Shown one piece after another: positions 1 to 64,000 of a stretch of DNA of 64,000 nt. The first letter of the stretch is position 1. Each line of letters starts with the position of its first letter. The notes beneath the pieces are model-generated. The model made no database searches, was not told the origin of the DNA, and worked only from the letters and a program-made list of their open reading frames with translations. Location: contig DRFQ01000009.1 in assembly GCA_011050465.1 (NCBI GenBank), positions 334-64,333 of the forward strand, given 5' to 3'. Source of the DNA: Candidatus Nealsonbacteria bacterium (GTDB taxonomy: Bacteria; Patescibacteriota; Minisyncoccia; Minisyncoccales; RBG-13-36-15). The translations under genes were made by a program, and so were the position numbers.

Positions 1-1160
1 ATATTGAGAATATTATTAGAAAAGAAATGAATAGTATCGGCGGGCAAGAAATTCTGATGCCGGTTTTACAACCAAGATTTCTTTGGGAAAAGACCGGCAG
101 ATGGTCAAAGGGGATAGGCAAGATTATGTACAAAACCCTTGATACCTCTGGTCAGGAATTAGCTTTGGGTCCCACTCATGAGGAAATATTAACCAATATA
201 ATTTCAAAACATATAAAGTCTTATACCGATCTTCCTTTGTATGTTTATCAGATTCAGGCCAAATTCAGGAAAGAACTAAGGGCAAAATCAGGTTTATTGA
301 GGTGCCGGGAATTCGGGATGAAAGATTTATACAGCTTCCATACTTCAGAAAAAGATTTTAAAAAATATTATGAAATTGTAAAAAAGTCCTATCTTAAGAT
401 TTTTAAGAGATGTGGGCTTAAGATAATTGTTACTGAAGCCTCGGGGGCTGGCTTTACAAAAGAATATACTCACGAGTTTCAAGTTCTGTCTGAGGACGGA
501 GAAGATAGTGTTATTTACTGTTCAAGACATCATTTCGCCCAAAACAAAGAGATAGCCAAGCTTAAAAAAATAGGTCATTGTCCAGTTTGTAAAAACAGCC
601 TTAAAGAAGGAAAATCTATTGAAGTTGGAAACATTTTCCCTTTAGGGACGAAATATTCCAAAGATTTCAATGCTCATTTTATTGATCAAGATGGCAAGAA
701 AAAATTAATTATTATGGGCTGTTACGGCATAGGATCTACCAGGATCATGGGAGCAATTGCTGAAGTGCATTATGATAACAAAGGAATTATTTGGCCAGAA
801 GAGGTAGCTCCCTTTAAGCTTCATTTAATTCCCGTTGAAGATTCGCCACAAGTTAGAAAAGCAGCTGAAAAGCTATATCGAGATTTATCCTCCTTCGCTC
901 CCAAGAAGATGAGCTACGGAGGATCCACCGAAGCCTCTGGCGTAGGTGGACAAAGACAAAAAATTGAAGTACTGTACGACGATAGGAAAGGAAGAAGAGT
1001 GGGGGAGAAATTTGCAGAAGCCGATTTAATCGGTATTCCTTACAGGATTGTAGTAAGTGAAAGAACGTTGAAGAGAAAAAGCATAGAGATAAAGAAAAGA
1101 GATGAAAAGAAAGTTCAATTGGTTAAGATAAAACAATTATCACAATTCTTAAATGACTAA
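1..1160 (+). CDS. proS: Prolyl-tRNA synthetase, 5-prime end cut by the window edge
   Basis: The frame is open from nt 3 (IENIIRKE before the first Met). Class II motifs are present: GPTHEE, FRKELRAKSGLLRCREFGMKD, and the C-terminal anticodon-binding LYDDR..GEKFAEADLIGIP. There is no INS editing domain. It contains a 63-nt GC-rich insert at 888-950. Confidence 0.9.
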   Translation, partial: IENIIRKEMNSIGGQEILMPVLQPRFLWEKTGRWSKGIGKIMYKTLDTSGQELALGPTHEEILTNIISKHIKSYTDLPLYVYQIQAKFRKELRAKSGLLRCREFGMKDLYSFHTSEKDFKKYYEIVKKSYLKIFKRCGLKIIVTEASGAGFTKEYTHEFQVLSEDGEDSVIYCSRHHFAQNKEIAKLKKIGHCPVCKNSLKEGKSIEVGNIFPLGTKYSKDFNAHFIDQDGKKKLIIMGCYGIGSTRIMGAIAEVHYDNKGIIWPEEVAPFKLHLIPVEDSPQVRKAAEKLYRDLSSFAPKKMSYGGSTEASGVGGQRQKIEVLYDDRKGRRVGEKFAEADLIGIPYRIVVSERTLKRKSIEIKKRDEKKVQLVKIKQLSQFLND

Positions 1161-1283
1161 TAACTAATTTCTAATGACCAATCAAATCCTAATAACTAAT
1201 GACCAATGACTAAAATTTTTAGAAATTATATATTTAAAAATTAGGCATTGATTAGAAATTAGGTTAATTAGAAATTTTCGAGT

Positions 1284-2336
1284 ATGCTTGAAAAATTTAT
1301 CTCCCGTTTCTTAGAAGATATAGCTATTGACCTAGGAACTGCCAATTCGCTGGTTTATGTTCGGGGACGAGGCATTGTTATAACAGAACCTTCAGTAGTA
1401 GCAGTTAATCAAAAAACCGGACAGATTTTAGCTATCGGAAGCGAAGCAAAAAAGATGGTTGGACGAACTCCGGCCCATATTATTGCTACTCGGCCTTTGG
1501 TTAATGGGGTTATTTCTGATTTTGAGGTTACAGAACAAATGTTGAGATATTTTATCGAGAAAGCTCAAAAGAAGAAAATGTTTATTGGTCCTCGACCAAG
1601 AGTAATTATCGGTATTCCTTGCGGAGTAACTGAAGTTGAGAAAAAATCTGTCCAAGACGCAGCTCAAAACGCTGGCGCCAGAAAAGTTTTCTTAATTGAA
1701 CAACCAATGGCAGCGGCTATCGGGGCGAAATTACCGGTCCAGGAAGCTGGAGGAAACTTTATTGTTGATATTGGAGGAGGAACAACCGAGGTGGCGGTAA
1801 TTTCATTGGGAGGAATGGTTCTCTCTAGAAGCTTAAGAATAGCTGGAGATAAACTCAATGAAGATATAATTCAGTTTGCAGAACAAGAGTATAAACTTTT
1901 AATTGGGGAGAGAACGGCAGAGGAAGTTAAAACAGGTATTGGGTCTGCTTATCCTATGAAAGAAAAGAGACAGTTACCATTAAGAGGGAGAAACCTGGTA
2001 ACGGGCTTGCCGGAAGAAATTACTATTTCTGATGAAGCGGTAAGGAGGGCAATGGAAAAATCGATAAGGCAGATTGTCGACAATATTAAAATAACCATCG
2101 AAGAAACTCCACCAGAACTGTTGGCTGATATTATGAAAAAAGGAATATATTTGGCTGGAGGAGGAAGTCTTTTACGGGGATTAGACACTTTAATTACAAA
2201 AGAGACAAAAATGCCAACAGTTATTGTAGATGATCCTTTGACTGCTGTTGTCCGAGGAGCCGGGCAAGTTTTAGAAAACCTTGATGAATTACAAGAAGTG
2301 GTGGTCGAAACCGACTATTCAGAATCACCCCGTTAA
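1284..2336 (+). CDS. mreB: Rod-shape protein MreB (actin-like ATPase)
   Basis: Motifs DLGTANSLVY, DIGGGTTEVAV and YLAGGGSLLRGLD are present. The length is about 350 aa. Confidence 0.93.
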   Translation: MLEKFISRFLEDIAIDLGTANSLVYVRGRGIVITEPSVVAVNQKTGQILAIGSEAKKMVGRTPAHIIATRPLVNGVISDFEVTEQMLRYFIEKAQKKKMFIGPRPRVIIGIPCGVTEVEKKSVQDAAQNAGARKVFLIEQPMAAAIGAKLPVQEAGGNFIVDIGGGTTEVAVISLGGMVLSRSLRIAGDKLNEDIIQFAEQEYKLLIGERTAEEVKTGIGSAYPMKEKRQLPLRGRNLVTGLPEEITISDEAVRRAMEKSIRQIVDNIKITIEETPPELLADIMKKGIYLAGGGSLLRGLDTLITKETKMPTVIVDDPLTAVVRGAGQVLENLDELQEVVVETDYSESPR

Positions 2337-2470
2337 GAAATCCTAAATTCGAAATTCGAAATCCTAAACAATATCAAATAACCAAAATCCAAAACAGTTT
2401 TGAGTTTCGAACATTTGAATTTTGAATTTGTTTAGGATTTAGATATTAGTGCTTAGAATTTTCATTAAAT

Positions 2471-2758
2471 ATGATTTCCAAAAAAGAAGTAGAACATATC
2501 GCCAAACTCGCCAGGCTTGGTTTGACCAAAAGGGAAGTTATTAAATTCCAGAAAGAATTATCGAAGATTTTAGATTACATTATTAAACTAGAAAAAGCAG
2601 ATGTTTCTGGGATTGAGCCAACTTCTTATTCAATTTTACTTGAGAATATAACAAGAGAAGATAAAATAAATCTCCAAAAAGCAGAAACTAAAGAAGGTTT
2701 GATTAAGGCCGTGCCAGAAGAGAAGGAGAGATATGTAAAAGTTAAAAGCATTTTGTAG
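2471..2758 (+). CDS. gatC: Asp/Glu-tRNA amidotransferase subunit C
   Basis: A 95-aa protein with the VEHIAKLARLGLT...ILDYI pattern, immediately upstream of gatA. Confidence 0.85.
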   Translation: MISKKEVEHIAKLARLGLTKREVIKFQKELSKILDYIIKLEKADVSGIEPTSYSILLENITREDKINLQKAETKEGLIKAVPEEKERYVKVKSIL

Positions 2759-2770
2759 ATACTAAATGTT

Positions 2771-4255
2771 ATGGAATTATATGAACTTACTATTACTAAA
2801 GCTCACGAGAAACTTGTCAAGAGAGAGATATCATCTTTTGAACTTACTAAAGCTTTTTTAGAAAGAACAGAGGATTTAAATAAAAAAATTTCTTCATATT
2901 TAACAGTTACTTTCGACTCAGCGCTATCTGAAGCAAAAAAGATTGATGATTTAATTCGTCAGAGGAAAAAAATTAGTATGTTGGCAGGAATTCCTCTGGC
3001 TATTAAGGACAATATTCTAGTCGAGGGCGTGAGATGTACAGCAGCTTCAAAAATTTTAGAGGCCTATATTGCTCCTTACGATGCTACCGTGGTAAAAAGA
3101 ATTAAAGAGCAAGGAGCAGTTATCTTAGGAAAGACTAATTTAGATGAATTTGCCATGGGTTCTTCGACTGAGAATTCGGCTTTTGGGACAACAAAGAATC
3201 CTTATGACTTAATGCGGGTCCCTGGTGGTTCTTCGGGAGGATCAACAGCTGCCGTAGCAGCCAATATGTGTTGTTATGCTTTAGGCTCTGATACAGGAGG
3301 TTCTATCCGTCAGCCAGCTTCTTTTTGCGGGGTAGTTGGTTTAAAGCCTACCTATGGAGCAGTTTCTCGTTATGGCTTAATTGCTATGGCTTCTTCTTTG
3401 GATCAGATAGGGTTAGCAACAAAGACAGTAGAGGATGCTAAAATTGTATTTGAGGCGATTGCAGGGAAAGACCCCCTCGATTCAACATCGGTTGAATTAC
3501 CAAAACTACCCGCCAGAGGCGAGGCTCGCCAGAGGCGGCAAACTACAAACTACAGCCCACAGACTTTAAAGATCGGTGTCCCTAAAGAGTACTTTATTCA
3601 AGGAATGGATCCAGAAGTAGAAAGAATAATCCGGGATTCGATTGAGAAGCTCGAAAGTTTAAAGATAAAAATTGAAGAAATTTCTCTTCCTCACACAGAT
3701 TACGCTTTAGCCAGTTATTATATTATTATGCCGTCTGAAGCTTCAGCAAACTTAGCCAGATACGATGGCATAAAGTACGGACATTCTATAACCAGAGACC
3801 GGAAGGCAGAGGTCAAAAATTTATTAGATGTCTATCTAAGATCGAGAGAAGGAGGTTTTGGAGAGGAGGTGAGACGAAGAATCATGTTGGGCACTTATGT
3901 ATTATCTGCGGGTTATTACGAAGCTTACTATTTGAGAGCGCAGAAAGTCAGGACTTTGATTAAGAAAGATTTTGAAAAAGCCTTTCAAAAAGTAGATTTA
4001 ATTTTAACTCCCGTTTCGCCAACGCCAGCCTTTAAAATCGGAGAAAAAATTACCGACCCTTTAACCATGTATCTTTCAGATGTTTTCACCATTGCGGTCA
4101 ATTTAGCTGGTTTGCCGGCAATATCTATTCCTGTTGGAAAGATAGGAAAGCTCCCGGTTGGTCTTCAGATAATCGGGAAGCCTTTTTCAGAGAATACGAT
4201 TTTAGAATTTGGTCAATTTTTTGAAGAAAACCAAATATTTTTTGAAAAAAATTAA
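2771..4255 (+). CDS. gatA: Asp/Glu-tRNA amidotransferase subunit A
   Basis: Amidase signature GGSSGGSTAAVAA and GSDTGGSIRQPASFCG. A GC-rich in-frame insert lies at about 3509-3560 (PARGEARQRRQTTNYSPQ). Confidence 0.93.
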   Translation: MELYELTITKAHEKLVKREISSFELTKAFLERTEDLNKKISSYLTVTFDSALSEAKKIDDLIRQRKKISMLAGIPLAIKDNILVEGVRCTAASKILEAYIAPYDATVVKRIKEQGAVILGKTNLDEFAMGSSTENSAFGTTKNPYDLMRVPGGSSGGSTAAVAANMCCYALGSDTGGSIRQPASFCGVVGLKPTYGAVSRYGLIAMASSLDQIGLATKTVEDAKIVFEAIAGKDPLDSTSVELPKLPARGEARQRRQTTNYSPQTLKIGVPKEYFIQGMDPEVERIIRDSIEKLESLKIKIEEISLPHTDYALASYYIIMPSEASANLARYDGIKYGHSITRDRKAEVKNLLDVYLRSREGGFGEEVRRRIMLGTYVLSAGYYEAYYLRAQKVRTLIKKDFEKAFQKVDLILTPVSPTPAFKIGEKITDPLTMYLSDVFTIAVNLAGLPAISIPVGKIGKLPVGLQIIGKPFSENTILEFGQFFEENQIFFEKN

Positions 4256-4264
4256 AATCAGAGT

Positions 4265-4759
4265 ATGGAATTTTTCTTATCCCCCAACCCCACAATTATT
4301 TTAGTTTTAAAAATTGTTTTTGGTTCAATCTCTTTGTTTTTAATTATTAGTATTATTTATTTTATCGTTAAAAGTAATTACTTGATAACTGTTTATTTGC
4401 GTGATGTAACCGAAGTGTTGTCTTATAAGCCTTATGGAACGAGAAAAATTGTTAAACAGTGGAATAAGATTAAAAGCAGGTTAGATTTGTCCTCTGAGGC
4501 TGAACATAAATTAGCAGTAATTGAGGCCGATAATCTTTTAAATGAAACCTTGGAAAGAATGGGTTACGATGGAGATACCGTGGGTGAGAAATTAAAACAA
4601 ATTACGTCTATTAGGCTTCCCAATATTGATCAGATTCTAGAGGCTCACAAGATCCGTAATAATATTGTTTATGACCCTGACTATCAACTTTCTTTAGATC
4701 AGGGCCAGAGGGCTTTAGAAATTTACGAAAAAACTCTTCAAGAGCTACAAGTGCTTTGA
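4265..4759 (+). CDS. Hypothetical membrane-anchored protein
   Basis: N-terminal hydrophobic helix (IILVLKIVFGSISLFLIISIIYFIV). No recognisable catalytic motif. Confidence 0.5.
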   Translation: MEFFLSPNPTIILVLKIVFGSISLFLIISIIYFIVKSNYLITVYLRDVTEVLSYKPYGTRKIVKQWNKIKSRLDLSSEAEHKLAVIEADNLLNETLERMGYDGDTVGEKLKQITSIRLPNIDQILEAHKIRNNIVYDPDYQLSLDQGQRALEIYEKTLQELQVL

Positions 4760-4767
4760 GACTTCAT

Positions 4768-4935
4768 CCCCCCACCTATTTTGCCAGTTGACATACTGGA
4801 GACACACGATGGGCGAATAGCCCAGTCCACCGAAGGTGGGCCTCACTATTCATGAGAGTGTGTCGCAGGAATTTAACCTCTATATTTTGTATATTTTGGT
4901 TAAACTTAAGATTGAGTAGTAAAATAGGTGGGGGG
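4768..4935. other. Structured GC-rich element enclosed by a perfect 15-bp inverted repeat (candidate ncRNA or palindromic element)
   Basis: ccccccacctatttt (4768-4782) pairs with aaaataggtgggggg (4921-4935). Inner stems are gacacac/gtgtgtc, tgggc-gaata-gccca and ccacc-gaa-ggtgg. Confidence 0.35.
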
Positions 4936-4965
4936 TTGACCCTCCCGTCTTTTTCGTAATATAAT
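4936..4965 (+). promoter_or_regulatory. Sigma70-like promoter of the tRNA operon
   Basis: TTGACC (4936-4941), an 18-nt spacer, then TATAAT (4960-4965). The first tRNA starts 7 nt downstream. Confidence 0.6.
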
Positions 4966-4971
4966 GAACGA

Positions 4972-5043
4972 CGCGCCGTGGAGAAACGGTTATCTCGCCT
5001 GTCTCATAAGCAGGAGCAGTAGGTTCAACTCCTACCGGCGCAA
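4972..5043 (+). tRNA. tRNA-Met (CAU), initiator-like
   Basis: A cloverleaf was folded by hand, with anticodon loop CTCATAA. C1xA72 mismatch and an A11:U24 pair are bacterial initiator hallmarks, but the three G:C pairs of the anticodon stem are absent. CCA is not encoded. Confidence 0.8.
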
Positions 5044-5095
5044 CAATATTGTAAAGCAAATTTGACCGATAACTATTTTGGTAGAATTGGAATTT

Positions 5096-5168
5096 GCCGG
5101 TGTAGCTCAGTGGTTAGAGCAGGGCCTTCATAAGGCCAAGGTCATAGGTTCAAATCCTGTCACCGGCA
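5096..5168 (+). tRNA. tRNA-Met (CAU), elongator type (Ile2/lysidine type not excluded)
   Basis: Acceptor GCCGGTG/CACCGGC, D arm GCTC-AGTGGTTA-GAGC, anticodon loop TTCATAA, T arm ATAGG-TTCAAAT-CCTGT. Confidence 0.85.
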
Positions 5169-5321
5169 TAACGCCGGGTTCGTCCCGTCATTCGACGAGG
5201 CGTCCAGTCGGATGGCTGGGCGAGTCCCACCCTCGGCATAAAATTCGAATAGACCCGTGGTGTAGCCCGTTCGGATACTACGGAGCAAGCACGTTTTTCT
5301 GTCAATTTCGTACCAAAATTT

Positions 5322-5397
5322 GGGCGCGTGGTGTAGCCTGGTTTAACGCGCTTCCCTGTCACGGAAGAGATCGCCGGTTCAAATCCGGTCGCGCCCG
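5322..5397 (+). tRNA. tRNA-Asp (GUC)
   Basis: Acceptor GGGCGCG/CGCGCCC, anticodon arm CTTCC-CTGTCAC-GGAAG, T arm GCCGG-TTCAAAT-CCGGT, discriminator G. Confidence 0.9.
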
Positions 5398-5434
5398 CAC
5401 TTCGACAAGCTCAGTGCAAGACAAAAATTCATCT

Positions 5435-5443
5435 TGATATAAT
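5435..5443 (+). promoter_or_regulatory. Extended -10 promoter (TGATATAAT) for the sigma factor gene
   Basis: A perfect TGnTATAAT lies about 45 nt upstream of ATG 5490. An SD-like GGGAGTGAGAG precedes the start. Confidence 0.4.
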
Positions 5444-5489
5444 AAAAAAAACGAACGGCAGTACAATACCACAAGAAAGGGAGTGAGAG

Positions 5490-6296
5490 ATGTCGGACAG
5501 CACCTTAACAAATAAGAATGATAGCACTTTGGTACAAGCAGCTGAAATTCCACAGAAACCTAATTTTAAAGAAGTGTATACTCAGTACTACAGGCGTATT
5601 CTACGCTATATACAGGCAAGAACTAATAGCCTTGAGATCGCCGAAGATCTGACAGGAAAAGTATTTCTTAAAGCCCTTGAGAGCTACAGAAGATTTAGAA
5701 TGAAAGAAGGCCCAGAATCGCCCAGATTTTGGCTTTTTCGCATAGCCCACAATATCGTTGTGAGTTGGCAAAGAAAAAACGTTATAAGGTTTATCAGGCT
5801 CGATGAAATTGATCTACATATTCCCGATAATCTCGTCGATATCATTGAGAAGAAAGTTAAACGCACTTGGCTCTTGCAGGCAATAAAGAATTTAATATCC
5901 GGGCAGCAATTAGTAATTGCTTTGATTATTTTCTTCGGTTTCAAACTAAAACAAATCGCTAAGATTTTAGACGTTACAGAGGGTTGTGTAAAAACAAGAA
6001 AGCATAAAGCCATCAAAGTTTTGAGGCTGGCAGTTTCAGCTGATAGACTCGACAATAACGAGAATAATAGAGGAACCCTTTCTATTATTGATGTAATTGA
6101 AGCTGCAAAGCATGTTTTGGACTCTGGGCTGCCGCAAACCTCAGCGCCATTACATCAAGTCTTTTCTCTTGAAGTGGCAAAGATCCTGGAAGAAAGAGGC
6201 TACCGATTTCCGGATATTCTTAAGGTTTTATCATCTTTACCGGAAGATTTTTTCAAAGAAATTATTAAAGAGAATCCATACACGCTGAAAATATAG
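5490..6296 (+). CDS. Sigma-70 family (ECF-like) RNA polymerase sigma factor with a C-terminal extension
   Basis: Region 2-like FWLFRIAHNIVVSWQRK. Region 4 HTH LKQIAKILDVTEGCVKTRKHKAIKVLR. An extra C-terminal tail of about 80 aa. Confidence 0.8.
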   Translation: MSDSTLTNKNDSTLVQAAEIPQKPNFKEVYTQYYRRILRYIQARTNSLEIAEDLTGKVFLKALESYRRFRMKEGPESPRFWLFRIAHNIVVSWQRKNVIRFIRLDEIDLHIPDNLVDIIEKKVKRTWLLQAIKNLISGQQLVIALIIFFGFKLKQIAKILDVTEGCVKTRKHKAIKVLRLAVSADRLDNNENNRGTLSIIDVIEAAKHVLDSGLPQTSAPLHQVFSLEVAKILEERGYRFPDILKVLSSLPEDFFKEIIKENPYTLKI

Positions 6297-6376
6297 AACG
6301 AGATTGTTCAATTTATTTTGTAACTAGCTGAGTTTCAGTTATTAAAATCGTATTCAATAAAAGTAACTGAAAGGTA

Positions 6377-6405
6377 GCTGCCGAGCATAACTTGGCGGCT
6401 TTTTA
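6377..6405 (+). terminator. Intrinsic terminator after the sigma factor gene
   Basis: gctgcc-N11-ggcggc stem followed by TTTTTATTTT. Confidence 0.55.
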
Positions 6406-6458
6406 TTTTATCCGTATCACTTTTTGTTTAGAGCAAATTCCATTACCCTTTCTAAAAT

Positions 6459-6486
6459 ACAAAAAGTGGCGGCAGCGGCCGCCACT
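6459..6486 (-). terminator. Intrinsic terminator of the Xer-like gene
   Basis: The minus strand reads agtggcgg-ccgctg-ccgccact followed by TTTTTG. Confidence 0.55.
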
Positions 6487-6506
6487 TTGACTTCAGTGGC
6501 TTAGTT

Positions 6507-7382
6507 TTAGATTTGAAGTCTTTCCCGGAAACGATCTACAGAGTGTTGGTGAGTATGACCAAGTAATTGCTGGAGTTTCTCAGAAGAAACCCCAAGGGCT
6601 AATTGTCGAGCAGCAAAGTTGTATCTTAAGGCCCGTGGAGTTACTTCATTTTTTAGGTTAGCTGAATGAGCGCATTCTCGGATTATCCACCAGACACCAT
6701 TACGGGTCAGTCTCTCGCCGCGTTGATTAAGAAAAAGGGCCTTTTCTTTGAGTGCTTTTTCGGATCGGCCACTAATCAGTTTTAGCCTTGCTTTCTGTAT
6801 ATATTCAGATAGAGCCAAAACTACCCGGAAAGGAAGAGAAATTTTTCTTATATTTCCCCGGTGGCAGATTTTGATTTCGGGATATTCTGCACCTAAATCA
6901 GCCATTTCTAAGTCTAGCGATACTAATTCCGAAGGCTGTATTCCAGTAGCCAGGAATAGTTCTATCATTGCCGAATCTCTAATTCCTTTTGGAGTAGCAC
7001 GTTTGGCTAAAATTTCCAGAAGTTTTTTTATTTTTTTATCGGTTAAAACCTCAAAAATTGTTTTTGGGCTTTCTCTATAAAAAGCCATTTCTTCCACAAG
7101 ATTCTCTTTTATCAGTTTTTTGGCTTTCAAATACCCAAGGAAAGACCTTAGAGCGGCAAGCCTTCGATTTATTGTTGCGCTAGCTATATTCTGTTCCTTC
7201 AGCCATTCGTTATAATCCCTAATGATTTTTGAGTCCATTGTCTTTACGGTTGGCTGTCCTGGATGATTGGCGCAGAATCTTAGGAACTCACTTAAGTCCC
7301 GTCGATAGCTCAAGAGTGTATTATTAGCTGCTGCTTTTTTTGTTTGCATAAAGACGAGAAATTCCTTGATCAGCGTTTCCAT
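6507..7382 (-). CDS. XerC/XerD-like tyrosine recombinase homologue with degenerate active site
   Basis: N-terminal core-binding pattern (NTLLSYRRDLSEFLRF) and C-terminal LRYNFA and LLGH boxes. The Arg-I context reads ATGIQPSEL (Q where R is expected). No Tyr follows LLGH (THQHSVDRFRERLQI-stop). Confidence 0.75.
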   Translation of the reverse strand: METLIKEFLVFMQTKKAAANNTLLSYRRDLSEFLRFCANHPGQPTVKTMDSKIIRDYNEWLKEQNIASATINRRLAALRSFLGYLKAKKLIKENLVEEMAFYRESPKTIFEVLTDKKIKKLLEILAKRATPKGIRDSAMIELFLATGIQPSELVSLDLEMADLGAEYPEIKICHRGNIRKISLPFRVVLALSEYIQKARLKLISGRSEKALKEKALFLNQRGERLTRNGVWWIIRECAHSANLKNEVTPRALRYNFAARQLALGVSSEKLQQLLGHTHQHSVDRFRERLQI

Positions 7383-7480
7383 TGGATTTCACCTCCTATT
7401 AAGTTGTTCAAGAGCAATTCTTTTCTCAAGTTTATATTGATAGAAAAATCCTAAATTGTCAAATTTTCTAAAAGGGGAGC

Positions 7481-7510
7481 TTGACAGAGGTTCTTGAAAA
7501 AGGATATATA
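7481..7510 (+). promoter_or_regulatory. Sigma70-like promoter of a candidate small RNA
   Basis: TTGACA (7481-7486), a 17-18 nt spacer, then ATATAT/TATATA. Confidence 0.5.
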
Positions 7511-7517
7511 GATATAA

Positions 7518-7708
7518 GGGTGGTCCTCGAGACGTTTCGTCGTCGCACCTCCTGGGAACGCATTTCCCTCTAGCACCCCCTAGGGGCATACGTTCCTTTG
7601 TGGCGAGTCACGAGCTAGTTGCTTTCTTGAGGGTCACCCGACAGCTCTTATCATTTATTGCTCTTTTCGTAGTGTAATGGCCTTTCTCTTGCTGAGAGGT
7701 CATTTTTT
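7518..7708 (+). ncRNA. Candidate stand-alone structured small RNA (about 190 nt), identity unknown
   Basis: Own promoter. A GC-rich body with an 11-bp closing helix, gggtggtcctc (7518-7528) pairing with gagggtcaccc (7629-7639), and inner hairpins (ggaacg/cgttcc). Intrinsic terminator at 7678-7708. The ORF on the opposite strand (7389-7589) looks spurious. Confidence 0.4.
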
Positions 7709-7713
7709 CTTGA

Positions 7714-7741
7714 CCCTTCACCTTTAGCTAAAGGTGAAGGG
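7714..7741. promoter_or_regulatory. Perfect 28-bp palindrome (candidate operator) flanked by two TTGACC boxes
   Basis: cccttcacctttagctaaaggtgaaggg is its own reverse complement. It sits just upstream of the -35 of the pyrE-like promoter. Confidence 0.5.
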
Positions 7742-7770
7742 TTGACCATATCCTTCTAATCTGATAGAAA
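7742..7770 (+). promoter_or_regulatory. Promoter of the pyrE-like/pyrF-like operon
   Basis: TTGACC (7742-7747), a 17-nt spacer, then TGATAGAAA (extended -10 type). Confidence 0.4.
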
Positions 7771-7847
7771 CAAGAACAGGAGGCATTTCTTTAACAATTG
7801 AATAAGGGAAGATAAAGAGGACGCGATCAAGCAAGGAGGTAGACGGA

Positions 7848-8594
7848 ATGGGAATCGAGAATAACGCTTTGAATATTTTAGAGGCAGGGGCGGTAGAAAT
7901 TAGAAATGTTCCCCTGAAAGTAACGAATGAGGAAGTAGAAACGCTTCCTCGAGGAAAACAGCCCTTTCTCTACGCCTCAGGTAATTGGGGTCCCGGTTAT
8001 GTGATGATTAAAGACCTGGTTGGACGAAAAAAGACAATAAAGCTTCTCATCAAACAGTTAGCCATTAAGGTGGCAAGGGAAATTCCTCGCCTGGATTTTG
8101 TTGCCGGTAATGTTACCGGAGGAATAATCCCTGGCTGGCAACTTAGCGAAGAACTAGAACTGTTGCTTGGAAAGACCATACCCTTTGTTTACATCCGGGA
8201 AGCTCGGAAAAAGGGCGGACAGAAAGAGTTGATTACTGGGATTGCTGGCAATCCAGAGATTCCGCCAGGAGCCAATGGTTTGGTCGTAGAAGAATTGGTC
8301 AATTTCGCCCAGACTACTTGCAATAGTGCCGATATATTAAGAGAAGCAGGACATGTGGTTAATTACGCAGCAACTATTCTTTTTTATGATAATCCTGAGG
8401 CAATCAGAATTCTTCAAGAGCGTGGGATTGAGATGATATATCTTTTGACTCTACCAGAGCTCTTGACGGTGGCAGAAAAGCATCTGATTTTTTCTCAGCA
8501 AGCTATTGAGAGTTACCGGACATTTCTTACCAATCCGTTAGAATGGCAGATGACCAAAGGCCTAAGGCCAATCGAAAGAGGAGGAACTCTTTGA
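7848..8594 (+). CDS. Type I phosphoribosyltransferase, orotate PRTase-like
   Basis: PRPP-loop-like GLVVEELVNFAQTT (EE in place of the usual DD) and REARKKGGQKE. The SD AAGGAGG lies upstream. Confidence 0.65.
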   Translation: MGIENNALNILEAGAVEIRNVPLKVTNEEVETLPRGKQPFLYASGNWGPGYVMIKDLVGRKKTIKLLIKQLAIKVAREIPRLDFVAGNVTGGIIPGWQLSEELELLLGKTIPFVYIREARKKGGQKELITGIAGNPEIPPGANGLVVEELVNFAQTTCNSADILREAGHVVNYAATILFYDNPEAIRILQERGIEMIYLLTLPELLTVAEKHLIFSQQAIESYRTFLTNPLEWQMTKGLRPIERGGTL

Positions 8595-9307
8595 TGAATC
8601 AACCACTTTTTCTTGTAGCCCTAGACGGCTTAGCCGACAACGAAGAAGAAACCTTTAATATCGCTGATAGATTTTTATTGCATATAGAAGGACATTTCGG
8701 CTTCAAGGTTAACCTGGATTATCTGTTGAGCCCGAATAAGGATTTAAGAACAAAGATTAGAAATATTCAAAATTGGGGCAGACCATTATTCGTCGATCTA
8801 AAGATGTGGAATGGTTCAAGAACTATGACGTCAGTTCTTGAGACTTTAGTTGAGATGGGAGTAGAGTATACAAATATCTATGCTTTAGCCGACGATCTTC
8901 TTAAGAAAGCTCTTAGAGTAACCGAAGGAAGCAATACTAAAGTACTGGGTCTTACTGTATTGACCCACTATAATGATGCCTATTGCCGAAGACACTTCAG
9001 GAGGCCGTTCAAAGAGACGGTAAGGCATTTTGCTGAAGTTGCTATTGAGGCTGGTTGCCACGGGATAATTGTGCCAGGCACCACATTAGAGGTAGTTCGA
9101 GACCTTAACACAACAACATTGGTGTCGGGAGTTCGGCCCAGGTGGTATTCAGATACAAGGCATGAACAAGAAGTCACCCCAGGAGAGGCTGTAGATAAAG
9201 GTGCTGATATTTTAGTCTGCTGTAGCCCCATTTTTAAGAGCTTGGATCAAGTTGGAGCTCTTCAAAAAATTCTCGATGAAATAGCAGGACACTCCGTCTT
9301 GTTTTGA
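8594..9307 (+). CDS. Orotidine-5-phosphate decarboxylase-like protein
   Basis: LFLVALD, FKVNLD and FVDLKMWN resemble the OMPdecase Asp/Lys network. The start was chosen at the TGATG overlap (MNQPLF), with GAGGAGG 10 nt upstream. The track ORF starts earlier, at 8543. Confidence 0.6.
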   Translation: MNQPLFLVALDGLADNEEETFNIADRFLLHIEGHFGFKVNLDYLLSPNKDLRTKIRNIQNWGRPLFVDLKMWNGSRTMTSVLETLVEMGVEYTNIYALADDLLKKALRVTEGSNTKVLGLTVLTHYNDAYCRRHFRRPFKETVRHFAEVAIEAGCHGIIVPGTTLEVVRDLNTTTLVSGVRPRWYSDTRHEQEVTPGEAVDKGADILVCCSPIFKSLDQVGALQKILDEIAGHSVLF

Positions 9308-9379
9308 AGCCTAGGTGAAAGGCTAAAAACTCACTGGAAAAAACTGGTCGGAAAACAATAATTATACTATAATTTTAAA

Positions 9380-9405
9380 GTCGCTGGATTCAGCGACCTT
9401 TTTAT
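9380..9405 (+). terminator. Intrinsic terminator
   Basis: gtcgctg-gatt-cagcgac followed by CTTTTTATTT. Confidence 0.6.
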
Positions 9406-9563
9406 TTGTTTTCGAGTTATTCACAGTTTGATTTTTGCTTAATTTCAAGGTAAAATAAGAGTATAAAAGAGTTTTTTAATGCCCGGTAGAGAAATTTCGA
9501 AATTTCTTTCGGGCAGAAAGAAAATTTCAAAGAAATTTTTCATTCAAAATTCTTCTACGGGGT

Positions 9564-10613
9564 ATGCCAAATCTAAAATTGCTTCAAAAAAAGATTGAAA
9601 AAGATCTAAAAGAAGCTAAAAAATTGAGACAACTTGAAAACGTTTTCCAAAAATATTTAGGTAAAAAAGGCGAAATTACCGGGATTTTACGTTCTTTAAA
9701 AAACCTGTCTCAAACAAAAAGGATTAAAACTGGAAAAGAGGCGAATGAGCTTAAAAGCATTATCAAACAAAAAATAGAAGTTAAAACAAAAAAAATACGT
9801 TCCATTGAAAGGGTCGCCAAAGAAACAGGATGGATTGATATTACTATTCCCGGCAAAAAACCCTTGGCTGGCCATTTGCACCCTTTAACTTTAGTCAAAA
9901 GACAAGTTGAGGAGATATTTCAAGCAATGGGCTTTTCGGTGGTTGATGGGCCAGAAATTGAAACCGAATGGTATAATTTCGATGCCTTAAATATTCCCAA
10001 GGATCATCCGGCTCGCGACATGTGGGATACTTTTTGGCTAAAAGACAGTAAATTACTTTTAAGAACTCATACCTCTCCGGTCCAGATTAGATATATGGAA
10101 AAAAATAATCCTCCTATAAAAATTATTGTGCCCGGAAGAATTTTTCGTCACGAAGCAACTGACGCCTCCCACGAAACTAATTTCTATCACGTCGAAGGAT
10201 TAGTGGTTGATCAAGAAACTTCAACTGCCCATTTTAAATCTATAATCCAGGAGTTTTTCAAAAGATTTTTTTCTGGATCCTCCGAAGCTTTACGCAAAGG
10301 AGGACAAAAAGAAACTAAGATACGCATGAGGCCGAGCTATTTTCCGTTCACTGAACCTTCTTTTGAAATAGATATGAGTTGTTCGAATTGCCAGGGCAAA
10401 GGATGTTCAGCTTGTTCCCAGACCGGCTGGATGGAAATGATGGGAGCTGGAATGGTTCATCCTAATGTCCTCAAAGCCGCTGGTCTGAATCCTAAAAACT
10501 GGCAAGGTTTTGCCTTTGGGATGGGTTTAGACAGATTGGCAATGATGAAATATAAAATCAACGACATCCGCCTTTTTTATGGCGGTGACCTAAGATTTTT
10601 AAATCAATTTTAA
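9564..10613 (+). CDS. pheS: Phenylalanyl-tRNA synthetase alpha subunit
   Basis: FRHEATDASHETNFYHVEG, PSYFPFTEPSFE and GFAFGMGLDRLAMM. A GC-rich in-frame insert lies at about 10275-10312. Confidence 0.93.
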   Translation: MPNLKLLQKKIEKDLKEAKKLRQLENVFQKYLGKKGEITGILRSLKNLSQTKRIKTGKEANELKSIIKQKIEVKTKKIRSIERVAKETGWIDITIPGKKPLAGHLHPLTLVKRQVEEIFQAMGFSVVDGPEIETEWYNFDALNIPKDHPARDMWDTFWLKDSKLLLRTHTSPVQIRYMEKNNPPIKIIVPGRIFRHEATDASHETNFYHVEGLVVDQETSTAHFKSIIQEFFKRFFSGSSEALRKGGQKETKIRMRPSYFPFTEPSFEIDMSCSNCQGKGCSACSQTGWMEMMGAGMVHPNVLKAAGLNPKNWQGFAFGMGLDRLAMMKYKINDIRLFYGGDLRFLNQF

Positions 10614-10618
10614 AAATT

Positions 10619-11563
10619 ATGAAAATAAAAGAAATTTACAATCTGGCGATTAGAATGGGAATAGATAGTGATTTTCGGGGAAAAGAGGGGATCGAGAGAT
10701 TATTGAAAAGACTAAAAGAAAAATATGAGAAAATGGACGAGAATCAGAAAGAAGACTTTGATAAAGAGAGGTTAACTGTTCCTTTTTCTGATACTCGGAT
10801 TCTATTTGGAGATCCGGATAAAGAAATTAAAAAGATTTTAGTAGGTATTGACATTGATGGGGGAGAGCTTTTATTGGCCAAAGACCTGGGCGATATTGAT
10901 TTAGTATTGTCTCATCATCCAAGAGGAAAGGCTCTAGCCGGACTGGATGATGTGATGCAGCTTCAGGTTGATGTGCTTGTTCAATATGGCGTGCCAGTCA
11001 ATATTGCTGAAAAACTTTTAAGAAAAAGAATTGAGGAAGTGGCAAGAGGCATAGCTCCTGTTAATCATAACCGAGCAGTGGATATGGCTAAAATCTTGAA
11101 TATCTCTTTTTTGTGCATTCACACTCCTTCTGATAATTTGGTGGCAAGATTTATTGAAGAAAAATTAAAAAAAGACGATCCTCAAACTTTGGGAGAAATC
11201 ATTAAATCTCTCAGAGAAGTTCCAGAATACAGAGAAGCTATTAGAATTGGGGCCGGCCCCAGAATTTTCGTTGGAGATGAAGAGAATCGGACAGGGAAAA
11301 TTGTTCTTACCGAACTGACAGGGGGAACAGAGGGAGCAGCTGAAATTTATGAGAAATTGGCTCAGGCAGGAGCAGGAACGGTGATTGGCATGCATATATC
11401 AGAAAAGCATAGAGAGGAGGCAGAAAAAGCCCACATTAATGTGGTTATTGCCGGCCATATGTCTTCAGATTCCATTGGCCTGAATTTGTTTTTAGATGAA
11501 TTAGAAAAAAAGGGAATCGAAATCGTTCCCTGTTCAGGATTAATTAGGGTAAAAAGGGTGTAA
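10619..11563 (+). CDS. NIF3-family (dinuclear metal centre) protein, tentative
   Basis: DLVLSHHP and a C-terminal VIAGHMSSD resemble NIF3/YqfO metal-binding motifs. Confidence 0.5.
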   Translation: MKIKEIYNLAIRMGIDSDFRGKEGIERLLKRLKEKYEKMDENQKEDFDKERLTVPFSDTRILFGDPDKEIKKILVGIDIDGGELLLAKDLGDIDLVLSHHPRGKALAGLDDVMQLQVDVLVQYGVPVNIAEKLLRKRIEEVARGIAPVNHNRAVDMAKILNISFLCIHTPSDNLVARFIEEKLKKDDPQTLGEIIKSLREVPEYREAIRIGAGPRIFVGDEENRTGKIVLTELTGGTEGAAEIYEKLAQAGAGTVIGMHISEKHREEAEKAHINVVIAGHMSSDSIGLNLFLDELEKKGIEIVPCSGLIRVKRV

Positions 11564-11576
11564 CCGCTCGGCAACG

Positions 11577-11694
11577 AAGCTTCAAAGTACCGACCCTCAA
11601 AATCCCAGCGAGATTTTGGGGTCTGCGTTCTCGGCTCGTCGTCCGCCCTCGGCGGAACCATGCCGTCGAGCCTCCGAAAGCTACTTTGAAGCTT
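11577..11694. other. GC-rich structured element between the NIF3-like gene and pheT
   Basis: A 13-bp perfect outer stem, aagcttcaaagta (11577-11589) with tactttgaagctt (11682-11694), encloses three hairpins, including ccgcc-ctc-ggcgg. Confidence 0.4.
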
Positions 11695-11729
11695 GCTACC
11701 TCGCTTTTTAAGAAAAATGAGAGAGAATT

Positions 11730-13835
11730 ATGAAATTTTCTTATAATTGGTTAAAAGACCTTATTTCGGGCAAACTGCCAGAGCCTGTCAAACTGGCAGA
11801 TCTTTTAAATATGCATAGTTTTGAGGTTAATGAAATAAAAAGAGCGGGTTCAGATTGGATGATAGATATTGATGTTTTGCCGAATAGGGGACCGGATTGT
11901 TTTTCTCATACAGGAATAGCCCGAGAAGTAGCTGTCATAACCAGCACGAAACTAAAAATTAACCCTTCGACAAGGCTCAGGGTTAATGCTGAGCAGCGTC
12001 GAAGCATTAAAGAAGAAAAATTTATTGAAGACAGAAATTCCAAAATTAAAGACTTTATGGGCGTAGATGTCAAATATCTGCGGGCTTGTCCTCGCTATAC
12101 TGCCAGGATTTTGCATGGAATAACAGTTGGTCCTTCACCAAAATTTATCCAAGAAAGATTAAAAGTTTGTGGACTGAGGCCAATTAATAACATAGTTGAT
12201 ATTACAAATTATGTAATGCTGGAGACTGGCCAGCCCCTTCATGCTTTTGACGGCGAAAAATTGGAAGGCCAAAAAATCATTGTTCGCTTTGCCAGAAATA
12301 ACGAGAAAATTACTACATTAGATGGGGAGAAATATGATTTAGATAGAAATATTTTAGTTATTGCAGACGATAGAAAACCTATAGCAATTGCTGGTATCAA
12401 GGGAGGAAAGATTCCGGAAGTTACCAAGAGAACAAAAATCATTATAATTGAATCAGCTAATTTTAACCCTCAGATTATTAGAAAGGGATCCCAAAGATTG
12501 AATTTAAAGACCGATGCTTCCTTGCGTTTTGAACACGGTATTGATCCCAACCTGACAGAGATAGCTGTTGATCAAGCAGCTTCTCTTATACAGAAAATTA
12601 CCGGCGGGAGAATACAGAAAGATTTGATTGATTTTTATCCAAAAAAAGTTTTATCGAAAAAAGTAAATTTAGACTTAAATTATGTCGAAAGATTATTAGG
12701 TGTAAAGATTTCGAAGAACGAAATAACCAAGATATTAAGAGATCTTGGGTTCAAAATCTCTCAACTCTCAAAACTTAAACTCCAGGTTGAAATTCCGACC
12801 AGAAGACTGGATATTTCTTTACCGGAAGATCTAATAGAAGAAATTAGTCGAATTTACGGCTACAAAAATATTCCTGCAACTTTTCCTTTAACTGTTTTGT
12901 CACCCCCAAGAAGAAATAATTTAATTTTCTGGGAAGATTTTTCAAAGAGAATTCTCAAAGAACTTAGCCTTACCGAAGTTTATAATTATTCTTTTTTAGG
13001 AGAAGAATTAAGAGAAACTTTCGGTTATAAAGTTAAAGAATTAATTGAGATAGAAAATCCAGCCAGCGTCAAACAAAAATATTTAAGGCCAAGCTTAATT
13101 CCCAATTTATTGGTTAATCTTAAAACAAACCTGAAGTATTTCGACAATATTAGAATTTTTGAATTAGGAAAAATATATAGAAAAAGGAGAATGACAGAGA
13201 AAAGAATGCTTAGCGTTGCTATTTTAAAAAAAGAAGGTGGTTCTCGTTCTCAATCAGAAATATTTCTTGAATTAAAAGGAATCATTGATGCTTTGTTAAA
13301 TCAATTAGGGATAAGTAATATCTGGTATGATTTCTACAAACCCGCCCCAACGGAAAGCAGGACATTTTTTTGGCAACTAAAAAAATCGGCTGAAATTAAG
13401 ATTGACCGAAAAGAAATCGGGTTTTTGGGTACAATTTCTCCCAAGATTTTAGACAAGCTAAAGATTACTGAGAATTTGGTCTTTTTCGAGATTGATTTTG
13501 ATGAATTAGCTCAATTATGTTCAGAAGAGCACGAGTTTAGGCCGTTATCTCGTTATCCTGCAGCGGTTAGAGACTTAGCTGTCTTGGTGCCCGGAGGAAT
13601 TTTGGTTGAGGAGGTTTTAAATATAATTAATGTGGTTGGCGGCAGGGTAGTCCGGGATGTAGATCTTTTTGATATTTACGAAGGGCAAGAACTGCCGGAA
13701 GGTAAGAAGAATTTAGCTTTCCATATTATTTATCAAGCCCAAGATAAGACTTTGAAATCATCCGAAATTGATAAAATTCATCAAAAAATAATAAAAGCCC
13801 TAGAAAAAAAGCCAGAATGGCAAGTTAGACAATAA
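11730..13835 (+). CDS. pheT: Phenylalanyl-tRNA synthetase beta subunit
   Basis: B3/4 domain (GQPLHAFD), B5 region, and a C-terminal FDX-ACB-like DLFDIYEG...LAFHI. A GC-rich in-frame insert lies at about 11959-12005. Confidence 0.92.
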   Translation: MKFSYNWLKDLISGKLPEPVKLADLLNMHSFEVNEIKRAGSDWMIDIDVLPNRGPDCFSHTGIAREVAVITSTKLKINPSTRLRVNAEQRRSIKEEKFIEDRNSKIKDFMGVDVKYLRACPRYTARILHGITVGPSPKFIQERLKVCGLRPINNIVDITNYVMLETGQPLHAFDGEKLEGQKIIVRFARNNEKITTLDGEKYDLDRNILVIADDRKPIAIAGIKGGKIPEVTKRTKIIIIESANFNPQIIRKGSQRLNLKTDASLRFEHGIDPNLTEIAVDQAASLIQKITGGRIQKDLIDFYPKKVLSKKVNLDLNYVERLLGVKISKNEITKILRDLGFKISQLSKLKLQVEIPTRRLDISLPEDLIEEISRIYGYKNIPATFPLTVLSPPRRNNLIFWEDFSKRILKELSLTEVYNYSFLGEELRETFGYKVKELIEIENPASVKQKYLRPSLIPNLLVNLKTNLKYFDNIRIFELGKIYRKRRMTEKRMLSVAILKKEGGSRSQSEIFLELKGIIDALLNQLGISNIWYDFYKPAPTESRTFFWQLKKSAEIKIDRKEIGFLGTISPKILDKLKITENLVFFEIDFDELAQLCSEEHEFRPLSRYPAAVRDLAVLVPGGILVEEVLNIINVVGGRVVRDVDLFDIYEGQELPEGKKNLAFHIIYQAQDKTLKSSEIDKIHQKIIKALEKKPEWQVRQ

Positions 13836-13939
13836 ATCAGAAATTCTAAATTCGAAATCGGAAACCCCAGAACTATAAATCTTTCGGATTTAAGTTCAGG
13901 GCAGGCAAATTCTAAATTTAGGTATTGCTTGCCCCGTAG

Positions 13940-16042
<2,103 letters not shown>

Positions 16043-16101
16043 AATTATGAAATATTAACGTTTTAACAGGTCCACTGCTAGCTCTGGATAGAGCAGAAAG
16101 G

Positions 16102-16131
16102 TTGACACCTAAGGTCAAGGGGGGCTATAAT
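16102..16131 (+). promoter_or_regulatory. Sigma70-like promoter upstream of secE
   Basis: TTGACA (16102-16107), an 18-nt spacer, then TATAAT (16126-16131). A hairpin aagccc-aaggt-gggctt plus a T-run follows at 16138-16156. Confidence 0.45.
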
Positions 16132-16197
16132 ATAAGAAAGCCCAAGGTGGGCTTTTTAAGATAATTTATTAATTATAGCCTTTTTTTTAATAAAAAT

Positions 16198-16383
16198 ATG
16201 CTCAGAAAAATTATAACTTTCCTAAAAGAAGTCAGATTAGAGATGAGAAAGATTAATTGGCCGACCAAACAGGAGACTTTAAGGTATACCATCATTGTCA
16301 TTGGTATATCGACAGCTGTGGCAATTTTCTTGGGAAGTTTAGATTTTATTTTCACAACTTTCTTAAGTAAATTTATCTTATAA
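16198..16383 (+). CDS. secE: Preprotein translocase subunit SecE
   Basis: A 61-aa protein with KEVRLEMRKINWPTKQE plus a single TM helix. It sits in the conserved position upstream of nusG. Confidence 0.8.
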   Translation: MLRKIITFLKEVRLEMRKINWPTKQETLRYTIIVIGISTAVAIFLGSLDFIFTTFLSKFIL

Positions 16384-16499
16384 AGAATAACCGAGCATAT
16401 AGTTTGGTTTTCGAAATAAAGTTAGATTTTAGAAAATTTGAGCGAAAACCAAATTATAGTCGATAAGAATACTATGTGCTCGGTGTTCACTTCGTTCGC

Positions 16500-17045
16500 A
16501 TGCCAAAACAAGAATTAACCCAACAAAAAAACTGGTATGTTTTGCACACTTATTCTGGATACGAAGACGCAGTCGCAAAAAGTCTAAGACAGCGGATCGA
16601 GTCTTTGGGCATGGAAGACAAAATTTTTAATGTCTTGGTTCCCAAAGAAAAAAAGATTAAAATAAAAAATGGGAAAAGAAAAGTGATAGAAGAGAAAATT
16701 TATCCAGGTTATGTCTTAGTCGAAATGGTTGTTACAGATGATTCTTGGTATATTGTTCGGAATACTCCCAATGTTACAGGTTTTGTCGGAGCGGGAACTG
16801 TCCCCGTCCCTGTTTCTTTTCAGGAGATAGAGATCTTAAAGAAAAGAATAGGAGTAGACACCCCTCATTTTCAAATTGATTTTAAAGTCGGGGATTCAAT
16901 TAAAATCACCGATGGTCCTTTTAAAGATTTTGATGGTCGAGTTTCTGAAATCGACGAAGAAAAAGGAAAAGTTAAAGTCTTTGTCAATATGTTCGGAAGA
17001 GACACATTGGTAGAATTAGATTCTTTACAGATCAAAAAATTATAA
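16500..17045 (+). CDS. nusG: Transcription antitermination factor NusG
   Basis: NGN domain NWYVLHTYSGYE and KOW motif GDSIKITDGPFKDFDGRVSEID. ATG 16500 is preferred over the GTG 16476 track start, which lies in a long intergenic hairpin. Confidence 0.92.
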   Translation: MPKQELTQQKNWYVLHTYSGYEDAVAKSLRQRIESLGMEDKIFNVLVPKEKKIKIKNGKRKVIEEKIYPGYVLVEMVVTDDSWYIVRNTPNVTGFVGAGTVPVPVSFQEIEILKKRIGVDTPHFQIDFKVGDSIKITDGPFKDFDGRVSEIDEEKGKVKVFVNMFGRDTLVELDSLQIKKL

Positions 17046-17048
17046 AAG

Positions 17049-17471
17049 ATGAAAAAAATAAAAGCCATCGTAAAGTTACAAATTCCTGCTGGCAAAGCTA
17101 CTCCAGCGCCTCCTGTCGGGCCGGCCCTGGCTCCACACGGTTTGAACATTTCTGAATTCTGTCAGAAGTTTAATGAATCCTCAAAGAATCAACAGGGATG
17201 GAAGTTGCCAGTTGAAATTACTGTTTACGAAGACAGAACCTATAATTTTGAGATAAAACAACCTCTGGCTTCCGAGCTTTTGAAGAAAGCAGCTGCTGTG
17301 GAGAAGGGATCGGGGGAACCCAATAAAAAAAAGGTAGGGAAGATTACTGAACTCCAACTGGAGGAAATTGCTAAGAAAAAAATGCCAGATCTGAATACAG
17401 ATGATCTTAAACAAGCCAAGAAGATTATTGAAGGCACCGCAAAAAATATGGGAATTGAAATAGAAAAGTAA
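17049..17471 (+). CDS. rplK: Ribosomal protein L11
   Basis: [26 protein letters not shown] is the L11 N-terminal signature. Confidence 0.95.
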
Positions 17472-17482
17472 CACCTCATACC

Positions 17483-18079
17483 ATGATTTTATCTGATTGT
17501 GATATCAAAAAATACATAAAAGAAGGAAGAATTAGAATTACCCCAAAACCTAATTTTCAAGACCAACTCGGCCCTTGTTCTTTAGATTTACGGCTAGGAA
17601 AGGTTTTCAAGACTTTCAAACGAGCTGAATTTCCTTTCATCGACCTAAAGGCAAAATTCCCTATTGAGAAAATAATGTTTGAGATTAGACCATCTCCGGG
17701 AAAACCATTGATTATGCAACCCGGGGATTTTATTATCGCTTCAACAGAAGAATCTATTGAAATTCCATCCGACTTAGTTGCTAGAATTGACGGCAGGTCA
17801 TCTCTGGGAAGATTGGGGATAGTTATTCATATCACTGCCGCCCGCTTTGACCCTGGCTGGAAAGGGAAAGCGGTAATTGAACTCGGTAACCTAGGCATTA
17901 TGCCGGTGGCTTTATATCCTGGAATGAGAATTTGCGCTATAACCTTTGAGACTCTTTCTAGTCCCGTTGAGGTGCCTTATTTAAAACAAAAGGATCACAA
18001 ATATGCTTACCAGAAATCTCCTCGTGCAAGCAGGCTAAATCAGGAAGAAGAATTCAAAAAAAAGAAAAAATCAATATAA
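17483..18079 (+). CDS. dcd: dCTP deaminase
   Basis: It aligns by eye along the whole length of E. coli Dcd: MILSDCDI..EGRI, LDLRLG, DGRSSLGRLGI, DPGWKG..IELGN with the catalytic Glu retained. Confidence 0.88.
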   Translation: MILSDCDIKKYIKEGRIRITPKPNFQDQLGPCSLDLRLGKVFKTFKRAEFPFIDLKAKFPIEKIMFEIRPSPGKPLIMQPGDFIIASTEESIEIPSDLVARIDGRSSLGRLGIVIHITAARFDPGWKGKAVIELGNLGIMPVALYPGMRICAITFETLSSPVEVPYLKQKDHKYAYQKSPRASRLNQEEEFKKKKKSI

Positions 18080-18160
18080 GCGATGTCACGGAGCGTGAAT
18101 CGCTTGAATTTCCGTCACTCGTCCCAGATGAAAATAAATTTTCACCCGTGGACATAAACT

Positions 18161-18856
18161 ATGGATAAGTGGAAAGACTTAAGGAAAAACTTGTTTCGGG
18201 CAGTAGAACCCAAGATTAAACTTGTTGCCATGACTCAACCGGTCGGTGAGTACAGGCATCTTTGTACTCCAGAAACTCTTCCTGCCTTTACAGCCAGGGC
18301 TTCTTATGAATCAAAAGGAACAAAAGAAGACGATATAAGGCTTAATAGAACCCTGATAAAGCTTGGCCACGACACTCCATTGCAAGCTGTCCAATTTGTT
18401 TTTTATTTTTCTGGGACAACCAAATCCCTACAGGCTCAGTGGACAAGACATAAAGTCGGAGTTGGCTGGACCTTTAGAAGTACTCGTTATATTTCGGCAG
18501 GTCAAAATTGTTTTGTTTATAATACTTATGATTACATAAATGAGGAAGAAAAAGTAAAAGAACTTTTGAAAATAGATGAAACAGTTGCCAAACAATCCAT
18601 TGATCTATATGAAAAAAAGAGAACCCTAGGGTCTACGAAACAAGATGCCAGAAAAATAATGCCAGTTTTTTGGGCAACTTCCTGTTATTTTTATGTTAAT
18701 GCCAGAGCTTTGCGTCATCTTTTTAAACTAAGACTGGACAAGGCTGCGGAATGGGAGATTAGAAGAATGGTCTCAATTCTTTTCGATATTTGCATGCAGT
18801 GGACACCTTCATTCTTCGAAGATTTTAAAGAATTAAGAAATAAATCAGAATTTTAG
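18161..18856 (+). CDS. ThyX-like (flavin-dependent thymidylate synthase family) protein, divergent copy 1
   Basis: The ThyX-motif region reads TRHKVGVGWTFRSTRY, compared with the consensus RHRxxSxxxxSxRY. Length about 230 aa. Confidence 0.55.
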   Translation: MDKWKDLRKNLFRAVEPKIKLVAMTQPVGEYRHLCTPETLPAFTARASYESKGTKEDDIRLNRTLIKLGHDTPLQAVQFVFYFSGTTKSLQAQWTRHKVGVGWTFRSTRYISAGQNCFVYNTYDYINEEEKVKELLKIDETVAKQSIDLYEKKRTLGSTKQDARKIMPVFWATSCYFYVNARALRHLFKLRLDKAAEWEIRRMVSILFDICMQWTPSFFEDFKELRNKSEF

Positions 18857-18871
18857 GCAATTCAACAAACT

Positions 18872-19411
18872 ATGATATTAGGGGTGGATAAATTATTAAA
18901 ATTAGTTAAGGAAAAAAAGTTGGTGGAAAATCTTTCAGAGAGAGAACTTAAAAGCCCCGAGGGGGCTGGTTTTGACTTAAGATTGGGAGAAATTTATGAA
19001 ATTTCAGGAAATGGATTTTTGGGCCGGGAAGAACGAAAGACGCCGAAAGCGGAGTTGTTGGCCAAATATAACCCTAAAAAGAAACAAAGCTTTATTTTTA
19101 AACCCGGTAAATATTATTTAATGAAGACTATTGAGAAAGTTAACACGCCAGGGAATATTTTAATTTTATTTAGACCAAGAACAACACTTTTCAGATCTGG
19201 ATTAATGCTTTTTACCGGCAATGTTTCGCCGGGCTATCAAGGAGAATTGACTTTTGGCATTGCTAATTTTAGTTCTTGTGAAATAAAAATTGAACTCGGG
19301 GCCCGAGTTGTTCACGCTATGTTTTATGAAGTGAGAGGAAAGACAAATTTATACCGGGGTCAGTGGCAGGGCGGCCGGGTCTCGACAAAGAAGAAAGAAA
19401 AACAGATATAG
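18872..19411 (+). CDS. Dcd/dUTPase-superfamily protein, divergent (dUTPase-like motif, no deaminase Glu)
   Basis: FDLRLGE, RTTLFRSGL and GNVSPGYQGELTFGIAN match the Dcd/Dut fold. The position of the Dcd catalytic Glu is Gly. Confidence 0.6.
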   Translation: MILGVDKLLKLVKEKKLVENLSERELKSPEGAGFDLRLGEIYEISGNGFLGREERKTPKAELLAKYNPKKKQSFIFKPGKYYLMKTIEKVNTPGNILILFRPRTTLFRSGLMLFTGNVSPGYQGELTFGIANFSSCEIKIELGARVVHAMFYEVRGKTNLYRGQWQGGRVSTKKKEKQI

Positions 19412-19441
19412 AAAAATTTGGAGATTTTTGTCTTCATACCT

Positions 19442-19470
19442 TTGACAAAAAACATGAGGGTTTATATTAT
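19442..19470 (+). promoter_or_regulatory. Sigma70-like promoter for the second thyX-like unit
   Basis: TTGACA (19442-19447), a 17-nt spacer, then TATTAT (19465-19470). The strong SD AAGGAGGG precedes ATG 19561. Confidence 0.5.
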
Positions 19471-19560
19471 ATAACCAGAGGAAAAGAATCAATAGAGGAG
19501 GTCTTTTCTTGAATTAAAGCTCTTTTATACGCCAAACTGGACCTCTGAAAGGAGGGTAAG

Positions 19561-20277
19561 ATGGAGATTCTTCAGAATGCGGGTTCTCACCGAATTTTAG
19601 CAATTATGGCGGGGTCAGCCGGAGAAAGTCCTCTTGAGTTAATTGAACTTGCCGGTCGAACCTCATATCAGTCCAGAAATAGGATAACCAAGGGATCTGC
19701 GACTAAGTTTGTACGGATGTTGCGAAAGATTGGCCATGAAAGCGTTCTTGAACATTCATCAATGACTGTCGAATTTAATAATGTCTCGAGGGGTTTTACC
19801 CACGAATTGGTGCGTCATCGATTGGTGGCTTACACCCAAGAGTCGACCCGCCGGGTGGACGAAAGTGATTTCGGGGTGGTTATTCCGCCGGATAGAGATC
19901 CCGATGAGAAATTGGTGACATTACAGATATTCGACCAGATAGGAGTAGTATCCATTCCTCATATATTTACTGTTTCTTTTGGTGAATGGATGAAATTAAA
20001 TGAACAGATGTACCGTGGTTTGAGGAAAGCAAGCTGGAAACCAGAAGATGCAAGACAAGTCTTGCCTATTGGCATAAAATCTCAAATCGTGGATACCTGT
20101 AATTTGAGGGAATGGCGGCATATCTTCAGGTTGAGATGTGCCAAGGATGCCCATTGGGAGATTAGACGAGTGATGGTTAATCTCTTGCGGGAAGTTCAAA
20201 AAAGAATACCGGTAATTTTCGATGATTTTGTTATCGCAAAAGATGGAAAAAGCGCCATACTGAGAGGAGGGGATTAA
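19561..20277 (+). CDS. thyX: ThyX-like flavin-dependent thymidylate synthase, copy 2
   Basis: RHRLVAYTQESTRRV is close to the ThyX motif but has Ala at the first Ser position. HWEIRR is shared with copy 1 (EWEIRR). Confidence 0.65.
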   Translation: MEILQNAGSHRILAIMAGSAGESPLELIELAGRTSYQSRNRITKGSATKFVRMLRKIGHESVLEHSSMTVEFNNVSRGFTHELVRHRLVAYTQESTRRVDESDFGVVIPPDRDPDEKLVTLQIFDQIGVVSIPHIFTVSFGEWMKLNEQMYRGLRKASWKPEDARQVLPIGIKSQIVDTCNLREWRHIFRLRCAKDAHWEIRRVMVNLLREVQKRIPVIFDDFVIAKDGKSAILRGGD

Positions 20278-20549
20278 TGGATACGTTTAAAGGCAGTCCC
20301 CAAGACACAGCTTTCCAGGAATGGTGTAATCGTTTAATAAGAAACAAGAGAATGATAGTAGCGGTTGCGACAGATGAGATTTCTTGCTATAAGGCCAGGA
20401 CAACTCTAAAAGAAGTATCTTCTTTTCAATTTTCTCATACCTTAGAAAACCTTAAGGAGGCAGTAGTTCATGTGACTACTTGCTGGGATCAGGGATGTAA
20501 GGTAATCTTTTCCCGATTTCTAGAAGGTAAGCAGTTGAAAGTCTCCTGA
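20277..20549 (+). CDS. Hypothetical protein (90 aa), translationally coupled to thyX copy 2
   Basis: TAATG overlap with the upstream gene. No recognisable motif. Confidence 0.4.
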   Translation: MDTFKGSPQDTAFQEWCNRLIRNKRMIVAVATDEISCYKARTTLKEVSSFQFSHTLENLKEAVVHVTTCWDQGCKVIFSRFLEGKQLKVS

Positions 20550-20565
20550 ATTTTTCAGGAGCCAT

Positions 20566-20605
20566 ACCCCGAACTGAGTTTTGCTCTGGTTTGGGGCTTT
20601 TTATT
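20566..20605 (+). terminator. Intrinsic terminator
   Basis: ccccgaac...ggtttgggg stem followed by CTTTTTATTTT. Confidence 0.5.
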
Positions 20606-20634
20606 TTCCTAAAATTTGTTAAGATAAAAAGAAG

Positions 20635-21039
20635 ATGAAAAAAGAGCTATTAATAGTTACAGCAGCGATAATTAAAAGGAGAGGAAGATATTTAATTACT
20701 CAAAGACTCGAAGGGAAACATCTGGCTAAAAAATGGGAATTCCCGGGTGGGGCCATAGAATTTGGAGAAGATCCTAAAAGATGCTTAAAAAGAGAAATTA
20801 AAGAAGAGATAGATATAAATATAAAAGTAGGAAAGTTTTTCGATTATTCTTCCTTTGTTTATGATGATCAAAGACATATAATATTATTGGCTTTTTTATG
20901 TGATTTCCTCTCGGGAAAGATAAAAAATTTCGTTATCAGAGATTATAAATGGATTACGCCCAAAGAGATGACTAATTATGATTTTTGTAAGGCCGACATA
21001 CCATTTATTAAAAAAATACAAAAACATGAACATTGCTAA
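20635..21039 (+). CDS. Nudix hydrolase (MutT/NudG-like)
   Basis: Nudix box GGAIEFGEDPKRCLKREIKEEIDI. Confidence 0.85.
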   Translation: MKKELLIVTAAIIKRRGRYLITQRLEGKHLAKKWEFPGGAIEFGEDPKRCLKREIKEEIDINIKVGKFFDYSSFVYDDQRHIILLAFLCDFLSGKIKNFVIRDYKWITPKEMTNYDFCKADIPFIKKIQKHEHC

Positions 21040-21682
21040 AATTATCGATCATACTAATATAAGGCCCGAGGCCACCGAAGAAGATATAAAGAAAACCTGC
21101 CAGGAAGCTAAAAAATATGGCTTTCGGGGAGTCTGTATTAATCCAGAATGGATAAAATTGGTCAGCGAAGAATTGAAAGGAACAGACATTAAGACCATTG
21201 TTTTGATTGATTCACCAATTGGTGATAGTCCGTATCCAGAAAGATTAAAAATTTGTCAAAAAGCTAAAACTGAGGGAGCTGATGAGTTGGATATCGTAAT
21301 TAATGTCCCCGCTGTAAAACACGAGAGATATGGCGAGATTTTAGAAGATTTGAAAGAAATTTCAAAAATTTTACCCACCAAAGTAATTATTGGTTCCGGG
21401 TATTTAACAGACCAAGAGATAAGAAAGGCTTCAGAAATTGTTAAAGAGGCGGGAGCTGTTTGCGTTAAAACTTCAACAGCTAAAGATCCTTTGGATCAGC
21501 TTGAATTAAAAGAAAAAGCAAAACACCTAAAAATAATGAGAGAGTCTGCTCCTGGCCTCGAAATTAAAGCTGCCGGAAACATTAGGAACCATCAAGACCT
21601 CAAAATGATGGTAGAAGCCGGCGCGGACATTATCGGAACAAGTTCGGGAATAGAGATTATTAGAGAAGCTAAAGAAGAATAA
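21026..21682 (+). CDS. deoC: Deoxyribose-phosphate aldolase
   Basis: IIDHTNIRPEAT, GVCINP, ADELDIVIN and CVKTSTA (Schiff-base Lys region). ATG 21026 (MNIAKIIDHT) is preferred over the track start 20978. Confidence 0.8.
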   Translation: MNIAKIIDHTNIRPEATEEDIKKTCQEAKKYGFRGVCINPEWIKLVSEELKGTDIKTIVLIDSPIGDSPYPERLKICQKAKTEGADELDIVINVPAVKHERYGEILEDLKEISKILPTKVIIGSGYLTDQEIRKASEIVKEAGAVCVKTSTAKDPLDQLELKEKAKHLKIMRESAPGLEIKAAGNIRNHQDLKMMVEAGADIIGTSSGIEIIREAKEE

Positions 21683-21684
21683 TT

Positions 21685-23235
21685 ATGACCTATACGCCAA
21701 TAGTTGGCCTGGAAATTCATGTTGAGCTGAAGACTCGATCAAAGATGTTTTGCGGTTGCGCGAATGATCAAAACGAAAAACATCCTAATAATAATATTTG
21801 CCCGATTTGCATGGGGCATCCCGGTACCCTGCCGGTGATTAACCGAGAAGCAGTTAGAAAAGTAATAAAAACAGGTCTTGCTTTACATTGCCAAATTTTA
21901 GAAAATTCTAAATTTGACCGGAAAAATTATTTTTATCCAGACTTACCCAAAGGATATCAAATTTCTCAATATAATCTTCCTCTTTGTAAAGAAGGCTATC
22001 TCCAAGTGACCCTAGGCAATTTCATCCCGCCCCGTTTACAAGAGGGGCGAGGCAGGCAATCGAAAGTCAGAATTAGAAGAATTCATTTAGAGGAAGATAC
22101 TGGAAAACTTTTACATCCAGAAGGCACTGATTATTCTTTGGTCGATTTTAATAGAGCTGGCATTCCTTTAATGGAATTGGTGACTGAACCCGATATAAGA
22201 TCAGCAAAAGAAGCCAGGAGGTTTTCAGAAGAATTGAGATTAATTTTAAGATATTTAGGAGTCTCTGATGTTAATATGGAAAAGGGGCAGATGAGAGTAG
22301 AAGTTAATTTAAGCCTACTCCCGGCCGAAAAAGCAAAACAAAGAATAAAAAGCGATAAAGAATTAGGAACAAAAGTAGAAATTAAAAATTTGAACTCATT
22401 TCGGGCAGTAGAAGGAGCCCTAAAGTATGAAACTAAGAGGCAGACTGAAGTTTTAGAATCTGGCAAGAAAGTTATTCAAGAAACGCGGGGTTGGTCCAAA
22501 AGCAGAGGAGTAACATTATCTCAGAGAGAGAAAGAGGAGGCTTATGATTACCGATATTTTCCAGAGCCCGACTTACCCCCTCTTCATATTACAGGGAAAG
22601 AAATTTCAGAGATTAAATCAGAGATTCCCGAGCTTCCTCAACAAAAAAGAGAAAGATTTGCCAAAGAATATAATTTGGACGAGAGAGATGTAGAAGTTTT
22701 TGTTCAAAACAAAGACCTTGGCGCATATTTTGAGAAAGTTATATCGGAACTTAAGGATTGGATAAAGTCGATAGAACTTAAAACCAAACTATCTGATAGA
22801 GAAATCAAGAGATTCGTTAAGTTAGCGGCAAATTATGTATTGACGGATCTTCAAAGGCTTTTAAAAAAGGCTTCGGTGGCGGGTGATGATTTTCCAATTA
22901 CCCCAGAGAATTTCGCTGAGTTTATAGCTTTGATTTATGAAGGAAAAATATCAAGCAAAATTGCCAAGCAGGTTCTTTTAGAAATGTTTAAAACAGGAGC
23001 CGATCCATCCCATATTATTAAAGAGAAAAAACTTAGCTTAATTACTGATGAATCAGAGATTGAGAAAATTATAAAAAACGTTTTAAATAAAAATCAGACG
23101 GCAATTAATGATTTCAAGGATGGCAAAGGAAACGCTTTACAATTTTTAGTTGGTCAGGTAATGCAGGAGACAAGGGGCCGGGCTAATCCCCAAACAGTAA
23201 AAGATATTTTAGAAAAAGAGTTGACAAAAACTTAA
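21685..23235 (+). CDS. gatB: Asp/Glu-tRNA amidotransferase subunit B
   Basis: GLEIHVELKT, CPICMGHPGTLP, IHLEEDTGK and a C-terminal YqeY-like tail. A GC-rich in-frame insert lies at about 22022-22060. Confidence 0.93.
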   Translation: MTYTPIVGLEIHVELKTRSKMFCGCANDQNEKHPNNNICPICMGHPGTLPVINREAVRKVIKTGLALHCQILENSKFDRKNYFYPDLPKGYQISQYNLPLCKEGYLQVTLGNFIPPRLQEGRGRQSKVRIRRIHLEEDTGKLLHPEGTDYSLVDFNRAGIPLMELVTEPDIRSAKEARRFSEELRLILRYLGVSDVNMEKGQMRVEVNLSLLPAEKAKQRIKSDKELGTKVEIKNLNSFRAVEGALKYETKRQTEVLESGKKVIQETRGWSKSRGVTLSQREKEEAYDYRYFPEPDLPPLHITGKEISEIKSEIPELPQQKRERFAKEYNLDERDVEVFVQNKDLGAYFEKVISELKDWIKSIELKTKLSDREIKRFVKLAANYVLTDLQRLLKKASVAGDDFPITPENFAEFIALIYEGKISSKIAKQVLLEMFKTGADPSHIIKEKKLSLITDESEIEKIIKNVLNKNQTAINDFKDGKGNALQFLVGQVMQETRGRANPQTVKDILEKELTKT

Positions 23236-23293
23236 TAAGATTTATACTAATTTTAGTACTCTGACTTGAACCTTAACAAAAGGAGGGGGGGGC

Positions 23294-23530
23294 ATGCTCA
23301 TCTGTCCGCGTAACGGAGAAAGACAAGTGATGGTTGATTATGATTATTTTACCTGTCTGACGTGTGGTTGGTCTGCACATGAAGATCAAGTAATGATTGA
23401 GGGAGATAAGATAATTGTTTGTGAGAATCCATTACTTATTCAAGAAAAAAATAACAACCAACAGAAGGTTTCAGCTGAACCAAAGAGAGCTAGACAAAGC
23501 AATCCTCGACATGGTAAATATCCGTTGTAG
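23294..23530 (+). CDS. Hypothetical small Cys-containing protein (possible zinc ribbon)
   Basis: A strong SD (AAGGAGGGGGG) lies upstream. CPRNG...CLTCG pattern. GC-richer than its neighbours. Confidence 0.4.
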   Translation: MLICPRNGERQVMVDYDYFTCLTCGWSAHEDQVMIEGDKIIVCENPLLIQEKNNNQQKVSAEPKRARQSNPRHGKYPL

Positions 23531-23572
23531 GAGAGGAAAACGGATAAGGTTCTCTCGAAAGGAGGAAGGACA

Positions 23573-23821
23573 ATGAGAGAGACAGTGATCAATGATGAAG
23601 GGATTTGGAGGGATGAGCCGCCGTTGTTCGGATCACCGCGCTATCCCATTCTATTTCCTTTTGTTATTTTTTGGGTTTCGGTAGCCGAGAGCTTCGTCGC
23701 CTGGGCAGCTTTGTTTGGGCATTGGCGAGTAAGACAGACGGAAATTCTCTTTGGCTCTTGCCGCCCAGGGAGTATGGAACAAGACCTTGATGCCGTAGAT
23801 GATTTGGTAAGCCGATTCTAA
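23573..23821 (+). CDS. Hypothetical small membrane protein
   Basis: SD AAGGAGGAAGG lies upstream. One hydrophobic helix (YPILFPFVIFWVSVAESFVAWAALF). GC-rich. The coding status is uncertain. Confidence 0.35.
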   Translation: MRETVINDEGIWRDEPPLFGSPRYPILFPFVIFWVSVAESFVAWAALFGHWRVRQTEILFGSCRPGSMEQDLDAVDDLVSRF

Positions 23822-23851
23822 AGATAGACGTTCTCGGAAGAAGCACATTGG

Positions 23852-23888
23852 AATAAGAGGTCCCCTAGGGATCTCTTATTTATTTTTT
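23852..23888 (+). terminator. Hairpin terminator between convergent genes
   Basis: aataagag-gtcccctagggat-ctcttatt followed by a T-run. It overlaps the miaA stop codon. Confidence 0.5.
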
Positions 23889-24794
23889 CAGAAATTCTTC
23901 AATTAATCTTTCTGCTTCTTCTAATTTTTCCAACCAATGGATTCTCTTGTCTTTTTTGAACCAAGTCATTTGACGTTTGGCAAAATGTTCAATTTCTTTC
24001 TCTAATCTTTTTAGCATCTGCTGATAATCTAATTTCCTCTGTAGATATAAAGATATGTATCTATATTCCAGACCAAATTCTTCTAATCTTCTCCAGGAAA
24101 GACCGGCCTTTTTCAGCCTTCTAGTTTCAGCTATCATTCCTTGTTTTAATCTCTTCAATAGCCTTTTTTTAATTAATTTTTTTATTTCTTGAGAGGACTT
24201 TTTAATCCCAATAATTAAAATCTCAAATTGAGGAGGTTTTTTCAATAGAGGCGGTACGGGTTTTTCTGTTTTAACTAAAATTTCCAACGCTCTAATTAGC
24301 TTTCTTTTATTTTGTCTGTCAATATTTCTGGCTCTCTGTGGGTCTATTTTTTTTAACAGTCCAAAGAGATCTTTGGCTTCTTCCTTTTCCAATTTTTTTC
24401 TTAATTTCCAATCAGGTTTTACTCTAGGTATCGAAATTTGATCAACGATAGCCTGAATATAGAATCCTGCCCCCCCAACCAAAAATGGATTTTTTCTCTT
24501 CTTTAAGATTTTTTTGATTGCACTCTGAGCTAATTTTTGATATTGAACGACTGTAAATCTTTTTTTTGGATAAGCAACATCCAAAAGATAATGGGGAATA
24601 CCTTTCATTTCTTTTTTCGTTATTTTTCCTGTACCAATATCCATTCCTCGATAAATCTGTCGGGAATCAGCAGAGACAACTTCGCCGTTGAACTTTTTGG
24701 CCAGCTCTATTGCCCAATGACTTTTTCCAGAAGCCGTTGGTCCCAGAATAACTATCAATTTATTTTTCATATCATTTCTCCTTTTAACCTCCAA
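23880..24794 (-). CDS. miaA: tRNA dimethylallyltransferase
   Basis: P-loop GPTASGKS, SADSRQIYRGMDIGTGK and GGAGFY. Confidence 0.92.
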   Translation of the reverse strand: MEVKRRNDMKNKLIVILGPTASGKSHWAIELAKKFNGEVVSADSRQIYRGMDIGTGKITKKEMKGIPHYLLDVAYPKKRFTVVQYQKLAQSAIKKILKKRKNPFLVGGAGFYIQAIVDQISIPRVKPDWKLRKKLEKEEAKDLFGLLKKIDPQRARNIDRQNKRKLIRALEILVKTEKPVPPLLKKPPQFEILIIGIKKSSQEIKKLIKKRLLKRLKQGMIAETRRLKKAGLSWRRLEEFGLEYRYISLYLQRKLDYQQMLKRLEKEIEHFAKRQMTWFKKDKRIHWLEKLEEAERLIEEFLKK

Positions 24795-26095
24795 GGAAAC
24801 GCATCAACAATTTTTATTTTAGTGAATTTGCCGATTAGGTTTTTTGGACCTTTAAATTCTATAGTTTTATAGTTCCGTGTTTTTCCATATAAATATCCGT
24901 GCCTGTCCCGCACCGAACCTGCCTGCCCCACACTTCTGGTGCGGGGTCGTTCCGTTTCTATTAATACATCTAATGTTTTTCCAAGGTATTTTTTATTTTT
25001 CTCTAAGGCAGTTTTTCTCAAAATATTGGTCAAAATCTTCCACCTTCTTTCTTTTTCTAAGCGAGGGATATCATCTTTGAAATTAGCAGCTTTTGTTCCT
25101 GACCTTGGAGAATATTGAGAGATATAAGCCATATCATATTTTATTTCTTTAAAAAGCTTAACTGTATTCTCAAATGCTTTTTCTTTCTCTCCCGGGAAAC
25201 CAATAATAACATCGGTAGATAGAGTAATATTAGGAATTTTTTTTCGGATTTTCCTAATTATATTTTTGTATATTTCCATAGTATATGGTCGGTTCATTTT
25301 TTTTAGAATTTCATCATCACCGGACTGGACAGGTAAATTTAAATATTCAGTCACTTTTTCGCAACTGGCCATAATATTGATTAATTCTGCCGAGAAGTCT
25401 TTGGGGTGAGAGCTGGTAAAGCGAATCCAAAAATCGCCCCCAATATCATTTACCATATTCAAAAGTTTCGGAAAATTAGCCCCTTTAAATTTATAGCTGT
25501 TTACATTTTGCCCTAATAGCCAGATTTCTTTGTATCCTCGTTTAATTAGATTTTGAACCTCGCAAATAATTTCTTTGGCTGGCCGGGAGATTTCGCGACC
25601 TCGAGTATAAGGGACAACGCAAAAAGTGCAGAAATTATTACAGCCTGTCATTATTGGTACGTAGGCAGAAAAATTATCGGAATGTTCGGGTTCAATCCTC
25701 AAATAAGACTCATTCTGTAATGCGCTGTCTTTAATCGTTAAATTGCTAAATTGCTTTATTGTTAAGAGTTTTTCTGGTAATTCTGGTAAATCATTGATAT
25801 CTAAAACTAAATTGAAATTCTTGGCAAATTTTCCTTTATCTTTTTTCAAGACGCAGCCTGTTATCACAGTCCTTAGCTCAGAATTTTTAGTTTTTAATTT
25901 TTGGAATTTTTTAGTTTGGCCCCAAATTCTATCAATAGCTGACTGCCTGACCGAGCAAGCATTAACCAGGATTAAATCGGCCTCATTCATATTTAAAGCT
26001 GGCTGATATTTAATATTTTCCAAAACAGTAGCAATTCTCTCACTATCTGAATGATTCATCTGGCATCCGAATGTAATAATCCAATATTTTTTCAT
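24767..26095 (-). CDS. miaB: tRNA-i6A37 methylthiotransferase (radical SAM)
   Basis: N-terminal FGCQMN, radical-SAM CNNFCTFCVVP and a C-terminal TRAM domain. The start is taken at MKKYWIITFGCQMN; the track ORF extends to 26125. A GC-rich in-frame insert lies at about 24895-24955. Confidence 0.9.
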   Translation of the reverse strand: MKKYWIITFGCQMNHSDSERIATVLENIKYQPALNMNEADLILVNACSVRQSAIDRIWGQTKKFQKLKTKNSELRTVITGCVLKKDKGKFAKNFNLVLDINDLPELPEKLLTIKQFSNLTIKDSALQNESYLRIEPEHSDNFSAYVPIMTGCNNFCTFCVVPYTRGREISRPAKEIICEVQNLIKRGYKEIWLLGQNVNSYKFKGANFPKLLNMVNDIGGDFWIRFTSSHPKDFSAELINIMASCEKVTEYLNLPVQSGDDEILKKMNRPYTMEIYKNIIRKIRKKIPNITLSTDVIIGFPGEKEKAFENTVKLFKEIKYDMAYISQYSPRSGTKAANFKDDIPRLEKERRWKILTNILRKTALEKNKKYLGKTLDVLIETERPRTRSVGQAGSVRDRHGYLYGKTRNYKTIEFKGPKNLIGKFTKIKIVDAFPWRLKGEMI

Positions 26096-26295
26096 AATTT
26101 GTTCATTCTTGCCCCGTAGCTCCACTGAAAGCGGATGGTATCGGGGTGACCGTAAGTGATGATGTGTATTTCATACAAGTCATTCTAAAACAGAAAAGCG
26201 GCCCTTTCAAGACCGTTTTTCTTAAGAACATTGTCCGGTAACCTTACTTGCTCCGCAAGAACAATCAGAACCTGTTTCACAATAAGATTCGCTTT

Positions 26296-27591
26296 TCACC
26301 TCATTATCTCAGGCCTTACTTCAAGAATTTTCCCACATATTCCTCTATGCTCTACCTCTATTCCTGCTATTTTAGCAAAACATCCATTACTGTAAGTGTT
26401 GCCATCTTTACCGCAGACCGGATCCCACAAAGCAATACAAGCTTCCTTTTCAAGAAATGGTGGTACTTCTGGTGCTGGGATGGGTAAGGGTCGAGTTTCC
26501 ACTTCTCCTGGAATTACACATTTTGGAGGCAGGGGACAGCCTTTGACATCTTTTTCAATAATAATTCTTCCTTTCTCACAGGGACCTGGATCAGTCCAGA
26601 CGAATTTAGGACATAGGGGAATACTTGATCTTTCTAATCCCTCTTTTACTTTCTCTAATATATTAACCTTGCTTTCGTCTAATCTTTTCTTTAATTCTAG
26701 GAGCCGGGGTGTTTCAGGGATTGCCCGGATTCCCGATCTAAGATTCTCTAAAATTTCAAGATGTTTTTCTTTTGCTCCAGAGATTTTTTCTAAATATTCT
26801 TTAAATCTCTCTTGATCTTCGGGCGACATTTTTTCTAAATTCCCCTGTAATCTTTTCAGAGAATTTTCCTGAGCCCTTCTTATTGCATCTTTTGCTTCCT
26901 CTGGCACTTTTTCCTCTAATTCTGATAAAATCTCCAGATTCTTAAAGTGCTTAAATTGACTTCCTTTTTGTGCTTCTAAAATATCTGTCAATTTTTCACC
27001 AATTTTTTCTCTTCTATCTTCTAATTTTAACATCACATCCCCGAATTTTTCTAAATGCATTTCTCTGGCTTCTTTTATTTTTTCAAAAGCTTGTTCTGGC
27101 ACTTGATTTTCTAATTTTTGTAAAAGTTTTTGGTGCAAGATTTGCTGGTGAATAAATTTATCTAAGAATTTATCAACTTTCGGATTTTCCTTTGCTTTTT
27201 CTCTTATTTTTTCAGTCTCTGATTTAACTCTTTCTATCTCTTTTTGATAATTACCCGTGGCTCTTTTAATTGCTTCAGGGTTTTTCTTTCTTTCTATCAT
27301 CTTTTTTACTTCTATCAATTTCTCATTGGCAAATCGAGATCTTAATTCAGACTTGGCTACCGAGTTGAAAGTAAGAAGAGATCGAATATCCCTGGCCCAG
27401 TTTTTTAGAAAATACAGAGGGTGATCTGGTAGAATCCGAGGGTCTCCCACGCCTAAATCTTGAGGTTGAATATCTTCGTCAAGATTAACCTCTTCAGTTA
27501 CATCAACAGGCGCTTCTTGGGCGAAAGCGATTGAACCTCCGACAAAGACAAAAAAAGCGCTAATTACTATTATTCCAATCAGTTTAGTCAT
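26296..27591 (-). CDS. Secreted coiled-coil protein (DUF5667-like N-terminal region) with C-terminal Kazal-like Cys-rich domain
   Basis: Signal peptide ending AFAQEA, LPDHPLYFLKNW, a long K/E-rich helical region, and a C-terminal CIALWDPVCGKDGNTYSNGC...HRGIC. Confidence 0.6.
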   Translation of the reverse strand: MTKLIGIIVISAFFVFVGGSIAFAQEAPVDVTEEVNLDEDIQPQDLGVGDPRILPDHPLYFLKNWARDIRSLLTFNSVAKSELRSRFANEKLIEVKKMIERKKNPEAIKRATGNYQKEIERVKSETEKIREKAKENPKVDKFLDKFIHQQILHQKLLQKLENQVPEQAFEKIKEAREMHLEKFGDVMLKLEDRREKIGEKLTDILEAQKGSQFKHFKNLEILSELEEKVPEEAKDAIRRAQENSLKRLQGNLEKMSPEDQERFKEYLEKISGAKEKHLEILENLRSGIRAIPETPRLLELKKRLDESKVNILEKVKEGLERSSIPLCPKFVWTDPGPCEKGRIIIEKDVKGCPLPPKCVIPGEVETRPLPIPAPEVPPFLEKEACIALWDPVCGKDGNTYSNGCFAKIAGIEVEHRGICGKILEVRPEIMR

Positions 27592-27664
27592 ATTAAAACG
27601 TAAATTAGTTTTTAAGATTATTTATTAACTCGACTTTTATTGTATTACAATACAAAATTTAATT

Positions 27665-29269
27665 TTAATGTATTTCTTCTTTTTTCTCTTTTAGGAAATA
27701 CCTCCATTGCTCTAAGAATTCGATGAAAAACTGGAACGGAAGCTCAATCAAAATGTTAAATACAATCATCAGAACGCTAACCCTTTCCCACTGCGAAGAC
27801 AGCCATTTTCCGACTTGGACAAGGGGAAGAGTTAAGAAATCAAGAGCCGAAGTTATTATTGTCTCTTTTTCCTCCTCAACCTGAAGCTCTTTGGCTCTGT
27901 GCCTGATTCTCGTTCCGGCAAAAAGAATTAACGACAAGAAAACAATAAATATTATAATTGACAGAATTCCAAAGTCTAATTTTTGGAGTCCCCAAATAAT
28001 AATGCCAAAAGAAACAAAAAAACTCAGCAGATAAAAAACAAGCAGAATTCCTTTCATAATGAGACCCCTTTTCGGGGATGGTCTTATTGGATAGATGTCT
28101 TTCTTTTTACCCTCATAAGCAATCTTCATAACCTCCCATATTACTTTTTGGAGATTTTCTTTAGAGGGCGGCCGGACGGTTAAAATCATTAAAAACATAA
28201 GCAGGGGAGGAATTAGAATATTTAAGCCCAAAGCAGAATAATTGAATTGGTGGGTTATGTATCTCTCAAAAGGAATCTCAATGAGCAGGACTATAAGCAT
28301 TTTTGTAGCAAAAATAGAAATAATACTATAGAGGGCGGCTCGAAAAAGCTTTTCTTTTAATCTCAAAGACCGTTTACCGTATGCCTCTTTCACTGAATCC
28401 TCTAAAGTTTCCGGCTGAGATATCTTCTCTCTGGCAGTTATTGGATTTTTAGTTAGAATATCACCCAGAATTAAATAAAGCGTATCATATTTTTCGCAGA
28501 CTTGATAGAATTTTTCACCTAAAGAGCTTTTTAGATCTTTTTCAATTCTCCTCCAGATTGAATAAATATCTTTGGCTATTTCTTCCAATTGTTCCTGAGG
28601 AAGATTCTGCCACAGGGGATAATAAAATTCCAAGAGATGATAGCTGATAATAGGAGAGTCTAATTTAAAAAGGGCTCTCTGGGCAGCAATATAAATTTGC
28701 TTTTGCTTTTCTTTCTCAGATATTCCTTTAATTACAAAAATTCCTTCTTTTACTTCTATCTTTTCCTTCATAAGCTCTGTCATATAGTCAATCAAAGCTC
28801 TTTCTCTCTGGGGAGGGTCAAGAACTTCTTCAATTTCACAAGCAGTAATTCCCAAAAGCCAACTAGAAAGCCGGGTTTTTATTTTTTCTTTATCAGGAGA
28901 AGGGCTGTTTCTTATGATAAAGATATACTTTTGAATTAGCTTCTGGACAATCTCAACTTTTTTTTCTTCAATGCTATCATTTAGAAAATGTCCGCCTCTA
29001 ATCAGTTCTAACACTAGAGGTCCGGCAATTTTTTCCCCATCTTCCATTAAAAAAAATCTTCTCTTCAGCACTCTCTCAATGGCCGTTTTCCTTAAAAGAT
29101 GTTCTTCTCTCCATTCAATAACTCCTCTTATTTTTTCGTAGAAAGCTGCTACCTTCGAGGCTATTTCATCAACATGCAAGACAGAAACTCCCTCTTTTTG
29201 TTGCAGAGATTGATGCCAACTTTGGTATTTTTGGATGAGTTCTTGGGTTTGCCGAGAAATTATTGCCAT
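27665..29269 (-). CDS. Hypothetical polytopic membrane protein
   Basis: A soluble N-terminal half with at least four hydrophobic helices in the C-terminal half. No motif recognised. Confidence 0.5.
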   Translation of the reverse strand: MAIISRQTQELIQKYQSWHQSLQQKEGVSVLHVDEIASKVAAFYEKIRGVIEWREEHLLRKTAIERVLKRRFFLMEDGEKIAGPLVLELIRGGHFLNDSIEEKKVEIVQKLIQKYIFIIRNSPSPDKEKIKTRLSSWLLGITACEIEEVLDPPQRERALIDYMTELMKEKIEVKEGIFVIKGISEKEKQKQIYIAAQRALFKLDSPIISYHLLEFYYPLWQNLPQEQLEEIAKDIYSIWRRIEKDLKSSLGEKFYQVCEKYDTLYLILGDILTKNPITAREKISQPETLEDSVKEAYGKRSLRLKEKLFRAALYSIISIFATKMLIVLLIEIPFERYITHQFNYSALGLNILIPPLLMFLMILTVRPPSKENLQKVIWEVMKIAYEGKKKDIYPIRPSPKRGLIMKGILLVFYLLSFFVSFGIIIWGLQKLDFGILSIIIFIVFLSLILFAGTRIRHRAKELQVEEEKETIITSALDFLTLPLVQVGKWLSSQWERVSVLMIVFNILIELPFQFFIEFLEQWRYFLKEKKEEIH

Positions 29270-29318
29270 ATAAACGCGTTAGTATTTAAACATTTTTCAT
29301 CCGGATTTATTAAGACAT

Positions 29319-31076
29319 TCAGATGTTAATATGTTTGAATGTCTTTTTTTTTATTTCTATCTTGACTTTTTCTAAAAATTTATTTAATTCTATCTGTCCG
29401 ATATCGCCTCTATTTCTTTCTCTGACTCTTACTGATTTTGATTTTTTTTCTTTATCACCAACAACCAATAAATAAGGAATTTTTTGAATTTCTCCCTCTC
29501 TTATTTTTTTAGAAACGGTTTCGGCCGTATCCCTGATTTCATATCTTAAATCCAAGGTCTCAAACTTCTTGCCAATTTCTTGTGCATATTTTCGGTGGCG
29601 AGATCCTACTGGAATTACCCAGGCCTGAACAGGGGAGAGCCACAAAGGAAAAGATCCCGCATAATACTCAATTAATATACCTATAAATCTTTCCAGAGCT
29701 CCTAAAATAGCTCTATGAATCATAAATGGCTTTTGTTTTTTACCCTTTTTATTTATATAAGAGATATTGAATTTTTCTGGTAGGTTAAAGTCAAGTTGGA
29801 CTGTTGTACATTGCCAGGGTCTTCCCAGAGAATCTTCTATTTTGATATCAATTTTTGGTCCGTAGAAAACTCCTTCGCCAGGATCTATCTGGTATTTCAA
29901 TTTTGTTTTTTTCAGGGCGTATTTCAAACTGTTGATGGCTTTTTCCCAATTTTTTAACTCTCCAGTATATTTTTTAGGGCGGGTGGAAAGATAAACCTCA
30001 TACTTTTTAAATCCGAATGTTTTTAATATTTTTAGAGTTAGACGTAAAACAGAAATTAATTCAGTTCCCAGTTGCTCTGGTGTGCAAAATATATGAGCAT
30101 CATCTTGGGTAAAGCCTCTAACTCGAACCAGACCGTGCAAAACTCCGGATTTTTCGTATCTGTAAACTGTTCCGAACTCAGAAAATTTAATCGGTAAATC
30201 TTTGTAGCTTCTAATCTTAGATTTATAAATCTTAATGTGAAAAGGACAGTTCATTGGCCTTAAATAATATTTCTCTTTTTCAATCTCAAAAGGGGAATAC
30301 ATGTTTTCTTTGTAAAAATCTAGATGGCCAGAGGTTTTAAATAAGCTTTCTTTTCCAATGTGAGGAGAACTAACCAACTGATAACCTGTTTTCAATAGTT
30401 CTTGATTAATAAAGTCTTCAATGATTTTCCTCAGTATTGTTCCTTTCGGATGCCATAAAGGCAACCCTGCTCCTACTTCAGGATCAAAAGAAAATAAATC
30501 TAATTTTTGGCCTAAAAGTCGATGGTCTCTTTTTTTAGCTTCTTCTTGCTTCCTGTGATAATCATCGAGTTCTTTTTTTGTTTTAAAGGCTACTCCGTAG
30601 ATCCTGGTGAGCATTGTCCTTGTTTCAGATCCACGCCAATACGCTCCGGCAATTTTGGTCAATTTAAAAGCGTCTGGAATCTCTTTCGCCTGCCCCGAAC
30701 GAAGTTGAAGGGTCGATTTAACATGAGGGCCCTTGCAAAGATCTACAAAATCGCCTGATTCATAAACAGACACTCTGTCGTCTTTTATTTCATTTATTAA
30801 CTCTAATTTATAAGACTGATTTTTGAATATCTTTCTTGCTTCAGTTTTTGGAATTAACCTTTTTTTGAAGGTAATATTTTGCTGAAGGAGGCTCCTCATT
30901 TTTTTCTCGATTTTCGGTAGATCGGCGGGGGTTAAACTTTTTGGCAGGTCAAAATCATAATAAAAACCATTCTCAATTATGGGGCCGATACCAAGCTTCA
31001 CTTCCGGATAGAACTGTTGAACAGAATGAGCCATTATATGAGCCAAAGAATGTCTGATTATCTCTATATTTTTCAT
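29319..31076 (-). CDS. thrS: Threonyl-tRNA synthetase (no TGS domain)
   Basis: HSLAHIMA (editing/SAD), RPMNCPFH, FGTVYRYEKSG, GFTQDDAHIF and an anticodon-binding C-terminus. Confidence 0.93.
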   Translation of the reverse strand: MKNIEIIRHSLAHIMAHSVQQFYPEVKLGIGPIIENGFYYDFDLPKSLTPADLPKIEKKMRSLLQQNITFKKRLIPKTEARKIFKNQSYKLELINEIKDDRVSVYESGDFVDLCKGPHVKSTLQLRSGQAKEIPDAFKLTKIAGAYWRGSETRTMLTRIYGVAFKTKKELDDYHRKQEEAKKRDHRLLGQKLDLFSFDPEVGAGLPLWHPKGTILRKIIEDFINQELLKTGYQLVSSPHIGKESLFKTSGHLDFYKENMYSPFEIEKEKYYLRPMNCPFHIKIYKSKIRSYKDLPIKFSEFGTVYRYEKSGVLHGLVRVRGFTQDDAHIFCTPEQLGTELISVLRLTLKILKTFGFKKYEVYLSTRPKKYTGELKNWEKAINSLKYALKKTKLKYQIDPGEGVFYGPKIDIKIEDSLGRPWQCTTVQLDFNLPEKFNISYINKKGKKQKPFMIHRAILGALERFIGILIEYYAGSFPLWLSPVQAWVIPVGSRHRKYAQEIGKKFETLDLRYEIRDTAETVSKKIREGEIQKIPYLLVVGDKEKKSKSVRVRERNRGDIGQIELNKFLEKVKIEIKKKTFKHINI

Positions 31077-31107
31077 ATTCTTATTTTATCACGAATGTAA
31101 AGAAAGT

Positions 31108-31132
31108 AAAAAAAACCGAGAACCGTTCTCGG
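31108..31132 (-). terminator. Intrinsic terminator of dnaE
   Basis: The minus strand reads ccgagaa-cgg-ttctcgg followed by TTTTTTTT. Confidence 0.65.
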
Positions 31133-31179
31133 AATTCATATCGCAATATAACAATTTAACAATGTAGCGATGTAACCAT

Positions 31180-34100
31180 TTAACTGGTTTCTATAATCTC
31201 TTCAATTTCCTCGCAGATTATTTTAGGGGTGCCTCCCCGGTTGTCTATTCTTCCCGAAATCAGAACAATTTTATTTTCCTGGAAAATAGTGGGATTTTTT
31301 TCAATGACTCTAGGAAAAGCAATAACCTCAATTCTATCGTGTTGGTCTTCTAAGTTTATAAAAAGCATCGGCTTCCCCATTTTGGTGATAACCTTTTTAA
31401 TTTTAGAAATGACTCCCCCCGTTTTTATAAATCTTCCAGCTAGACCCTTAGAGACCTTGGAAAGAGGCGAGACGTTTTCAAAGACTTTTTTGAAACCCTC
31501 TAAAGGATGGGAGGTGACGAAAAGACCCAAAAGCTCTTTTTCCCAGGTAAGTTTTTCTGCTTGAGAAAGCGGAGAAGCTTCTGAAAGGACAAAATTAGAG
31601 TTAGAATTAAAACTATGCCCTTCTCCAAACAGGCTTTTTTGTCCTTGATTTTTAGCTCTTCTGATCTCTCGATTATGTTCAAGTAACTTCTCTAAATTAG
31701 AAAGCAATTTATTCCTTTCTTCAAATTGATCAAAAGCTCCGGTTTTAATTAAACTCTCCAGAGATTTTTTATTTAAATCCTTAGAGTCGATTCTGGAGAT
31801 AAAATCTTGGATCGATTTAAAAGTTCCTCCTTTTTCTCTATCCTTGATAATTGCATCGACAACATTATGGCCAACATTTTTGATGGTCAAAAGTCCAAAC
31901 CTTATCTTATTTTCTTTTGGTACGACGCTGAAATTTCTAAAACTTTCATTTATATCAGGGGGAAGAATCTGAATGCCCATTTTCTTACATTCTGTGATTA
32001 AAAAGCCAATTCTCTCAATATCGGATTTTTCAGACGTTAGAAGAGCAGCCATAAACTCAATGGGATAATGGGCCTTAAGATAGGCTGTTTGGTAAGCAAT
32101 AGCAGCGTAAGCTGTGCTATGAGATTTATTAAAACCATAACGAGCGAAAGGTAAAATCCATCTCCAAATTTCTCGAGCAACTTCTTCTCTTATTCCGTTA
32201 TTTTTCATTCCTCTCATCATTTTTTCTTTCTGGGCAACCAATAAAGACTTAATTTTTTTACCAATTGCTTTTCTTAAAATGTCAGCTTCGGCCAAACTGA
32301 AACCTGCTAATTTCTGGACAATCTGCATTAATTGTTCCTGGAAAATACAAATTCCATAAGTAGATTTTAAGATTGGCTTTAAATCAGGATGTAAATATTC
32401 TACTTTTCTCTTTTTGTGTTTCCCCTTGATATAGTCTGGGATAAGTTCTATGGGGCCTGGTCTATATAGAGCTATCATGGCAATTATATCTTCAAATTCA
32501 GTTGGTTTCAGCTCTTTTAAATATCTTTTCATTCCGTCGCTCTCAAGTTGAAAGATGCCCGTGCTGTCTCCATGTTGTAAAAGTTTGTAAGTTTTTCTGT
32601 CATTTTGGGGAATGTTTTCGATATCTATCTTGGTATCTCGTATCACATAAATTCGGGCCAGACAGTCTTCAATAATGGTTAGATTTTTTAACCCCAGAAG
32701 ATCCATCTTCAAAAGACCAAGACTTTCAATAGACCCCATTTCGTATTGGGTAACAACAATTTTTTCGTTCTGGGTCGGGTGTTGTAAAGGCACAATATTT
32801 TCTAAGGGTTCTTTTGAGATTACCACTCCGCAAGCATGGGTTGAAGCGTGCCTGGCCACACCTTCTAATTTTTTGGCAGCATCTATTAGTTTTCTTGCCT
32901 GAGAATCTGTTTCATAGATTTGTTTGAATTCTGCCACTTTTTCCATGGTTTCTTTGAGGGTAAAAGAGAGGGGAATCATCTTGGCGATTCGGTCACAGTA
33001 AATATAAGGATAATTCATTGCTCTTCCTACGTCCCTGATGACGGCTTTCGCCGCCATTGTTCCAAAAGTGATAATTTGGGCAACTTTGTTTCGACCATAT
33101 TTTTGGGCAACATATTCTATTACTTCGTCTCTTCTTCGGTCGGCAAAATCAAGGTCTATGTCGGGAAGAGAGATTCTCTCTGGATTTAAAAATCTTTCAA
33201 ATAAAAGATTATATTTCAGAGGATCGACAGTGGTAATATCTAATAAGTAAGAAACCAGAGAACCGGGAGCTGATCCTCGTCCAGGGCCCACAATAATTCT
33301 GTTTCCTTTTGCCCATTTAACAAAATCCTGAACAATTAAAAAGTAAGAAGCAAAACCCATTTGTTTAATTATTGAAAGTTCATATTCTAAACGTTCAATT
33401 GTTTCTTTGGGCAACTTCTTATAACGTTTTTCTAGTCCTTGATGGCAAAGTTCTTTTAAATATTCATCTGCTGTCTTGTCTGCAGGAAGAGGGAACTGGG
33501 GAAGCTTTGTTTTTCCTAATTCAAATTGGAAGTTGCATAAATCGGCTATCTTCTGAGTATTTTCGATTGCTTCCGGCTTTGATTTGAAGGCAGCTGCCAT
33601 TTCGGTCTGGCTTTTTAAAGAGAAATCATCAGTCTTTAGCGTTAATCTTTCGGGATCATTAGAGTTAGCCCCGGTATTGATTAACATTAAAATATCTTGG
33701 GCTTCGGCATCTTCTGGTTTTAAATAATGGACATCCTGGGTGGCTACCAAAGGAATTTTTGTTTTCTTTGAAAGCGCTATTAAACCTTTATTGACAATTC
33801 CCTGTTCTTTTATTTTAGGGTGGTGTTGAATTTCCAGATAAAAGCTATCTTGGTCAAAAATCTCTTTGAACTTGAAAGCCAACTCTTCAGCTTCTTTTGT
33901 CTTTTTAGCTAAAATTAATCTGGAAATTTTACCCTGAAGACAGCCGGACAGACAAATTAATCCTTTTCCGTATTCTTTCAGTAAATCCATATCGACTCTT
34001 GGTTTATAATAAAAGCCTTCCAGGTGGGCTTTGGTAATAAGCTTTACCAGATTTTTGTAACCTTCAGCATTTTTCACCAAGAGAGTCAAATGATATCTTT

Positions 34101-34356
34101 TATCATCAATATTAGGTCTTTTCTGATCCATTCTTTCATAGGCCAGATAGGCTTCTACCCCCAGGATGGGTTTTAAACCTCGTTCTTTGGCTTTCTGATA
34201 GAATTCAACCGCTCCATATAGAGTTCCATGATCAGTTAAAGCAATCGAGTCCATTCCCAACTCTTTTACCCGATCTAAAAGCTCGTCGATCTTTGGCAGA
34301 CCATCGAGCAGTGAGTAGTGACTATGAACATGGAGGTGGGTAAACCTTTGAGTCAT
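31180..34356 (-). CDS. dnaE: DNA polymerase III alpha subunit
   Basis: PHP domain FTHLHVHSHYSLLDG, PDIDLDF, GLLKMDLLGL and a C-terminal OB fold. Length 1058 aa. Confidence 0.95.
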   Translation of the reverse strand: MTQRFTHLHVHSHYSLLDGLPKIDELLDRVKELGMDSIALTDHGTLYGAVEFYQKAKERGLKPILGVEAYLAYERMDQKRPNIDDKRYHLTLLVKNAEGYKNLVKLITKAHLEGFYYKPRVDMDLLKEYGKGLICLSGCLQGKISRLILAKKTKEAEELAFKFKEIFDQDSFYLEIQHHPKIKEQGIVNKGLIALSKKTKIPLVATQDVHYLKPEDAEAQDILMLINTGANSNDPERLTLKTDDFSLKSQTEMAAAFKSKPEAIENTQKIADLCNFQFELGKTKLPQFPLPADKTADEYLKELCHQGLEKRYKKLPKETIERLEYELSIIKQMGFASYFLIVQDFVKWAKGNRIIVGPGRGSAPGSLVSYLLDITTVDPLKYNLLFERFLNPERISLPDIDLDFADRRRDEVIEYVAQKYGRNKVAQIITFGTMAAKAVIRDVGRAMNYPYIYCDRIAKMIPLSFTLKETMEKVAEFKQIYETDSQARKLIDAAKKLEGVARHASTHACGVVISKEPLENIVPLQHPTQNEKIVVTQYEMGSIESLGLLKMDLLGLKNLTIIEDCLARIYVIRDTKIDIENIPQNDRKTYKLLQHGDSTGIFQLESDGMKRYLKELKPTEFEDIIAMIALYRPGPIELIPDYIKGKHKKRKVEYLHPDLKPILKSTYGICIFQEQLMQIVQKLAGFSLAEADILRKAIGKKIKSLLVAQKEKMMRGMKNNGIREEVAREIWRWILPFARYGFNKSHSTAYAAIAYQTAYLKAHYPIEFMAALLTSEKSDIERIGFLITECKKMGIQILPPDINESFRNFSVVPKENKIRFGLLTIKNVGHNVVDAIIKDREKGGTFKSIQDFISRIDSKDLNKKSLESLIKTGAFDQFEERNKLLSNLEKLLEHNREIRRAKNQGQKSLFGEGHSFNSNSNFVLSEASPLSQAEKLTWEKELLGLFVTSHPLEGFKKVFENVSPLSKVSKGLAGRFIKTGGVISKIKKVITKMGKPMLFINLEDQHDRIEVIAFPRVIEKNPTIFQENKIVLISGRIDNRGGTPKIICEEIEEIIETS

Positions 34357-34506
34357 ATTCTAATGGCTGATTCTAGAGATTATCCTATTATATAAAGTTT
34401 TTGGGCAAAAGAAAAGCCAATCTTTATATTGAACCAGAAATAATCTCTAATTGTTGCAGGGATTTACTTTCCCTAAAAATTTGCTAAAATGAGGCTGAAA
34501 AGAAAA

Positions 34507-35668
34507 ATGCCCAACACATCTTCCAGACTAAACGAACTTCAAGATAAACTCCATCATTTGATGGACTGTCTTTGAATTAGAGAAAAAGAAAGAGAAAATT
34601 AAAGAGCTGGAAAAAGAAAGAGAAAATCCTGATTTTTGGCAAAACCAGAAAAGAGCAGTCAGAATTAATCAAGACATCGCCCTTTTGAAAGAGGAAACAG
34701 AAAGACTCGAGAGTTTCAGAAAGGAACTGGACGATTTGGAAGAATTGAATAAATTAATTAAAGGAGAGGAGGTAAAAGACATTGAGAGCAAGATTGAATC
34801 TCTGGAAACAAAAATTAAAGAAGAAGAATTCAAAACTTTTCTCTCCGGAAAGTATGATAAATCTTCAGCTGTTCTTTCTATTTATGCAGGGGCCGGCGGA
34901 CAGGATTCTCAGGACTGGGCAACGATGCTGTTGAGAATGTATGAGAGATTTTGCTATGGCAGGGGATTTAGAACCAAAATTTTACATCAGTCTTTTGGCG
35001 AAGGCGGAGGGCCGGACGGAAGAATTGGGACGAAATCCGTAACCTTAGAAATTCAAGGGCACTATGCTTTCGGCTTTTTAAAAAAAGAATCAGGAGTTCA
35101 TAGGTTGGTTAGAATTTCGCCTTTTTCTCCCCAGCAACTTCGTCATACCTCTTTTGTTTTAGTTGAAGTTTTGCCGGAAATTGAAAAGGAGACAGAAGAT
35201 GAAATCAAAATCAAACCAGAAGATTTGAGAATTGATTTTTATCGAGCTTCGGGGCCCGGCGGCCAACATGTTAATCGTCGGGAAACAGCTGTCAGAATTA
35301 CCCATTTGCCAACCAACCTTGTGGCCTCTTGCCAGGCAGAAAGATCGCAGGGACAGAACAGAGAGAGAGCAATGAAGATGATTTATTCAAAACTTTATCA
35401 ATTGAAAGAGGCTGAACAGCAAGAAAAAATATCTCAGATAAAAGCCGCCGAACGGCAAGCTTCCCGCCTAAAGCGAGGTTCGCCCGAGGCGACGTCCGGA
35501 GGGCAGGGAAAAGCTATTTCAGCCAGCTGGGGAAATCAAATCAGGTCTTATGTCCTTCATCCATATAAATTAGTTAAAGATTTGAGAACCAATCTTGAAA
35601 CTTCAGACGTAGAAGGAGTATTAGACGGTAATCTGGGCCAATTCATTGAAGCCGGAATTAAAATATAA
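34507..35668 (+). CDS. prfB: Peptide chain release factor 2, with programmed +1 frameshift at 34570-34575 (CTT TGA)
   Basis: Frame 0 reads MPNTSSRLNELQDKLHHLMDCL then TGA. The +1 frame continues ELEKKKEKIKELEKERENPDFWQN..., then GGQHVNRRETAVRITH (GGQ) and WGNQIRSYV. A GC-rich in-frame insert lies at about 35444-35512. Confidence 0.9.
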
Positions 35669-35746
35669 TCTGAATATCACGCATTCCTTGGGTGTACATC
35701 TTATCCGGAGCATTCGGATGAGATTCGTAGATTCGGATCATACTTT

Positions 35747-36427
35747 ATGATTAATTTTCAAAATATTGCCAAAATTTATTCCTCAACCATTGTCGCCTTA
35801 GAAGACGTTTCTTTTAAGATAGAAAAAAAAGAGTTTGTTTCTATTGTTGGAAAATCAGGAGCCGGGAAAACAACCCTGCTTAAATTGCTTCTGGCCCAAG
35901 AGAAACCCTCTCGGGGAAAAGTTTTTTTTGATAATCAAGATGTTCATAAAATTCCTTCTTCAAAGATTCCCCAATATCGCCGGAGAATCGGCTCTATTTT
36001 CCAGGATTATAAGCTTTTCCCAAATAAAACCGCCTATGAAAATGTAGCTTACGTTTTAGAGGTTACCGGAGCTTCTGATTTGGAAATTTCGCAAAATGTT
36101 CCCCAGGTGCTGGAAATAGTCGGCCTGAGCCACAGATATTCTAATTTTCCTCCAGAGCTTTCAGGGGGTGAGCGTCAAAGAGTGGCTATTGCCAGAGCCT
36201 TGATTCATCGGCCGGACGTTATTTTAGCTGACGAGCCAACCGGAAACTTAGACCCATATCATACCCGGGAGATTATTCATCTATTGTCAAGGATTAATGA
36301 AATGGGAACAACAATCATTTTGGCTACCCACAATAAAGAGGTTGTAAACACCTTGTCAAAAAGGGTGATCACTATTGAGAAAGGTACGATACTTAGAGAC
36401 GATAAAATAGGAAGGTTTACTCTTTAA
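35747..36427 (+). CDS. ftsE: Cell-division ABC ATPase FtsE
   Basis: Walker A GKSGAGKTT, signature LSGGERQR and Walker B ILADEPTGNLD. It is followed by ftsX. Confidence 0.9.
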   Translation: MINFQNIAKIYSSTIVALEDVSFKIEKKEFVSIVGKSGAGKTTLLKLLLAQEKPSRGKVFFDNQDVHKIPSSKIPQYRRRIGSIFQDYKLFPNKTAYENVAYVLEVTGASDLEISQNVPQVLEIVGLSHRYSNFPPELSGGERQRVAIARALIHRPDVILADEPTGNLDPYHTREIIHLLSRINEMGTTIILATHNKEVVNTLSKRVITIEKGTILRDDKIGRFTL

Positions 36428-36440
36428 ATTAAAATTCCTT

Positions 36441-37349
36441 ATGTTTACTTCTTTAAAAAGGATTATTAAAGCAGGTTTCCTGAATTTTCGCCGTCAGGGC
36501 GGTTTTACCTTTGCTACGGTTTCTATTATGGTAATGACTATTTCCTTGATTACTTTTCTCTATTTTTTCCAGGGGATTGTTCAATATCTAGTTTTAAATC
36601 TTCAAGAAAAAGTTGACGTTTCAGTTTATTTTAAAAAAGACTCTCTTGAAATAGAGATTTTGGAGGCAAAAGAAGAAATTAGCAGGATTCCAGAAGTAAA
36701 GAGCATCGAATATGTATCACAGGAAGAAGCCTTGGATCGTTTCACCCAGAAACACAAAGACAATTCTCTCTTAATGGAAGCATTGGCTGAAGTAGGAGAT
36801 AATCCTTTATTGGCTTCTTTAAATATTAAAGCTTGGCAGGTAGATCAATATGAAGCTTTAGCTAATTTTTTAGAAGGCGCCCCTTTCCAGGATTTAATTG
36901 AGAAAGTAGATTATCACCAGAATAAAATTGTTATTGGGAAAATTTTTGATATTTCTTCTAATATTAGATTTGCCGGAATTATTTTTAGTTTAATTTTGGG
37001 AATAATTGCGATTGTTGTTGCTTTCAATACCACCAGATTAGCAATTTATAGTTCAGAAGAGGAAATTGCAACAATGAGATTGGTGGGCGCTTCCAACTGG
37101 TTTATCAGGGGGCCATTTCTGGCTCAAGGGATAATGGTAGGAATGATAGCCATTTTTATTACCATTTTGCTTGTTGCTTCAATAAATTTATTTTTGAGTC
37201 CAAAACTCGAAACCATTTTATCAGGATTCAGTCTTTTCGGTTATTTTATTAATAATTTTTGGACCTTATTCTTAATCCAGCTTACTGCTGGCATCGGCCT
37301 TAGTATAATTTCTAGTATGATAGCCATCAGGAAATATCTGAAAGTTTAA
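36441..37349 (+). CDS. ftsX: Cell-division permease-like protein FtsX
   Basis: One N-terminal TM helix, a periplasmic domain and three C-terminal TM helices. MRLVGASNWFIRGPF motif. Confidence 0.85.
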   Translation: MFTSLKRIIKAGFLNFRRQGGFTFATVSIMVMTISLITFLYFFQGIVQYLVLNLQEKVDVSVYFKKDSLEIEILEAKEEISRIPEVKSIEYVSQEEALDRFTQKHKDNSLLMEALAEVGDNPLLASLNIKAWQVDQYEALANFLEGAPFQDLIEKVDYHQNKIVIGKIFDISSNIRFAGIIFSLILGIIAIVVAFNTTRLAIYSSEEEIATMRLVGASNWFIRGPFLAQGIMVGMIAIFITILLVASINLFLSPKLETILSGFSLFGYFINNFWTLFLIQLTAGIGLSIISSMIAIRKYLKV

Positions 37350-37387
37350 ACATTCTGCCTCTTCGGTAGATACGCCGAGGAGGCGTA

Positions 37388-37461
37388 TGCGGGGTCGTCT
37401 AACGGTAGGACGGATGCCTCTGGAGCATTTAATCTAGGTTCGAATCCTAGCCCCGCAGCCA
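37388..37461 (+). tRNA. tRNA-Gln (CUG), CCA encoded
   Basis: U1-A72 acceptor TGCGGGG/CCCCGCA, D arm GTCT-AACGGTA-GGAC, anticodon arm GATGC-CTCTGGA-GCATT, T arm CTAGG-TTCGAAT-CCTAG, then GCCA. Confidence 0.9.
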
Positions 37462-37487
37462 TCATATGCTAAGTCAGGTGACCGAGA
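37456..37487 (+). repeat. Left direct repeat (att-like): cagccatcatatgctaagtcaggtgaccgaga
   Basis: It matches 46194-46225 at 30 of 32 positions and overlaps the tRNA-Gln 3-prime end. Confidence 0.85.
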
Positions 37488-37489
37488 TG

Positions 37490-37511
37490 CCCGGCATTGC
37501 CGGGTGTTTTT
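37490..37511 (+). terminator. Hairpin plus T-run downstream of tRNA-Gln
   Basis: cccggc-att-gccggg followed by TGTTTTT. Confidence 0.5.
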
Positions 37512-37581
37512 AGTTATTGACTTTTTTTGAAAATAGAACAGAATTAAGGATGAATTATTATTTATAAAAAGAAATTTATAT

Positions 37582-38043
37582 ATGAATTTCGAAAGCATTA
37601 TTAAGGGAAGAATTGCCAGTATTATTACTAGCTTAATGTTTCAAGACGCTGATTATTTAGTCGTAAATTACGGACATGAAAGTATCCCTGATCGCCTTGT
37701 ACAATTAGGCGTCTCAAAAGACGGTAAGGCCGCGGAAGTATTACTCACTAGCCCATCTTTTATTGTCATGAATAAAAAGGATCGTTCCGTTAATTTGCTC
37801 CAAATCAGATACCAAGGTGAGGGCGCTAGTGGTAGAAATATTATTTGGAGATATGAAAAAATGCAGAGATATTGGCCTGGTAGTCATTTATTATTAGTTC
37901 GTCCCAGAAAGCCTTACTTTTTTATAATGACCGTAACAAAAAATGGGCCTAAGCCCATTCCATTAATAGATTCTAAAATTTTCAATGTAGATAAGGGAAT
38001 AGTTTTGAAATTTGGGCAATTCGTTAAGAAGTTTCTTTCATAA
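37582..38043 (+). CDS. Hypothetical protein (153 aa), first gene of the element
   Basis: An intact ORF with no confident motif. Confidence 0.4.
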   Translation: MNFESIIKGRIASIITSLMFQDADYLVVNYGHESIPDRLVQLGVSKDGKAAEVLLTSPSFIVMNKKDRSVNLLQIRYQGEGASGRNIIWRYEKMQRYWPGSHLLLVRPRKPYFFIMTVTKNGPKPIPLIDSKIFNVDKGIVLKFGQFVKKFLS

Positions 38044-38066
38044 AAAAGCCCAAGATTAACGCGGTG

Positions 38067-38102
38067 CTTTGACTACACTGCCTACAGGCAGTGTAGTCAA
38101 AG
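38067..38102. repeat. Perfect palindrome, 17-bp arms with a 2-nt centre
   Basis: ctttgactacactgcct-ac-aggcagtgtagtcaaag. Confidence 0.9.
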
Positions 38103-38263
38103 AGGAGACATTTGTCAATACCAAATCCGTAGTCATTATGAATAACATCAATGAAACTGATATCGATAGCAATGATTTTTTGGAAGGAATAAGAGTCATG
38201 CTCAATTATATTTTATCAGAAAATAGGAGAAAGCGCAAGCGCAAAAATAGTTAGAAAGCAAAT

Positions 38264-38291
38264 AAAAACCGCTTTATAATAGGCGGTTTTT
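38264..38291. terminator. Bidirectional hairpin terminator
   Basis: aaaaaccgc-N10-gcggttttt, with A/T runs on both sides. It lies just past the recombinase stop. Confidence 0.55.
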
Positions 38292-38298
38292 ATTTTTA

Positions 38299-39615
38299 CT
38301 ATTTTTCCAGCAGGATTTTTTTGTCTTTTAGAATTAGTTTGCTTTTCAGAAAGAAGAGGAATTCTCTTTTTTCAACCAGCGTTCCTTCTCTGAGAAGATA
38401 CTTTGCGTAATTTCGTATATCGATATCAACGTTATTATTTTCTTTTTTATGGCCCAGTACTCCGATCCTGAATTTATTGAATCTTGTGATTTCCTGTTCT
38501 ATTCTTGATTTTACCCCTAACTCATCTAAATCAATTCTATCCATCAATTCTATCAACTCGTTGATTAAATTTGGTTCATTGACAGCAGGATTTTTACAAT
38601 CAATATTTCTGGCTTTCGTGCAGAAATAATAGACGTGGCGGTTTACACCACCATCTTTTAATTTTTTGAACTTTTCATCAGCTGATATTCCCGAACCGCA
38701 ATAGCCGCATTTAATCAGTTTCGTGAAAGCGAATTCTTTGCTCTCGGTTTTTGGAATAAAGTTTTCATTAAGCGTCGTCTGAACCCTATCAAATAATTCC
38801 TTATTTATAATCGGCGTGTGCTTGCCAATATACCACTTGTTACTTCCCACTGGATATTCAAACTCTCCGTAATAGAAGTGATTTCGGAGAATGAGATAAA
38901 TGTTGGCAAGCACAAGCAGCTTGCCGTTTTTAGTTTTGAATTTTATCTCTCTCAGCCAACGATATACCTTACGTCCGCTCCATTGTTCGCTTGCCACTCT
39001 TTCAAACATCTGCTTTATAACCGGAGCTCTCTTTGGGTCAATCCTCGCCTGGCACTTTTTATCAGCGTGTTTTTCGTTGAGGTAGCCTGTAGGAGCGACT
39101 CCCGGCCTAAGTCCCATCTCGCATCTGGTTCGCAGCCCTCGCTTCACATTTACCGCTTTGTTGTCATTCTCGAGCTTAGCTTGAGATCCCAATATCATAA
39201 GCATGAACTTTTCGTTCGGGTTATTAGTGAATCTTTGCCCGAATGTCCTTATTTCCAATAGAAGCTTTTTATCCATCAAATCTACGATAGAACCTAAGTC
39301 TCCGGCATTTCTGCTCAGCCGGTCTGGAGCCCAAGTTAAAATACCATTGTATTTTCCTTCTTTTATTTCAGCCAGCATTTGATTAAAAATCTCTCTTTGG
39401 CCGACTTCCTTTGAAGAATGAGATTCGCGCTTGATATCTACAACTTTGAGGTTGTCTTTTTCTGCCAAAACCAACATCTCTTTTACCTGCGATTCTATAG
39501 AAAGAGTTTGTTTATCTTCTGCTTCAGTTGATTTTCTGGCATACAGGCAGTAACGTATATCAACCTTAACAGGGGATTGAAAATTATTAAGTCGTTCTTT
39601 TGTCGCTTGTTCCAT
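38299..39615 (-). CDS. Large serine recombinase
   Basis: N-terminal resolvase domain (CLYARKSTEAEDKQTLSIESQ), a recombinase domain, and a zinc-ribbon CGYCGSG...YYFCTK. Length 438 aa. Confidence 0.9.
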   Translation of the reverse strand: MEQATKERLNNFQSPVKVDIRYCLYARKSTEAEDKQTLSIESQVKEMLVLAEKDNLKVVDIKRESHSSKEVGQREIFNQMLAEIKEGKYNGILTWAPDRLSRNAGDLGSIVDLMDKKLLLEIRTFGQRFTNNPNEKFMLMILGSQAKLENDNKAVNVKRGLRTRCEMGLRPGVAPTGYLNEKHADKKCQARIDPKRAPVIKQMFERVASEQWSGRKVYRWLREIKFKTKNGKLLVLANIYLILRNHFYYGEFEYPVGSNKWYIGKHTPIINKELFDRVQTTLNENFIPKTESKEFAFTKLIKCGYCGSGISADEKFKKLKDGGVNRHVYYFCTKARNIDCKNPAVNEPNLINELIELMDRIDLDELGVKSRIEQEITRFNKFRIGVLGHKKENNNVDIDIRNYAKYLLREGTLVEKREFLFFLKSKLILKDKKILLEK

Positions 39616-39753
39616 ATCCTTGAATAGTCCTTAATTATTATAATTCGACCTTTCAAGGAGAGGATGCCGCAACGGCTCTGATGAGTCCAGGCCCCATCAG
39701 TTGACAACTTTTCAACCCAAAATTCTTCACTAATTTCATGGATAGACAAAAAA

Positions 39754-39768
39754 CTGCCAAAATGGCAG
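39754..39768. promoter_or_regulatory. Palindrome ctgccaaaatggcag (candidate operator O1) in the divergent control region
   Basis: 6-bp arms. It shares the CCAAA(A)TGG core with the palindrome at 39823-39840. Confidence 0.4.
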
Positions 39769-39816
39769 AATTAAGGTAGTTTTAAGAGAAATCAAACTTA
39801 TTCACAGGTTAATCTC

Positions 39817-39846
39817 TTGACACCCGACCAAATGGTCGGGTATTAT
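39817..39846 (+). promoter_or_regulatory. Promoter of the lexA-like/hsdM operon with an embedded palindromic operator (cccgaccaaatggtcggg, 39823-39840)
   Basis: TTGACA (39817-39822), an 18-nt spacer made up of the 18-bp palindrome, then TATTAT (39841-39846). ATG 39853 lies 6 nt after the -10 box. Confidence 0.5.
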
Positions 39847-39852
39847 AATATA

Positions 39853-40500
39853 ATGACTATAAAAAAAGAAATTATTACCAGAAGACAAAAAGAGTTATTA
39901 TCTATTATTTACGAATATATTAAGGACACTGGATATCCGCCAACCTTTGAAGAAATGAGAAAAAGATTAAATGTGTCCTCAAACCAATCGATTATCGATC
40001 TTTTGGTAAAATTAGAAAAACAGGGAGTTATTAAACGAAATGAGTCTTCGGCTCGAGGTTTAGCAATGTTGCCTTTAGGATATAGGATGCTTGGCCAACC
40101 GTCACTTGCTGCTTTTTTAGGCATTACAAGTGCAGGAGCACCCATTGAGGCTATAGAAATATCGGGAGAATGGCAATCAGTTTCTTCGGATATTAAAAAA
40201 CTTAAGGACGAAGTTTTTCTTTTGAAAATTTCCGGTGATTCAATGATTAATGCCGGTATTGAAGACGGCGATGTTGTTTTAGTAAAGGATCAAAAAGAAT
40301 TTTCCTCTCGCGATATTGTCTTAGCTCAAGTAGGGGACGACTCGACTATCAAGCGTTTTATTTCAGAAGATACACCACCATATGTTTATCTTAAGCCGGA
40401 AAATCCAAAATATAATATTATTCTTTTTACCGAAGAAAGTCGACTTATAGGAAAGGTTATTTCTGTTTTTAAAAATGGCTATTGGAAGCCGGTTAAATAA
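39853..40500 (+). CDS. LexA-like S24-peptidase repressor
   Basis: N-terminal winged-helix region (LLSIIYEYIKDTGYPPTFEEM..SNQSIIDLLVKLEKQGVI), an Ala-Gly cleavage-site context (SAGAP), Ser in GDSM and Lys in TIKRF. Confidence 0.85.
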   Translation: MTIKKEIITRRQKELLSIIYEYIKDTGYPPTFEEMRKRLNVSSNQSIIDLLVKLEKQGVIKRNESSARGLAMLPLGYRMLGQPSLAAFLGITSAGAPIEAIEISGEWQSVSSDIKKLKDEVFLLKISGDSMINAGIEDGDVVLVKDQKEFSSRDIVLAQVGDDSTIKRFISEDTPPYVYLKPENPKYNIILFTEESRLIGKVISVFKNGYWKPVK

Positions 40501-40509
40501 TTAAAATCT

Positions 40510-42465
40510 ATGCCAACTAAAAAACTCAATAAAACCAAAGAAATAATTGATAAAATTTTTCGCGACCCAGAAATAACCTATGGTTTAAAAGAATTCGAAG
40601 AAATTGACTTCGAAAAAGTTTTAGAAATTACCGAGGAAAGTCGAGATAAATTTTACATTAAAGACATTAAATCAAAAAAACTAAAACTTGTTTTTGATGA
40701 ATCAAAAAAGCAGGGTAAACCCGAAGAAATTATTCGACAACTTTGGCTCTACAAACTTAATACTCAGTATAAATATCCTTTTGATCGTATAGATACAGAA
40801 AAAAGTATTCACTTTGGTCGAGAGATTCACGCCAAAGCTGCTGACATCGTTGTTTATAAAAAAGATAAAATCACGCCGTTTATTATCCTAGAGATTAAAA
40901 GTCCAACCGAAAAGAAAGGAATTGAACAACTTAAAAGCTATCTTTCTGCCGAAGGTTCAGAAATAGGGGTTTGGTCAAATGGTAAAGAGCGAGTAATATT
41001 ATATAGACCATATCCAAAAGAGTTTCAAGATTCTTTAAGTGATATACCTCGAGCCGATCAAACCATCGACGATTTATTTGAAATCAAAAAAACTTGGTCC
41101 GAATTAAATCCAAAATTTGATTTTGTTAGAATTATCAAACGTATAGAAGAATTAGCTCTCGCTGGTTCTGGAGCAAATGTTTTTGAAGAAATCTTTAAAA
41201 TAATTTATGCCAAACTCTATGATGAAAAACTGGCACGTGAGCGGCGCGAGAACCAAGAAGTGCTTTTTAGGAAATATCGTGATCCCGAGAAAACATTTGA
41301 GGTGATCAACGACCAGCTTTTTAAAAATGCAATTAAAGAATGGCCAGATACTTTTGAAGAGTCAGATCGTATTAAGCTTTCTTCAGCAAGGCTTAATATC
41401 TGTGTGCCATTTTTGGAAAATGTTCGTCTTTTTGAATTAGGGAAAGGCGAACTGGAAATTATTGATAGTGCGTTTGAATATTTAATCACGGAAGTTTCAA
41501 AAGGTAAAAAAGGACAGTATTTTACACCTCGGCATGTCATCAAAATGTGTGTAAAGATGACGAATCCTAAAGCTGACGAATATATTATTGATCCCGCCTG
41601 TGGCTCCGGCGGTTTTCTTTTACATACAATGTATTATGTTTGGGAGAAATTAACCACAGAGGCAGCAAAAAATGATTATGCAGCAAAGTACCTCTTTGGG
41701 TTGGATTTTGACGAGAATATGCGTCGTATTTCCCAGGCTTTAATGCTTATTGCAGGTGATGGTAGACATCATATTTTTAAACGTGATTCACTTGATGCTC
41801 GGGACTGGCAAGGAGTAGAAAGCGAGGAGGCACGAGTAGCGTTGAAGCCGCTTTTATTAAAATTGGAAAATCCATCTGAAGCAAAAGAAAATCAACTTAC
41901 TTATAGGTATTTGAATTTTGACATTTTATTGACCAATCCGCCTTTTGCCGGAGAAAATCCCGAGTCAGGATTGTTGCGCCAATATGAACTTGCTAAAAAA
42001 GATGGCAAATTAAAGAATAATGTTGAGAGGCACATTCTTTTTATTGAGCGTTCTCTTGACGTCATTCGTCCTGGCGGCCGAATGGCAATCGTCTTGCCGC
42101 AAGGCGTCTTAAATAATACTAATATGGAGTTTGTCCGAGAATATGTTCTTAGTAAAGCAAGGATTTTAGCCGTAGTCGGACTCCATGTTAACACATTTAA
42201 ACCTCATGCTGGAACCAAAACTTCTATTTTATTTTTACAAAAATGGAATGAAAAAGAAAAACCACCTAAAAATTATCAAATTTTTATGGCGGTTTCAAAA
42301 AAGCCAGGCAAAGATAATTCCGGAGATTATGTGTATAAAAAAGATGATAAAGGAAATTATATTCACGATGCCAAAGGCCGTAAAGTTTTAGACCACGACC
42401 TCGGTGAGATCGCCGAAGCATTTGTTGATTTTGCCAAAAAACAAAAATTTAGTTTTTGGGAATAG
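40510..42465 (+). CDS. hsdM: Type I-like N6-adenine DNA methyltransferase (HsdM) fused to an N-terminal HsdR_N/PD-(D/E)xK-like domain
   Basis: Motif I DPACGSGGFL and motif IV NPPFAG. The N-terminal region AADIVVYKKDKITPFIILEIKSP...QLKSYL...WSNG resembles the HSDR_N nuclease-like fold (D...ExK). Confidence 0.85.
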   Translation: MPTKKLNKTKEIIDKIFRDPEITYGLKEFEEIDFEKVLEITEESRDKFYIKDIKSKKLKLVFDESKKQGKPEEIIRQLWLYKLNTQYKYPFDRIDTEKSIHFGREIHAKAADIVVYKKDKITPFIILEIKSPTEKKGIEQLKSYLSAEGSEIGVWSNGKERVILYRPYPKEFQDSLSDIPRADQTIDDLFEIKKTWSELNPKFDFVRIIKRIEELALAGSGANVFEEIFKIIYAKLYDEKLARERRENQEVLFRKYRDPEKTFEVINDQLFKNAIKEWPDTFEESDRIKLSSARLNICVPFLENVRLFELGKGELEIIDSAFEYLITEVSKGKKGQYFTPRHVIKMCVKMTNPKADEYIIDPACGSGGFLLHTMYYVWEKLTTEAAKNDYAAKYLFGLDFDENMRRISQALMLIAGDGRHHIFKRDSLDARDWQGVESEEARVALKPLLLKLENPSEAKENQLTYRYLNFDILLTNPPFAGENPESGLLRQYELAKKDGKLKNNVERHILFIERSLDVIRPGGRMAIVLPQGVLNNTNMEFVREYVLSKARILAVVGLHVNTFKPHAGTKTSILFLQKWNEKEKPPKNYQIFMAVSKKPGKDNSGDYVYKKDDKGNYIHDAKGRKVLDHDLGEIAEAFVDFAKKQKFSFWE

Positions 42466-42470
42466 AAATT

Positions 42471-44369
42471 ATGAAATTATTTCTTAAAGCAATTGAATTC
42501 GAAGATTACAGAAATATAAAAAATGGCTCAAGACTAATTTTTGAGCCTATTACTACTTTAGTTGGAGCAAATGAGAGCGGGAAGAGTAATATAATTAGAG
42601 CCATACAATTGTTATCCGAGGATTTTAATGAAAATGACACGAAAATGGGCAGTATTAGGGCATCAAGAAACGAAATGCCATTACTTAGGTATTTTTTTGA
42701 ACTTAAAAGTAAAGACCTGTTCGGATATTTTAAACAAAGTATTAAAAATTTCAGGGATAAAAATCTGATTTGTTTAATCGTAAGTGGTGAAACAAATGAA
42801 TTAATGTTATCAGATCAACGTTTTTCATTAAGGGAAATTGAATATAGAAATCAATGGAAGAATACTAGTGGTCAGCCCATGAAATTTAAGGCTCGCAAAG
42901 GAAAAGAGATAGAATTACAACAAAACGAAAAAATTTTTGGGGATAATGATAATAAATTTGCTATAGCGAAACTAGCTAGAGAGAATAAAATAACGAAACT
43001 TACGACTGAAGAAATAGACTCAGATGTTATAGATAAAATTTTTAAAGATTTTCTTCCAGAAATAGAATACTGGGAATATGACCAAGATAAACATTATCTT
43101 CCAGACCATGTATTCTGGGATAAATTTTTAACAGCGCCAGATAACTTTTTACCAGTTAAAAATTTATTTTTAATTGCTTGCTCCGAAGGAAATCTAACAG
43201 ATTTTAATACTGCCTTATCTAGTTTTAAAGGTAAAGATCATGAGATTCAAAAATATCTTGATGATGTTAGTAAGTCGCTTAACAAAATTATCAAAAAAAC
43301 ATGGAAGCAAAGCAATATAGAACTACAACTTTTTTATCAAACAGATAAATTGAGATTTGATATATACGAAGGAGGTCGCAGAACTCCTCCAAGCGTAAGA
43401 AGCGATGGTTTAAAATGGTTTCTTTCCTTTTTGCTTGATTTTAGATCAAGAGGTGAGTTGCAAAATAAGATTATTTTATTTGATCAACCGGGTGAGAAAT
43501 TACACCCCGGTGGTCAAAAAGAGTTACGAGAGCGTTTTACAGAAATTGCTTTAAAAAATCAAGTGATTTTTGCAACCCAATCTCCATTTTTAATTGATCG
43601 TAATTCTTGGTCAAAAGTAAAATTTTTACAAAGAAAAAATGGAGACCCTGAAATTAAGCAACCTACTAAATATGATGTAAAGAACGATGAATTACTTCGG
43701 CATTCACTTGGGTATTCACTGGCAGATGTGGGACAAGCCAATGACTTTAATATTGTCGTAGAGGGTTATACCGACCAGTTTTTATTATTAGATATAGGAA
43801 GAAGACTTAATGAAATAGCGTCTTATTTAGAAAAGAAACCGATTATTAATTTAAATAAGATAGCTATCTTTGATTCGCGTGGATTTACCACAATTAAAAA
43901 AAGGGTTGATGAATTACTACAAGCTAATTTGCATGCCATCGGCCTTTATGATGGCGATGATGTTAGTAAAAAACGGTTCTCTCAAGATCGTAAATCTAAG
44001 AGATTTAGAAATCTTCTATTTTCCTTAGATGAAATAGTTGATCAGAATAATTATAAAACGATTGAGGATTTAGTCCCTGAAAGATTATGGGAGAAATCAT
44101 GCAAGGAATATTTTAAAAAGAATCGGTCTAAATTAACTAAGAAAAACTTTTGTCATCCTCGTTGGGGAAAAATTAAGGAATGGTACAAGAATAACTATAA
44201 TACCGAAATTACCCGAAAAGAGAAAGAGAGTCTATGGGAAGTTATTTTTGATAATTGGGATCAATATTTTGATAGCGTAAAAGATATTTCAAAAATTTCT
44301 GAGATTAATATAACAAAACAGGCATTAGAAAGTTTAGCTAAAAAAGTTGCTCGTGGAAAGAATAAATAA
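42471..44369 (+). CDS. OLD-family protein: ABC-type ATPase fused to a C-terminal TOPRIM nuclease domain
   Basis: Walker A GANESGKS, SDGLKWFLSF (signature-like), ILFDQPGEKLHP (Walker B region), and TOPRIM VVEGYTDQ ... GLYDGDD. The start is taken at ATG 42471 (MKLFLK). Confidence 0.75.
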   Translation: MKLFLKAIEFEDYRNIKNGSRLIFEPITTLVGANESGKSNIIRAIQLLSEDFNENDTKMGSIRASRNEMPLLRYFFELKSKDLFGYFKQSIKNFRDKNLICLIVSGETNELMLSDQRFSLREIEYRNQWKNTSGQPMKFKARKGKEIELQQNEKIFGDNDNKFAIAKLARENKITKLTTEEIDSDVIDKIFKDFLPEIEYWEYDQDKHYLPDHVFWDKFLTAPDNFLPVKNLFLIACSEGNLTDFNTALSSFKGKDHEIQKYLDDVSKSLNKIIKKTWKQSNIELQLFYQTDKLRFDIYEGGRRTPPSVRSDGLKWFLSFLLDFRSRGELQNKIILFDQPGEKLHPGGQKELRERFTEIALKNQVIFATQSPFLIDRNSWSKVKFLQRKNGDPEIKQPTKYDVKNDELLRHSLGYSLADVGQANDFNIVVEGYTDQFLLLDIGRRLNEIASYLEKKPIINLNKIAIFDSRGFTTIKKRVDELLQANLHAIGLYDGDDVSKKRFSQDRKSKRFRNLLFSLDEIVDQNNYKTIEDLVPERLWEKSCKEYFKKNRSKLTKKNFCHPRWGKIKEWYKNNYNTEITRKEKESLWEVIFDNWDQYFDSVKDISKISEINITKQALESLAKKVARGKNK

Positions 44370-44375
44370 CTACTT

Positions 44376-45737
44376 ATGGTTACTCATCTCATAATCCAAA
44401 AATCACAACTAGAAGGCGGTTTGCGTCTTGATGCGGAATATTATCAACCGGAATATTTAGAGTTAAAAAATAGATTGTGTAAAACCGAATCATATAAATT
44501 CTGGAAAGATATTAAAGGAAACTTTATTACGGGACCCTTTGGCTCAGAATTTAATGTTGAAAACTATGTTTTAAACGGGAAATATCGGTATGTTCGTGGA
44601 AAAGACGTTAAAGAATTTTTCCTTTCTGACGATGATAACGTATATATACCCCAAAAAGACTTTGAAAGACTTAAAAAATATTCATTAAAAGAAAATGATA
44701 TTTTAATTTCAGTTGTTGGAACGCTTGGAAATGCTGCTATTATTGATAATTCTGTTCCTCCAGCAATTTTTAGCTGTAAGAGTACAGTTTTTCGTAGCGA
44801 ATCGATAAATCCTTACTATTTTATTAGTTATCTTAATTCGCTTTATGGTCGAAAATTATTAGGCCGTAATGTACGCGGCGCAGTTCAGACAGGACTTAAT
44901 ATTGATGATTTGAGATTATTGCCAGTATTTATTCCACCAAAACAACAACAGGAATTGATTGGTTCGTTGGTCTCGAAGGCAAAGGAGGAATATGAAAATA
45001 CTAAATTATTTTATTCTCAAGCTGAAGATTTACTTTTAGAAGAATTGGGTTTAAAAGATTTTGAAGTCGGGGATGATTTGTCTTATGTTGTTAATCTTTC
45101 AGATTTAAAATTAGTTAACCGTATTGATGCCGAGTACTTTCAGCCGAAACACGAGAAATTAATATCAAAAATTAAAAACCAAAATATAAAAAAACTTGCT
45201 GATTTAGTTTCAATAAAAAAGGGGATTGAGATAGGAAGTGAGAAATATCAAAAAGAGGGAAAGTTATTTGTTCGAGTGAGCAATCTTTCAAAACAGGGGA
45301 TTATTGATAAGGATCAGAAATATTTAAGCGAAGAATTATATCAGAAACTAAAAAAAGATTTTGAGCCAAAAGCAGGAGAAATTTTACTAACTAAAGATGC
45401 AACTCCGGGCATGGCTTATTTATTAAAAGAATCAATTGAGGGAATAATTGCCGGCGGAATTTTAAGATTAAAACCCGAAACAAAAATCGAACCAGAATAT
45501 TTAGCTTTAGTGATAAATTCTATTGTTGGTCAATCACAAGTAGAACGAGATACCGGTGGTTCAGTAATTATCCACTGGCGACCAGAACAAATTAAAAATT
45601 GTTCAATTCCAATTTTACCTAAATCTACCCAGCAAAAAATTGCTGATTTGGTTCGCCAATCCCACGAAGCTCGCAAAAAAGCAAAAGAATCATTAGAACA
45701 AGCCAAACAAAAAGTCGAAGAATTAATTGAGAAATAA
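44376..45737 (+). CDS. hsdS: Type I restriction-modification specificity subunit (two target-recognition domains)
   Basis: Duplicated TRD openings RLDAEYYQPEY and RIDAEYFQPKHEKL. Conserved helical spacers (QQQELIGSLV, QQKIADLVRQ). Confidence 0.85.
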   Translation: MVTHLIIQKSQLEGGLRLDAEYYQPEYLELKNRLCKTESYKFWKDIKGNFITGPFGSEFNVENYVLNGKYRYVRGKDVKEFFLSDDDNVYIPQKDFERLKKYSLKENDILISVVGTLGNAAIIDNSVPPAIFSCKSTVFRSESINPYYFISYLNSLYGRKLLGRNVRGAVQTGLNIDDLRLLPVFIPPKQQQELIGSLVSKAKEEYENTKLFYSQAEDLLLEELGLKDFEVGDDLSYVVNLSDLKLVNRIDAEYFQPKHEKLISKIKNQNIKKLADLVSIKKGIEIGSEKYQKEGKLFVRVSNLSKQGIIDKDQKYLSEELYQKLKKDFEPKAGEILLTKDATPGMAYLLKESIEGIIAGGILRLKPETKIEPEYLALVINSIVGQSQVERDTGGSVIIHWRPEQIKNCSIPILPKSTQQKIADLVRQSHEARKKAKESLEQAKQKVEELIEK

Positions 45738-45748
45738 TCAAAAATATT

Positions 45749-46018
45749 ATGACAAAAATTAAAGTTAAAAAAATAACAGATGGTGACACCTTTCAGGGCA
45801 CAAGGGGTGGATTTTACCGCTTAGCTAATGTTGATGCTCCCGAAAAAAGAGAGCGGGGGTATCAAAAGGCCAAAGAAACCTTAAAAGAACTTATTGAAGG
45901 CGAAAAGCTTATTGTTAAAGTTGAGGGCACATCTTATGGTAGAAAAGTTGCAACCGTCAGAATACCAGGCGAAAAAACGAGTATTAATGAAAAAATGAGG
46001 CGTAGGGGTTATAAATAG
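45749..46018 (+). CDS. Small staphylococcal-nuclease-like (SNase/thermonuclease fold) protein
   Basis: ITDGDTF, YRLANVDAPE and SYGRKVATV match the SNase Ca-binding and catalytic residues. At 89 aa it is shorter than typical SNases. Confidence 0.65.
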   Translation: MTKIKVKKITDGDTFQGTRGGFYRLANVDAPEKRERGYQKAKETLKELIEGEKLIVKVEGTSYGRKVATVRIPGEKTSINEKMRRRGYK

Positions 46019-46193
46019 AATTTCCTCAGGTCGTTTTTAAAATGGTACGTCATACTATCCCAAATGGAACACCCCCTTTCTGTGTCCCATTTGTCCCATT
46101 TTAGCTTAAAAAGCCCCGACCGAGACGCCTAAATGGAACACGGCCAAAATCGCCCAAAACACCCTTAAAACTGGGGTTCAGAACTGAGGTACA

Positions 46194-46225
46194 CAGCCAT
46201 CCTATGCTAAGTCAAGTGACCGAGA
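46194..46225 (+). repeat. Right direct repeat (att-like): cagccatcctatgctaagtcaagtgaccgaga
   Basis: 30/32 match to 37456-37487. Confidence 0.85.
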
Positions 46226-46258
46226 CTTGTTCGATTTGAGTCCTGAGCCAGCAATATA

Positions 46259-47224
46259 ATGATTGATCAACTATCCAATTTAATAGTTAATCTGGACCTT
46301 GTCTTTCTGGCTATTTCGCCAATGGTTTTTGTGTTTAGCGTTACCTTGTTGGGCGACGCTATTGGACATGCGCAACAAGAGGAAAAAGCTGCCAGAGACA
46401 ATGATAAAATCACCATACAAAAAGATATAACAGAGGTGGAAACAGCCTTAGAAGAAACTAAAAGGAAGGGATATATCACCGACAAACTTGATGAAAATTT
46501 AACACGATTACAAAGTAGACGGCAGCAAACTGAAAAGAAAATTAGGGATATAAAAATTAAATATAGCGCTATTGATCTTAGAAATACTGTTGTATATCCT
46601 TGTTTTTCTTTTCTACTCTCTATTTTAATTGACCCGCTTAGAAATCTATCGGGAAATTTTGATATATCTTATTATTTAATTTTCTTTTCACAAACACTTT
46701 TATTTTTATACGGTTTTATAAAAATTTATAAAAGTCTTCAACTCGTACAACAGACAACCACCAAGAAAAAATCTGGAGAATACTTTAGGCATATAAAAAC
46801 AGCTTTTAAAGATGCGCTGGAAGAATATTATCAAAGCACAAAAGAAGAGGTTTCTGTAGAGTTTAAAGATATAGCTTTTCCGTTAAATATAGCGCCGTCA
46901 ACAGAATTAAATATTTTTCTAAGGACGGAGCTAATAAAAGGCTCTCTTCTAAGAAACGCATCTGTATGGTTTTATGTCGCTGATGGCTTAGAGTTAATTG
47001 ATCCTCCCGAAACTAGTAGTTGGAGGCAATCGGCAGACTATAACCCACCAAACATCCGAACAGTTAAAGTTGATCTTGGTGATTTAAGTATAGGTCAATA
47101 TATTCCAAGGACTCTAAAACTTAAAATGCCAACAATTCCAGGAAAATACTTACTTAGATATGTAGTCAAGGGGGATGGTTATTCTGGACCATCAAAAGAT
47201 TTAACATTATTGGTGACTGGATAA
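46259..47224 (+). CDS. Hypothetical membrane protein with coiled-coil and a C-terminal beta-rich domain
   Basis: One N-terminal TM helix, a charged helical segment, two to three TM helices and a C-terminal region of about 120 aa. No motif recognised. Confidence 0.45.
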   Translation: MIDQLSNLIVNLDLVFLAISPMVFVFSVTLLGDAIGHAQQEEKAARDNDKITIQKDITEVETALEETKRKGYITDKLDENLTRLQSRRQQTEKKIRDIKIKYSAIDLRNTVVYPCFSFLLSILIDPLRNLSGNFDISYYLIFFSQTLLFLYGFIKIYKSLQLVQQTTTKKKSGEYFRHIKTAFKDALEEYYQSTKEEVSVEFKDIAFPLNIAPSTELNIFLRTELIKGSLLRNASVWFYVADGLELIDPPETSSWRQSADYNPPNIRTVKVDLGDLSIGQYIPRTLKLKMPTIPGKYLLRYVVKGDGYSGPSKDLTLLVTG

Positions 47225-47352
47225 ATTCGTCCCTGACCGAGACGCGTCAATGAGACACGCCTCAAACCCCCTAATTTCCCCTTAAAACACAGGTTCTAGA
47301 CTAAGGATGTCAGCAACAGTCAGCGCAGTATCGAGGCCGACCGAGAGGCCTC

Positions 47353-47404
47353 AAAATCGCCAACCTGTCCGCCTCTGGAGGAGAAGGCGGTTTTTTGATA
47401 GAAT
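47353..47404 (+). repeat. 52-nt junction module (hairpin terminator plus TGATAGAAT extended -10)
   Basis: aaaatcgccaacctgtccgcctctggaggagaaggcggttttttgatagaat. A 50/52 identical copy lies at 61900-61951. Shorter variants lie at 48873-48903 and 62572-62600. Confidence 0.85.
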
Positions 47405-47410
47405 AGAAAA

Positions 47411-48001
47411 ATGAAACGAGTAAAAATTAACCCACCATATATTCCCTTAACTCAACAGAAATTATGTTGCGTGCCTTGTGCTATTCAGTGGATTTTGTTA
47501 AGAAGGGGTTTGAAATTAGTTGACCAAGAAACAATAGGAAATGCATTAGGTTTAATGGTGCCTAAAAAACACAAGAATTTATTTATTAGTAAGGTAAAAG
47601 TAGGAAAGAAAACTCCAAAAAGAGGCTGGGGAACTAATGAAACAGATGGTTCAAAAATGAACAGGTTTTTCAAAAAACACAGAATTCCGTTACGGGCCAA
47701 GAAGGTTTTTTATTCAGAAATTAAAGACGCGGCAAAGTTGATTATAGAAAGCCTGAAAAAGGGCAATGATTTAATGCCGGTTACTTATATGTCAATAATA
47801 GAACCTAAAGAGAAATATGGACACGCATTATTGATTAGTGAAATTATTTTAAGCAAGAAGCCGAAAGTTATTGTTGGTGACCCTCGTTTTCTTTCAAAAA
47901 AATTCTGGGAAGTTGACTTAGATAGGCTCATTAAAGGAATGAGCAAGAAGTTTGACGGAGAAGAAAGGGGAATATATATTTTTACCAAGCATAAAATATG
48001 A
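47411..48001 (+). CDS. Hypothetical protein, possible papain-like cysteine peptidase fold
   Basis: The Q..CC...C...W near the N-terminus and GHALLI later suggest a Gln/Cys...His arrangement. The evidence is weak. Confidence 0.35.
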   Translation: MKRVKINPPYIPLTQQKLCCVPCAIQWILLRRGLKLVDQETIGNALGLMVPKKHKNLFISKVKVGKKTPKRGWGTNETDGSKMNRFFKKHRIPLRAKKVFYSEIKDAAKLIIESLKKGNDLMPVTYMSIIEPKEKYGHALLISEIILSKKPKVIVGDPRFLSKKFWEVDLDRLIKGMSKKFDGEERGIYIFTKHKI

Positions 48002-48522
48002 AAATATATTTCGCTGCTCACGCAACATCAAAAGATAATGAAGCTGAAATTGCTTCTGGCTGGAAAGATGTTGAGTTGTCTGAATTGGGTATCCAACAAG
48101 CAAAAGAATTAGGCGAGAGGTTTAAAGATATAAAGATAGATTTAATCTGTTGTTCAGATTTAAAAAGGGCTGTAGATACAGTGAAAATAGCGTTTAATGA
48201 CAAATATCCCGTTATTGCAGATAAAAGGCTAAGAGAGCTTAATTACGGTGATCTCAATGGCAAGCCAAGCGAAGTTGTAGGTTATATGAAAAAAGAAAGG
48301 ATAAAAGAGTCCTTTCCTAATGGAGAAAGTTATGAGTTGGCAATGGTTAGAATTCACGAGTTTTATAAAGAGCTAAAAGAAAACCATCCAGAAAAGACAG
48401 TTTTAGTTGTTGGTCATCGTGCTACCCAATTCGGTTTAGATACGCTTGCTGGCGGTAAAACCCTTGAAGATTGCTTAAGCGTGCCATTTAAATGGCAGCC
48501 ATACTGGAAATACGAGTTTTAA
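47998..48522 (+). CDS. Histidine phosphatase (phosphoglycerate mutase) family protein
   Basis: YFAAHATSKDN (AHA in place of the canonical RHG), LSELGIQQA and VVGHRAT. ATGA overlap with the upstream gene. Confidence 0.7.
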   Translation: MKIYFAAHATSKDNEAEIASGWKDVELSELGIQQAKELGERFKDIKIDLICCSDLKRAVDTVKIAFNDKYPVIADKRLRELNYGDLNGKPSEVVGYMKKERIKESFPNGESYELAMVRIHEFYKELKENHPEKTVLVVGHRATQFGLDTLAGGKTLEDCLSVPFKWQPYWKYEF

Positions 48523-48535
48523 TTAAATAAAAAAT

Positions 48536-48856
48536 ATGAAGAAATTTAAAATTAGTAAGATTATTAGAAAAATTAAGAAATCTTGGAAGCCTATTGATGT
48601 AGTTGATTTTAACAACTATACATTAAGAATAGCGTTATTCAAAGGAGAATATCATTGGCATAAGCACGATAAGGAAGATGAATTTTTCTATGTTTATCAG
48701 GGTAAAATTTTAATTGAGACAGAATTAGGGAATATGATACTAAATAAAGGAGAAGGTTGCGTAATTCCCAAAAGAATAAAACATAAACCTTCGTCTAAAG
48801 TGAAATCATATGTGTTTATGATTGAACCAAAGAAATTAGCAAGTAGGGGAGACTAA
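48536..48856 (+). CDS. Cupin-domain protein
   Basis: HWHKHDKEDEFFYVYQGK ... IPKRIKHKP matches the two cupin motifs. Confidence 0.7.
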   Translation: MKKFKISKIIRKIKKSWKPIDVVDFNNYTLRIALFKGEYHWHKHDKEDEFFYVYQGKILIETELGNMILNKGEGCVIPKRIKHKPSSKVKSYVFMIEPKKLASRGD

Positions 48857-48925
48857 TTAAGCATAAGGCAATAAAAATCGCCAAGAAGGCGGTTTTTTGA
48901 TATTCGTCCGAGAGTTGCCTTGGGC

Positions 48926-48954
48926 TTGACTTATTTGCGGCAAATTGATAGATT
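48926..48954 (+). promoter_or_regulatory. Sigma70-like promoter
   Basis: TTGACT (48926-48931), a 17-nt spacer, then TGATAGATT. The SD AAGGAGG precedes ATG 48996. Confidence 0.45.
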
Positions 48955-48995
48955 ATTCTTAGCATCATTTCCAACAAAGAGGTAAGGAGGGTTAA

Positions 48996-49556
48996 ATGAT
49001 GAAGCCTCAAACAATAAAGAGAAGCTCGTTCCTTTATAGATACACAAAATGGCTTTGGGGAAGCTTTATTACTGATACAAACGTTGAAAACACCAAGAAT
49101 GCCTGCAACTTTCTTTGGGGTAGGTTAATTGGTGGAACTTTAATCTTGATATTCGGAAGCATCGTGCTCTTTGGGATAGTAGTTCCCATAGTCTGGTTTC
49201 TCGGCTACCATTTTATCCGCAAAGAAGACAAAAACAAATATACCAAAGACAGGATGTGCTACAATTATAAATTCAACGGGAAGACTTATCAAAGATTCGC
49301 CCCTTGGGAGATAGCAATAGCTATTAGCGTCCTAGGCGCGATTATCTACCTCTCTGCTTTCAATCAGTCTTTGGGAACTGACATTGGTAAGATAACAGGT
49401 CTCGCTGTTGCCTCACTAATCGGCCTCATTCTGATTCTAGCCTTGCTACTTACTGTTTTTTCCAGGGGTTGGAGAAGCACAATTGGCAAAGCCATCAGAG
49501 AAACGACCGCGACAAGACTCAAGAATGCCTGTCCTCCAATTAAATATGTAGATTAA
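48996..49556 (+). CDS. Hypothetical membrane protein
   Basis: Three or four hydrophobic helices. No motif recognised. Confidence 0.45.
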   Translation: MMKPQTIKRSSFLYRYTKWLWGSFITDTNVENTKNACNFLWGRLIGGTLILIFGSIVLFGIVVPIVWFLGYHFIRKEDKNKYTKDRMCYNYKFNGKTYQRFAPWEIAIAISVLGAIIYLSAFNQSLGTDIGKITGLAVASLIGLILILALLLTVFSRGWRSTIGKAIRETTATRLKNACPPIKYVD

Positions 49557-49712
49557 CAAATAGAAAATTACGCGAGCTTATCCTAAAAGCGGTGCGACAT
49601 CAAGTCAAACCGCCTTTTTGTTACTAAACACCCAACAATTCCCTTGATTGTTTCAACACAAGCTCCGGATATTGAACTAATTCTGCCCAGCTAATGGTTC
49701 TAACGTCGTCCA

Positions 49713-49725
49713 AGCCCCGCAGCCA
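49713..49725 (+). repeat. Exact 13-nt copy of the tRNA-Gln 3-prime end (agccccgcagcca)
   Basis: Identical to 37449-37461. It abuts the start of the 147-nt repeat. Confidence 0.8.
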
Positions 49726-49866
49726 AGCACAACTCGGTATCGAGGGCGACCGATTCCCGTACAAAATTGGTTCGAGTCCAGGTGCCGTCGCGGTACTAGA
49801 CCGAGGCGGTTCGAGTCGCAGCCCCCCAGCACCAGTCAGCGCAGTATCGAGGCCGACCGAGAGGCC
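49720..49866 (+). repeat. 147-nt direct repeat, copy A
   Basis: It differs from 51151-51297 at 5 positions by eye. It contains two degenerate tRNA T-arm-like segments (ggttcgagtcc, ggttcgagtcg) and ends in gaccgagaggcc. Confidence 0.9.
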
Positions 49867-50032
49867 TATTTTGAAGCTATTTTCTTGACGGGTCTAGGAC
49901 GTCCTAAACCCGTACCCGTCTAGGAATAGAACTCTACGAACAAAAAAGGAGCAGTTCGAGTAGTAGCGCCAGAGCATTTCTACGGATTTCTTCGGATTTT
50001 AAACTTTCAATTCTTTAATATAATTTATGTAA

Positions 50033-51091
50033 ATGGACAAATTAACTTTTAGAAAAAAGTTGGAAGGTCAATTAGAGCAATTCTACTCTGATGAAATACA
50101 AATCGCACCAACCCCGCAATTTACAAAACTATTGGAAAGGATGAAGTCTTTAACTCTAGCAGGTGGGAAACGATTTCGCCCTTATGTCGCTTTCTTAACC
50201 TACTCTTCATATGGTGGAAAAGATTTCGATAAATTACTACGAGTTGCCCTTTCTTCAGAGCTTCTACATAATTATATATTGATTCACGATGATATCATTG
50301 ATAATGACCTAGAGCGTTATGGGGTGCTAAACATAACCGGGCAATACCTCAAAGATTTTACCTCACTAGAAAATGATTCGGACAGATTAAGACTTGCAGA
50401 AGGAATGGCAATAATAGCGGGTGATATTGGACACTCACTCGCATACAAGAACTTATTAAGTATCGATTCTCTTGATGATAGGGAGAAAAAACAATTATGC
50501 AAGCTCTTAACTAACTGCAACATTGACCTGTTGGCTGGACAACAAATGGATACTCTTAATATTGAATTATTGATTGATGATTTTACATTAGATCGGTTAA
50601 TAACCACCTGCATGCTTAAATCCTCTTCATACTCGACGATAATTCCTATGAAAATGGCTGCGATTCTACTTGATTTAAATAATAGAGAAGTTAAACTAAT
50701 AGAAAAATTTGCCGTTCAGTTCGGAATACTTTACCAACTTGTCGATGACTACTCTGACTATTTTATTAATAAGACCGATTTCAATATAAAGGCCAAATAT
50801 AGAGATTTTAGACAAGGGAAAATAACTCATCCATATTTTGTGGCGCTAGAACTCGCAAGCGAACAGGAACGAGATTTTCTTAAAGAAAATTTTGGAAATA
50901 AAAAAATACCTCAAGACCAATTAGAAAGAGTTACAAATATCTTGCTAAATTGTGGAGCAAAAGACAAGGCGATAGAATTAATTTCCAAATATGCAGTGGA
51001 ATCTCAAAATTGCCTTAACAAATTGAATATTTCTAAGGAAGGAAAAAATCAAATGCTAGGGCTGATTGAGCACTATAAAACTGTTGTTTAA
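50033..51091 (+). CDS. Polyprenyl diphosphate synthase (trans-isoprenyl diphosphate synthase family)
   Basis: First Asp-rich motif LIHDDIIDND and second motif VDDYSD. Confidence 0.8.
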   Translation: MDKLTFRKKLEGQLEQFYSDEIQIAPTPQFTKLLERMKSLTLAGGKRFRPYVAFLTYSSYGGKDFDKLLRVALSSELLHNYILIHDDIIDNDLERYGVLNITGQYLKDFTSLENDSDRLRLAEGMAIIAGDIGHSLAYKNLLSIDSLDDREKKQLCKLLTNCNIDLLAGQQMDTLNIELLIDDFTLDRLITTCMLKSSSYSTIIPMKMAAILLDLNNREVKLIEKFAVQFGILYQLVDDYSDYFINKTDFNIKAKYRDFRQGKITHPYFVALELASEQERDFLKENFGNKKIPQDQLERVTNILLNCGAKDKAIELISKYAVESQNCLNKLNISKEGKNQMLGLIEHYKTVV

Positions 51092-51150
51092 CTTTTTTAG
51101 TATAGGTTACGGTATTTTATTGGTCCGAAATAATTCTCCGAAAATCGTCC

Positions 51151-51297
51151 CAGCCAAGCACAACTCAGTATCGAGGGAGACCGATTCCCGTACAAAATTG
51201 GTTCGAGTCCAGGTGCCGTCACGGTACTAGACCGAGGCGGTTCGAGTCGCAGCCCCGCAGCAACAGTCAGCGCAGTATCGAGGCCGACCGAGAGGCC
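51151..51297 (+). repeat. 147-nt direct repeat, copy B
   Basis: See copy A. Confidence 0.9.
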
Positions 51298-51359
51298 CTT
51301 TGTCTGAGGCGTACAGCCTCGGGGTTTTGTTTCTGTTTTTAGTTTGGTAAAATGAAATA

Positions 51360-54300
51360 ATGGCTAAAATTGTTAAAAATAAATTAGGGAATTTTTTGGC
51401 GATTTGCCTTATCCTTTTGATGGTGGCGGGTTGGATTTTTTCTGGCTGGCCACAAGTGTGGCACGATCCTCCTTTTCCTCCAAAAGTTGAAGACGTACAT
51501 GCTACAACAAGAACAATTGAGCAGCAGATAAATATTATTGACCAGGAGTATGAGTCGGAGGTGCTGGGTTCTTATAAGCCAACCGATAATAGTCTTGGCC
51601 TGATCCGTTGGGATAGTGCCAAATATCCTGGCGCTGTGGTTTATTTTGAAGCAGTAGCAATGGTGTTTGCCGAGACCGATACTGTCAAGGTAGCTCTTTT
51701 TAGCTCTGACGGAACACAAGTTGCAAATAGTGAAGTAACCCATTCTAGCGCTGGTAATTATACAAGAGTAAGATCTAGCGCCCTTACTTTGGGTACGCTC
51801 CCCAATTTGCAGAGCAATACCGATTATTCTGTAAGGGTAAAAGCCGTGAATGATTGGGTTTCGCTCAAAGCCGCCCGCCTCATAATTGTCCAGTCCGACG
51901 GCACAAAAATTACAGATACCGTTACTCAAATTGAAGCTGGGGATAATCAGTCTACGACGGCAACCTCAGGAAGTCCGAGCACCCTTGCAAACCCAAATTA
52001 TTATATGTTTGACAAGGATATGTTTTCAGGAACATACGGGACAGACATTAACGCTTATTTTGAGGCGTCTCTTAAAGCTTCAGCAATACTCTCCGCTGCC
52101 GCTTATTATTTCAACGCCTACGACAGCGGTACCGCCTGGACCAACGCCCCAGCGCAGATGGTTGACGGTTCAACGAGCAACTTCGCGGTAACCGGCGGCT
52201 CCGATGAAAATCAACGCAACACCGCAAGCACGTGCGACGCCACATGCGGTGCAAAAAGCGAGACAATCACAAAAGTGGAATTAAGAGTTTATGCTTGCCA
52301 AGATAACGCTGATAACGGATGGATTACCTTAACCCCGTATTTTTCCGGTTCATCGCAGGGAGACGGGCACACTTGGTCGGCGGTTCCCGACGGGAATAGC
52401 TGTGAAACCGGGGTTGCCGCCTGGAGCCCTTATTTTGACATTACAAGCGATACAAATGCTCCGGGCACTTGGGGATGGAGCGATGTAGAAAACCTTGATG
52501 TTAATGTGTTCGGTGACAGACAGGGAGGAGCCGATGTTATCCACGCGGCGCAAGTCGATATTCAAGTAACGTATGAACCGGGTACAACATCTACCGCATA
52601 CGCAGAGCTTTATAACCGCACCAATAGCGCAGTAGTTGGTAATAGTACTATTTCTGTGAATAGCACTAGTTGGACGCGAGTTCGTGGCGCAAGTGCTTTG
52701 AACTCGTCAGACAACTGGGATATAACCAATGATGATGAATATGAAGTGCGCATTTATTCTTCAAGCGGTTCTGACGCCGCCTATATTGCTAATGCTAAAA
52801 TTGTTATTGAACAGAGTATTTCAGGGGGTATAGATAAACTGGAGACGGTGCATCAGTATAATAATACGTTGGTAAGTCTCGGAGGTGATGTGGTAACTGT
52901 TTATGCTCAATTAACTATTTCAGGAGGTGCTGCCATCTCTGGTAGTAAGCAAAGTACTGGTAGTGGCAGTTATACGCGGTTGAGAAGCAGTGGTTTAACA
53001 TTATCTACTAATGATTTTGATGTTGAGTTAAGCGTGAACGATTCAGCATATACGGAACAAGGATTTATGAACAAATATGATTCTACTAATTGGGTGGGTG
53101 GAACTTTTGTATATTTATTTGAAACAATACTTAAAAATGTTGTTACAGTTAGAGAGGACTCCTCAACTTCCTGGCTTATCATTCAGATATCTGGGCTTGC
53201 TTCTATTATCGCAACTACTACCATTGGTGATGGTACTGACCCCAGTGATTCAACGGTTGCACCGGAAAGCGGGATTACTGATCTTGATGCAGTCACTTTC
53301 GTTACCAACACCGGCACTGATTCCATTACTGCCGTAACCGTTACTCTTGGGGCAGGTGATTCAGATAATTTGAGCGAGGTGCGGATTACAAACGATAATG
53401 GATTAACGACATATTTTTCCGCAATTTCCAGTCCCTCAAGTGACACACTCAATTTTAGCGGTGGCACACCAATACCGGTTACAGCTTCATCAACGCAGTT
53501 TAAGGTCAGAATCACTCCAGAAACTCACGCCAACATGCCAGCTCCCCAGGGAGCAGAATATGCTATAACCGGAACCATTACCGCTTTTACCAGTACCAAC
53601 ACCCAGGCAGGAACAGATACCGGCAGTGCCATGATAACCATTGACAACTTATCGCCCAATAACGCCACATCCACAAGTGGTAGTGTTACTTCAGATACTG
53701 AAATAACAATCAACTGGACGACTTCCAACAGTACCGATTACAATCGCTCAATCGTACTGCGGTGGCAAGCCTCCCTTCCTGGGGCCGATGTGCCAGCAGA
53801 AGGTACTAATTATAGTCTTGATGATACCATTGGCGGAGCAAAGGTGGCTTGTGTAGAGAATACCGGTACTTCTTCTACGGCCTACAGCGGGGTTGATGGT
53901 TCTGGTGCAGATGAGTGTAGCACTACCGCTTTGTCTGTCGGTACGCAATATTCATATAAACATTTTGAGAAGGATGATAACGGAAACTGGAATACAGGAT
54001 TTACGAACGCCAGCTCTCCTTTAACGACAACCGGCGGCGCAACTTTAACCTTTAGTATTTCCGACAACGATATATTCTTTGGTGATTTGAGCGCTTCGGC
54101 GTCTAAATGGGCAGATAATACCGCAGACGGAAGCACTACAGCAGTGGTTGCCCATACGCTCGCCGCCTCAACAAACGTCACCAACGGATACACCATAACC
54201 GTAAACGGAACCACGCTTACTTCGGGTGGTGATACCATTATTGCCATGGCTTCTGAAGCTATTCTTACCACCGGGCAAGAAGAGTTTGGTCTGCGCATTA

Positions 54301-54527
54301 CGGCTTCTGGCGGAAACGGTACGGTTGATGCTGATTATGACAATAGTCCAGCTGACAGCTATGCCCTCATTACTGGTAACTTTCCGGATGTGATTGCAAC
54401 AGACGCAGACGGCGATGACGTGAGCACCACATATTCGCTCTACTATGCAGCAAACATTACCGCAAACACCGAGGCCCACACCGACTACACTTCCAGCCTA
54501 ACCTACGTTGCAACCGGAAACTTTTAG
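51360..54527 (+). CDS. Large (1055 aa) Thr/Ser/Asn/Gly-rich cell-surface protein with N-terminal membrane anchor, internal repeats, FN3-like module and a C-terminal domain shared with the next gene
   Basis: TM helix LAICLILLMVAGWIF. A motif repeated three times (YTRVRSSALTL / WTRVRGASAL / YTRLRSSGLTL). ITINWTT...YSYKHF is FN3-like. The last 190 aa or so are paralogous to 54678-55817. It is GC-richer than the core genes. Confidence 0.7.
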   Translation: MAKIVKNKLGNFLAICLILLMVAGWIFSGWPQVWHDPPFPPKVEDVHATTRTIEQQINIIDQEYESEVLGSYKPTDNSLGLIRWDSAKYPGAVVYFEAVAMVFAETDTVKVALFSSDGTQVANSEVTHSSAGNYTRVRSSALTLGTLPNLQSNTDYSVRVKAVNDWVSLKAARLIIVQSDGTKITDTVTQIEAGDNQSTTATSGSPSTLANPNYYMFDKDMFSGTYGTDINAYFEASLKASAILSAAAYYFNAYDSGTAWTNAPAQMVDGSTSNFAVTGGSDENQRNTASTCDATCGAKSETITKVELRVYACQDNADNGWITLTPYFSGSSQGDGHTWSAVPDGNSCETGVAAWSPYFDITSDTNAPGTWGWSDVENLDVNVFGDRQGGADVIHAAQVDIQVTYEPGTTSTAYAELYNRTNSAVVGNSTISVNSTSWTRVRGASALNSSDNWDITNDDEYEVRIYSSSGSDAAYIANAKIVIEQSISGGIDKLETVHQYNNTLVSLGGDVVTVYAQLTISGGAAISGSKQSTGSGSYTRLRSSGLTLSTNDFDVELSVNDSAYTEQGFMNKYDSTNWVGGTFVYLFETILKNVVTVREDSSTSWLIIQISGLASIIATTTIGDGTDPSDSTVAPESGITDLDAVTFVTNTGTDSITAVTVTLGAGDSDNLSEVRITNDNGLTTYFSAISSPSSDTLNFSGGTPIPVTASSTQFKVRITPETHANMPAPQGAEYAITGTITAFTSTNTQAGTDTGSAMITIDNLSPNNATSTSGSVTSDTEITINWTTSNSTDYNRSIVLRWQASLPGADVPAEGTNYSLDDTIGGAKVACVENTGTSSTAYSGVDGSGADECSTTALSVGTQYSYKHFEKDDNGNWNTGFTNASSPLTTTGGATLTFSISDNDIFFGDLSASASKWADNTADGSTTAVVAHTLAASTNVTNGYTITVNGTTLTSGGDTIIAMASEAILTTGQEEFGLRITASGGNGTVDADYDNSPADSYALITGNFPDVIATDADGDDVSTTYSLYYAANITANTEAHTDYTSSLTYVATGNF

Positions 54528-54677
54528 TTTATAGGTTTTCCACAACCAGCTTATTGATGTTGTTGCTTGATACTGGTATTCTGTTATAATAAATAAAAAC
54601 CATAAAAAGGTTACGTTTCGTATCAGCCAATATAACTATTCCTTTCCCTTGGTCGATAAGGAATACAAAAACTGCCA

Positions 54678-55817
54678 ATGAACCAACTATATTTTATAAG
54701 AAGAAACATAGATATAAAAAAAGTCCTTACCAGCTTGGGGCTTATTGTCGCAGTGCTGGTGTTGTTGATAGCGCCGCCCGTGCAGATTGCAAGGGCAGCT
54801 ACCTTGCTGAACATGAGAGACACTCTCACTACCGTGAAGGCAAGTACCGTAACTGACCATGAGATTATATTCCGCACGCCAACGGGAGCTGATGAGTCCA
54901 CAGACACCATCATCATTGACATTGGAGCTACCGATACCTCGTGGAATACCAGCAGCTTAGCGATTGGTGACGTGGATTTGGCGCACTCAGCCGGTGCCCA
55001 GAGCGACTGCGACGCTCCAACATTCAGCAACGAGGAGACACTTGCAGCTTCCGCTACCGCCACCGATTGGCAACTGGACTTTGACACCACAAACGATATC
55101 CTTACCTTCACTGCCCCAACAGACGGCGTGGGAGCCGCTGCTATTGCAACTAACGCCTGTGTGCAGATACAGATTGGTACCAATGCTAGTGGAGGATCAA
55201 ACCAGATTACCAACAGCACTGCGGGCAGCAAGAATATAGACATTTTGGGTACCTTTAACGACACCGGTACCATAGTGGTAACGCTCATAGCTGACGATAT
55301 AGTAGTGACAACTGCCACGGTCGTTGCTTCTCTAACGTTTACCGTTGATGATAATGATATCTTTTTTGGCACCTTGGGCGCTGGGGCAGCAAAATGGGCA
55401 GATAATACCGCAGACGGAAGCACTTCGTCAGTCGTTGGCCACACCATGACCGTAGGTACCAACAGTACATCCGGCTACAGTGTTACTTACAACGGTACCG
55501 CGCTCACGTCTGGTTCAGATAAAATTTCCGATAGCGGCAACACCACCATTACCGGAGATGCGGACGGAACTCCCGGCTCAGAGGAGTTTGCCATTGGGGT
55601 TACCGTGAGCGACAACGCGACTATTGCTTCTGGATATGAGCAGGCCTCCAACAACTTCAAGTTTGTTGAAAGCACCACTGCCACACTTGTCTCTGAAACT
55701 ATTCAAACCGCCGCAGAAACAATCTCTGTCTACTACATAACCAACATTGCCGCAAACACCGAGGCCCACATCGACTACACTTCCAACATAACCTACATTG
55801 CAACCGGGAACTTCTAG
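54678..55817 (+). CDS. Secreted surface/fibre-subunit-like protein, paralogous C-terminal domain
   Basis: Signal peptide ending IARA-ATLL. The C-terminal domain (DNDIFFG..KWADNTADGST...TEAHIDYTSNITYIATGNF) aligns with the C-terminus of the 1055-aa protein. Confidence 0.7.
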   Translation: MNQLYFIRRNIDIKKVLTSLGLIVAVLVLLIAPPVQIARAATLLNMRDTLTTVKASTVTDHEIIFRTPTGADESTDTIIIDIGATDTSWNTSSLAIGDVDLAHSAGAQSDCDAPTFSNEETLAASATATDWQLDFDTTNDILTFTAPTDGVGAAAIATNACVQIQIGTNASGGSNQITNSTAGSKNIDILGTFNDTGTIVVTLIADDIVVTTATVVASLTFTVDDNDIFFGTLGAGAAKWADNTADGSTSSVVGHTMTVGTNSTSGYSVTYNGTALTSGSDKISDSGNTTITGDADGTPGSEEFAIGVTVSDNATIASGYEQASNNFKFVESTTATLVSETIQTAAETISVYYITNIAANTEAHIDYTSNITYIATGNF

Positions 55818-55861
55818 GAGCTCTCTTGCTCGATGCCGTGCTGGCGTGATAGCATAACATC

Positions 55862-56959
55862 ATGAAATTTTGGGTACTCATTGGCTTTTTTTTGGCTATT
55901 GGGGTAATGCTTTTACCTCAAGGAGCACAGGCTCTCACCGTTTCCCCGGTGCGGGTGGAACTTGCTGCCGACCCCGGAGCAAACGTGAAAGGCGTGATTT
56001 TGCTTATTAATGAACAGGAAGGAACCAGAACTTTTTATTCTTCTCTTGAAAATTTTGAAGCTCTGGGAGAAACAGGCACACCAACATTTATTGAAAGCGC
56101 AGAAGGACTGGCAACGTGGATTGAAACTGCTTCTCAAGTAACCATAGAGCAAGGAGAGAAAAAAGAAGTTCCCTACACCATTATAGTACCCCAGGACGCT
56201 GACCCCGGAGGCCACTTTGCAGCCATTTTCTGGAGCACTTCTCCTCCCCGAGCAGAAGAGGAAGGAGGGGTTTCTATTGGGGTTAAACTCGGTGTTCTCA
56301 TATTGCTCCGCGTAAGCGGAGAAATAGAAGAGGAAGGAGGACTTCTAGAATTTAACGCTCAAGATAAACAAAGCTTTTTCAGTTCGTTACCCATAACGCT
56401 TACCTACCGTTTTCAAAACGGTGGGGGTGACCGCGTGAAGCCAGAGGGAGAGATAACGATAAAGAATATATTTGGCAGAATCTCAGCTGTTCTCCCAGCA
56501 AACGAATCTGAGGGAAATGTATTGCCCCAGTCTATTCGGAAGTTTCAGGTGACCTGGGATATAACCCAGAAGGAGGGCGAGCTCAATACGAGGCAGGCAC
56601 AAAAGGATGATGAGAAAGTTGGATTTTTTGGAGCAGTCAAAAGACAATGGAGCGATTTTCATTTTGGTAGATATACTACTCAGCTAAACTTAAATTATGG
56701 GGCGGAAAATGAAAAAGCTGAAGCTGGCTTCAGCTTTTTTGTTATTCCCTGGCAGCTTCTGAGTATTATACTTTTTGTGGTGATGGTTGTTGGTCTTCTT
56801 AGTAAAATAGCAATAAAGAGATATAACCAATGGATTATCGCAAGGGCCGTACAGATGCAAGTACCTAAAGAAATCAACACAACCAAAGCGAGGAAGAAAA
56901 TAAAAACAAACCTTCGTAAAAACAAAAGAAGCCAAGTAAAACGAAGTATTAAAAGATGA
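55862..56959 (+). CDS. Signal-peptide protein with two beta-sandwich-like halves, a C-terminal TM helix and a basic tail (DUF916/DUF3324-like, chaperone-like)
   Basis: AQA-LTVSPVRVEL start, PGGHFAAIFW, then a C-terminal TM helix (LLSIILFVVMVVGLL) and a K/R-rich tail. The architecture resembles CscA-type partners of WxL proteins. This is an inference. Confidence 0.55.
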   Translation: MKFWVLIGFFLAIGVMLLPQGAQALTVSPVRVELAADPGANVKGVILLINEQEGTRTFYSSLENFEALGETGTPTFIESAEGLATWIETASQVTIEQGEKKEVPYTIIVPQDADPGGHFAAIFWSTSPPRAEEEGGVSIGVKLGVLILLRVSGEIEEEGGLLEFNAQDKQSFFSSLPITLTYRFQNGGGDRVKPEGEITIKNIFGRISAVLPANESEGNVLPQSIRKFQVTWDITQKEGELNTRQAQKDDEKVGFFGAVKRQWSDFHFGRYTTQLNLNYGAENEKAEAGFSFFVIPWQLLSIILFVVMVVGLLSKIAIKRYNQWIIARAVQMQVPKEINTTKARKKIKTNLRKNKRSQVKRSIKR

Positions 56960-57997
56960 ATGAAGCCTTTTATCAATTACTTTTTATCGCTAATAATTAT
57001 TCTCATTTTCTTAGGTGTAACATCTTTTTTCCATATTCACGCTGCTGAAGAAACTGTTACTATTTCAGCCACCGTAGAAGATTGCGGTAATGACGTTAAA
57101 GGAGGAGATGAACAATGCGATGGCTCTGATTTAAATGGGGAAACTTGTGTGAGCCGTGGTTTTACTGGTGGCACTTTAAGTTGTAACGATAATTGTACTT
57201 TTAATACTTTTGGTTGTAGCTCAGGCGGAGGAGGTGGCGGAGGAGCCTATATTCCGCCTCCGCCGCAAACTGCAGTAAATTTTAGTGGTAGGGCCTATCC
57301 ACTAAGCAAAGTTACCGTTTTAAAGGACGGCCAAGTAGCAATAACCACCATAGCAGGTCCTGATGCAAATTTTTATATTTCATTATCCGGTTTGTCTTCC
57401 GGTAATTATATATTTTCGGTTTATGGTGAGGATAATAAACAAAGACGCTCTAGTTTATTTACATTTCCAGTATTTGTTACCAGAGGTGCCATTACAACTA
57501 TCAGTGGTATTTTTCTTGCACCCACAATTGATGTTGATAAAAGCGAAGTGAAGCGAGGCGACAATATCGCTATTTTCGGGCAGAGCGCGCCTCAAGGCGA
57601 AATTACTATTTCTATTAATTCAGAAGAGGAAATTTTTGTAAAAACTAATACTGATGCAGACGGTATTTATTTATATAATTTCGACACTAGTCCATTAGCG
57701 ATAAGACAACATCTTACCAAATCAAAAGTTGCTGCAGATGGGATTATTAGTTCTTTTAGTAAAACGGTAACTTTTAATGTTGGAACCAAGACAGTTTTCA
57801 AAGAAAAACCAGAATTTTTAAAAGGCGATTTGAATAATGACGGTAGAGTAAACCTTGTTGATTTTTCTATTGCGGCCTATTGGTATAAACGGTCGATCAG
57901 CGCTGAATTTGCCCGAAAGGAAGCCGAGAGGTTAAATAACGACGGCAAAATTGATTTAGTGGATTTTAGTATTATGGCATTTTATTGGACAGGATAA
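56960..57997 (+). CDS. Secreted protein with Cys-rich module, poly-Gly/Pro linker, Ig-like region and C-terminal dockerin-like repeats
   Basis: CGNDVKGGDEQCDGSDLNGETC...C..NC.F..C; GGGGGGGAYIPPPP; GDLNNDGRVNLVDFSI and LNNDGKIDLVDFSI (two EF-hand-like dockerin segments, about 57818-57994). Confidence 0.65.
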   Translation: MKPFINYFLSLIIILIFLGVTSFFHIHAAEETVTISATVEDCGNDVKGGDEQCDGSDLNGETCVSRGFTGGTLSCNDNCTFNTFGCSSGGGGGGGAYIPPPPQTAVNFSGRAYPLSKVTVLKDGQVAITTIAGPDANFYISLSGLSSGNYIFSVYGEDNKQRRSSLFTFPVFVTRGAITTISGIFLAPTIDVDKSEVKRGDNIAIFGQSAPQGEITISINSEEEIFVKTNTDADGIYLYNFDTSPLAIRQHLTKSKVAADGIISSFSKTVTFNVGTKTVFKEKPEFLKGDLNNDGRVNLVDFSIAAYWYKRSISAEFARKEAERLNNDGKIDLVDFSIMAFYWTG

Positions 57998-58023
57998 GAA
58001 CTTCATTTGATTAATATTTCAAT

Positions 58024-58947
58024 ATGCAAAAACCAATAAAATTAAAAACCCCAAATTATTTCCTAATAATATTGCTAGTTTCGGTACTACTTTTTGTTGC
58101 CGGGCAGGTTTTTGCAGCTAGGGTCTTTATAGATTCTAAGAGTCAAGAAATGAAGATAGATGCTCAATTTGAAGCGAGTATTTTTCTCGATACAGAGGAA
58201 GCATATATTAATGCGATAGAAGGAAAGATTATATTTCCAGCAGATTTATTAGAATTAAAAGAAATAAGAGACGGCAATTCTATTGTTAATTTTTGGATTG
58301 AAAGGGCAAGAGTTGAATCTGCGGGACAAGTTATTTTTTCAGGAATTACTCCCGGCGGTTATATAGGAGAGAGGGGTTTAATTTTTTCTATTATCTTTGA
58401 ATCGAAAAAAGAAGGTAGGGGCATAATTGAGATTCATAGCGCCAAAACATTACTTAATGACGGAAAGGGCACAGAGGCGACGGTAACAACTTCTGATTTG
58501 CAATTTCTTATATCTGGGCAAATGTCACCTTCTGAAATTTCAATTCCTGAGATTGTAGATAGCGATTCGCCAGAACCATTTGAGCTAACTATTGCTCAAG
58601 ACTCAGAAATATTTGATGGAAAGTATTTTTTAGTATTTACTGCTCAAGATAAAGGAGCAGGGATAGATCATTACGAAATCTTAGAAGCTAGTCAGCGCGG
58701 TTCTCTGCAAGGCTTAATAAAAAAAGAAGAATGGCAAGGTGGAGAGAGTCCGTACGTTTTGCGGGATCAAAAACTCAAAAGCTATATCTATGTGAAGGCG
58801 ATTGACAGAGCGGGGAACGAAAGGATTGCCACATTGCATCCTCAAAATTCGCTAAAATGGTATGAAAATTATTTCGTTTATATTATAATCATAGTAGGCT
58901 TCGTCGTTATCTATATGCTATGGCGGATTCTAAGAAAAAGAAAATAA
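58024..58947 (+). CDS. Membrane-anchored protein with cohesin-like domain
   Basis: N-terminal signal/TM. A cohesin-like beta domain (FEASIFLDTEEAYINAIEGKIIFPADLLEL). GIDHYEI...AIDRAGNE module. C-terminal TM plus RKRK. Confidence 0.55.
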   Translation: MQKPIKLKTPNYFLIILLVSVLLFVAGQVFAARVFIDSKSQEMKIDAQFEASIFLDTEEAYINAIEGKIIFPADLLELKEIRDGNSIVNFWIERARVESAGQVIFSGITPGGYIGERGLIFSIIFESKKEGRGIIEIHSAKTLLNDGKGTEATVTTSDLQFLISGQMSPSEISIPEIVDSDSPEPFELTIAQDSEIFDGKYFLVFTAQDKGAGIDHYEILEASQRGSLQGLIKKEEWQGGESPYVLRDQKLKSYIYVKAIDRAGNERIATLHPQNSLKWYENYFVYIIIIVGFVVIYMLWRILRKRK

Positions 58948-60722
58948 ATATAGAACAAGGGCATCATTATAAACCCAATAAAAGCACTGAAAAATTTGGC
59001 TTAGGCTTCATTTTTTTATTGGGTATGGTTTTAACGATTATTAATTTGACACTGCCTAATTTTGTATTAGCGGCAGATCTGTATTTTTATCCTTCCGTTG
59101 ATTCTTATAATGTTGGCCAGATTTTTTCTGTTATTGTGTATGTTTCGAGTACTGACCAAACAATGAATGCGGCTTCTGGTGTCGTCTCTTTTCCTAAAGA
59201 CAAATTAAATGTTATTTCTATTTCTAAAAGCGAATCTATCTTTAGCTTATGGGTACAGGAACCAATTTTTTCCAACAGTATCGGCACAATTAATTTTGAG
59301 GGTATAGTGTTGAACCCCGGCTTTATAGGATTAACCGGGAAAATCCTTGCCATAAATTTTAAAGCAAAAAATACTGGAAATGCATCTTTAGCTTTTTCTT
59401 CCGGTTCAGTATTAGCTAATGATGGTAGGGGAACAAGCATATTAGAAGCTATGGATTCTGCAAGCTATACTCTAAACTCAGAAGAAGTTACCTCTCAAGA
59501 TGAGGAAGAAAAAGAGTATATTCCGCCTAAAATTGGAGTACCGATTGCTCCAACGGTTTCTTCATCTACCCATCCCGATTCTGAAAAATGGTATTCAAAT
59601 AATGACCCTGAATTCTACTGGAAACTGCCGTCTGATGTCACTGGGGTAAGCTTCTTGCTTTATAAGAGTTCCATTGCTAACCCAGGACCAATTTCCGATG
59701 GCATAATGGAATCTAAAAAATTTGAAGATATTGATGATGGCGTGTGGTATTTCCATATCCAACTTAAAAATAAATATGGTTGGGGAGAAATTACGCACAG
59801 GAAAGTTTTAATTGATACTGTTCCTCCAGAGTTGTTCGAGATTGAAACCCAAAAAGATGACCCACTAGATCCTCGACCAAAATTTCTTTTTACATCTACA
59901 GATAATACTTCGGGAATTAGTTATTATGAGGTAAAAATTGGCAAGGAATATTCAGAAACAGTATCAGCAGCTGATATAAAAGAAAAACCCTATCAAGTAC
60001 CGCCACAGTCCCCAGGAAAACATTTGATTGAAGTTAAGGCATTCGATAGGGCAGGAAATTTTAGTTCAGATTCGATTGAAATCGAAATTTTACCAATTGA
60101 AGAACCAAGTATTTTGAATTATCCCGAAAGAATTAGAATTGGGGAGATTTTAGAGATTGAAGGAAGGTCGTTACCTGAAACTTCGGTAATAATTTTTATT
60201 CAAAGAGAAGAGAAGGTGCCAATTTTAGAAGAAGTTAAGACTGATTCTCAAGGAGATTGGAAATTTGTTTATGAGAAAGCTTTAGTCCAAGGTAGATATA
60301 GTTTCTGGGCTCAGGCTAAAGACGGGAGAGAAGCATTAAGCTACCCTACTCAAAAATATTTTTTTGAAATTGGCTTACCTCCTTTTTTAAAACTTGGGAA
60401 AATAACAATAGAATATTTAACTACCGTGGTTACTCTATTTATTTTAATCGTTGCAACCGTCGTTATTATCTTTTATGCTTGGTATCGAATTTTACTCTGG
60501 AGGAAAAAACTTAAAACGGAAACTACGGAAGCGGAGAAGGCCCTCCGTAAAGCCTTTAGTTTTTTGAGGAAAAGAATTAACGAACAGATTAGAATGTTCG
60601 ATTCTCGGCCTGGTCTAAGCGGAAAAGAAAGAAGAATTCGAGATAGCTTAGAGGATAGCCTAAAGATTGCCAAAGAAATTGTTGCCAAAGAAATTAAAGA
60701 TATAGAAAAGGAATTAGAGTAA
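58920..60722 (+). CDS. Membrane-anchored protein with cohesin-like domain, Ig-like modules, C-terminal TM and a cytoplasmic coiled-coil tail
   Basis: FSVIVYVSSTDQTMNAASGVVSFPKDKLNV is cohesin-like. GISYYEV...AFDRAGN is the same module as in the previous gene. TM helix VVTLFILIVATVVIIFYAW. It overlaps the previous gene by 28 nt, and the start is uncertain. Confidence 0.55.
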   Translation: MADSKKKKINIEQGHHYKPNKSTEKFGLGFIFLLGMVLTIINLTLPNFVLAADLYFYPSVDSYNVGQIFSVIVYVSSTDQTMNAASGVVSFPKDKLNVISISKSESIFSLWVQEPIFSNSIGTINFEGIVLNPGFIGLTGKILAINFKAKNTGNASLAFSSGSVLANDGRGTSILEAMDSASYTLNSEEVTSQDEEEKEYIPPKIGVPIAPTVSSSTHPDSEKWYSNNDPEFYWKLPSDVTGVSFLLYKSSIANPGPISDGIMESKKFEDIDDGVWYFHIQLKNKYGWGEITHRKVLIDTVPPELFEIETQKDDPLDPRPKFLFTSTDNTSGISYYEVKIGKEYSETVSAADIKEKPYQVPPQSPGKHLIEVKAFDRAGNFSSDSIEIEILPIEEPSILNYPERIRIGEILEIEGRSLPETSVIIFIQREEKVPILEEVKTDSQGDWKFVYEKALVQGRYSFWAQAKDGREALSYPTQKYFFEIGLPPFLKLGKITIEYLTTVVTLFILIVATVVIIFYAWYRILLWRKKLKTETTEAEKALRKAFSFLRKRINEQIRMFDSRPGLSGKERRIRDSLEDSLKIAKEIVAKEIKDIEKELE

Positions 60723-60857
60723 ATTAGGATCTGAAGCCAACATCATATAGTTTGCCAAAATTAAACCTGCTATAATCAAAGCAGGTTTAAAGTCTACCTG
60801 AAATGTTAATTATATGCCAAAACCGGCACCTCAAAATACTCTTTGGTATTCATAAAA

Positions 60858-60888
60858 TAGGTTCGAACAGCGTTCACGCCCCGCAGCA
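60858..60888 (+). pseudogene. Degenerate copy of the tRNA-Gln 3-prime half (taggttcgaa...gccccgcagca)
   Basis: It shares taggttcgaa and gccccgcagc with tRNA-Gln 37438-37461, but the T stem is disrupted. It marks the far end of the accessory region. Confidence 0.55.
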
Positions 60889-60993
60889 CTTCGACAAGCT
60901 CAGTGCAGGCCACCTTGAGCGCAGTATCGAGGCCGACCGTGAGGGCTTCCCGTTAGGGCGACCGAGATGGATATAAGTAAAAAAAATCGCTAG

Positions 60994-61767
60994 ATGAACG
61001 ATTTTTTGTTAGGATTAAGATATATGGCAGACGAAGAAATTGAGAAACATAAAATAGCAGCCAAAAAATTAGAATTGGTTAAAAATGAAGCGCTTCGGTT
61101 TATTAAAAGGAACCTTGGCCAGGTTTCTGAATATGATGTTCACGAATTTATTCTTTCAGAGTTTAGAAAGAAAAATTTAATAACCGATAGAAATAATCCC
61201 ATTCAGATCGTGGCCGTTGATCAAGATACAGCAATTGTTCATTATTTTCCGCCAAAAAGAAAATCAAAAATTATCAAAAAGAATAATTTAATTTTAATCG
61301 ATATTTGGGCAAAATTAAAAGAGAAAAACGCTCCCTTCGCTGATATCACTTGGATAGCTTATTCTGGAACAGATATACCAAAAGCTATTGAGAAGATTTT
61401 CAATAAAGTGATTACTGCCCAAGATGTCGCTTTAAATTTTATTAAGGAAACTTTAAAGAACAAAAAACTTCCCAAAACAAAGAATGTTGATGAAGCGGCA
61501 AGGAATTATTTTAAGAAATTTGCTTTAGAAAAATATTTTCTTCACGGCTTAGGCCATAGTTTGGGAATTACCGAGTGTCATGGAAAATATTTCCGTTTTG
61601 GGGAGAAAAGTAAGGCTAAATTAAAATCAGGTATTCCGTTTACTATTGAGCCTGGGCTTTATTTTAAAAATAAGTTCGGAATTAGAAGCGAAATCGATTG
61701 TTATATAACTAAAGATTTTAAGCTAATTATAACTACCGAAGTCCAAAAAAAGATAGTCAAAATTTAA
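60994..61767 (+). CDS. M24-family metallopeptidase (Xaa-Pro/creatinase fold), short form
   Basis: HGLGHSLG, FTIEPGLY and the SEIDCYIT region are pita-bread fold metal ligand motifs. Confidence 0.7.
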   Translation: MNDFLLGLRYMADEEIEKHKIAAKKLELVKNEALRFIKRNLGQVSEYDVHEFILSEFRKKNLITDRNNPIQIVAVDQDTAIVHYFPPKRKSKIIKKNNLILIDIWAKLKEKNAPFADITWIAYSGTDIPKAIEKIFNKVITAQDVALNFIKETLKNKKLPKTKNVDEAARNYFKKFALEKYFLHGLGHSLGITECHGKYFRFGEKSKAKLKSGIPFTIEPGLYFKNKFGIRSEIDCYITKDFKLIITTEVQKKIVKI

Positions 61768-61899
61768 CCCAAAATGAGATACCAAAATATACCCTTAAGG
61801 ACTGTTTCATTTGTCTCATCCCGGCCCTCTATGCTGTATGTTTATCTATTTGCTTAGAGGGCGGGACACCCCGGCCGAGCCGCGTTATTTACGAACTTT

Positions 61900-61951
61900 A
61901 AAATCGCCAACCTGTCCGCCTGTGGAGGAAAAGGCGGTTTTTTGATAGAAT
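61900..61951 (+). repeat. 52-nt junction module, second copy
   Basis: 50/52 identical to 47353-47404. Confidence 0.85.
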
Positions 61952-61962
61952 TAAATAGAATT

Positions 61963-62538
61963 ATGAAAATATCAAAGGCAGAATTTGTTAAAGGTGTTAT
62001 AGGGAACGATTACAGCCTGGAAGGCAATTTACCGCACGTCGCTTTTTTTGGCCGTTCCAATACGGGGAAATCAAGCGTGATTAACTCTTTAGTCGGCAAA
62101 AAAGATCTTGTAAGAACAAGCAAGATGCCGGGGAAAACACGAGAAGCGAATTTTTTCCGCATCAATGATTCTTTCTATTTTGTGGATTTTCCCGGATATG
62201 GATATGCAATGCGTTCGAAACTGGAGCGCAACAAAATAATCAAAAGGATTTTTTGGTATGTGGAGTTTTCCAATACGAGGCCCAAAGCAGTTTTCTTAAT
62301 TATTGACGCTCAGGTTGGTTTGACTGATTTCGATCGGGATATGATAAAAATTCTCGAGGCAAATAAACATCAAATTGTCATCATTGCAAACAAAATTGAT
62401 AAATTAACTAAAGACGCCGCGGGAGAACAGCTTTCCTCGATTCAAAAAGAAGTGCGAGATATACCGGTTTTGGGATATTCGGCCAAAACAAACGAAGGGA
62501 AAAACGAATTAACTAAAAAAATTGCGAGTTTTGTATAA
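61963..62538 (+). CDS. engB: Ribosome-biogenesis GTPase EngB/YsxC
   Basis: G1 GRSNTGKSS, TSKMPGKTR, DFPGYGY and NKIDK. ATG 61963 is preferred over the track start 61942. Confidence 0.88.
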   Translation: MKISKAEFVKGVIGNDYSLEGNLPHVAFFGRSNTGKSSVINSLVGKKDLVRTSKMPGKTREANFFRINDSFYFVDFPGYGYAMRSKLERNKIIKRIFWYVEFSNTRPKAVFLIIDAQVGLTDFDRDMIKILEANKHQIVIIANKIDKLTKDAAGEQLSSIQKEVRDIPVLGYSAKTNEGKNELTKKIASFV

Positions 62539-62609
62539 AATAAGCTGACCGAGCCGCGATTTACGAATTTTAAAATCGTCAATCTGGCGATTTTTTGATA
62601 TCCAAAAAC

Positions 62610-62638
62610 TTGACAAATTCAGAGAGATATGCTATGGT
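62610..62638 (+). promoter_or_regulatory. Sigma70-like promoter
   Basis: TTGACA (62610-62615), a 17-nt spacer, then TATGGT. Confidence 0.35.
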
Positions 62639-62842
62639 GTAGATGTAAGAGAGAGCGGGTATTTTAATATTAAATTTGTCATAGACGGCTCTCTCCAGGG
62701 CCGTTTCTTGTTTAGAGAATAGAACTTTGGAAAATAAATAAGGATTGTAACAATTGAGACGCTAGTCCTTCCGAAATTTCTCTTATCAAAAGAGAAGGGA
62801 AGTTTCGGACGGAAAGTAGCAAAAGAATGAAGGAGAGATTAG

Positions 62843-63100
62843 GTGAAATTCTTTGAGATATGGATGAGGACGGCGGATCGATTCGCCTCGGACACGAGAC
62901 AAGCTATCCGAGATAATGTCAAGATGAGGGGGACGGCAATAGTAGGATCTATGCTAGTCTTCCTCGTAGGTGCCGGTGGAATTATGATGGCACGAGGCTT
63001 CGACAGCTCTATGGTTGCATCAGTGTTCTCGATCATCAGCATTCTTGGACTCATGTCCATCGTCATCCTCGTCCTTTTGCCAGGCAAGCAAGGGAGGTAG
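62843..63100 (+). CDS. Hypothetical small membrane protein (GTG start)
   Basis: SD AAGGAGAG. Two hydrophobic helices. It lies in a GC-rich patch. Confidence 0.35.
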   Translation: MKFFEIWMRTADRFASDTRQAIRDNVKMRGTAIVGSMLVFLVGAGGIMMARGFDSSMVASVFSIISILGLMSIVILVLLPGKQGR

Positions 63101-63294
63101 CGGTGCTAGCCCGAAATCCTGGGCATTATGCTTCGCTCCGGCGAAGCAGGGTAATTGTTAAGGAGGACCACACCAACATCATCAGGTCCTCCTCCACTCA
63201 GAATTCATTAAACCTTAGTGGGTTGTGAGTGGAGAAAAGAACGAGTTTCCGCAGAAATGCGGACTCCGAGTAATCTTGGAGAGAGAGGAAAAAA

Positions 63295-63510
63295 GTGAGA
63301 ATCAGAGAGTCACGCACCTTCAAGGTTTTGGAGGGACTAAACCGAGAAATCGGGAACCTCCATGCCCTCGTCATACTAACCGTCTTCTTGTTCTTTTACG
63401 GGCTTGGATGGTGGTTGTTTGGCGAGAATGGCATGCTTCTGGGGCTTGTAGTCCTTCCATATGCGGCATATGTTATGCACAGTGCCGTACGGAGAGTGCG
63501 TCAGCGCTAA
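63295..63510 (+). CDS. Hypothetical small membrane protein (GTG start)
   Basis: Two hydrophobic helices, followed by the hairpin agagctcgc-ttcg-gcgggctct. It competes with the overlapping ORF 63225-63635. Confidence 0.3.
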   Translation: MRIRESRTFKVLEGLNREIGNLHALVILTVFLFFYGLGWWLFGENGMLLGLVVLPYAAYVMHSAVRRVRQR

Positions 63511-63765
63511 GGGCTTCGGCTCAAAAACAAGAGCTCGCTTCGGCGGGCTCTTCATGTTTCTATCTATCTTTTAGATGGGTTTTTGTTTTCAATCTGTCAA
63601 CAGACTTGTTATCCGCCTTTATTTTTTTAGGTTGACTAATTGTTTTTTAAATGTTAATCTTATATATAAGATAGTTGCCTAATGAAAATTTAGTCGAGTT
63701 TATTCGGGAAACTAAACTTTAGGATAAAACCTTAAAACATTAATTAAATTAATTTATATCTAATT

Positions 63766-63963
63766 ATGGAAGGAACAATTAAAACTCTTACAGAAAGAGG
63801 ATTTGGATTTATTACTGTTGATGGCGAAGAGAAAGATCTCTTTTTTCACGGTAATGAACTTAAGGATGTAAAATACGAAGAGTTGAAAGTAGGTGACAAG
63901 GTATCTTTTGAGAAGGCTACTTCTGACAAAGGACCCAACGCAGTAAACGTAACTCGTATTTAA
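63766..63963 (+). CDS. cspA: Cold-shock domain protein
   Basis: GFGFI (RNP1) and LFFHG (RNP2-like). Length 65 aa. Confidence 0.9.
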   Translation: MEGTIKTLTERGFGFITVDGEEKDLFFHGNELKDVKYEELKVGDKVSFEKATSDKGPNAVNVTRI

Positions 63964-64000
63964 GAATCGATACTTCGGCAGACTCAGTATCAACCCTGAG

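Follow-up and report, generated by a model that had tools for sequence, protein, structure and literature searches.

The window, a 64 kb stretch of a Candidatus Nealsonbacteria genome, encodes a compact operon that is probably a LexA-controlled restriction-modification (R-M) system of the BsaXI/BcgI kind (type IIB-like), with the nuclease fused to the methylase and an OLD-family gene carried as a passenger. The genes are ordered LexA-like repressor, RM subunit (the M gene), OLD nuclease, S subunit and mini-SNase (Table 1). A preliminary description of this DNA had given the order as hsdM, OLD, hsdS and SNase, and the ORF list bears out both this order and the coordinates. The tight spacing that it noted (5-11 nt) also holds, with gaps of 5, 6 and 11 nt, provided that the OLD gene starts at the ATG at 42471. 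The mechanical ORF extends from 42456 to 44369, and the 632-aa database protein fits this ATG. The operon as first described was correct in the genes that it included, but it lacked its first gene, the LexA-like gene upstream of M.

Table 1. Features of the R-M operon and the island that carries it (positions in the window)
Feature	Position	Strand	Evidence or remarks
tRNA-Gln (CTG), left island border, insertion target	37388-37461	+	ARAGORN; Rfam tRNA, 60.9 bits
Direct repeat copy 1, attL-like (tRNA-Gln 3' end + 26 nt)	37437-37487	+	Repeat search, family D1
153-aa ORF inside the island	37582-38043	+	ORF list
Large serine recombinase	38299-39615	-	Pfam Resolvase, Recombinase, Zn_ribbon_recom; NCBIfam CcrB-like
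Strong promoter, TTGACA-18-TATTAT	39817-39846	+	11/12 consensus match
Palindrome CCCGACCAAATGGTCGGG in promoter spacer, candidate LexA-like operator	39823-39840	+	Sequence reading
LexA-like repressor gene	39853-40500	+	Pfam LexA_DNA_bind + Peptidase_S24; NCBIfam TIGR00498
M (RM subunit) ORF	40510-42465	+	651 aa
OLD-family nuclease gene	42471-44369	+	632-aa database protein; ABC ATPase + TOPRIM
S subunit gene	44376-45737	+	453 aa; two Methylase_S stretches
Mini-SNase gene	45749-46018	+	89 aa; PF00565
Direct repeat copy 2, attR-like	46175-46225	+	Repeat search, family D1

A predicted nuclease-methylase fusion paired with a specificity subunit

Judged by its sequence, the protein first labelled HsdM is a BsaXI-like fusion of nuclease and methylase. 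Pfam places HSDR_N_2 at residues 71-180 (1.1e-19) and N6_Mtase at 317-599 (6.2e-37), giving an N-terminal PD-(D/E)xK endonuclease, a helical connector and a gamma-class N6-adenine methyltransferase with the motifs DPACGSGGF and NPPF (476-479). The closest relative in the PDB is RM.BsaXI (8w0p), with an E-value of 1.9e-30 in a single-sequence search and 5.2e-41 in a profile search; no type I HsdM does better than 6e-21. The alignment to BsaXI covers its nuclease, connector and methylase regions, and not the C-terminal paddle. Residues E73, D90, E105 and K107 of BsaXI, which are needed for cleavage (PMC11997821), align to E97, D112, E128 and K130 of the RM subunit. The four residues are invariant in 24 homologues, which argues for a nuclease predicted to be active, and we infer cleavage by the fused domain from these sequence features. 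The PD-(D/E)xK-like domain that the preliminary description saw fused to HsdM thus corresponds to the BsaXI endonuclease domain. The architecture itself is already known.

Some matches point elsewhere. For M, the best full-length PADLOC model bears the name 'Type I methyltransferase', which counts against the type IIB reading, and the best NCBIfam match is the Mad2 methylase of the methylation-associated defence system MADS (MAD2, 3e-89, 300 bits) rather than any type IIB model. AlphaFold gives a model of M that is too poor for a fold test. The 651-aa protein lacks the BsaXI paddle, two residues of which are also necessary for cleavage (PMC11997821).

The S subunit contains two Pfam Methylase_S stretches, predicted to be two target-recognition domains, and matches PADLOC Specificity_I (3.3e-49) and NCBIfam MAD5 (168 bits, 2.6e-49). 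It shares 34-70% identity with the S proteins of relatives whose M subunits are 63-86% identical to that of the window, a divergence that looks typical of phage-driven selection. By homology, two RM subunits and one S would form a type IIB-like enzyme whose bipartite site depends on the pair of target-recognition domains. This complex would methylate adenines of host DNA and cut unmethylated DNA by the PD-(D/E)xK domain fused to the methylase.

A helicase-containing HsdR had been reported as missing, and none is found among the 49 ORFs of at least 150 aa in the 64 kb window. Pfam gives no helicase domain for any of the ten longest ORFs beyond the locus. Seven are housekeeping genes (PheT, GyrB, GatB, ThrRS, DnaE, an amidase and a radical-SAM enzyme) and three have no informative Pfam match. 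HsdR is likewise absent from 28 related metagenome loci. RM and S pairs without HsdR are in fact normal for the RM family, occurring at ~25 loci of the candidate phyla radiation (CPR) and, in cultured bacteria, on plasmids. Plasmids of Klebsiella, Trichormus and Skermanella encode homologous M and S pairs, in Tessaracoccus an ORF without annotation but of about the size of an S gene comes after M, and Picosynechococcus has one 1179-aa homologue; the examined stretches around these five contain no annotated HsdR. An HsdR motor would not be needed, we propose, because the PD-(D/E)xK nuclease is fused to the methylase.

A LexA-like repressor heads the operon

The first gene of the operon starts at the ATG at 39853 and ends 9 nt before M. 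Its product combines a winged-helix DNA-binding domain with an S24 autopeptidase, exceeds the NCBIfam cut-off for TIGR00498 lexA (147.5 vs 110.95 bits) and has the SAG/AP, GDSM and IKRF motifs. All 24 related loci that include the region have a LexA homologue upstream of M, and in 23 of them it is directly adjacent; in L107, the gap to M is ~420 nt. The genes flanking LexA-M cassettes are not common to different loci. Judged by these neighbourhoods, the LexA-like gene belongs to the R-M unit.

The layout of promoter and operator (TTGAC..GTCGGGTA..T) is kept in 20 of 21 related cassettes. Probably, the LexA-like protein binds the palindromic operator inside the promoter and represses the operon. 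Because the auto-cleavage motifs are intact, it may release the operon after DNA damage by auto-cleavage.

The OLD gene as probable passenger in a variable slot

The assignment of the second large protein to the OLD family stands. It has Pfam AAA_21/AAA_15 matches, its best PADLOC match is 'Old' (1.4e-21), and the Walker A and Walker B motifs and TOPRIM residues E431, D494xD496 and E532/D533 are invariant in 29 homologues. The best structural match in the PDB of its AlphaFold model (pLDDT 88.7) is Thermus scotoductus OLD (TsOLD; 6p74, E 1.5e-15), to which sequence similarity is weak (E 1.9e-5). On these predictions, the nuclease looks active. By analogy with P2 Old, TsOLD and GajA, it would cleave or degrade DNA through an ATP-regulated TOPRIM domain.

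The gap between the RM and S genes ranges from none (L102, where the genes overlap) to 1.8 kb among relatives. The slot is either empty or holds DUF3800, NYN, NERD, trypsin-like, membrane, DUF4760 or unknown genes, and these contents vary among loci whose M is 63-86% identical to that of the window. Some cargo matches PADLOC defence models (DUF3800 matches PDC-M04A; NYN matches HEC-09 and NYN). No R-M gene adjoins the closest OLD homologues (64-72% identity); at most, an HTH gene lies upstream. Others lie within type III mod-res operons (L001, L008 and L085) or beside type II R-M genes (L084 and L120). In a tree, the window OLD groups with homologues that are not next to any R-M gene, and just one further M-OLD-S locus was found, whose OLD belongs to another clade. 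L005 encodes an OLD with 69-70% identity to a type III-linked homologue and only ~29% to that of the window. By this tree, the RM-OLD-S layout arose independently at least twice, from different OLD clades.

On these comparisons, the OLD is most likely an exchangeable passenger. As a second-line defence gene able to act by itself, it would have landed in the slot where related cassettes hold other defence-type genes, and the position would provide co-regulation and co-inheritance with the R-M system. The survey speaks against a specific tie of the OLD to hsdM and hsdS, as its closest relatives lack an adjacent R-M gene or occur in type II or III operons; such a distribution is what the preliminary description had said would refute its reading. 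The survey does suggest that OLD relatives adjoin R-M genes of several types more often than by pure chance, so there may be some general functional link between OLD and restriction.

Could the OLD be a required effector? In a reduced MADS-like machine, M-S would both label the cell's own DNA and detect sites without methylation, with the OLD in the role of Mad3/Mad4. MAD2 and MAD5 are the best NCBIfam matches of M and S, the PADLOC mad2, mad3 and mad5 models also match, and the 5-6 nt gaps leave the genes tightly packed. MADS (mad1-8; Maestri et al., bioRxiv 10.1101/2023.03.30.534895) has a parallel order of mad2 methylase, mad3 ATPase with putative TOPRIM, mad4 DUF4276 (TOPRIM-like; PMC12065111) and mad5 S. 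Genetics ties the ATPase Mad3 to Mad2 and Mad5; mad5 is deletable only together with mad2 or mad3, and mad3 and mad4 are required for defence. However, the MAD2, MAD3 and MAD5 scores (300, 28 and 168) lie under the curated cut-offs (720, 420 and 400), and the mandatory mad6-8 (kinase, DptG-like and HerA-like) are absent. An empty slot in L102, unrelated genes in other cassettes and the repeated origin of the layout, with the window OLD grouping with R-M-free OLDs, also make this reading unlikely.

We consider it quite unlikely that M and S are only a methyltransferase, with a PD-(D/E)xK domain that is not a restriction nuclease and an OLD/PARIS-like abortive-infection guard that fires on phage anti-restriction attack on M-S; a guarded M-S methyltransferase had been the second alternative of the preliminary description. 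Anti-restriction proteins do trigger ABC ATPase/TOPRIM systems (Ocr and Stp trigger PARIS; RecBCD inhibitors trigger Old), PrrC shows that guards can reside inside type I loci, and PADLOC AriA models match the ATPase half of the OLD. A recent CPR survey also counted more hsdM-like methylases (7,391) than restriction enzymes (4,737). Yet the nuclease domain keeps all four catalytic residues throughout the family, the OLD is a fused protein rather than a split AriA/AriB pair, its relatives function in contexts without an M-S partner, and the other cargo types in the slot do not fit one guard logic.

A mini-SNase and an island at tRNA-Gln

The 89-aa protein does have the SNase fold claimed for it: it matches PF00565 (3.1e-8) and aligns to residues 16-101 of staphylococcal nuclease. 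The family comprises 92 clusters, mostly of 85-92 aa, with D13, R24 and E32 invariant and R65 nearly so, and the gene is found in three unrelated neighbourhoods. By these alignments and contexts, it is a genuine conserved mini-protein family that is not tied to the R-M operon. The proposal that non-HsdR nucleases supply the restriction arm is supported for the BsaXI-like fused domain only. With a variable slot, and with OLD and SNase genes in unrelated contexts, the two do not appear to be parts of one methylation-guided machine.

The mini-SNase, which we regard as a separate small gene at the island end, is the final gene ahead of the right repeat of a ~8.7 kb island with lower GC content. 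A repeated stretch of the tRNA-Gln 3' end marks both borders of the island; its two copies are 78% identical over 51 nt and agree at 30 of the final 32 positions. The island appears to have inserted at tRNA-Gln, with the large serine recombinase and one operon as cargo. The 153-aa ORF has no match in Pfam, PADLOC or NCBIfam. The recombinase is the probable mobility gene, but repeats this long are commoner with tyrosine integrases than with serine recombinases, which leaves the mechanism of mobility uncertain.

This setting raises the question of whether the R-M system is mainly an addiction module that stabilizes the island by post-segregational killing, with the OLD and SNase as hitch-hikers without a defence role. 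The recombinase within the tRNA-repeat-bounded island, homologous M and S pairs on small plasmids beside partition and toxin-antitoxin genes, and serine recombinases often found near OLD relatives would fit. We nevertheless deem it very unlikely, given that the diversification of S relative to M is typical of phage-driven selection and that slot cargo matches defence-candidate families; moreover, addiction and defence can coexist.

Comparison with known systems

The combination was thought to be undescribed. It is less unprecedented than claimed, because the MADS gene order and embedded defence genes have already been described. As in MADS, the operon opens with a regulator gene, and methylase and S are separated by an ABC ATPase with a TOPRIM-type nuclease. 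However, the MADS regulator is the HTH protein Mad1 rather than a LexA-like protein, the window OLD joins ATPase and TOPRIM in one protein and scores too low (28 bits) for a Mad3 orthologue, and MADS defence needs extra genes: the window has no DUF4276 gene, nor the three that are mandatory in the MADS authors' model.

With class 1 OLD proteins (P2 Old and TsOLD), the window OLD shares a single ABC ATPase-TOPRIM polypeptide with conserved catalytic residues and, like them, it has no UvrD-like helicase, retron or split partner. Class 1 OLD genes are described as single and not proximal to other defence genes (PMC10568477), whereas the window OLD and several relatives sit inside or beside R-M operons. 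PARIS (AriA ABC ATPase and AriB TOPRIM) uses the same pairing of chemistries and provides a conceptual link to anti-restriction sensing. AriA models match the N-terminal half of the window OLD, but PARIS consists of two genes, the best PADLOC model for the fused protein is Old and not AriA/AriB, and there is no sign of tRNA targeting for the window OLD.

In the type IIB enzymes BsaXI and BcgI, as in the window system, a single chain joins the nuclease to a gamma N6-adenine methylase through a helical connector, and an HsdS-like protein with two target-recognition domains is made separately. None of them has an HsdR, and the window RM keeps the E/D/E/K residues of BsaXI. The window system differs in the size of RM (651 vs 916 aa in BsaXI, without the paddle region), in LexA-like repressor control and in the cargo gene between RM and S.

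Defence genes embedded in R-M, BREX, DISARM and Hma operons have been described (Payne et al. 2024, bioRxiv 10.1101/2024.01.29.577857), and PrrC, TgvAB and the Campylobacter rlo genes are further examples. The shared feature is an autonomous defence gene between subunit genes of a methylation-based system, and the cargo repertoire of the window family (ATPase-TOPRIM, NERD and NYN) matches the embedded candidates HEC-01, HEC-04, HEC-02 and HEC-09. There, the host system is type I, BREX or Hma, whereas here it is a type IIB-like RM and S pair in a CPR lineage, with one fixed slot combined with a LexA-like regulator.

Resemblance of the operon to type IIB restriction-modification

The operon lies on a 362 kb contig of Candidatus Nealsonbacteria, a member of the candidate phyla radiation (CPR), and was preliminarily described as type I-like restriction-modification (R-M) genes without HsdR, with an OLD-family gene between hsdM and hsdS. 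The ORF listing places the four genes (M, OLD, S and an 89-aa SNase-fold gene, the mini-SNase) exactly where that description put them, and nothing HsdR-like is encoded in the 64 kb window. Pfam, run on the ten longest ORFs in the remainder of the window, returned no helicase domain: seven of these ORFs encode housekeeping proteins, and the other three lack an informative match. HsdR or Res genes were not found in the window, in the related loci or in the examined stretches of plasmid homologues. The operon limits were, however, drawn too narrowly: a LexA-like gene ends 9 nt before M.

The best reading of the supposed HsdM makes it the RM subunit of an enzyme like those of type IIB. Characteristic of type IIB systems are double-strand cuts on either side of a bipartite site and an (RM)2S assembly. 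As in these systems, a PD-(D/E)xK endonuclease and a methyltransferase share one polypeptide with the catalytic E/D/E/K kept, the HsdS-like S subunit bears two target-recognition domains, and there is no ATP-dependent translocase subunit. The top PDB match of M is RM.BsaXI (8w0p; E 1.9e-30 for the single sequence, 5.2e-41 for the family profile) in an alignment that takes in the endonuclease domain at the N-terminus; among type I HsdM proteins the top match has E 6e-21 and is restricted to the surroundings of the methylase motifs. According to the BsaXI cryo-EM study (PMC11997821), cleavage depends on residues E73, D90, E105 and K107, which type IIB enzymes share; they align with E97, D112, E128 and K130 of M, and these are invariant in 24 homologues, as are the AdoMet motif and NPPF. 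Unlike BsaXI, M has no C-terminal paddle. Because the AlphaFold model of M (24 close homologues; pLDDT 46, pTM 0.31) is unusable, this argument is built on sequence and profile matches. S itself has two Methylase_S stretches in Pfam and full-length Specificity_I matches in PADLOC; its PDB matches, weak and confined to target-recognition domains, are uninformative. RM and S together would be expected to restrict DNA. That OLD guards a methylase-only module we regard as improbable.

Among cultured bacteria, plasmids of Klebsiella, Trichormus and Skermanella carry homologues as modules of two genes, M+S; in Tessaracoccus the gene after M is an unannotated ORF about the size of S, and the Picosynechococcus homologue is one 1179-aa protein. 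The examined stretches contain no annotated HsdR. Given the fused nuclease-methylase and such HsdR-less homologues, the missing HsdR is the norm in M's family and no anomaly. M belongs to a very abundant CPR methylase family: more than 7,800 of 8,000 scored candidates were relatives. Once this family is placed in the nuclease-methylase fusion class, the apparent paradox of a type I system without HsdR is gone, and the placement may explain part of the reported surplus, in CPR genomes, of hsdM-like methylases relative to restriction enzymes. A phage origin found no support: neither M nor the OLD alignment retrieved relatives from IMG/VR.

Coordinates of features in the window and in related loci (L-numbers denote loci carrying relatives of M, OLD or the mini-SNase)
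Feature	Sequence	Coordinates	Description
M (RM subunit)	window	40510-42465	651 aa; Pfam HSDR_N_2 residues 71-180, N6_Mtase 317-599
tRNA-Gln last 25 nt plus 26 nt downstream	window	37437-37487	repeated at 46175-46225
Degenerate tRNA-Gln 3'-end/flank copies	window	46114-46225, 47231-47351, 49709-49725, 49808-49867
Inverted repeat and hairpin	window	38067-38102 and 38260-38295	perfect 17-nt inverted repeat plus 15-bp terminator-like hairpin
DnaA-box-like motif	window	39798-39806	TTATCCACA, at most one mismatch
GC-rich stretch	window	51360-56000	GC 0.46-0.49 vs ~0.37 elsewhere
1055-aa ORF	window	51360-54527	Thr/Ser/Ala/Gly-rich; no Pfam match
Two long overlapping ORFs	window	54.6-55.8 kb	on opposite strands
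Slot ORF	L087	3206-4631	no significant Pfam family
Slot ORF	L088	3746-4930	no significant Pfam family
Slot ORF	L090	5674-6432	no significant Pfam family
Slot ORF	L094	9979-10443	no significant Pfam family
Slot ORF	L097	10634-11457	no significant Pfam family
Slot ORF	L100	5685-6212	no significant Pfam family
Slot ORF	L101	2975-4018	no significant Pfam family
UvrD/AddA-like helicase-nuclease	L102	3296-7246	minus strand
Cas4/RecB-like PD-(D/E)XK nuclease	L005	13348-14597	directly 3' of S
Cas4/RecB-like PD-(D/E)XK nuclease	L088	6531-7742	directly 3' of S
Type III operon with OLD relative	L001	4789-11887	mod-res-OLD
Type III operon with OLD relative	L008	6061-11785	mod-res-OLD
Type III operon with OLD relative	L085	262-6465	mod-OLD-res
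LexA-methylase fusion	L127	3216-5876	minus strand; single 886-aa ORF, also in L128-L130

A LexA-type regulator and a hypervariable slot

The LexA-like protein passes TIGR00498 (147.5 bits against a cut-off of 110.95) and has what defines a LexA: DNA-binding and S24 domains (LexA_DNA_bind and Peptidase_S24 in Pfam) and, read from the translation, the Ala-Gly cleavage site (SAG/AP) and the Ser/Lys dyad (the GDSM serine and the KR lysine, IKRF). A homologue with 62-82% identity lies upstream of M in all 24 related metagenome loci in which that region is present, directly adjoining M in 23 of them, while genes beyond LexA, M and S differ from locus to locus. The LexA promoter reads TTGACA-18-TATTAT, its spacer contains the palindrome CCCGACCAAATGGTCGGG, and the layout of -35 box, "...GTCGGGTA" and -10 box is present in 20 of 21 cassettes. 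Judging from the sequence, the operon is probably auto-repressed by the LexA-like protein and may be inducible by DNA damage. A literature search found nothing on LexA combined with R-M in Patescibacteria. A DnaA-box-like motif also lies upstream of the LexA promoter, and it occurs 16-20 nt 5' of the -35 box in 9 of 21 cassettes (~3% by chance), namely the window, L086, L087, L088, L097, L101, L104, L106 and L107, and nearby in two further cassettes, L103 (at -9) and L091.

Among relatives with M 63-86% identical, the spacing between M and S varies widely, from an empty slot in L102, where the two genes overlap, to gaps of up to 1.8 kb in other loci. The cargo of this slot comprises DUF3800 proteins matching the PADLOC candidate PDC-M04A, NYN nucleases matching HEC-09/NYN in PADLOC, a NERD protein, a trypsin-like protease, and DUF4760 or further membrane proteins. 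Several slot ORFs have no recognisable domain, and those tested gave no convincing PADLOC match; at least seven in the relatives are candidate new defence genes through guilt-by-embedding. The conserved cassette, in which a LexA-type regulator is combined with one hypervariable slot, could be used as a discovery tool. Embedded defence genes are already on record for operons of type I R-M, BREX, DISARM and Hma, with ATPase-TOPRIM, NERD and NYN among the types (bioRxiv 10.1101/2024.01.29.577857).

Other genes were noted around the cassettes of relatives. The UvrD/AddA-like gene upstream of the L102 cassette has an intein (Intein_splicing/Hint) within its helicase domain. The PD-(D/E)XK genes of L005 and L088 occupy the place that the mini-SNase has in the window, and in L005 a DUF2726 gene accompanies them.

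OLD neighbourhoods

The OLD gene product is an ABC ATPase (AAA_21/AAA_15 in Pfam; top PADLOC model Old), and an identical database protein of 632 aa fits a start at ATG 42471, 5 nt past the M stop. Invariant in 29 homologues are Walker A (G32-K38), Walker B and signature residues (D338, S311/G313) and the TOPRIM residues E431, D494xD496 and E532/D533. It therefore has the N-terminal ABC ATPase and C-terminal TOPRIM domain, with conserved residues, of an OLD family nuclease. Its AlphaFold model is confident (pLDDT 88.7) and has as top PDB fold match 6p74, the Class 1 OLD of Thermus scotoductus.

By the preliminary description's own yardstick, the notion of a dedicated M-OLD-S system did not survive a survey of neighbourhoods, as OLD occurs in other contexts. 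The relatives examined at 64-72% identity, next after the closest one (P0002, 83%), have no M/S neighbour: OLD in L081/L082 (72% identity) and L083 (71%) has no adjacent R-M gene, and that in L114 (64%) is preceded by an HTH gene. More distant relatives are found in type III operons, adjoin type II systems in L084 and L120, or occur on islands that bear a recombinase or beside housekeeping genes. The M-OLD-S order recurs only in L005, from Harrisonbacteria, whose OLD is 69-70% identical to a type III-linked OLD and only ~29% to that of the window. Because these two OLD proteins belong to different clades in the tree, the layout arose at least twice, and co-evolution of OLD with M/S was rejected on neighbourhoods and tree. 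The type III-OLD operons of L001 and L008 adjoin a large serine recombinase.

One possibility, itself improbable, is that R-M-linked OLD and mini-SNase nucleases finish off and recycle restricted DNA in nucleotide-auxotrophic CPR cells that lack RecBCD. The presence of OLD genes beside type II, IIB and III R-M alike would then be accounted for.

A probable tRNA-Gln island and the mini-SNase

The repeats that share the tRNA-Gln 3' end have 30 matching positions in their last 32 nt. The 8.7 kb between them is lower in GC and holds a 153-aa ORF, a large serine recombinase and the operon; it has the look of an integrated island, followed downstream by further insertions. The degenerate copies suggest two more small tandem insertions with uncharacterised ORFs, at 46.2-47.35 kb and 47.35-49.87 kb. 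The repeats were rejected as RNA genes, tRNA-Gln being the sole Rfam match, and the serine recombinase was rejected as part of the LexA-M-S cassette, being missing from 28 M-related loci. The stretch from the 153-aa ORF to the 3' end of the recombinase gene contains the inverted repeat and the hairpin. Further downstream, a GC-rich stretch includes the 1055-aa ORF and the overlapping ORF pair.

The mini-SNase aligns just to residues 16-101 of staphylococcal nuclease, whose complete domain of ~135-149 residues has C-terminal helices that the mini-SNase lacks. The catalytic and Ca-binding residues D21, R35, D40, E43 and R87 have counterparts in D13, R24, D29, E32 and R65, of which D13, R24 and E32 are invariant, R65 nearly so and D29 variable. 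The family numbers 92 clusters, mostly of 85-92 aa and mostly from Patescibacteria, and with such lengths and conserved catalytic residues a truncated pseudogene was rejected. More than 20 cassette relatives have no mini-SNase 3' of S. In L124 a relative follows a GmrSD-like gene, and in L127-L131 relatives are flanked by a LexA-methylase fusion gene and by xseA; apart from the mini-SNase gene (±30 nt), the window has no sequence in common with L124 and L127. Membership in the cassette or in a syntenic core was rejected on these grounds, and we treat the mini-SNase as a separate small gene at the island end. It and its flanking ORFs have no match in PADLOC or NCBIfam.

The L127 fusion joins LexA DNA-binding, S24 peptidase, N6_Mtase/Eco57I methylase and weak TaqI_C specificity domains, and is divergent to the mini-SNase gene and xseA/xseB. 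The mini-SNase next to it occurs on 24 contigs or more; the fusion ORF itself was seen in the four loci read. This fusion is independent of the family in the window and suggests that LexA-type domains and DNA methylases are functionally linked in CPR bacteria.

Comparison with known systems

So, what is this locus? Most likely, and with reasonable though not high confidence, a mobile island here carries a type IIB-like R-M system under LexA control, in which OLD is embedded as autonomous second-line cargo. An addiction role is very unlikely. Classical type I R-M is set apart by HsdR, an SF2 helicase-nuclease that is missing in the window and all related loci, and by M, which scores 49.8 bits against the cut-off of 242.75 for the HsdM equivalog TIGR00497.

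By context, a Class 1 OLD is described as a single gene that has no UvrD-type helicase, retron or split partner and does not lie near other defence genes (PMC10568477). The window's OLD is Class 1-like in architecture, and no helicase, reverse transcriptase or AriB partner accompanies it, but contrary to that review it sits within an R-M operon. Since members of this subfamily repeatedly occur within or next to R-M operons, of three types in all, the textbook picture of isolated Class 1 genes needs qualifying. Unlike PARIS, with its AriA ATPase and separate AriB TOPRIM/DUF4435 protein, OLD is one fused 632-aa protein, and AriA models match just its residues ~10-381.

Obligatory coupling of OLD to the R-M genes would make the locus MADS-like. 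The top NCBIfam matches of M and S are Mad2 and Mad5, and in MADS Mad3 (an ATPase with a putative TOPRIM domain) and Mad4 (DUF4276) lie between methylase and S. However, although the proteins are related, scores fall below the curated cut-offs (Mad2 300 vs 720, Mad3 28 vs 420, Mad5 168 vs 400), and no mad6-8-type genes occur in or beside the operon, whereas the Mad6 kinase, DptG-like Mad7 and HerA-like Mad8 are mandatory in the MADS authors' MacSyFinder model. The locus is somewhat like the front half of MADS, yet no member, and such obligatory coupling is unlikely. The same authors note that detection of Mad3 and Mad4 is not reliable in every system; this fits the idea that their position may be a cargo slot in MADS too.

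A broader version of coupling, that LexA/RM/[slot]/S is a dedicated modular CPR platform in which a type IIB-like methylation-reading complex is coupled to the slot effector, is likewise doubtful. Here the R-M complex or the LexA-type regulator would license interchangeable effectors (OLD, DUF3800, NYN, NERD, protease, membrane proteins) as a minimal plug-and-play MADS.

This is not a new kind of immune system: its components and the embedding principle are already known. The novelty lies in the conserved CPR cassette, which combines its regulator with one hypervariable slot, and in how the window's OLD subfamily is recurrently linked to R-M. The finding is real and tidy, yet assembled from known parts.

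Follow-up and report, generated by a model that had tools for sequence, protein, structure and literature searches.

A probable Type IIB-like restriction-modification subunit encoded next to lexA in a Candidatus Nealsonbacteria bacterium

What does a nuclease-like domain do at the N terminus of a protein that databases list as a DNA methyltransferase? The question is raised by a gene annotated as "HsdM" or N-6 DNA methylase in a 64-kb stretch (the window) of a contig from Candidatus Nealsonbacteria bacterium. The product of this gene, referred to here as the RM gene, is probably the RM subunit of a Type IIB-like restriction-modification enzyme (BcgI-type, "RM + S"). Type IIB enzymes are SAM dependent and excise a short fragment by making double-strand cuts on either side of a bipartite site, at fixed distances from it. 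The nuclease-HsdM fusion accompanied by an S subunit is the already known layout of the BcgI-type Type IIB enzymes and is not new. A nuclease-methyltransferase fusion with a separate HsdS is an established Type IIB architecture, represented by BcgI and BsaXI (PMC11997821, PMC6158711), and it has been tested in vivo in Zymomonas (PMC8432527), a precedent that the first-pass annotation of this DNA had overlooked.

Domain organization of the RM protein

The RM gene and the landmarks of its methyltransferase part are as follows.

40510..42465, plus strand: RM subunit gene, 651 aa (ORF list, Pfam, PADLOC, and PDB matches)
41458..42306, plus strand: N6_Mtase domain, aa 317 to 599 (PF02384, E = 6e-37)
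41590-41616, plus strand: SAM-binding motif I, DPACGSGGF, aa 361 to 369 (invariant or at least 90% conserved in 59 homologues)
41935-41946, plus strand: catalytic motif IV, NPPF, aa 476 to 479 (invariant or at least 90% conserved in 59 homologues)

From the N to the C terminus, the protein consists of a nuclease domain, a helical connector (aa ~205 to 310) that precedes the catalytic domain, a gamma-class N6-adenine methyltransferase, and a C-terminal helix. Two features of Type IIB enzymes are found in this single ORF: a nuclease joined N-terminally to a methyltransferase within one chain, and a gamma-class N6-adenine methyltransferase that carries motif I and an NPPF/NPPY motif. The segment preceding the methyltransferase core had been estimated at about 230 aa. 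The extension is real but somewhat shorter, about 200 aa, because homologues without the domain begin to align only at RM residue ~204 to 208. It consists of a small subdomain (aa 1 to 70), the nuclease core (aa 71 to 180), and a linker.

The best PDB sequence match of the RM protein is the BsaXI RM subunit (8w0p, E = 1.9e-30), and the alignment is collinear over the N-terminal, connector, and methyltransferase parts. In a Foldseek search with the full-length AlphaFold model, three BsaXI RM chains rank first (E = 3e-20, ~674 columns), and Type I HsdM structures appear in the same ranking with E = 1e-11 over ~480 columns. Confidence in this model is low (pLDDT 67, pTM 0.47), because the usable alignment is shallow (76 to 92% identity), and it was used for coarse ranking only.

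The N-terminal nuclease domain

The nuclease domain and its conserved residues are located as follows.

40720..41049, plus strand: HSDR_N_2 / PD-(D/E)xK nuclease domain, aa 71 to 180 (Pfam PF13588)
40798-40800, plus strand: catalytic candidate E97 (aligns with BsaXI E73)
40843-40845, plus strand: catalytic candidate D112 (aligns with BsaXI D90)
40891-40893, plus strand: catalytic candidate E128 (aligns with BsaXI E105)
40897-40899, plus strand: catalytic candidate K130 (aligns with BsaXI K107)
40927-40941, plus strand: QxxxY motif, Q140 to Y144 (conservation)

The assignment of this region to HSDR_N_2 is far beyond chance, with a match to the full profile (positions 1 to 110 of 110) at E = 1.1e-19 and 71 bits against a Pfam cut-off of 25. 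The HMM search thus confirms the HsdR_N / PD-(D/E)xK domain that the first-pass annotation had placed on HsdM. The peptide quoted there, HAKAADIVVYKKDKITPFIILEIKSPTEKKGIEQLKSYL...IGVWSNGKERVILY, corresponds to aa 107 to 165 (nt 40828-41004), within the noted segment 40780-41010. The D...ExK, Q..Y, and NG pattern that had been read from it also holds among relatives. In an alignment of 66 N-terminal sequences, E97, E128, and K130 are invariant, D112, Q140, and Y144 are at least 90% conserved, and N157-G158 is either invariant or at least 90% conserved. D112, E128-I-K130, Q140-xxx-Y144, and N157-G158 are the motifs concerned, and E97 is a further invariant acidic residue. The D...ExK...QxxxY spacing resembles that in EcoR124I HsdR.

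The AF2 model of the N-terminal domain (pLDDT 80.5, and >90 over most of aa 31 to 130 except for the loop at aa 101 to 110) has the alpha-beta-beta-beta-alpha-beta order and displays the PD-(D/E)xK fold. Its best Foldseek matches are 3ijm (REase-like), BsaXI, Cas4, the HsdR structure 3h1t, BpuSI, and DrdV, and EcoR124I HsdR (2w00, 4beb) matches weakly. Structure prediction, which had been proposed as a check, yields restriction-endonuclease-fold matches, and the view that this domain type is common to HsdR and Type IIG enzymes is borne out, likewise for Type IIB. An hhalign comparison with BsaXI residues 18 to 112 (95.4% probability, E = 1.9e-8) pairs E97, D112, E128, and K130 with BsaXI E73, D90, E105, and K107. 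Alanine mutants of these four BsaXI residues abolish cleavage, and the residues are described as "absolutely conserved" in the Type IIB RM family (PMC11997821). The PD-(D/E)xK catalytic residues of a Type IIB enzyme are probably supplied here by E97, D112, E128, and K130.

The similarity of this domain to BsaXI is remote at the sequence level: plain phmmer gives a weak match (i-E = 0.86), and the N-terminal domain profile has no match among PDB sequences at E <= 1. It took the full-length search, Foldseek, and hhalign to bring out the relationship.

The E-D-E-K plus QxxxY signature is kept in 85 of the 85 RM genes with a recovered N-terminal domain at 96 loci. The catalytic residues remain invariant down to ~32% overall identity, suggesting selection for catalysis. 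Among domain-bearing representatives clustered at 50% identity, 68 of 88 keep the catalytic tetrad. About one in ten distant family members lacks the catalytic residues, some having degenerate tetrads (DDVS, DDIS, or EDDS), so noncatalytic versions exist; some RM homologues are without the nuclease domain altogether. The family is large, with 7,942 proteins at E <= 1e-10 in one search and 10,340 cluster representatives at E <= 0.001 in a second, and its members in Patescibacteria are unusually conserved. A homologue search with the N-terminal 221 aa returned almost solely same-family fragments from short contigs; it is usable as an alignment and silent on other architectures.

The first-pass annotation had offered two roles for this domain. 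DNA cleavage is the best-supported one, because the four residues that mutagenesis showed to be catalytic in BsaXI are all present and conserved. A role as a sensor of DNA ends or modified bases is without support, given the strong conservation of the catalytic tetrad.

The specificity subunit and the missing HsdR

The second core gene of the module is located downstream.

44376..45737, plus strand: HsdS-type specificity subunit, 453 aa, with two target-recognition domains (Methylase_S, Specificity_I)

The S gene matches Methylase_S in two stretches (Pfam, E = 2.7e-20) and Specificity_I (PADLOC, E = 3e-49). An S gene follows RM in most of the 96 loci with downstream sequence available and is fused to RM at two of them (L050 and L079). 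Single-chain RMS forms are thus present among the relatives, as they are for known Type IIB enzymes, in which an HsdS-like subunit with two target-recognition domains, separate or fused, is a regular component. Across related loci, the S subunits diverge (24 to 70% identity) while RM is conserved.

The operon had been described as lacking HsdR, and none is found in the entire 64-kb window. Nor is there an HsdR beside RM-S at ~95 other loci, in which the large flanking ORFs were checked. The large neighbors encode Mfd, UvrA, an AddA-like protein, a cyclase-STAND protein, primase, and others, and the sole helicase within ~5 kb of RM-S is an unrelated ResIII located 4 kb downstream at one locus (L062). 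A two-gene RM-S module without HsdR is also carried by a Klebsiella conjugative plasmid. An ATP-dependent motor subunit is therefore missing from the window and from the immediate vicinity of RM-S in the relatives, as in Type IIB systems, and so is the HsdR with an SF2 translocase that marks classical Type I systems.

The cargo gene and flanking genes

Three further genes lie within or near the operon.

38299..39615, minus strand: large serine recombinase, divergent to the operon (Resolvase, Recombinase, Zn_ribbon_recom)
42471..44369, plus strand: OLD-family-like ABC-type ATPase, cargo in the slot between RM and S (AAA_21, AAA_15)
45749..46018, plus strand: SNase-like ORF (staphylococcal nuclease homologue), 89 aa (PF00565, E = 3e-8, profile positions 3 to 73 of 107)

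The OLD-like protein has a Walker A motif (GANESGKSN) and a C-terminal Toprim-like region (VVEGYTD...DGDD). In PADLOC it matches Old (E = 1.4e-21) and also AriA and GajA, and in the PDB it matches the OLD nuclease 6p74 (E = 1.9e-5). OLD-family nucleases are known as stand-alone defense genes. An ATPase occupies the RM-S slot at only 2 of ~96 loci, in the window and at L025 (AAA_15); the other loci have unrelated genes or nothing in this place, many with RM directly beside S. Twelve other lexA-linked loci, plus L021, carry cargo genes that are unrelated to each other except for two weakly or moderately similar pairs. On this distribution, the OLD-like gene was rejected as an integral subunit. 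Judging from the locus comparison, it is a predicted independent defense gene, carried as cargo in a hypervariable RM-S slot, and not a core part of the system.

The SNase-like ORF that follows S has no counterpart in this position at the other loci examined. The serine recombinase resembles CcrB/XisF, with scores below the cut-offs, and was not found beside RM-S at the other loci; it belongs to the context and is outside the system.

The lexA gene and its promoter

Upstream of RM, the following elements are found.

39798..39806, plus strand: DnaA-box-like 9-mer TTATTCACA, differing at one position from TTATCCACA, just 5' of the lexA -35 hexamer
39817..39846, plus strand: operon promoter, TTGACA, 18 nt, TATTAT (sigma-70-like, 11/12)
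39825-39840: palindromic putative LexA operator CGACCAAATGGTCGGG, inside the promoter
39853..40500, plus strand: lexA, 215 aa from ATG (TIGR00498, Pfam, and gene call)

The product is a genuine LexA by its TIGR00498 score (147.5 bits against a cut-off of 110.95). It combines a winged-helix LexA_DNA_bind domain with a Peptidase_S24 autopeptidase (Pfam) and contains the Ala-Gly site and the GDSM and KRF motifs. The TTG start of the mechanical ORF, at 39817, is the -35 hexamer. The lexA stop is separated from the RM start by 9 nt, with no promoter or terminator in between. A genuine lexA is located directly upstream of RM at 25 loci.

The operon promoter is the best sigma-70-like match within 39500-47500, and the putative operator CGACCAAATGGTCGGG occurs once in the window. 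In 25 of 25 lexA-linked loci an operator lies between -35 and -10, with the consensus ACTGACTAAATAGTCAGT. The presence of a LexA-type operator in the promoter shared by lexA and RM indicates that expression is probably autoregulated and DNA-damage inducible, and the combination of lexA upstream with an operator in the promoter suggests SOS control of the RM operon. The DnaA box is found at the same position in related lexA promoters, exact in 9 of 25 and with at most one mismatch in 13 of 25, against a background of 0.004 exact matches per 150 nt.

Another operator-like site (43101-43116, 16.9 bits) is located inside the OLD-like gene and was judged compatible with chance.

It is conceivable, and is put forward here tentatively, that a large patescibacterial clade possesses an operon with a genuine, self-cleaving LexA at its head, a Type IIB-like RM system, and a hypervariable cargo slot, so that DNA damage, and perhaps replication status, would switch on restriction, modification, and cargo, which here is an OLD-family nuclease. 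A full-text literature search found no paper tying lexA to a restriction-modification operon in Patescibacteria, although an earlier report may exist. To our knowledge, no restriction-modification system has been described as part of an innate immunity locus wired to the SOS response.

Proposed mechanism and alternative explanations

By homology with characterized enzymes, two RM chains would bind one HsdS, which would recognize a bipartite DNA sequence through its two target-recognition domains. Using SAM, the gamma-class methyltransferase domains would methylate one adenine per half-site and so label host DNA as self. Where DNA is unmodified, the PD-(D/E)xK domains (E97, D112, E128-x-K130, and Q140xxxY144) would cut with Mg2+. 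The nuclease domains are tethered by the helical connector, so the cuts are expected to fall close to the site; without an HsdR motor, there would be no ATP-driven translocation. These activities, the stoichiometry, and the cut positions are predictions from homologous enzymes. Comparison of the loci suggests that the RM gene is cotranscribed with lexA from the promoter bearing the LexA-type palindromic operator, and it likewise underlies the proposed regulation and the cargo role of the OLD-like gene.

RM-S might instead be a solitary methyltransferase involved in epigenetic marking or protection, with a nuclease-like domain that is inactive or serves only in DNA binding or sensing. Engineered fusions of an HsdR nuclease with HsdM retained methylation and showed no restriction (PMC6158711), so architecture alone is no guarantee of cleavage. 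The degenerate tetrads of some distant members, the homologues without the domain, and the location downstream of lexA among housekeeping genes, unusual for defense, are consistent with such a role. It appears unlikely, however, in view of the full E-D-ExK-QxxxY signature in all 85 domain-bearing genes and the selection for catalysis implied by its invariance. In addition, S diversifies while RM stays conserved, as in an arms-race system, and the Zymomonas homologue restricts DNA (PMC8432527). Less probable still is a classical Type I system in which the genome encodes HsdR at another locus and the N-terminal domain on M is an accessory or a remnant. The view of the genome is limited to 64 kb, one HsdR is shared by several HsdMS pairs in some bacteria (PMC8432527), and the REBASE-derived PADLOC model "Type I methyltransferase" (PDLC03034) matches over the full length with E = 2.5e-162; a ResIII helicase is also present 4 kb downstream at one related locus. 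Against this stand the lack of HsdR beside RM-S in the window and at ~95 other loci, including the Klebsiella conjugative plasmid, and the redundancy of a conserved active nuclease on M with that of HsdR. Furthermore, deletion of the only HsdR in Zymomonas left restriction by the fusion system unaffected (PMC8432527).

In the remaining alternative, which is improbable, RM and S would serve to tell self from non-self by methylation and the effector nuclease would be the OLD-like ATPase-Toprim protein, in the manner of MADS or of some other ATPase-dependent system. The best NCBIfam matches are indeed MAD2 for RM (E = 3e-89, with a profile that spans the nuclease region as well, RM aa 67 to 622), MAD3 for the ATPase (E = 1e-6), and MAD5 for S (E = 3e-49). 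PADLOC mad2, mad3, and mad5 match too, and the methyltransferase, ATPase, and S genes follow one another as in MADS, here in a single, tightly packed operon; the slot at L025 also contains an AAA_15 ATPase. However, all scores are far under the curated cut-offs (300 versus 720 bits for MAD2, 28 versus 420 for MAD3, and 168 versus 400 for MAD5). MADS has five further mad genes, and none of the models for MAD1, 4, 6, 7, and 8 matches LexA, the SNase-like ORF, the flanking ORFs, or the relatives' cargo. On both counts, membership in MADS was rejected. The near-absence of the ATPase from the relatives, the unrelated cargo at the lexA-linked loci, and the stand-alone nature of OLD-family nucleases also argue against an ATPase-dependent mechanism.

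Implications

As a Type IIB-like enzyme, the fusion would add an uncharacterized and very widespread family to a small, biotechnologically useful class, for which REBASE has only 28 characterized members (PMC11997821). Labels such as "N-6 DNA methylase" and "Type I M" hide the probable nuclease, so that these loci pass for orphan methylases with no restriction function. Of greater interest than the fusion, which is ordinary, is the lexA linkage. If the operon is SOS controlled, tiny genomes with few known defenses would couple restriction and swappable cargo to DNA damage. This, if true, would bear on phage resistance and the handling of foreign DNA in CPR bacteria.

Comparison with known systems

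Zymomonas mobilis ZM4 encodes the HsdMSc system (ZMO1934 / ZMO1933), with HsdR_N fused N-terminally to HsdM, an adjacent HsdS, and no HsdR (PMC8432527). The published description matches the layout of RM + S, with no lexA linkage reported. HsdMSc modifies a bipartite site by methylation and, without depending on the plasmid-borne HsdR, reduces the uptake of plasmids, although its restriction is weak (PMC8432527).

Classical Type I enzymes (EcoKI, EcoR124I) share with the present system the nuclease domain family, found at the N terminus of HsdR, and the M and S parts. The present system differs in having no SF2 translocase, so neither ATP-dependent DNA reeling nor distant cleavage is expected.

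In the Type IIB "RM + S" group (BcgI, BveI, and others), BsaXI alone has solved structures (8w0p, 8w2p, 8w2q). BsaXI and RM both combine an N-terminal PD-(D/E)xK nuclease, a helical connector, and a gamma-class N6-adenine methyltransferase in one chain, and the present locus shares with Type IIB systems a separate HsdS-like subunit with two target-recognition domains and the lack of a motor subunit. No known Type IIB system has been described from a lexA operon with a slot for cargo separating RM from S. The S subunit also differs in being of full Type I size (453 aa). RM is ~21 to 25% identical to BsaXI and shorter (651 versus 916 aa), and it misses the C-terminal region that bears the paddle: the alignment ends at about BsaXI residue 627, before the paddle (811 to 823), and RM stops ~50 aa past the methyltransferase. 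The "paddle" is required for BsaXI cleavage, and the "knob" is another hallmark of this enzyme (PMC11997821). Lacking the paddle, RM fits the BcgI-type group rather than the BsaXI subfamily, and its size and single C-terminal helix resemble those of BcgI-type members (PMC11997821).

Nuclease domain of the RM fusion protein

The window belongs to a contig of Candidatus Nealsonbacteria (Patescibacteria). The genes and sites discussed below are as follows.

37582-38043, + strand: 153-aa ORF without an assigned family, upstream of the lexA operon and beside the serine recombinase
38299-39615, - strand: large serine recombinase, upstream of the lexA operon, CcrB/XisF-like with scores below the cut-offs
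39798-39806: DnaA-box-like site TTATTCACA, just upstream of the -35 element
39817-39846, + strand: lexA promoter (TTGACA, 18 nt, TATTAT), the best sigma-70-like match of the region
39825-39840: putative LexA operator palindrome CGACCAAATGGTCGGG, between -35 and -10
39853-40500, + strand: lexA, first gene of the operon
40510-42465, + strand: RM fusion protein, 651 aa
42471-44369, + strand: OLD-like ATPase, between RM and the specificity subunit S
44376-45737, + strand: S (HsdS)
45749-46018, + strand: staphylococcal nuclease (SNase)-like ORF, 89 aa

The + strand genes from lexA to the SNase-like ORF are tightly packed. RM is listed in databases as 'SAM-dependent methyltransferase' (HDZ54470.1, KKO02866.1). 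The first-pass annotation had placed a nuclease-like domain at the N terminus of this HsdM, and the Pfam matches confirm it far beyond chance: at residues 71 to 180 RM matches the HSDR_N_2 profile from end to end (E = 1.1e-19; 71 bits, with the cut-off at 25), followed by N6_Mtase at residues 317 to 599 (E = 6e-37). The peptide singled out in that annotation corresponds to residues 107 to 165 (nt 40828-41004), and the D...ExK, Q..Y, and NG pattern read there is borne out by an alignment of the N-terminal region of RM with 65 relatives (43 to 88% identity), in which E97, E128, and K130 are invariant and conservation reaches at least 90% at D112, Q140, Y144, N157, and G158.

An AlphaFold2 model of the N-terminal part, built from the same alignment, is usable (mean pLDDT, 80.5; >90 across most of residues 31 to 130, except for the loop at 101 to 110). 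It displays the alpha-beta-beta-beta-alpha-beta topology of PD-(D/E)xK nucleases, with D112 on the second core strand, E128-x-K130 closing the third strand, and QxxxY on the next helix. Its best Foldseek matches in the PDB are mainly proteins of the restriction endonuclease fold, including 3ijm (E = 8e-4), the RM subunit of the Type IIB enzyme BsaXI (8w0p_A; E = 4e-3, with 25% identity across 160 columns), Cas4, a fragment of HsdR (3h1t), BpuSI and DrdV (both Type IIG), and, more weakly, EcoR124I HsdR.

BsaXI is also the top match when whole RM is compared by sequence with the PDB (E = 1.9e-30), in three collinear segments that together span the nuclease domain, the connector, and the methyltransferase. 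Changing E73, D90, E105, or K107 of BsaXI to alanine abolishes cleavage, and these residues are absolutely conserved across Type IIB enzymes (PMC11997821). The HMMER alignment pairs them with E97, D112, E128, and K130 of RM, and hhalign of the N-terminal alignment against BsaXI residues 18 to 112 independently gives the identical pairing (probability, 95.4%; E = 1.9e-8); the numbering of the BsaXI fragment matches the list of mutated residues in PMC11997821. The full-length RM model is poor (pLDDT, 67); in Foldseek it places three BsaXI RM chains on top (E = 3e-20, ~674 aligned columns), whereas Type I HsdM structures score ~1e-11 over only ~420 to 510 columns.

Distribution and genomic context

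The RM family comprises 7,942 proteins at E <= 1e-10 in one search and 10,340 cluster representatives at E <= 1e-3 in another. It occurs in a form of ~650 aa, as in the window, as a single chain of ~1,100 to 1,200 aa with a C-terminal HsdS fusion (proteins P0248 and P0251, loci L050 and L079, and a 1,179-aa protein of the Picosynechococcus PCC 7002 plasmid pAQ6), and as a form of ~420 aa that lacks the nuclease domain. A total of 96 loci were surveyed, 15 from genomes, 80 from metagenomes, and 1 via a homologue. E-D-E-K-Q-Y is retained in all 85 RM genes with a recovered N-terminal domain, down to 32% overall identity. Of 88 domain-bearing representatives that are more distant (clusters at 50% identity), 68 keep the catalytic tetrad and ~10% are clearly degenerate. 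S lies downstream of RM in most of the 96 loci with downstream sequence available, usually within 50 nt, and a Klebsiella conjugative plasmid carries RM and S alone as a two-gene module.

In 25 loci, including the window, lexA directly precedes RM (45 to 100% identical to that of the window), with a gap of 0 to 20 nt in most; the exceptions are L017, with 77 nt, and L010, with a 127-aa ORF in between. With 147.5 bits, the window LexA exceeds the cut-off of the NCBIfam lexA equivalog model (110.95 bits), and it contains the Ala-Gly cleavage site along with the Ser and Lys motifs. The palindrome, CGACCAAATGGTCGGG in the window, where it occurs once, and ACTGACTAAATAGTCAGT in the relatives, occupies the same place, within a promoter that is itself strongly conserved, in all 25 loci (the window, L001, L007-L020, L025-L027, L029, L030, L032, L039, L055, and L094). 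No promoter or terminator was found between lexA and RM. This arrangement suggests that the operon is autoregulated by LexA and would therefore be inducible by DNA damage. A DnaA box, TTATCCACA, is found ~55 nt ahead of the lexA start in related loci, exactly in 9 of the 25 and with at most one mismatch in 13, including the window (background, 0.004 exact matches per 150 nt). A terminator-like hairpin within the OLD-like gene (43099-43120) coincides with AGAATACATGGTCTGG on the minus strand, a 15/16 match to the L014 lexA operator (16.9 bits); about one such chance match is expected in the window.

RM is 75 to 88% identical between metagenome-assembled genomes labelled as different CPR lineages (Nealsonbacteria, Roizmanbacteria, Doudnabacteria, and Saccharibacteria; L007-L020 versus the window), compared with 59 to 75% for LexA and 34 to 70% for S, which suggests either that RM is under strong constraint or that the cassette has spread horizontally. 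Distant relatives without lexA include plasmid loci and the Elusimicrobiota locus L021, where an AbiEi-like antitoxin gene and an ORF without an assigned family (6678-7918) precede RM; this context is a defence island, not a lexA operon. In L012, an intein-containing UvrD/AddA-like helicase-nuclease (3296-7246, - strand) is divergent from the lexA promoter region.

At the other end of the window operon, the SNase-like ORF directly follows S; it looks truncated, retains the DGDT and VDAPE motifs, and is not conserved in related loci. The serine recombinase and the 153-aa ORF, a weak homologue of which sits after S in L014, may mark a mobile-element boundary. A 1,055-aa ORF at 51360-54527 has no Pfam family at E <= 1e-4.

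The slot between RM and S

The RM-S interval (42466-44375 in the window) is hypervariable, 0 to 1.9 kb in the lexA-linked clade. The slot was noted in the window and in L001, L007-L020, L025, L027, L030, L033, L039, L045, L051, L053, L056, and L094; it contains OLD-like or AAA_15 ATPases, DUF3800, NYN-like, PD-(D/E)xK-like, and membrane proteins, and many proteins without a family. The slot has the appearance of a defence-cargo hotspot. The window product combines an ABC-type ATPase (Walker A, GANESGKSN) with a Toprim-like C terminus (VVEGYTD, DGDD). GC content is 0.32 over the OLD-like gene and S, versus ~0.37 in the flanks.

This protein, which resembles Old (PADLOC, E = 1.4e-21; PDB 6p74, E = 1.9e-5), was considered as the effector of the system. 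However, an AAA_15/21 ATPase fills the slot only in the window and L025, and the slot genes of the lexA-linked clade are mutually unrelated, with similarity in two pairs only, so that it is not a conserved partner and is read here as cargo. The order methyltransferase, ATPase, S also agrees with the methylation-associated defence system (MADS), the best-scoring named NCBIfam family (MAD2, E = 3e-89; MAD5, E = 3e-49; MAD3, E = 1e-6), but all these scores are far under the curated cut-offs and the other mad genes are absent from the locus, and this assignment is rejected.

Comparison with known restriction-modification systems

The first-pass annotation described an operon lacking HsdR and considered either cleavage or a sensor role for the fused domain; its interpretation is supported. 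No HsdR was found in the 64-kb window, whose large ORFs encode PheT, GyrB, GatB, and others, or near RM in related loci, where the large neighbours are Mfd, UvrA, an AddA-like helicase, and others; L062 has one ResIII helicase 4 kb from RM. A motor HsdR encoded beyond the window is unlikely, given the plasmid-borne two-gene RM-S modules and the genetics of Zymomonas mobilis HsdMSc, an HsdR_N-HsdM fusion without HsdR that methylates a bipartite site and lowers plasmid uptake, an effect unchanged by deletion of the cell's only HsdR (PMC8432527). A methylase-only RM, or a sensor role for the domain, does not sit well with how strictly the catalytic residues are conserved.

RM is an uncharacterised Type IIB-like RM subunit. 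An HsdR-type nuclease domain fused N-terminally to an HsdM-type methyltransferase, together with a two-TRD (target-recognition domain) S and no motor, has exactly the domain order of Type IIB enzymes (Bower et al. 2018, PMC6158711; PMC11997821). The likeliest working form would be an (RM)2S complex, which would methylate the adenines of both half-sites in host DNA, while cleavage of unmodified DNA, close to the site, would fall to the tethered PD-(D/E)xK domains, which would act with Mg2+ and SAM and involve no translocation driven by ATP. Cleavage by RM calls for caution, because engineered nuclease-HsdM fusions have no restriction activity (PMC6158711) and restriction by Zymomonas HsdMSc is weak (PMC8432527). 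The fusion, an already known architecture, is of low to moderate interest; the part worth following up is the conserved lexA-RM-cargo-S operon. Within Type IIB, RM is placed in the BcgI-type 'RM + S' group, whose size (651 aa in RM) and single C-terminal helix it fits, and not in the BsaXI subfamily, since it is too short to accommodate the paddle of BsaXI.

Follow-up and report, generated by a model that had tools for sequence, protein, structure and literature searches.

The SCC composite islands of staphylococci are built of tandem units at rlmH, the target of the Ccr large serine recombinases (LSRs), and many of these units lack a recombinase. Tandem arrays of SXT/R391 elements, which are ~100 kb long and use tyrosine integrases, show the layout attL-E1-attP-E2-attR. 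In the tycheposon islands of Prochlorococcus, partial tRNA copies are spread through the island as att scars, older material is pushed distally by successive integrations, and elements in a streamlined host genome are degenerate or lack an integrase; 27 of 937 elements carry an LSR (Hackl et al., bioRxiv 10.1101/2020.12.28.424599).

These tycheposon traits have their counterparts in the array described here, which resembles both tycheposon and SCC composite islands. In the window, i.e. the whole analysed stretch of 64,000 nucleotides from a Candidatus Nealsonbacteria genome, the region from 37,388 to ~62,600 is probably an additive genomic island that arose from one site-specific integration after another at the tRNA-Gln 3' end; on our best reading, most of its units carry no recombinase. 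A first-pass annotation had recognised co-oriented gene units with related junction modules between them, which is borne out, but had confined them to 46118-62553. The true span is 37.4-62.6 kb, because the series starts at a real tRNA-Gln gene; the tRNA origin, this starting point and the inclusion of the recombinase island had been overlooked. The tRNA-Gln(CTG) gene lies directly 3' of ftsE-ftsX (assigned by Pfam), an order kept in 13 related loci, and the first GACCGAG of the array follows immediately 3' of it. The tycheposon-type arrangement, in which a full-length tRNA marks the proximal end and partial copies lie further inside the island, is present in the window and likewise in L148, L167, L174, L194, L195, L196 and L200.

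In alignments, the junctions match the 3' half of the tRNA and its trailer as direct copies. Every junction consists of two halves: a left one, which is a real or mimicked tRNA-Gln 3' half (GGTTC…CAGC), and a conserved right one of ~25-30 nt, either T1 or T2, which terminates in GACCGAGA. T1 follows intact tRNA-Gln genes as their trailer, and T2 is the end of the element that bears the recombinase. The left half would be either B, the T-arm and acceptor strand of the real tRNA, or P, an element-borne mimic; among the families of mimics are the A-module (GGTTCTAGACCGAGGATGCCAGC) and others of greater length, e.g. GGTTCTAACGTCGTCCAAGCCCCGCAGC. Since a junction is a hybrid of two halves, GACCGAG belongs to the right half-site, of which it is the conserved outer portion, and would roughly mirror the T-loop GGTTC on the left. 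All four combinations of left (B or P) and right (T1 or T2) halves are observed, joined at the common CAGC. Among non-redundant junctions, T1 is preceded by a real tRNA-Gln in 22 and by a pseudo half in 66 cases, T2 by a pseudo half in nine and by a real tRNA in five. CAGC, i.e. the tRNA 3' end, would be the exchange point, and the four combinations can be read as attB-, attL-, attR- and attP-like exchanged half-sites around a short core. Judged by their sequence, the junctions are putative recombination-site scars that copy or mimic the tRNA-Gln 3' end. The features of the island are:

37388-37461, plus strand: tRNA-Gln(CTG) (ARAGORN, Rfam)
37437-37487, plus strand: junction J0, repeat family D3; real tRNA 3' half joined to T2 (ATCATATGCTAAGTCAGGTGACCGAGA); attL-like
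37.46-46.2 kb: unit E1, tRNA-proximal; its ends are T2 (LSR side) and an A-module
38299-39615, minus strand: LSR, 438 aa, reading toward the tRNA/T2 end
39817-46018, plus strand: E1 cargo (LexA-family repressor, type I methyltransferase, OLD/AriA/GajA-like ATPase, type I specificity subunit, small SNase-like ORF)
46093-46225, plus strand: junction J1, A-module profile nhmmer E=1e-18; D3/D5 repeats
46259-47224, plus strand: unit E2, a single 321-aa ORF, function not assigned
47213-47352, plus strand: junction J2, nhmmer E=2e-40; attR-like
47353-47404, plus strand: terminator hairpin and -10-like TTGATAGAAT, D6 repeat; 96% copy of 61900-61951
47411-49556, plus strand: unit E3 (196-aa ORF, histidine phosphatase, cupin, 186-aa ORF)
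49696-49977, plus strand: junction J4, three stacked pseudo tRNA 3' halves, then T1 and a native-type tRNA-Gln trailer
50033-51091, plus strand: unit E4, polyprenyl synthase with 147-nt direct repeats on both sides
51121-51297, plus strand: junction J5, a copy of J4
51360-60722, plus strand: unit E5, six ORFs (1055, 379, 365, 345, 307 and 600 aa)
60860-60967, plus strand: junction J6, long pseudo 3' half (GGTTCGAACAGCGTTCACGCCCCGCAGC), T1 variant (GACCGTGA), then GACCGAGA at 60960
60994-61767, plus strand: M24 peptidase unit
61866-61951, plus strand: junction J7, degenerate (GGCCGAGCCGCGTTATTTACGAAC…), with a terminator/-10 piece
61963-62538, plus strand: EngB/YsxC GTPase unit (above the NCBIfam equivalog cut-off)
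62547-62600, plus strand: junction J8, distal array end (GACCGAGCCGCGATTTACG… and terminator)
GACCGAG within the array: 37480, 46118, 46218, 47235, 47339, 49799, 49855, 51230, 51286, 60960 and 62547

J1 joins an A-module (GACCGAG at 46118, degenerate pseudo T-arm GGTTCAGAACTGAGG) to T2 (GACCGAG at 46218) and looks like an attP-like join of two tandem units. In J2, an A-module (GACCGAG at 47235) is joined to T1 (AGTCAGCGCAGTATCGAGGCCGACCGAGA, GACCGAG at 47339); this junction is 82% identical over 104 nt to L095, another Nealsonbacteria genome, and up to 93% identical to metagenome copies. J4 (GACCGAG at 49799 and 49855) and J5 (51230 and 51286) share the direct repeat D2 of 147 nt (49720-49866 and 51151-51297, 97% identical). 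Over 119 nt, the segment 49808-49924 (part of J4 and its flank) shares 89% identity with the genuine tRNA-Gln end, 3' half and trailer, of L106, another species with syntenic FtsE-FtsX-tRNA-Gln and a single GACCGAG in 8 kb. J6 is 99% identical to L198, and 61875-61914 of J7 matches 62549-62586 of J8; the L150 counterpart of J8 (GACCGAGCCGCC…) is followed by the homologue of window positions 62609-62714. Many junctions bring their own terminator and -10-like TTGATAGAAT box, and in some a hairpin, with a T-run and TTGATAGAAT behind it, makes up part of the sequence. Pieces resembling the latter also sit between other genes in L095.

On the plus strand of the window we counted 12 exact GACCGAG copies against 2.82 expected, a number reached by none of 100 shuffles. 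All 12 lie on this strand, 11 of them within 37,480-62,553; the remaining copy, at 25949, falls within a minus-strand ORF of 452 aa. The nine positions first listed were exact, as were the unit coordinates when compared with the ORF list, but the copies at 49799 and 51230 had been missed and the "core" copy had been put at 25948. The longer motif GCGCAGTATCGAGGCCGACCGAGAGGCC is indeed found at 47324, 49840 and 51271, its variant at 60920 rather than 60917. GACCGAG does not mark every boundary between the units first listed: the spacer 48857-48995 contains none, and in 61768-61962 it is replaced by GGCCGAG. The modules are restricted to this locus, in agreement with the initial proposal. Neither the module profile nor self-BLAST detected one in the first 37.3 kb of the window, and the profile found no module, nor is there a GACCGAG, in the 9.2 kb past 62553 on a longer contig of the same strain, so that the 46.5 kb of flanking sequence from this genome are module-free in total. 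These flanks, and a strand bias of 195 to 6 copies (see below), speak against a dispersed REP/MITE-like repeat or generic terminator.

The LSR has the three domains predicted for such an enzyme, Resolvase (PF00239), Recombinase (PF07508) and Zn_ribbon_recom (PF13408), and its catalytic motifs, including the catalytic serine, are intact in the translation (ARKS29T…Q and DRLSR). Its best curated matches, CcrB, XisF, CcrC and CcrA, are all under threshold; among solved structures, the SPbeta LSR is the nearest relative. Homologues form >120 clusters with 77-93% identity across CPR classes, against ~53% identity of FtsX between Nealsonbacteria species. In all nine independent contexts (LSR identity ≥77%), T2 follows the 3' end of the LSR gene at a distance of ~0.1-2.9 kb and always in one relative orientation, and the recombinase gene thus appears to adjoin one att end of its element. 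The partner of T2 is directly a real tRNA-Gln in five of the nine contexts, tRNA-Trp in one and pseudo halves only in two; in the last, T2 is joined to a pseudo half ~110 nt past a real tRNA-Gln. The tRNA-T2 join of the J0 type adjoins the LSR also in L217, L218, L222 and L247, and in L225 the far end of the LSR element is an A-type mimic. Six units of 0.7-5 kb are bounded by T2 and A without encoding an LSR; E2 has T2 at its left and an A-module at its right end and carries no recombinase. The nearby serine recombinase, first noted as the only active-looking recombinase in the vicinity, is the best candidate enzyme; it may well have catalysed the integration events, and we infer that the recombinase-less units were mobilised in trans and are not decayed remnants.

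According to our proposal, E1 would be an integrative element with LSR, LexA-family repressor and type I methyltransferase/specificity cargo, inserted in front of an older, recombinase-less E2 whose ends are of the same kinds; J0 would therefore be attL, J1 an attP-like join and J2 attR. Beyond E2, further units with other mimic families would follow as far as J8. This order corresponds to that of SXT/R391 tandem arrays (J0, tRNA-T2; J1, A-T2; J2, A-T1), except that E2 is a 1.1-kb unit without recombinase instead of a ~100-kb element with a tyrosine integrase. Like SCC islands, the locus is an LSR-linked tandem array at one chromosomal site, with short repeated att cores bounding the units, many of which are recombinase-less, and CcrB is the best curated match of the enzyme. 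Unlike in SCC, the target is the end of a tRNA gene, the left att half mimics the tRNA T-arm and the units are much smaller; membership in SCC (Ccr) was rejected on the CcrB score (130.7 bits, cut-off 900) and on the target, which is tRNA-Gln and not rlmH. From tycheposons the locus differs in that its site is linked to an LSR and not to a member of the tycheposon tyrosine-recombinase clade, that the target is tRNA-Gln in CPR bacteria, that the repeat runs ~30 nt (often ~165 nt) past the tRNA, and that units are mostly ~1 kb and single-gene, with junction modules highly conserved across classes.

Among the remaining units, the E3 cupin recurs in L154 with 97% nucleotide identity in another unit context. 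E5, with Ig-like and dockerin hints as its only annotation, has a GC content of 44-51% over ~51-56 kb that then drops to 35-41%. A homologue of the M24 peptidase (62% identity) is found 3' of a junction in L168, and the EngB unit is 89-93% identical at the nucleotide level to L139, L153 and L211, homology stopping at ~62542-62558, at or beside GACCGAG.

Scanning metagenomes with a 21-mer from T1, we retrieved 79 stretches, of which 77 look genuine and two are high-GC chance matches. One of the 77 duplicates a known genome locus. The same modules occur in another 76 stretches from metagenomes and in two genomes of Nealsonbacteria, and the tRNA-Gln-anchored layout recurs in many ultra-small (CPR) bacteria. 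GACCGAG is found 195 times on the core strand and six times on the opposite one (~9 expected per strand), and cores are co-oriented in all multi-copy contigs. Among ORFs 3' of the first core, 174 are co-oriented and 32 opposite (84% of 206); the median distance between junctions is 1.1 kb. About 76 of the 77 stretches, many of them short, lack a recombinase; L172 alone encodes an LSR (60% identity), without a recognisable T2. Unit content varies among relatives, as the comparison proposed with the first annotation now reveals: in the close relative L150 and in L207, the same flanks enclose an array of 1.8 kb versus 25 kb in the window, and unit order differs in L154 and L198, with the proviso that short-read metagenome assemblies may be chimeric at such repeats. 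For this population, neither excised circles nor empty-site reads nor polymorphism between strains came to light; unit order was the same in every contig whose FtsX, h321, polyprenyl synthase or M24 peptidase was identical, and none of the contigs was circular.

With integrons the locus shares a fixed anchor site, content varying among relatives and co-oriented, short, mostly single-gene units with related 60-150-nt sites between them. The initial comparison to integrons holds for the co-oriented array; membership does not. As originally noted, there is no IntI-type integrase nearby: the window encodes a single tyrosine recombinase, a Xer-like one (6510-7388), which lies 30 kb off and scores best as XerD/XerC, under threshold for those families and for the integron integrase (49.6 bits, TIGR02249 cut-off 265). 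Nor are the junctions attC sites, being direct tRNA-derived copies and not imperfect palindromes; both strands of four junctions, folded as single-stranded DNA, had z values of -1.20 to +1.46 versus shuffles, i.e. no excess hairpin. Integron cassettes are short, co-oriented and mostly promoterless; orientation and spacing would fit this, but many units here come with a terminator and -10-like box of their own. It is nevertheless possible, if tentative, that the locus is an integron-like capture platform, in which the ~1-kb units are mobile cassettes with one site each, inserted and excised at tRNA-Gln by an LSR acting in trans, much as IntI deals with attC cassettes. Spacing, co-orientation and mostly one gene per unit speak for this, as do the six LSR-less units that retain both ends of the LSR element, the NUDIX, EngB and cupin families occurring behind junctions in changing company, and the polyprenyl synthase gene between its 97% identical repeats. 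Circular cassettes were not seen, however; the junctions lack hairpin structure and often contain a terminator and -10-like box, and LSR chemistry is directional (attP x attB), different from attC x attI exchange. This explanation overlaps with serial integration at tRNA-Gln and differs only in regarding the small units as functional cassettes instead of remnants.

Serial integration itself has to face several observations, among them the lack of circles, empty sites and polymorphism in this population and the absence of a recombinase from most arrays. Tandem accretion requires that attL, or something similar, be used again, which to our knowledge LSRs normally do not do. T1 with ~165 nt of trailer is present several times within single arrays, which simple integration into one attB does not predict, and some breakpoints (the EngB end versus L139, the start of A-modules) are at GACCGAG and not at CAGC, against exchange at the latter. 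The three direct GACCGAG copies of the A-module and ~80 nt of conserved sequence beyond the needs of an LSR attP arm likewise count against serial integration. The repeated trailers could be accounted for by homologous recombination, with the 100-270-nt modules serving, after a few founding integrations, as portable homology without a dedicated recombinase (RecA loop-out, capture and unequal crossing-over between genomes, possibly after DNA uptake). Modules 90-99% identical across species over 100-170 nt, the tandem duplication of a 1943-bp unit in L167, the J4/J5 repeats and the absence of a recombinase from most arrays would fit, but we consider this unlikely because it leaves unaccounted for the tRNA T-arm and acceptor mimicry of every left half, the clean two-by-two recombinants at CAGC and the LSR-T2 linkage in nine of nine contexts. 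Breakpoints exactly at GACCGAG instead recall a tyrosine recombinase, be it an integrase that the array has since lost or the Xer-like enzyme of the chromosome, for which GACCGAGA would be the 7-8-bp overlap region. T1 indeed forms a short inverted repeat, AGGCC-GACCGAGA-GGCCT, around an 8-nt spacer, and T-loop sublocations of tRNAs are classic targets of tyrosine integrases. This symmetry is absent from T2, however, the Xer-like gene is remote and below family thresholds, and a phmmer search with XerD turned up no tyrosine recombinase among the 431 ORFs of 79 loci with arrays (L095, L106 and 77 metagenome stretches), which makes this explanation improbable. That the junctions are ordinary intergenic punctuation, i.e. 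terminator/promoter sequences or tRNA-like signals for RNA processing that play no part in rearranging DNA, is suggested by the hairpin, T-run and TTGATAGAAT of some of them and the like pieces in L095, yet it is largely refuted and very improbable: the flanks are module-free, unit content is very different between relatives, the junctions matched no known RNA family and gave no tRNA pseudo-hit, folding energy does not exceed shuffled controls, and covariation in the trailer alignment, judged by eye, is weak.

Serial integration at the tRNA-Gln 3' end would represent a known principle, the tRNA-anchored additive island, in a new variant that is linked to an LSR, targets tRNA-Gln and is found in CPR bacteria.

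In the window, GACCGAG occurs twelve times, always on the plus strand, against 2.8 copies expected, and none of 100 shuffled sequences reached twelve. The nine positions listed in the first-pass annotation are all exact, but two copies (49799 and 51230) had been missed; the single copy noted in the core sequence exists, but is located at 25949, inside a 452-aa ORF. According to self-BLAST and repeat finding in the window, related junction sequences are restricted to 37.4-62.6 kb. A profile built from the junction copies had no match in the first 37.3 kb of the window; on a longer contig from this strain, the 9.2 kb past 62,553 likewise gave none.

All junctions align to the 3' half of tRNA-Gln, from the T-loop GGTTCGA through the acceptor strand CCCCGCAGC, plus a trailer of ~25-30 nt ending in GACCGAGA; the first GACCGAG lies 19 nt beyond the 3' end of the tRNA. 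The features are as follows, with junctions numbered from J0 and the gene units between them from E1:

37388-37461, real tRNA-Gln(CTG), directly after ftsE-ftsX
37437-37487, junction J0, putative attL of unit E1
38299-39615, minus strand, large serine recombinase (LSR) ORF with intact motifs
Unit E1, cargo: LexA-family repressor, type I methyltransferase and specificity subunit, OLD/AriA/GajA-like ATPase
46093-46225, junction J1, predicted to join P of E1 to P' of E2
Unit E2, a single 321-aa ORF; both element ends kept, no LSR
47213-47352, junction J2, putative attR of E2 on a T1 half
Downstream of J2, units E3-E7, with other mimic families at the junctions
Trailer (right half-site) type T1, AGTCAGCGCAGTATCGAGGCCGACCGAGA
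Trailer (right half-site) type T2, ATCATATGCTAAGTCAGGTGACCGAGA

The left halves of the junctions are either the real tRNA or a mimic of it. The commonest mimic, the A-module (~105 nt), carries GACCGAG three times in direct orientation, once within a pseudo T-arm (GGTTCTA-GACCGAG-GATGCCAGC). All four half-site combinations were observed, meeting at a common CAGC: judged by their sequences, tRNA/T1 would be attB-like, tRNA/T2 attL, A/T1 attR and A/T2 attP-like. The length geometry of LSR attB/attP half-sites, considered by hand (left halves 23 versus 28 nt, right halves 20 versus 24 nt), is suggestive but ambiguous and carries no weight here. Rfam searches at gathering and permissive thresholds returned the four real tRNAs only, with neither tRNA pseudo-hits nor whole-tRNA pseudogenes, and neither the junctions nor 62540-63300 matched a known RNA; A-modules as whole tRNA pseudogenes were thus not supported by the permissive search. 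At the tRNA-Gln 3' end, CCA is encoded with T2 (GCAGCCA, window 37459-37466), whereas the T1 form has GCAGCAC and no encoded CCA (1589-1596 in L106, another Ca. Nealsonbacteria locus), so that integration of an LSR element would alter the making of the tRNA 3' end.

A scan of the genome collection with GTATCGAGGNCGACCGA proved too loose, giving chance matches in high-GC genomes; among the matches listed only L106 and L095 were real. L106 has the order FtsE-FtsX, tRNA-Gln, T1 (FtsE 66% and FtsX 53% identical to the window proteins), with one GACCGAG in 8 kb and downstream genes unrelated to those of the window; its tRNA-Gln end and trailer are 89% identical to window 49808-49924. In L095, xseB is followed by an A/T1 module. 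Scanning metagenomes with the T1 21-mer yielded 79 stretches, 77 of them genuine low-GC CPR, including one L095 copy. A real tRNA-Gln (CTG or TTG) precedes T1 in 22 non-redundant junctions, in two distinct syntenies (FtsEX and CysS/GtrA/DnaX), and a pseudo left half of at least four families in 66. GACCGAG falls 195 times on the core strand versus 6 times on the opposite one, and the cores of every multi-copy contig are co-oriented; past the first core, 174 ORFs are co-oriented and 32 opposite. Junctions are 0.5-8.9 kb apart, the median being 1.1 kb. In one metagenome stretch (L167, 58-5980), a three-gene unit of 1943 bp occurs twice in tandem behind tRNA-Gln(TTG), with a degenerate junction bounding each copy. 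Another array (L139) holds two EngB/YsxC copies (218-814 and 4280-4876; 88% and 77% identical to the window protein) with DEAD-box helicase and TypA/BipA genes between them, indicating that housekeeping-type genes are duplicated within arrays.

The best curated matches of the LSR, all sub-threshold, are CcrB, XisF, CcrC and CcrA; among solved structures, that of the SPbeta LSR is the nearest. Its relatives form more than 120 clusters (90% identity) at 77-93% identity, spanning Nealson-, Portnoy-, Staskawicz-, Nomura- and Shapirobacteria and other groups; since this far exceeds core-protein conservation, the sequences suggest that the LSR is a mobile gene. In all nine independent contexts (window, L215, L217, L218, L220, L222, L245, L246 and L247), the LSR reads toward a T2 half-site located ~0.1-2.9 kb past its own 3' end. 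On its left, T2 is joined directly to a real tRNA-Gln in five of the nine; the partner is tRNA-Trp in one, a pseudo half ~110 nt past a real tRNA-Gln in one, and pseudo halves only in two. L222, a provirus fragment, was the one useful match from the LSR search of viral contigs; scans of these contigs with T1 and T2 patterns gave chance coding matches only. Outside the window, an A-type mimic was found at the far end of the LSR element in one locus (L225); the remaining LSR loci showed none over 10-13 kb. Together with the T2 linkage, this end leads us to an autonomous element of the form T2…LSR…cargo…A-module, whose attP would be A/T2. In L220 (11353-11425), a same-family LSR (79% identity) adjoins tRNA-Trp with a T2-like trailer, GTGACAAGTCAGGTGACCCTGAGA, which suggests that the family has changed its target tRNA. 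A reverse transcriptase gene is also present in the LSR-linked region of L220; in L215 (12245-13625), what look like components of a diversity-generating retroelement, a reverse transcriptase and a bAvd-like gene, separate the LSR from its T2 site. A lone Xer-like tyrosine recombinase (window 6510-7388, 293 aa; best models XerD and XerC, both below cut-offs) lies 30 kb upstream of the array.

Five further LSR-less T2…A units besides E2 were found elsewhere (0.7-5 kb). In E1, the genes for the type I methyltransferase and specificity subunit enclose the OLD/AriA/GajA-like AAA ATPase gene (42456-44369), and the unit holds no HsdR gene; type I restriction-modification genes are also present in several other LSR contexts. 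A 1055-aa and a 379-aa ORF have paralogous 3' ends (54023-54527 and 55310-55817), with identity of 63% across 527 nt and 87% in the final 89 nt; their proteins, which have no Pfam match, share this C-terminal domain. Around these ends (~51-56 kb), GC is raised to 44-51%. A polyprenyl synthase unit is set between 147-nt repeats that are 97% identical. No circular contigs were found; a 1371-bp Logan contig with this synthase alone reflects an assembly break at the repeats.

Variable cassette content among strains and relatives had been named as a check on the first reading. Relatives do differ, but the source population showed no variation, and E1 was not seen to be present in some of its strains and absent from others. 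In the closest relative found (L150/L207; FtsE 72% and FtsX 66% identical), FtsX and tRNA-Gln are followed by a 311-aa ORF, A/T1, a small ORF, a junction ending in GACCGAGCCGCC and the homologue of window 62609-62714; with these matching flanks, the array measures 1.8 kb there versus 25.1 kb in the window. In L154, a cupin gene (97% nucleotide identity) set between A/T2 and A/T1 junctions runs directly into the region upstream of the 1055-aa ORF; the histidine phosphatase, the 186-aa ORF and the polyprenyl unit are all missing there. Homology of EngB to L139, L153 and L211 stops at ~62542-62558, at or beside GACCGAG, and the sequences diverge beyond. These unit orders are those of short-read metagenome contigs and may be partly chimeric. 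Just beyond the array, window 62609-62782 is a conserved non-coding stretch that has no Rfam match and is 82-84% identical in L150, L207 and L195. In it, a promoter-like pair, TTGACA…TATGGT, precedes a long hairpin, GAGAGAGCGG…GACGGCTCTCTC; the stretch may represent a small RNA or the leader of an 85-aa ORF.

From these sequences we infer that the LSR would catalyse the joining, that attL may be reused as target and that small units could be mobilised in trans. Simple serial integration by the LSR leaves three points unexplained: T1 with its ~165-nt trailer recurs inside single arrays, some breakpoints lie exactly at GACCGAG, and the A-module has additional conserved sequence with three copies of this motif. 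This leaves room for a contribution of homologous recombination or another enzyme to the arrays. The ~165 nt following T1 (window 49867-49977, L106 1623-1760 and 42 metagenome copies), found after real tRNA-Gln genes as well as within arrays, are conserved across species and comprise TATTTTGAAGCTATTTTC, the palindrome TAGGACGTCCTA, the repeated GTCTAGGA, a CCGAAC-TTT-GTTCGG hairpin and a terminator. A structured small RNA was not supported here: inspected by eye, the 42-copy alignment has isolated compensatory changes and many one-sided mismatches, and with so little covariation the trailer looks constrained at the DNA level.

The integron analogy of the first-pass annotation did not survive two defining tests, IntI and attC-like folding of the junctions. 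Islands anchored on tRNAs and leaving partial-tRNA scars are classic, and the array anatomy also matches composite islands of the SCC type and tandem arrays of the form attL-E1-attP-E2-attR. It fits, too, the model of additive islands anchored on tRNAs that was described for Prochlorococcus tycheposons (bioRxiv 10.1101/2020.12.28.424599). In the literature searched, we found no paper on such arrays in CPR, and no cassette-scale co-oriented array tied to one highly conserved LSR and one tRNA across CPR lineages.

It is possible, although we would stop short of calling it probable, that CPR/Patescibacteria have an integron-like gene-capture system in which a trans-acting LSR (77-93% conserved across classes), instead of IntI, inserts and exchanges small non-autonomous cassettes at the tRNA-Gln 3' end. 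Such cassettes, typically one ~1-kb gene between a tRNA-Gln-mimicking left arm and a right arm ending in GACCGAGA, would carry defence genes, and even genes of a housekeeping type (EngB, TypA, DEAD-box helicase, polyprenyl synthase), from lineage to lineage. For an LSR whose native hosts currently lack genetic tools, the array yields candidate attB and attP sequences. If true, the proposal would offer a specific path for the extensive gene exchange that has been reported for streamlined, unculturable CPR bacteria, and could account for the translation-type genes among their transferred genes (PMC12455944).
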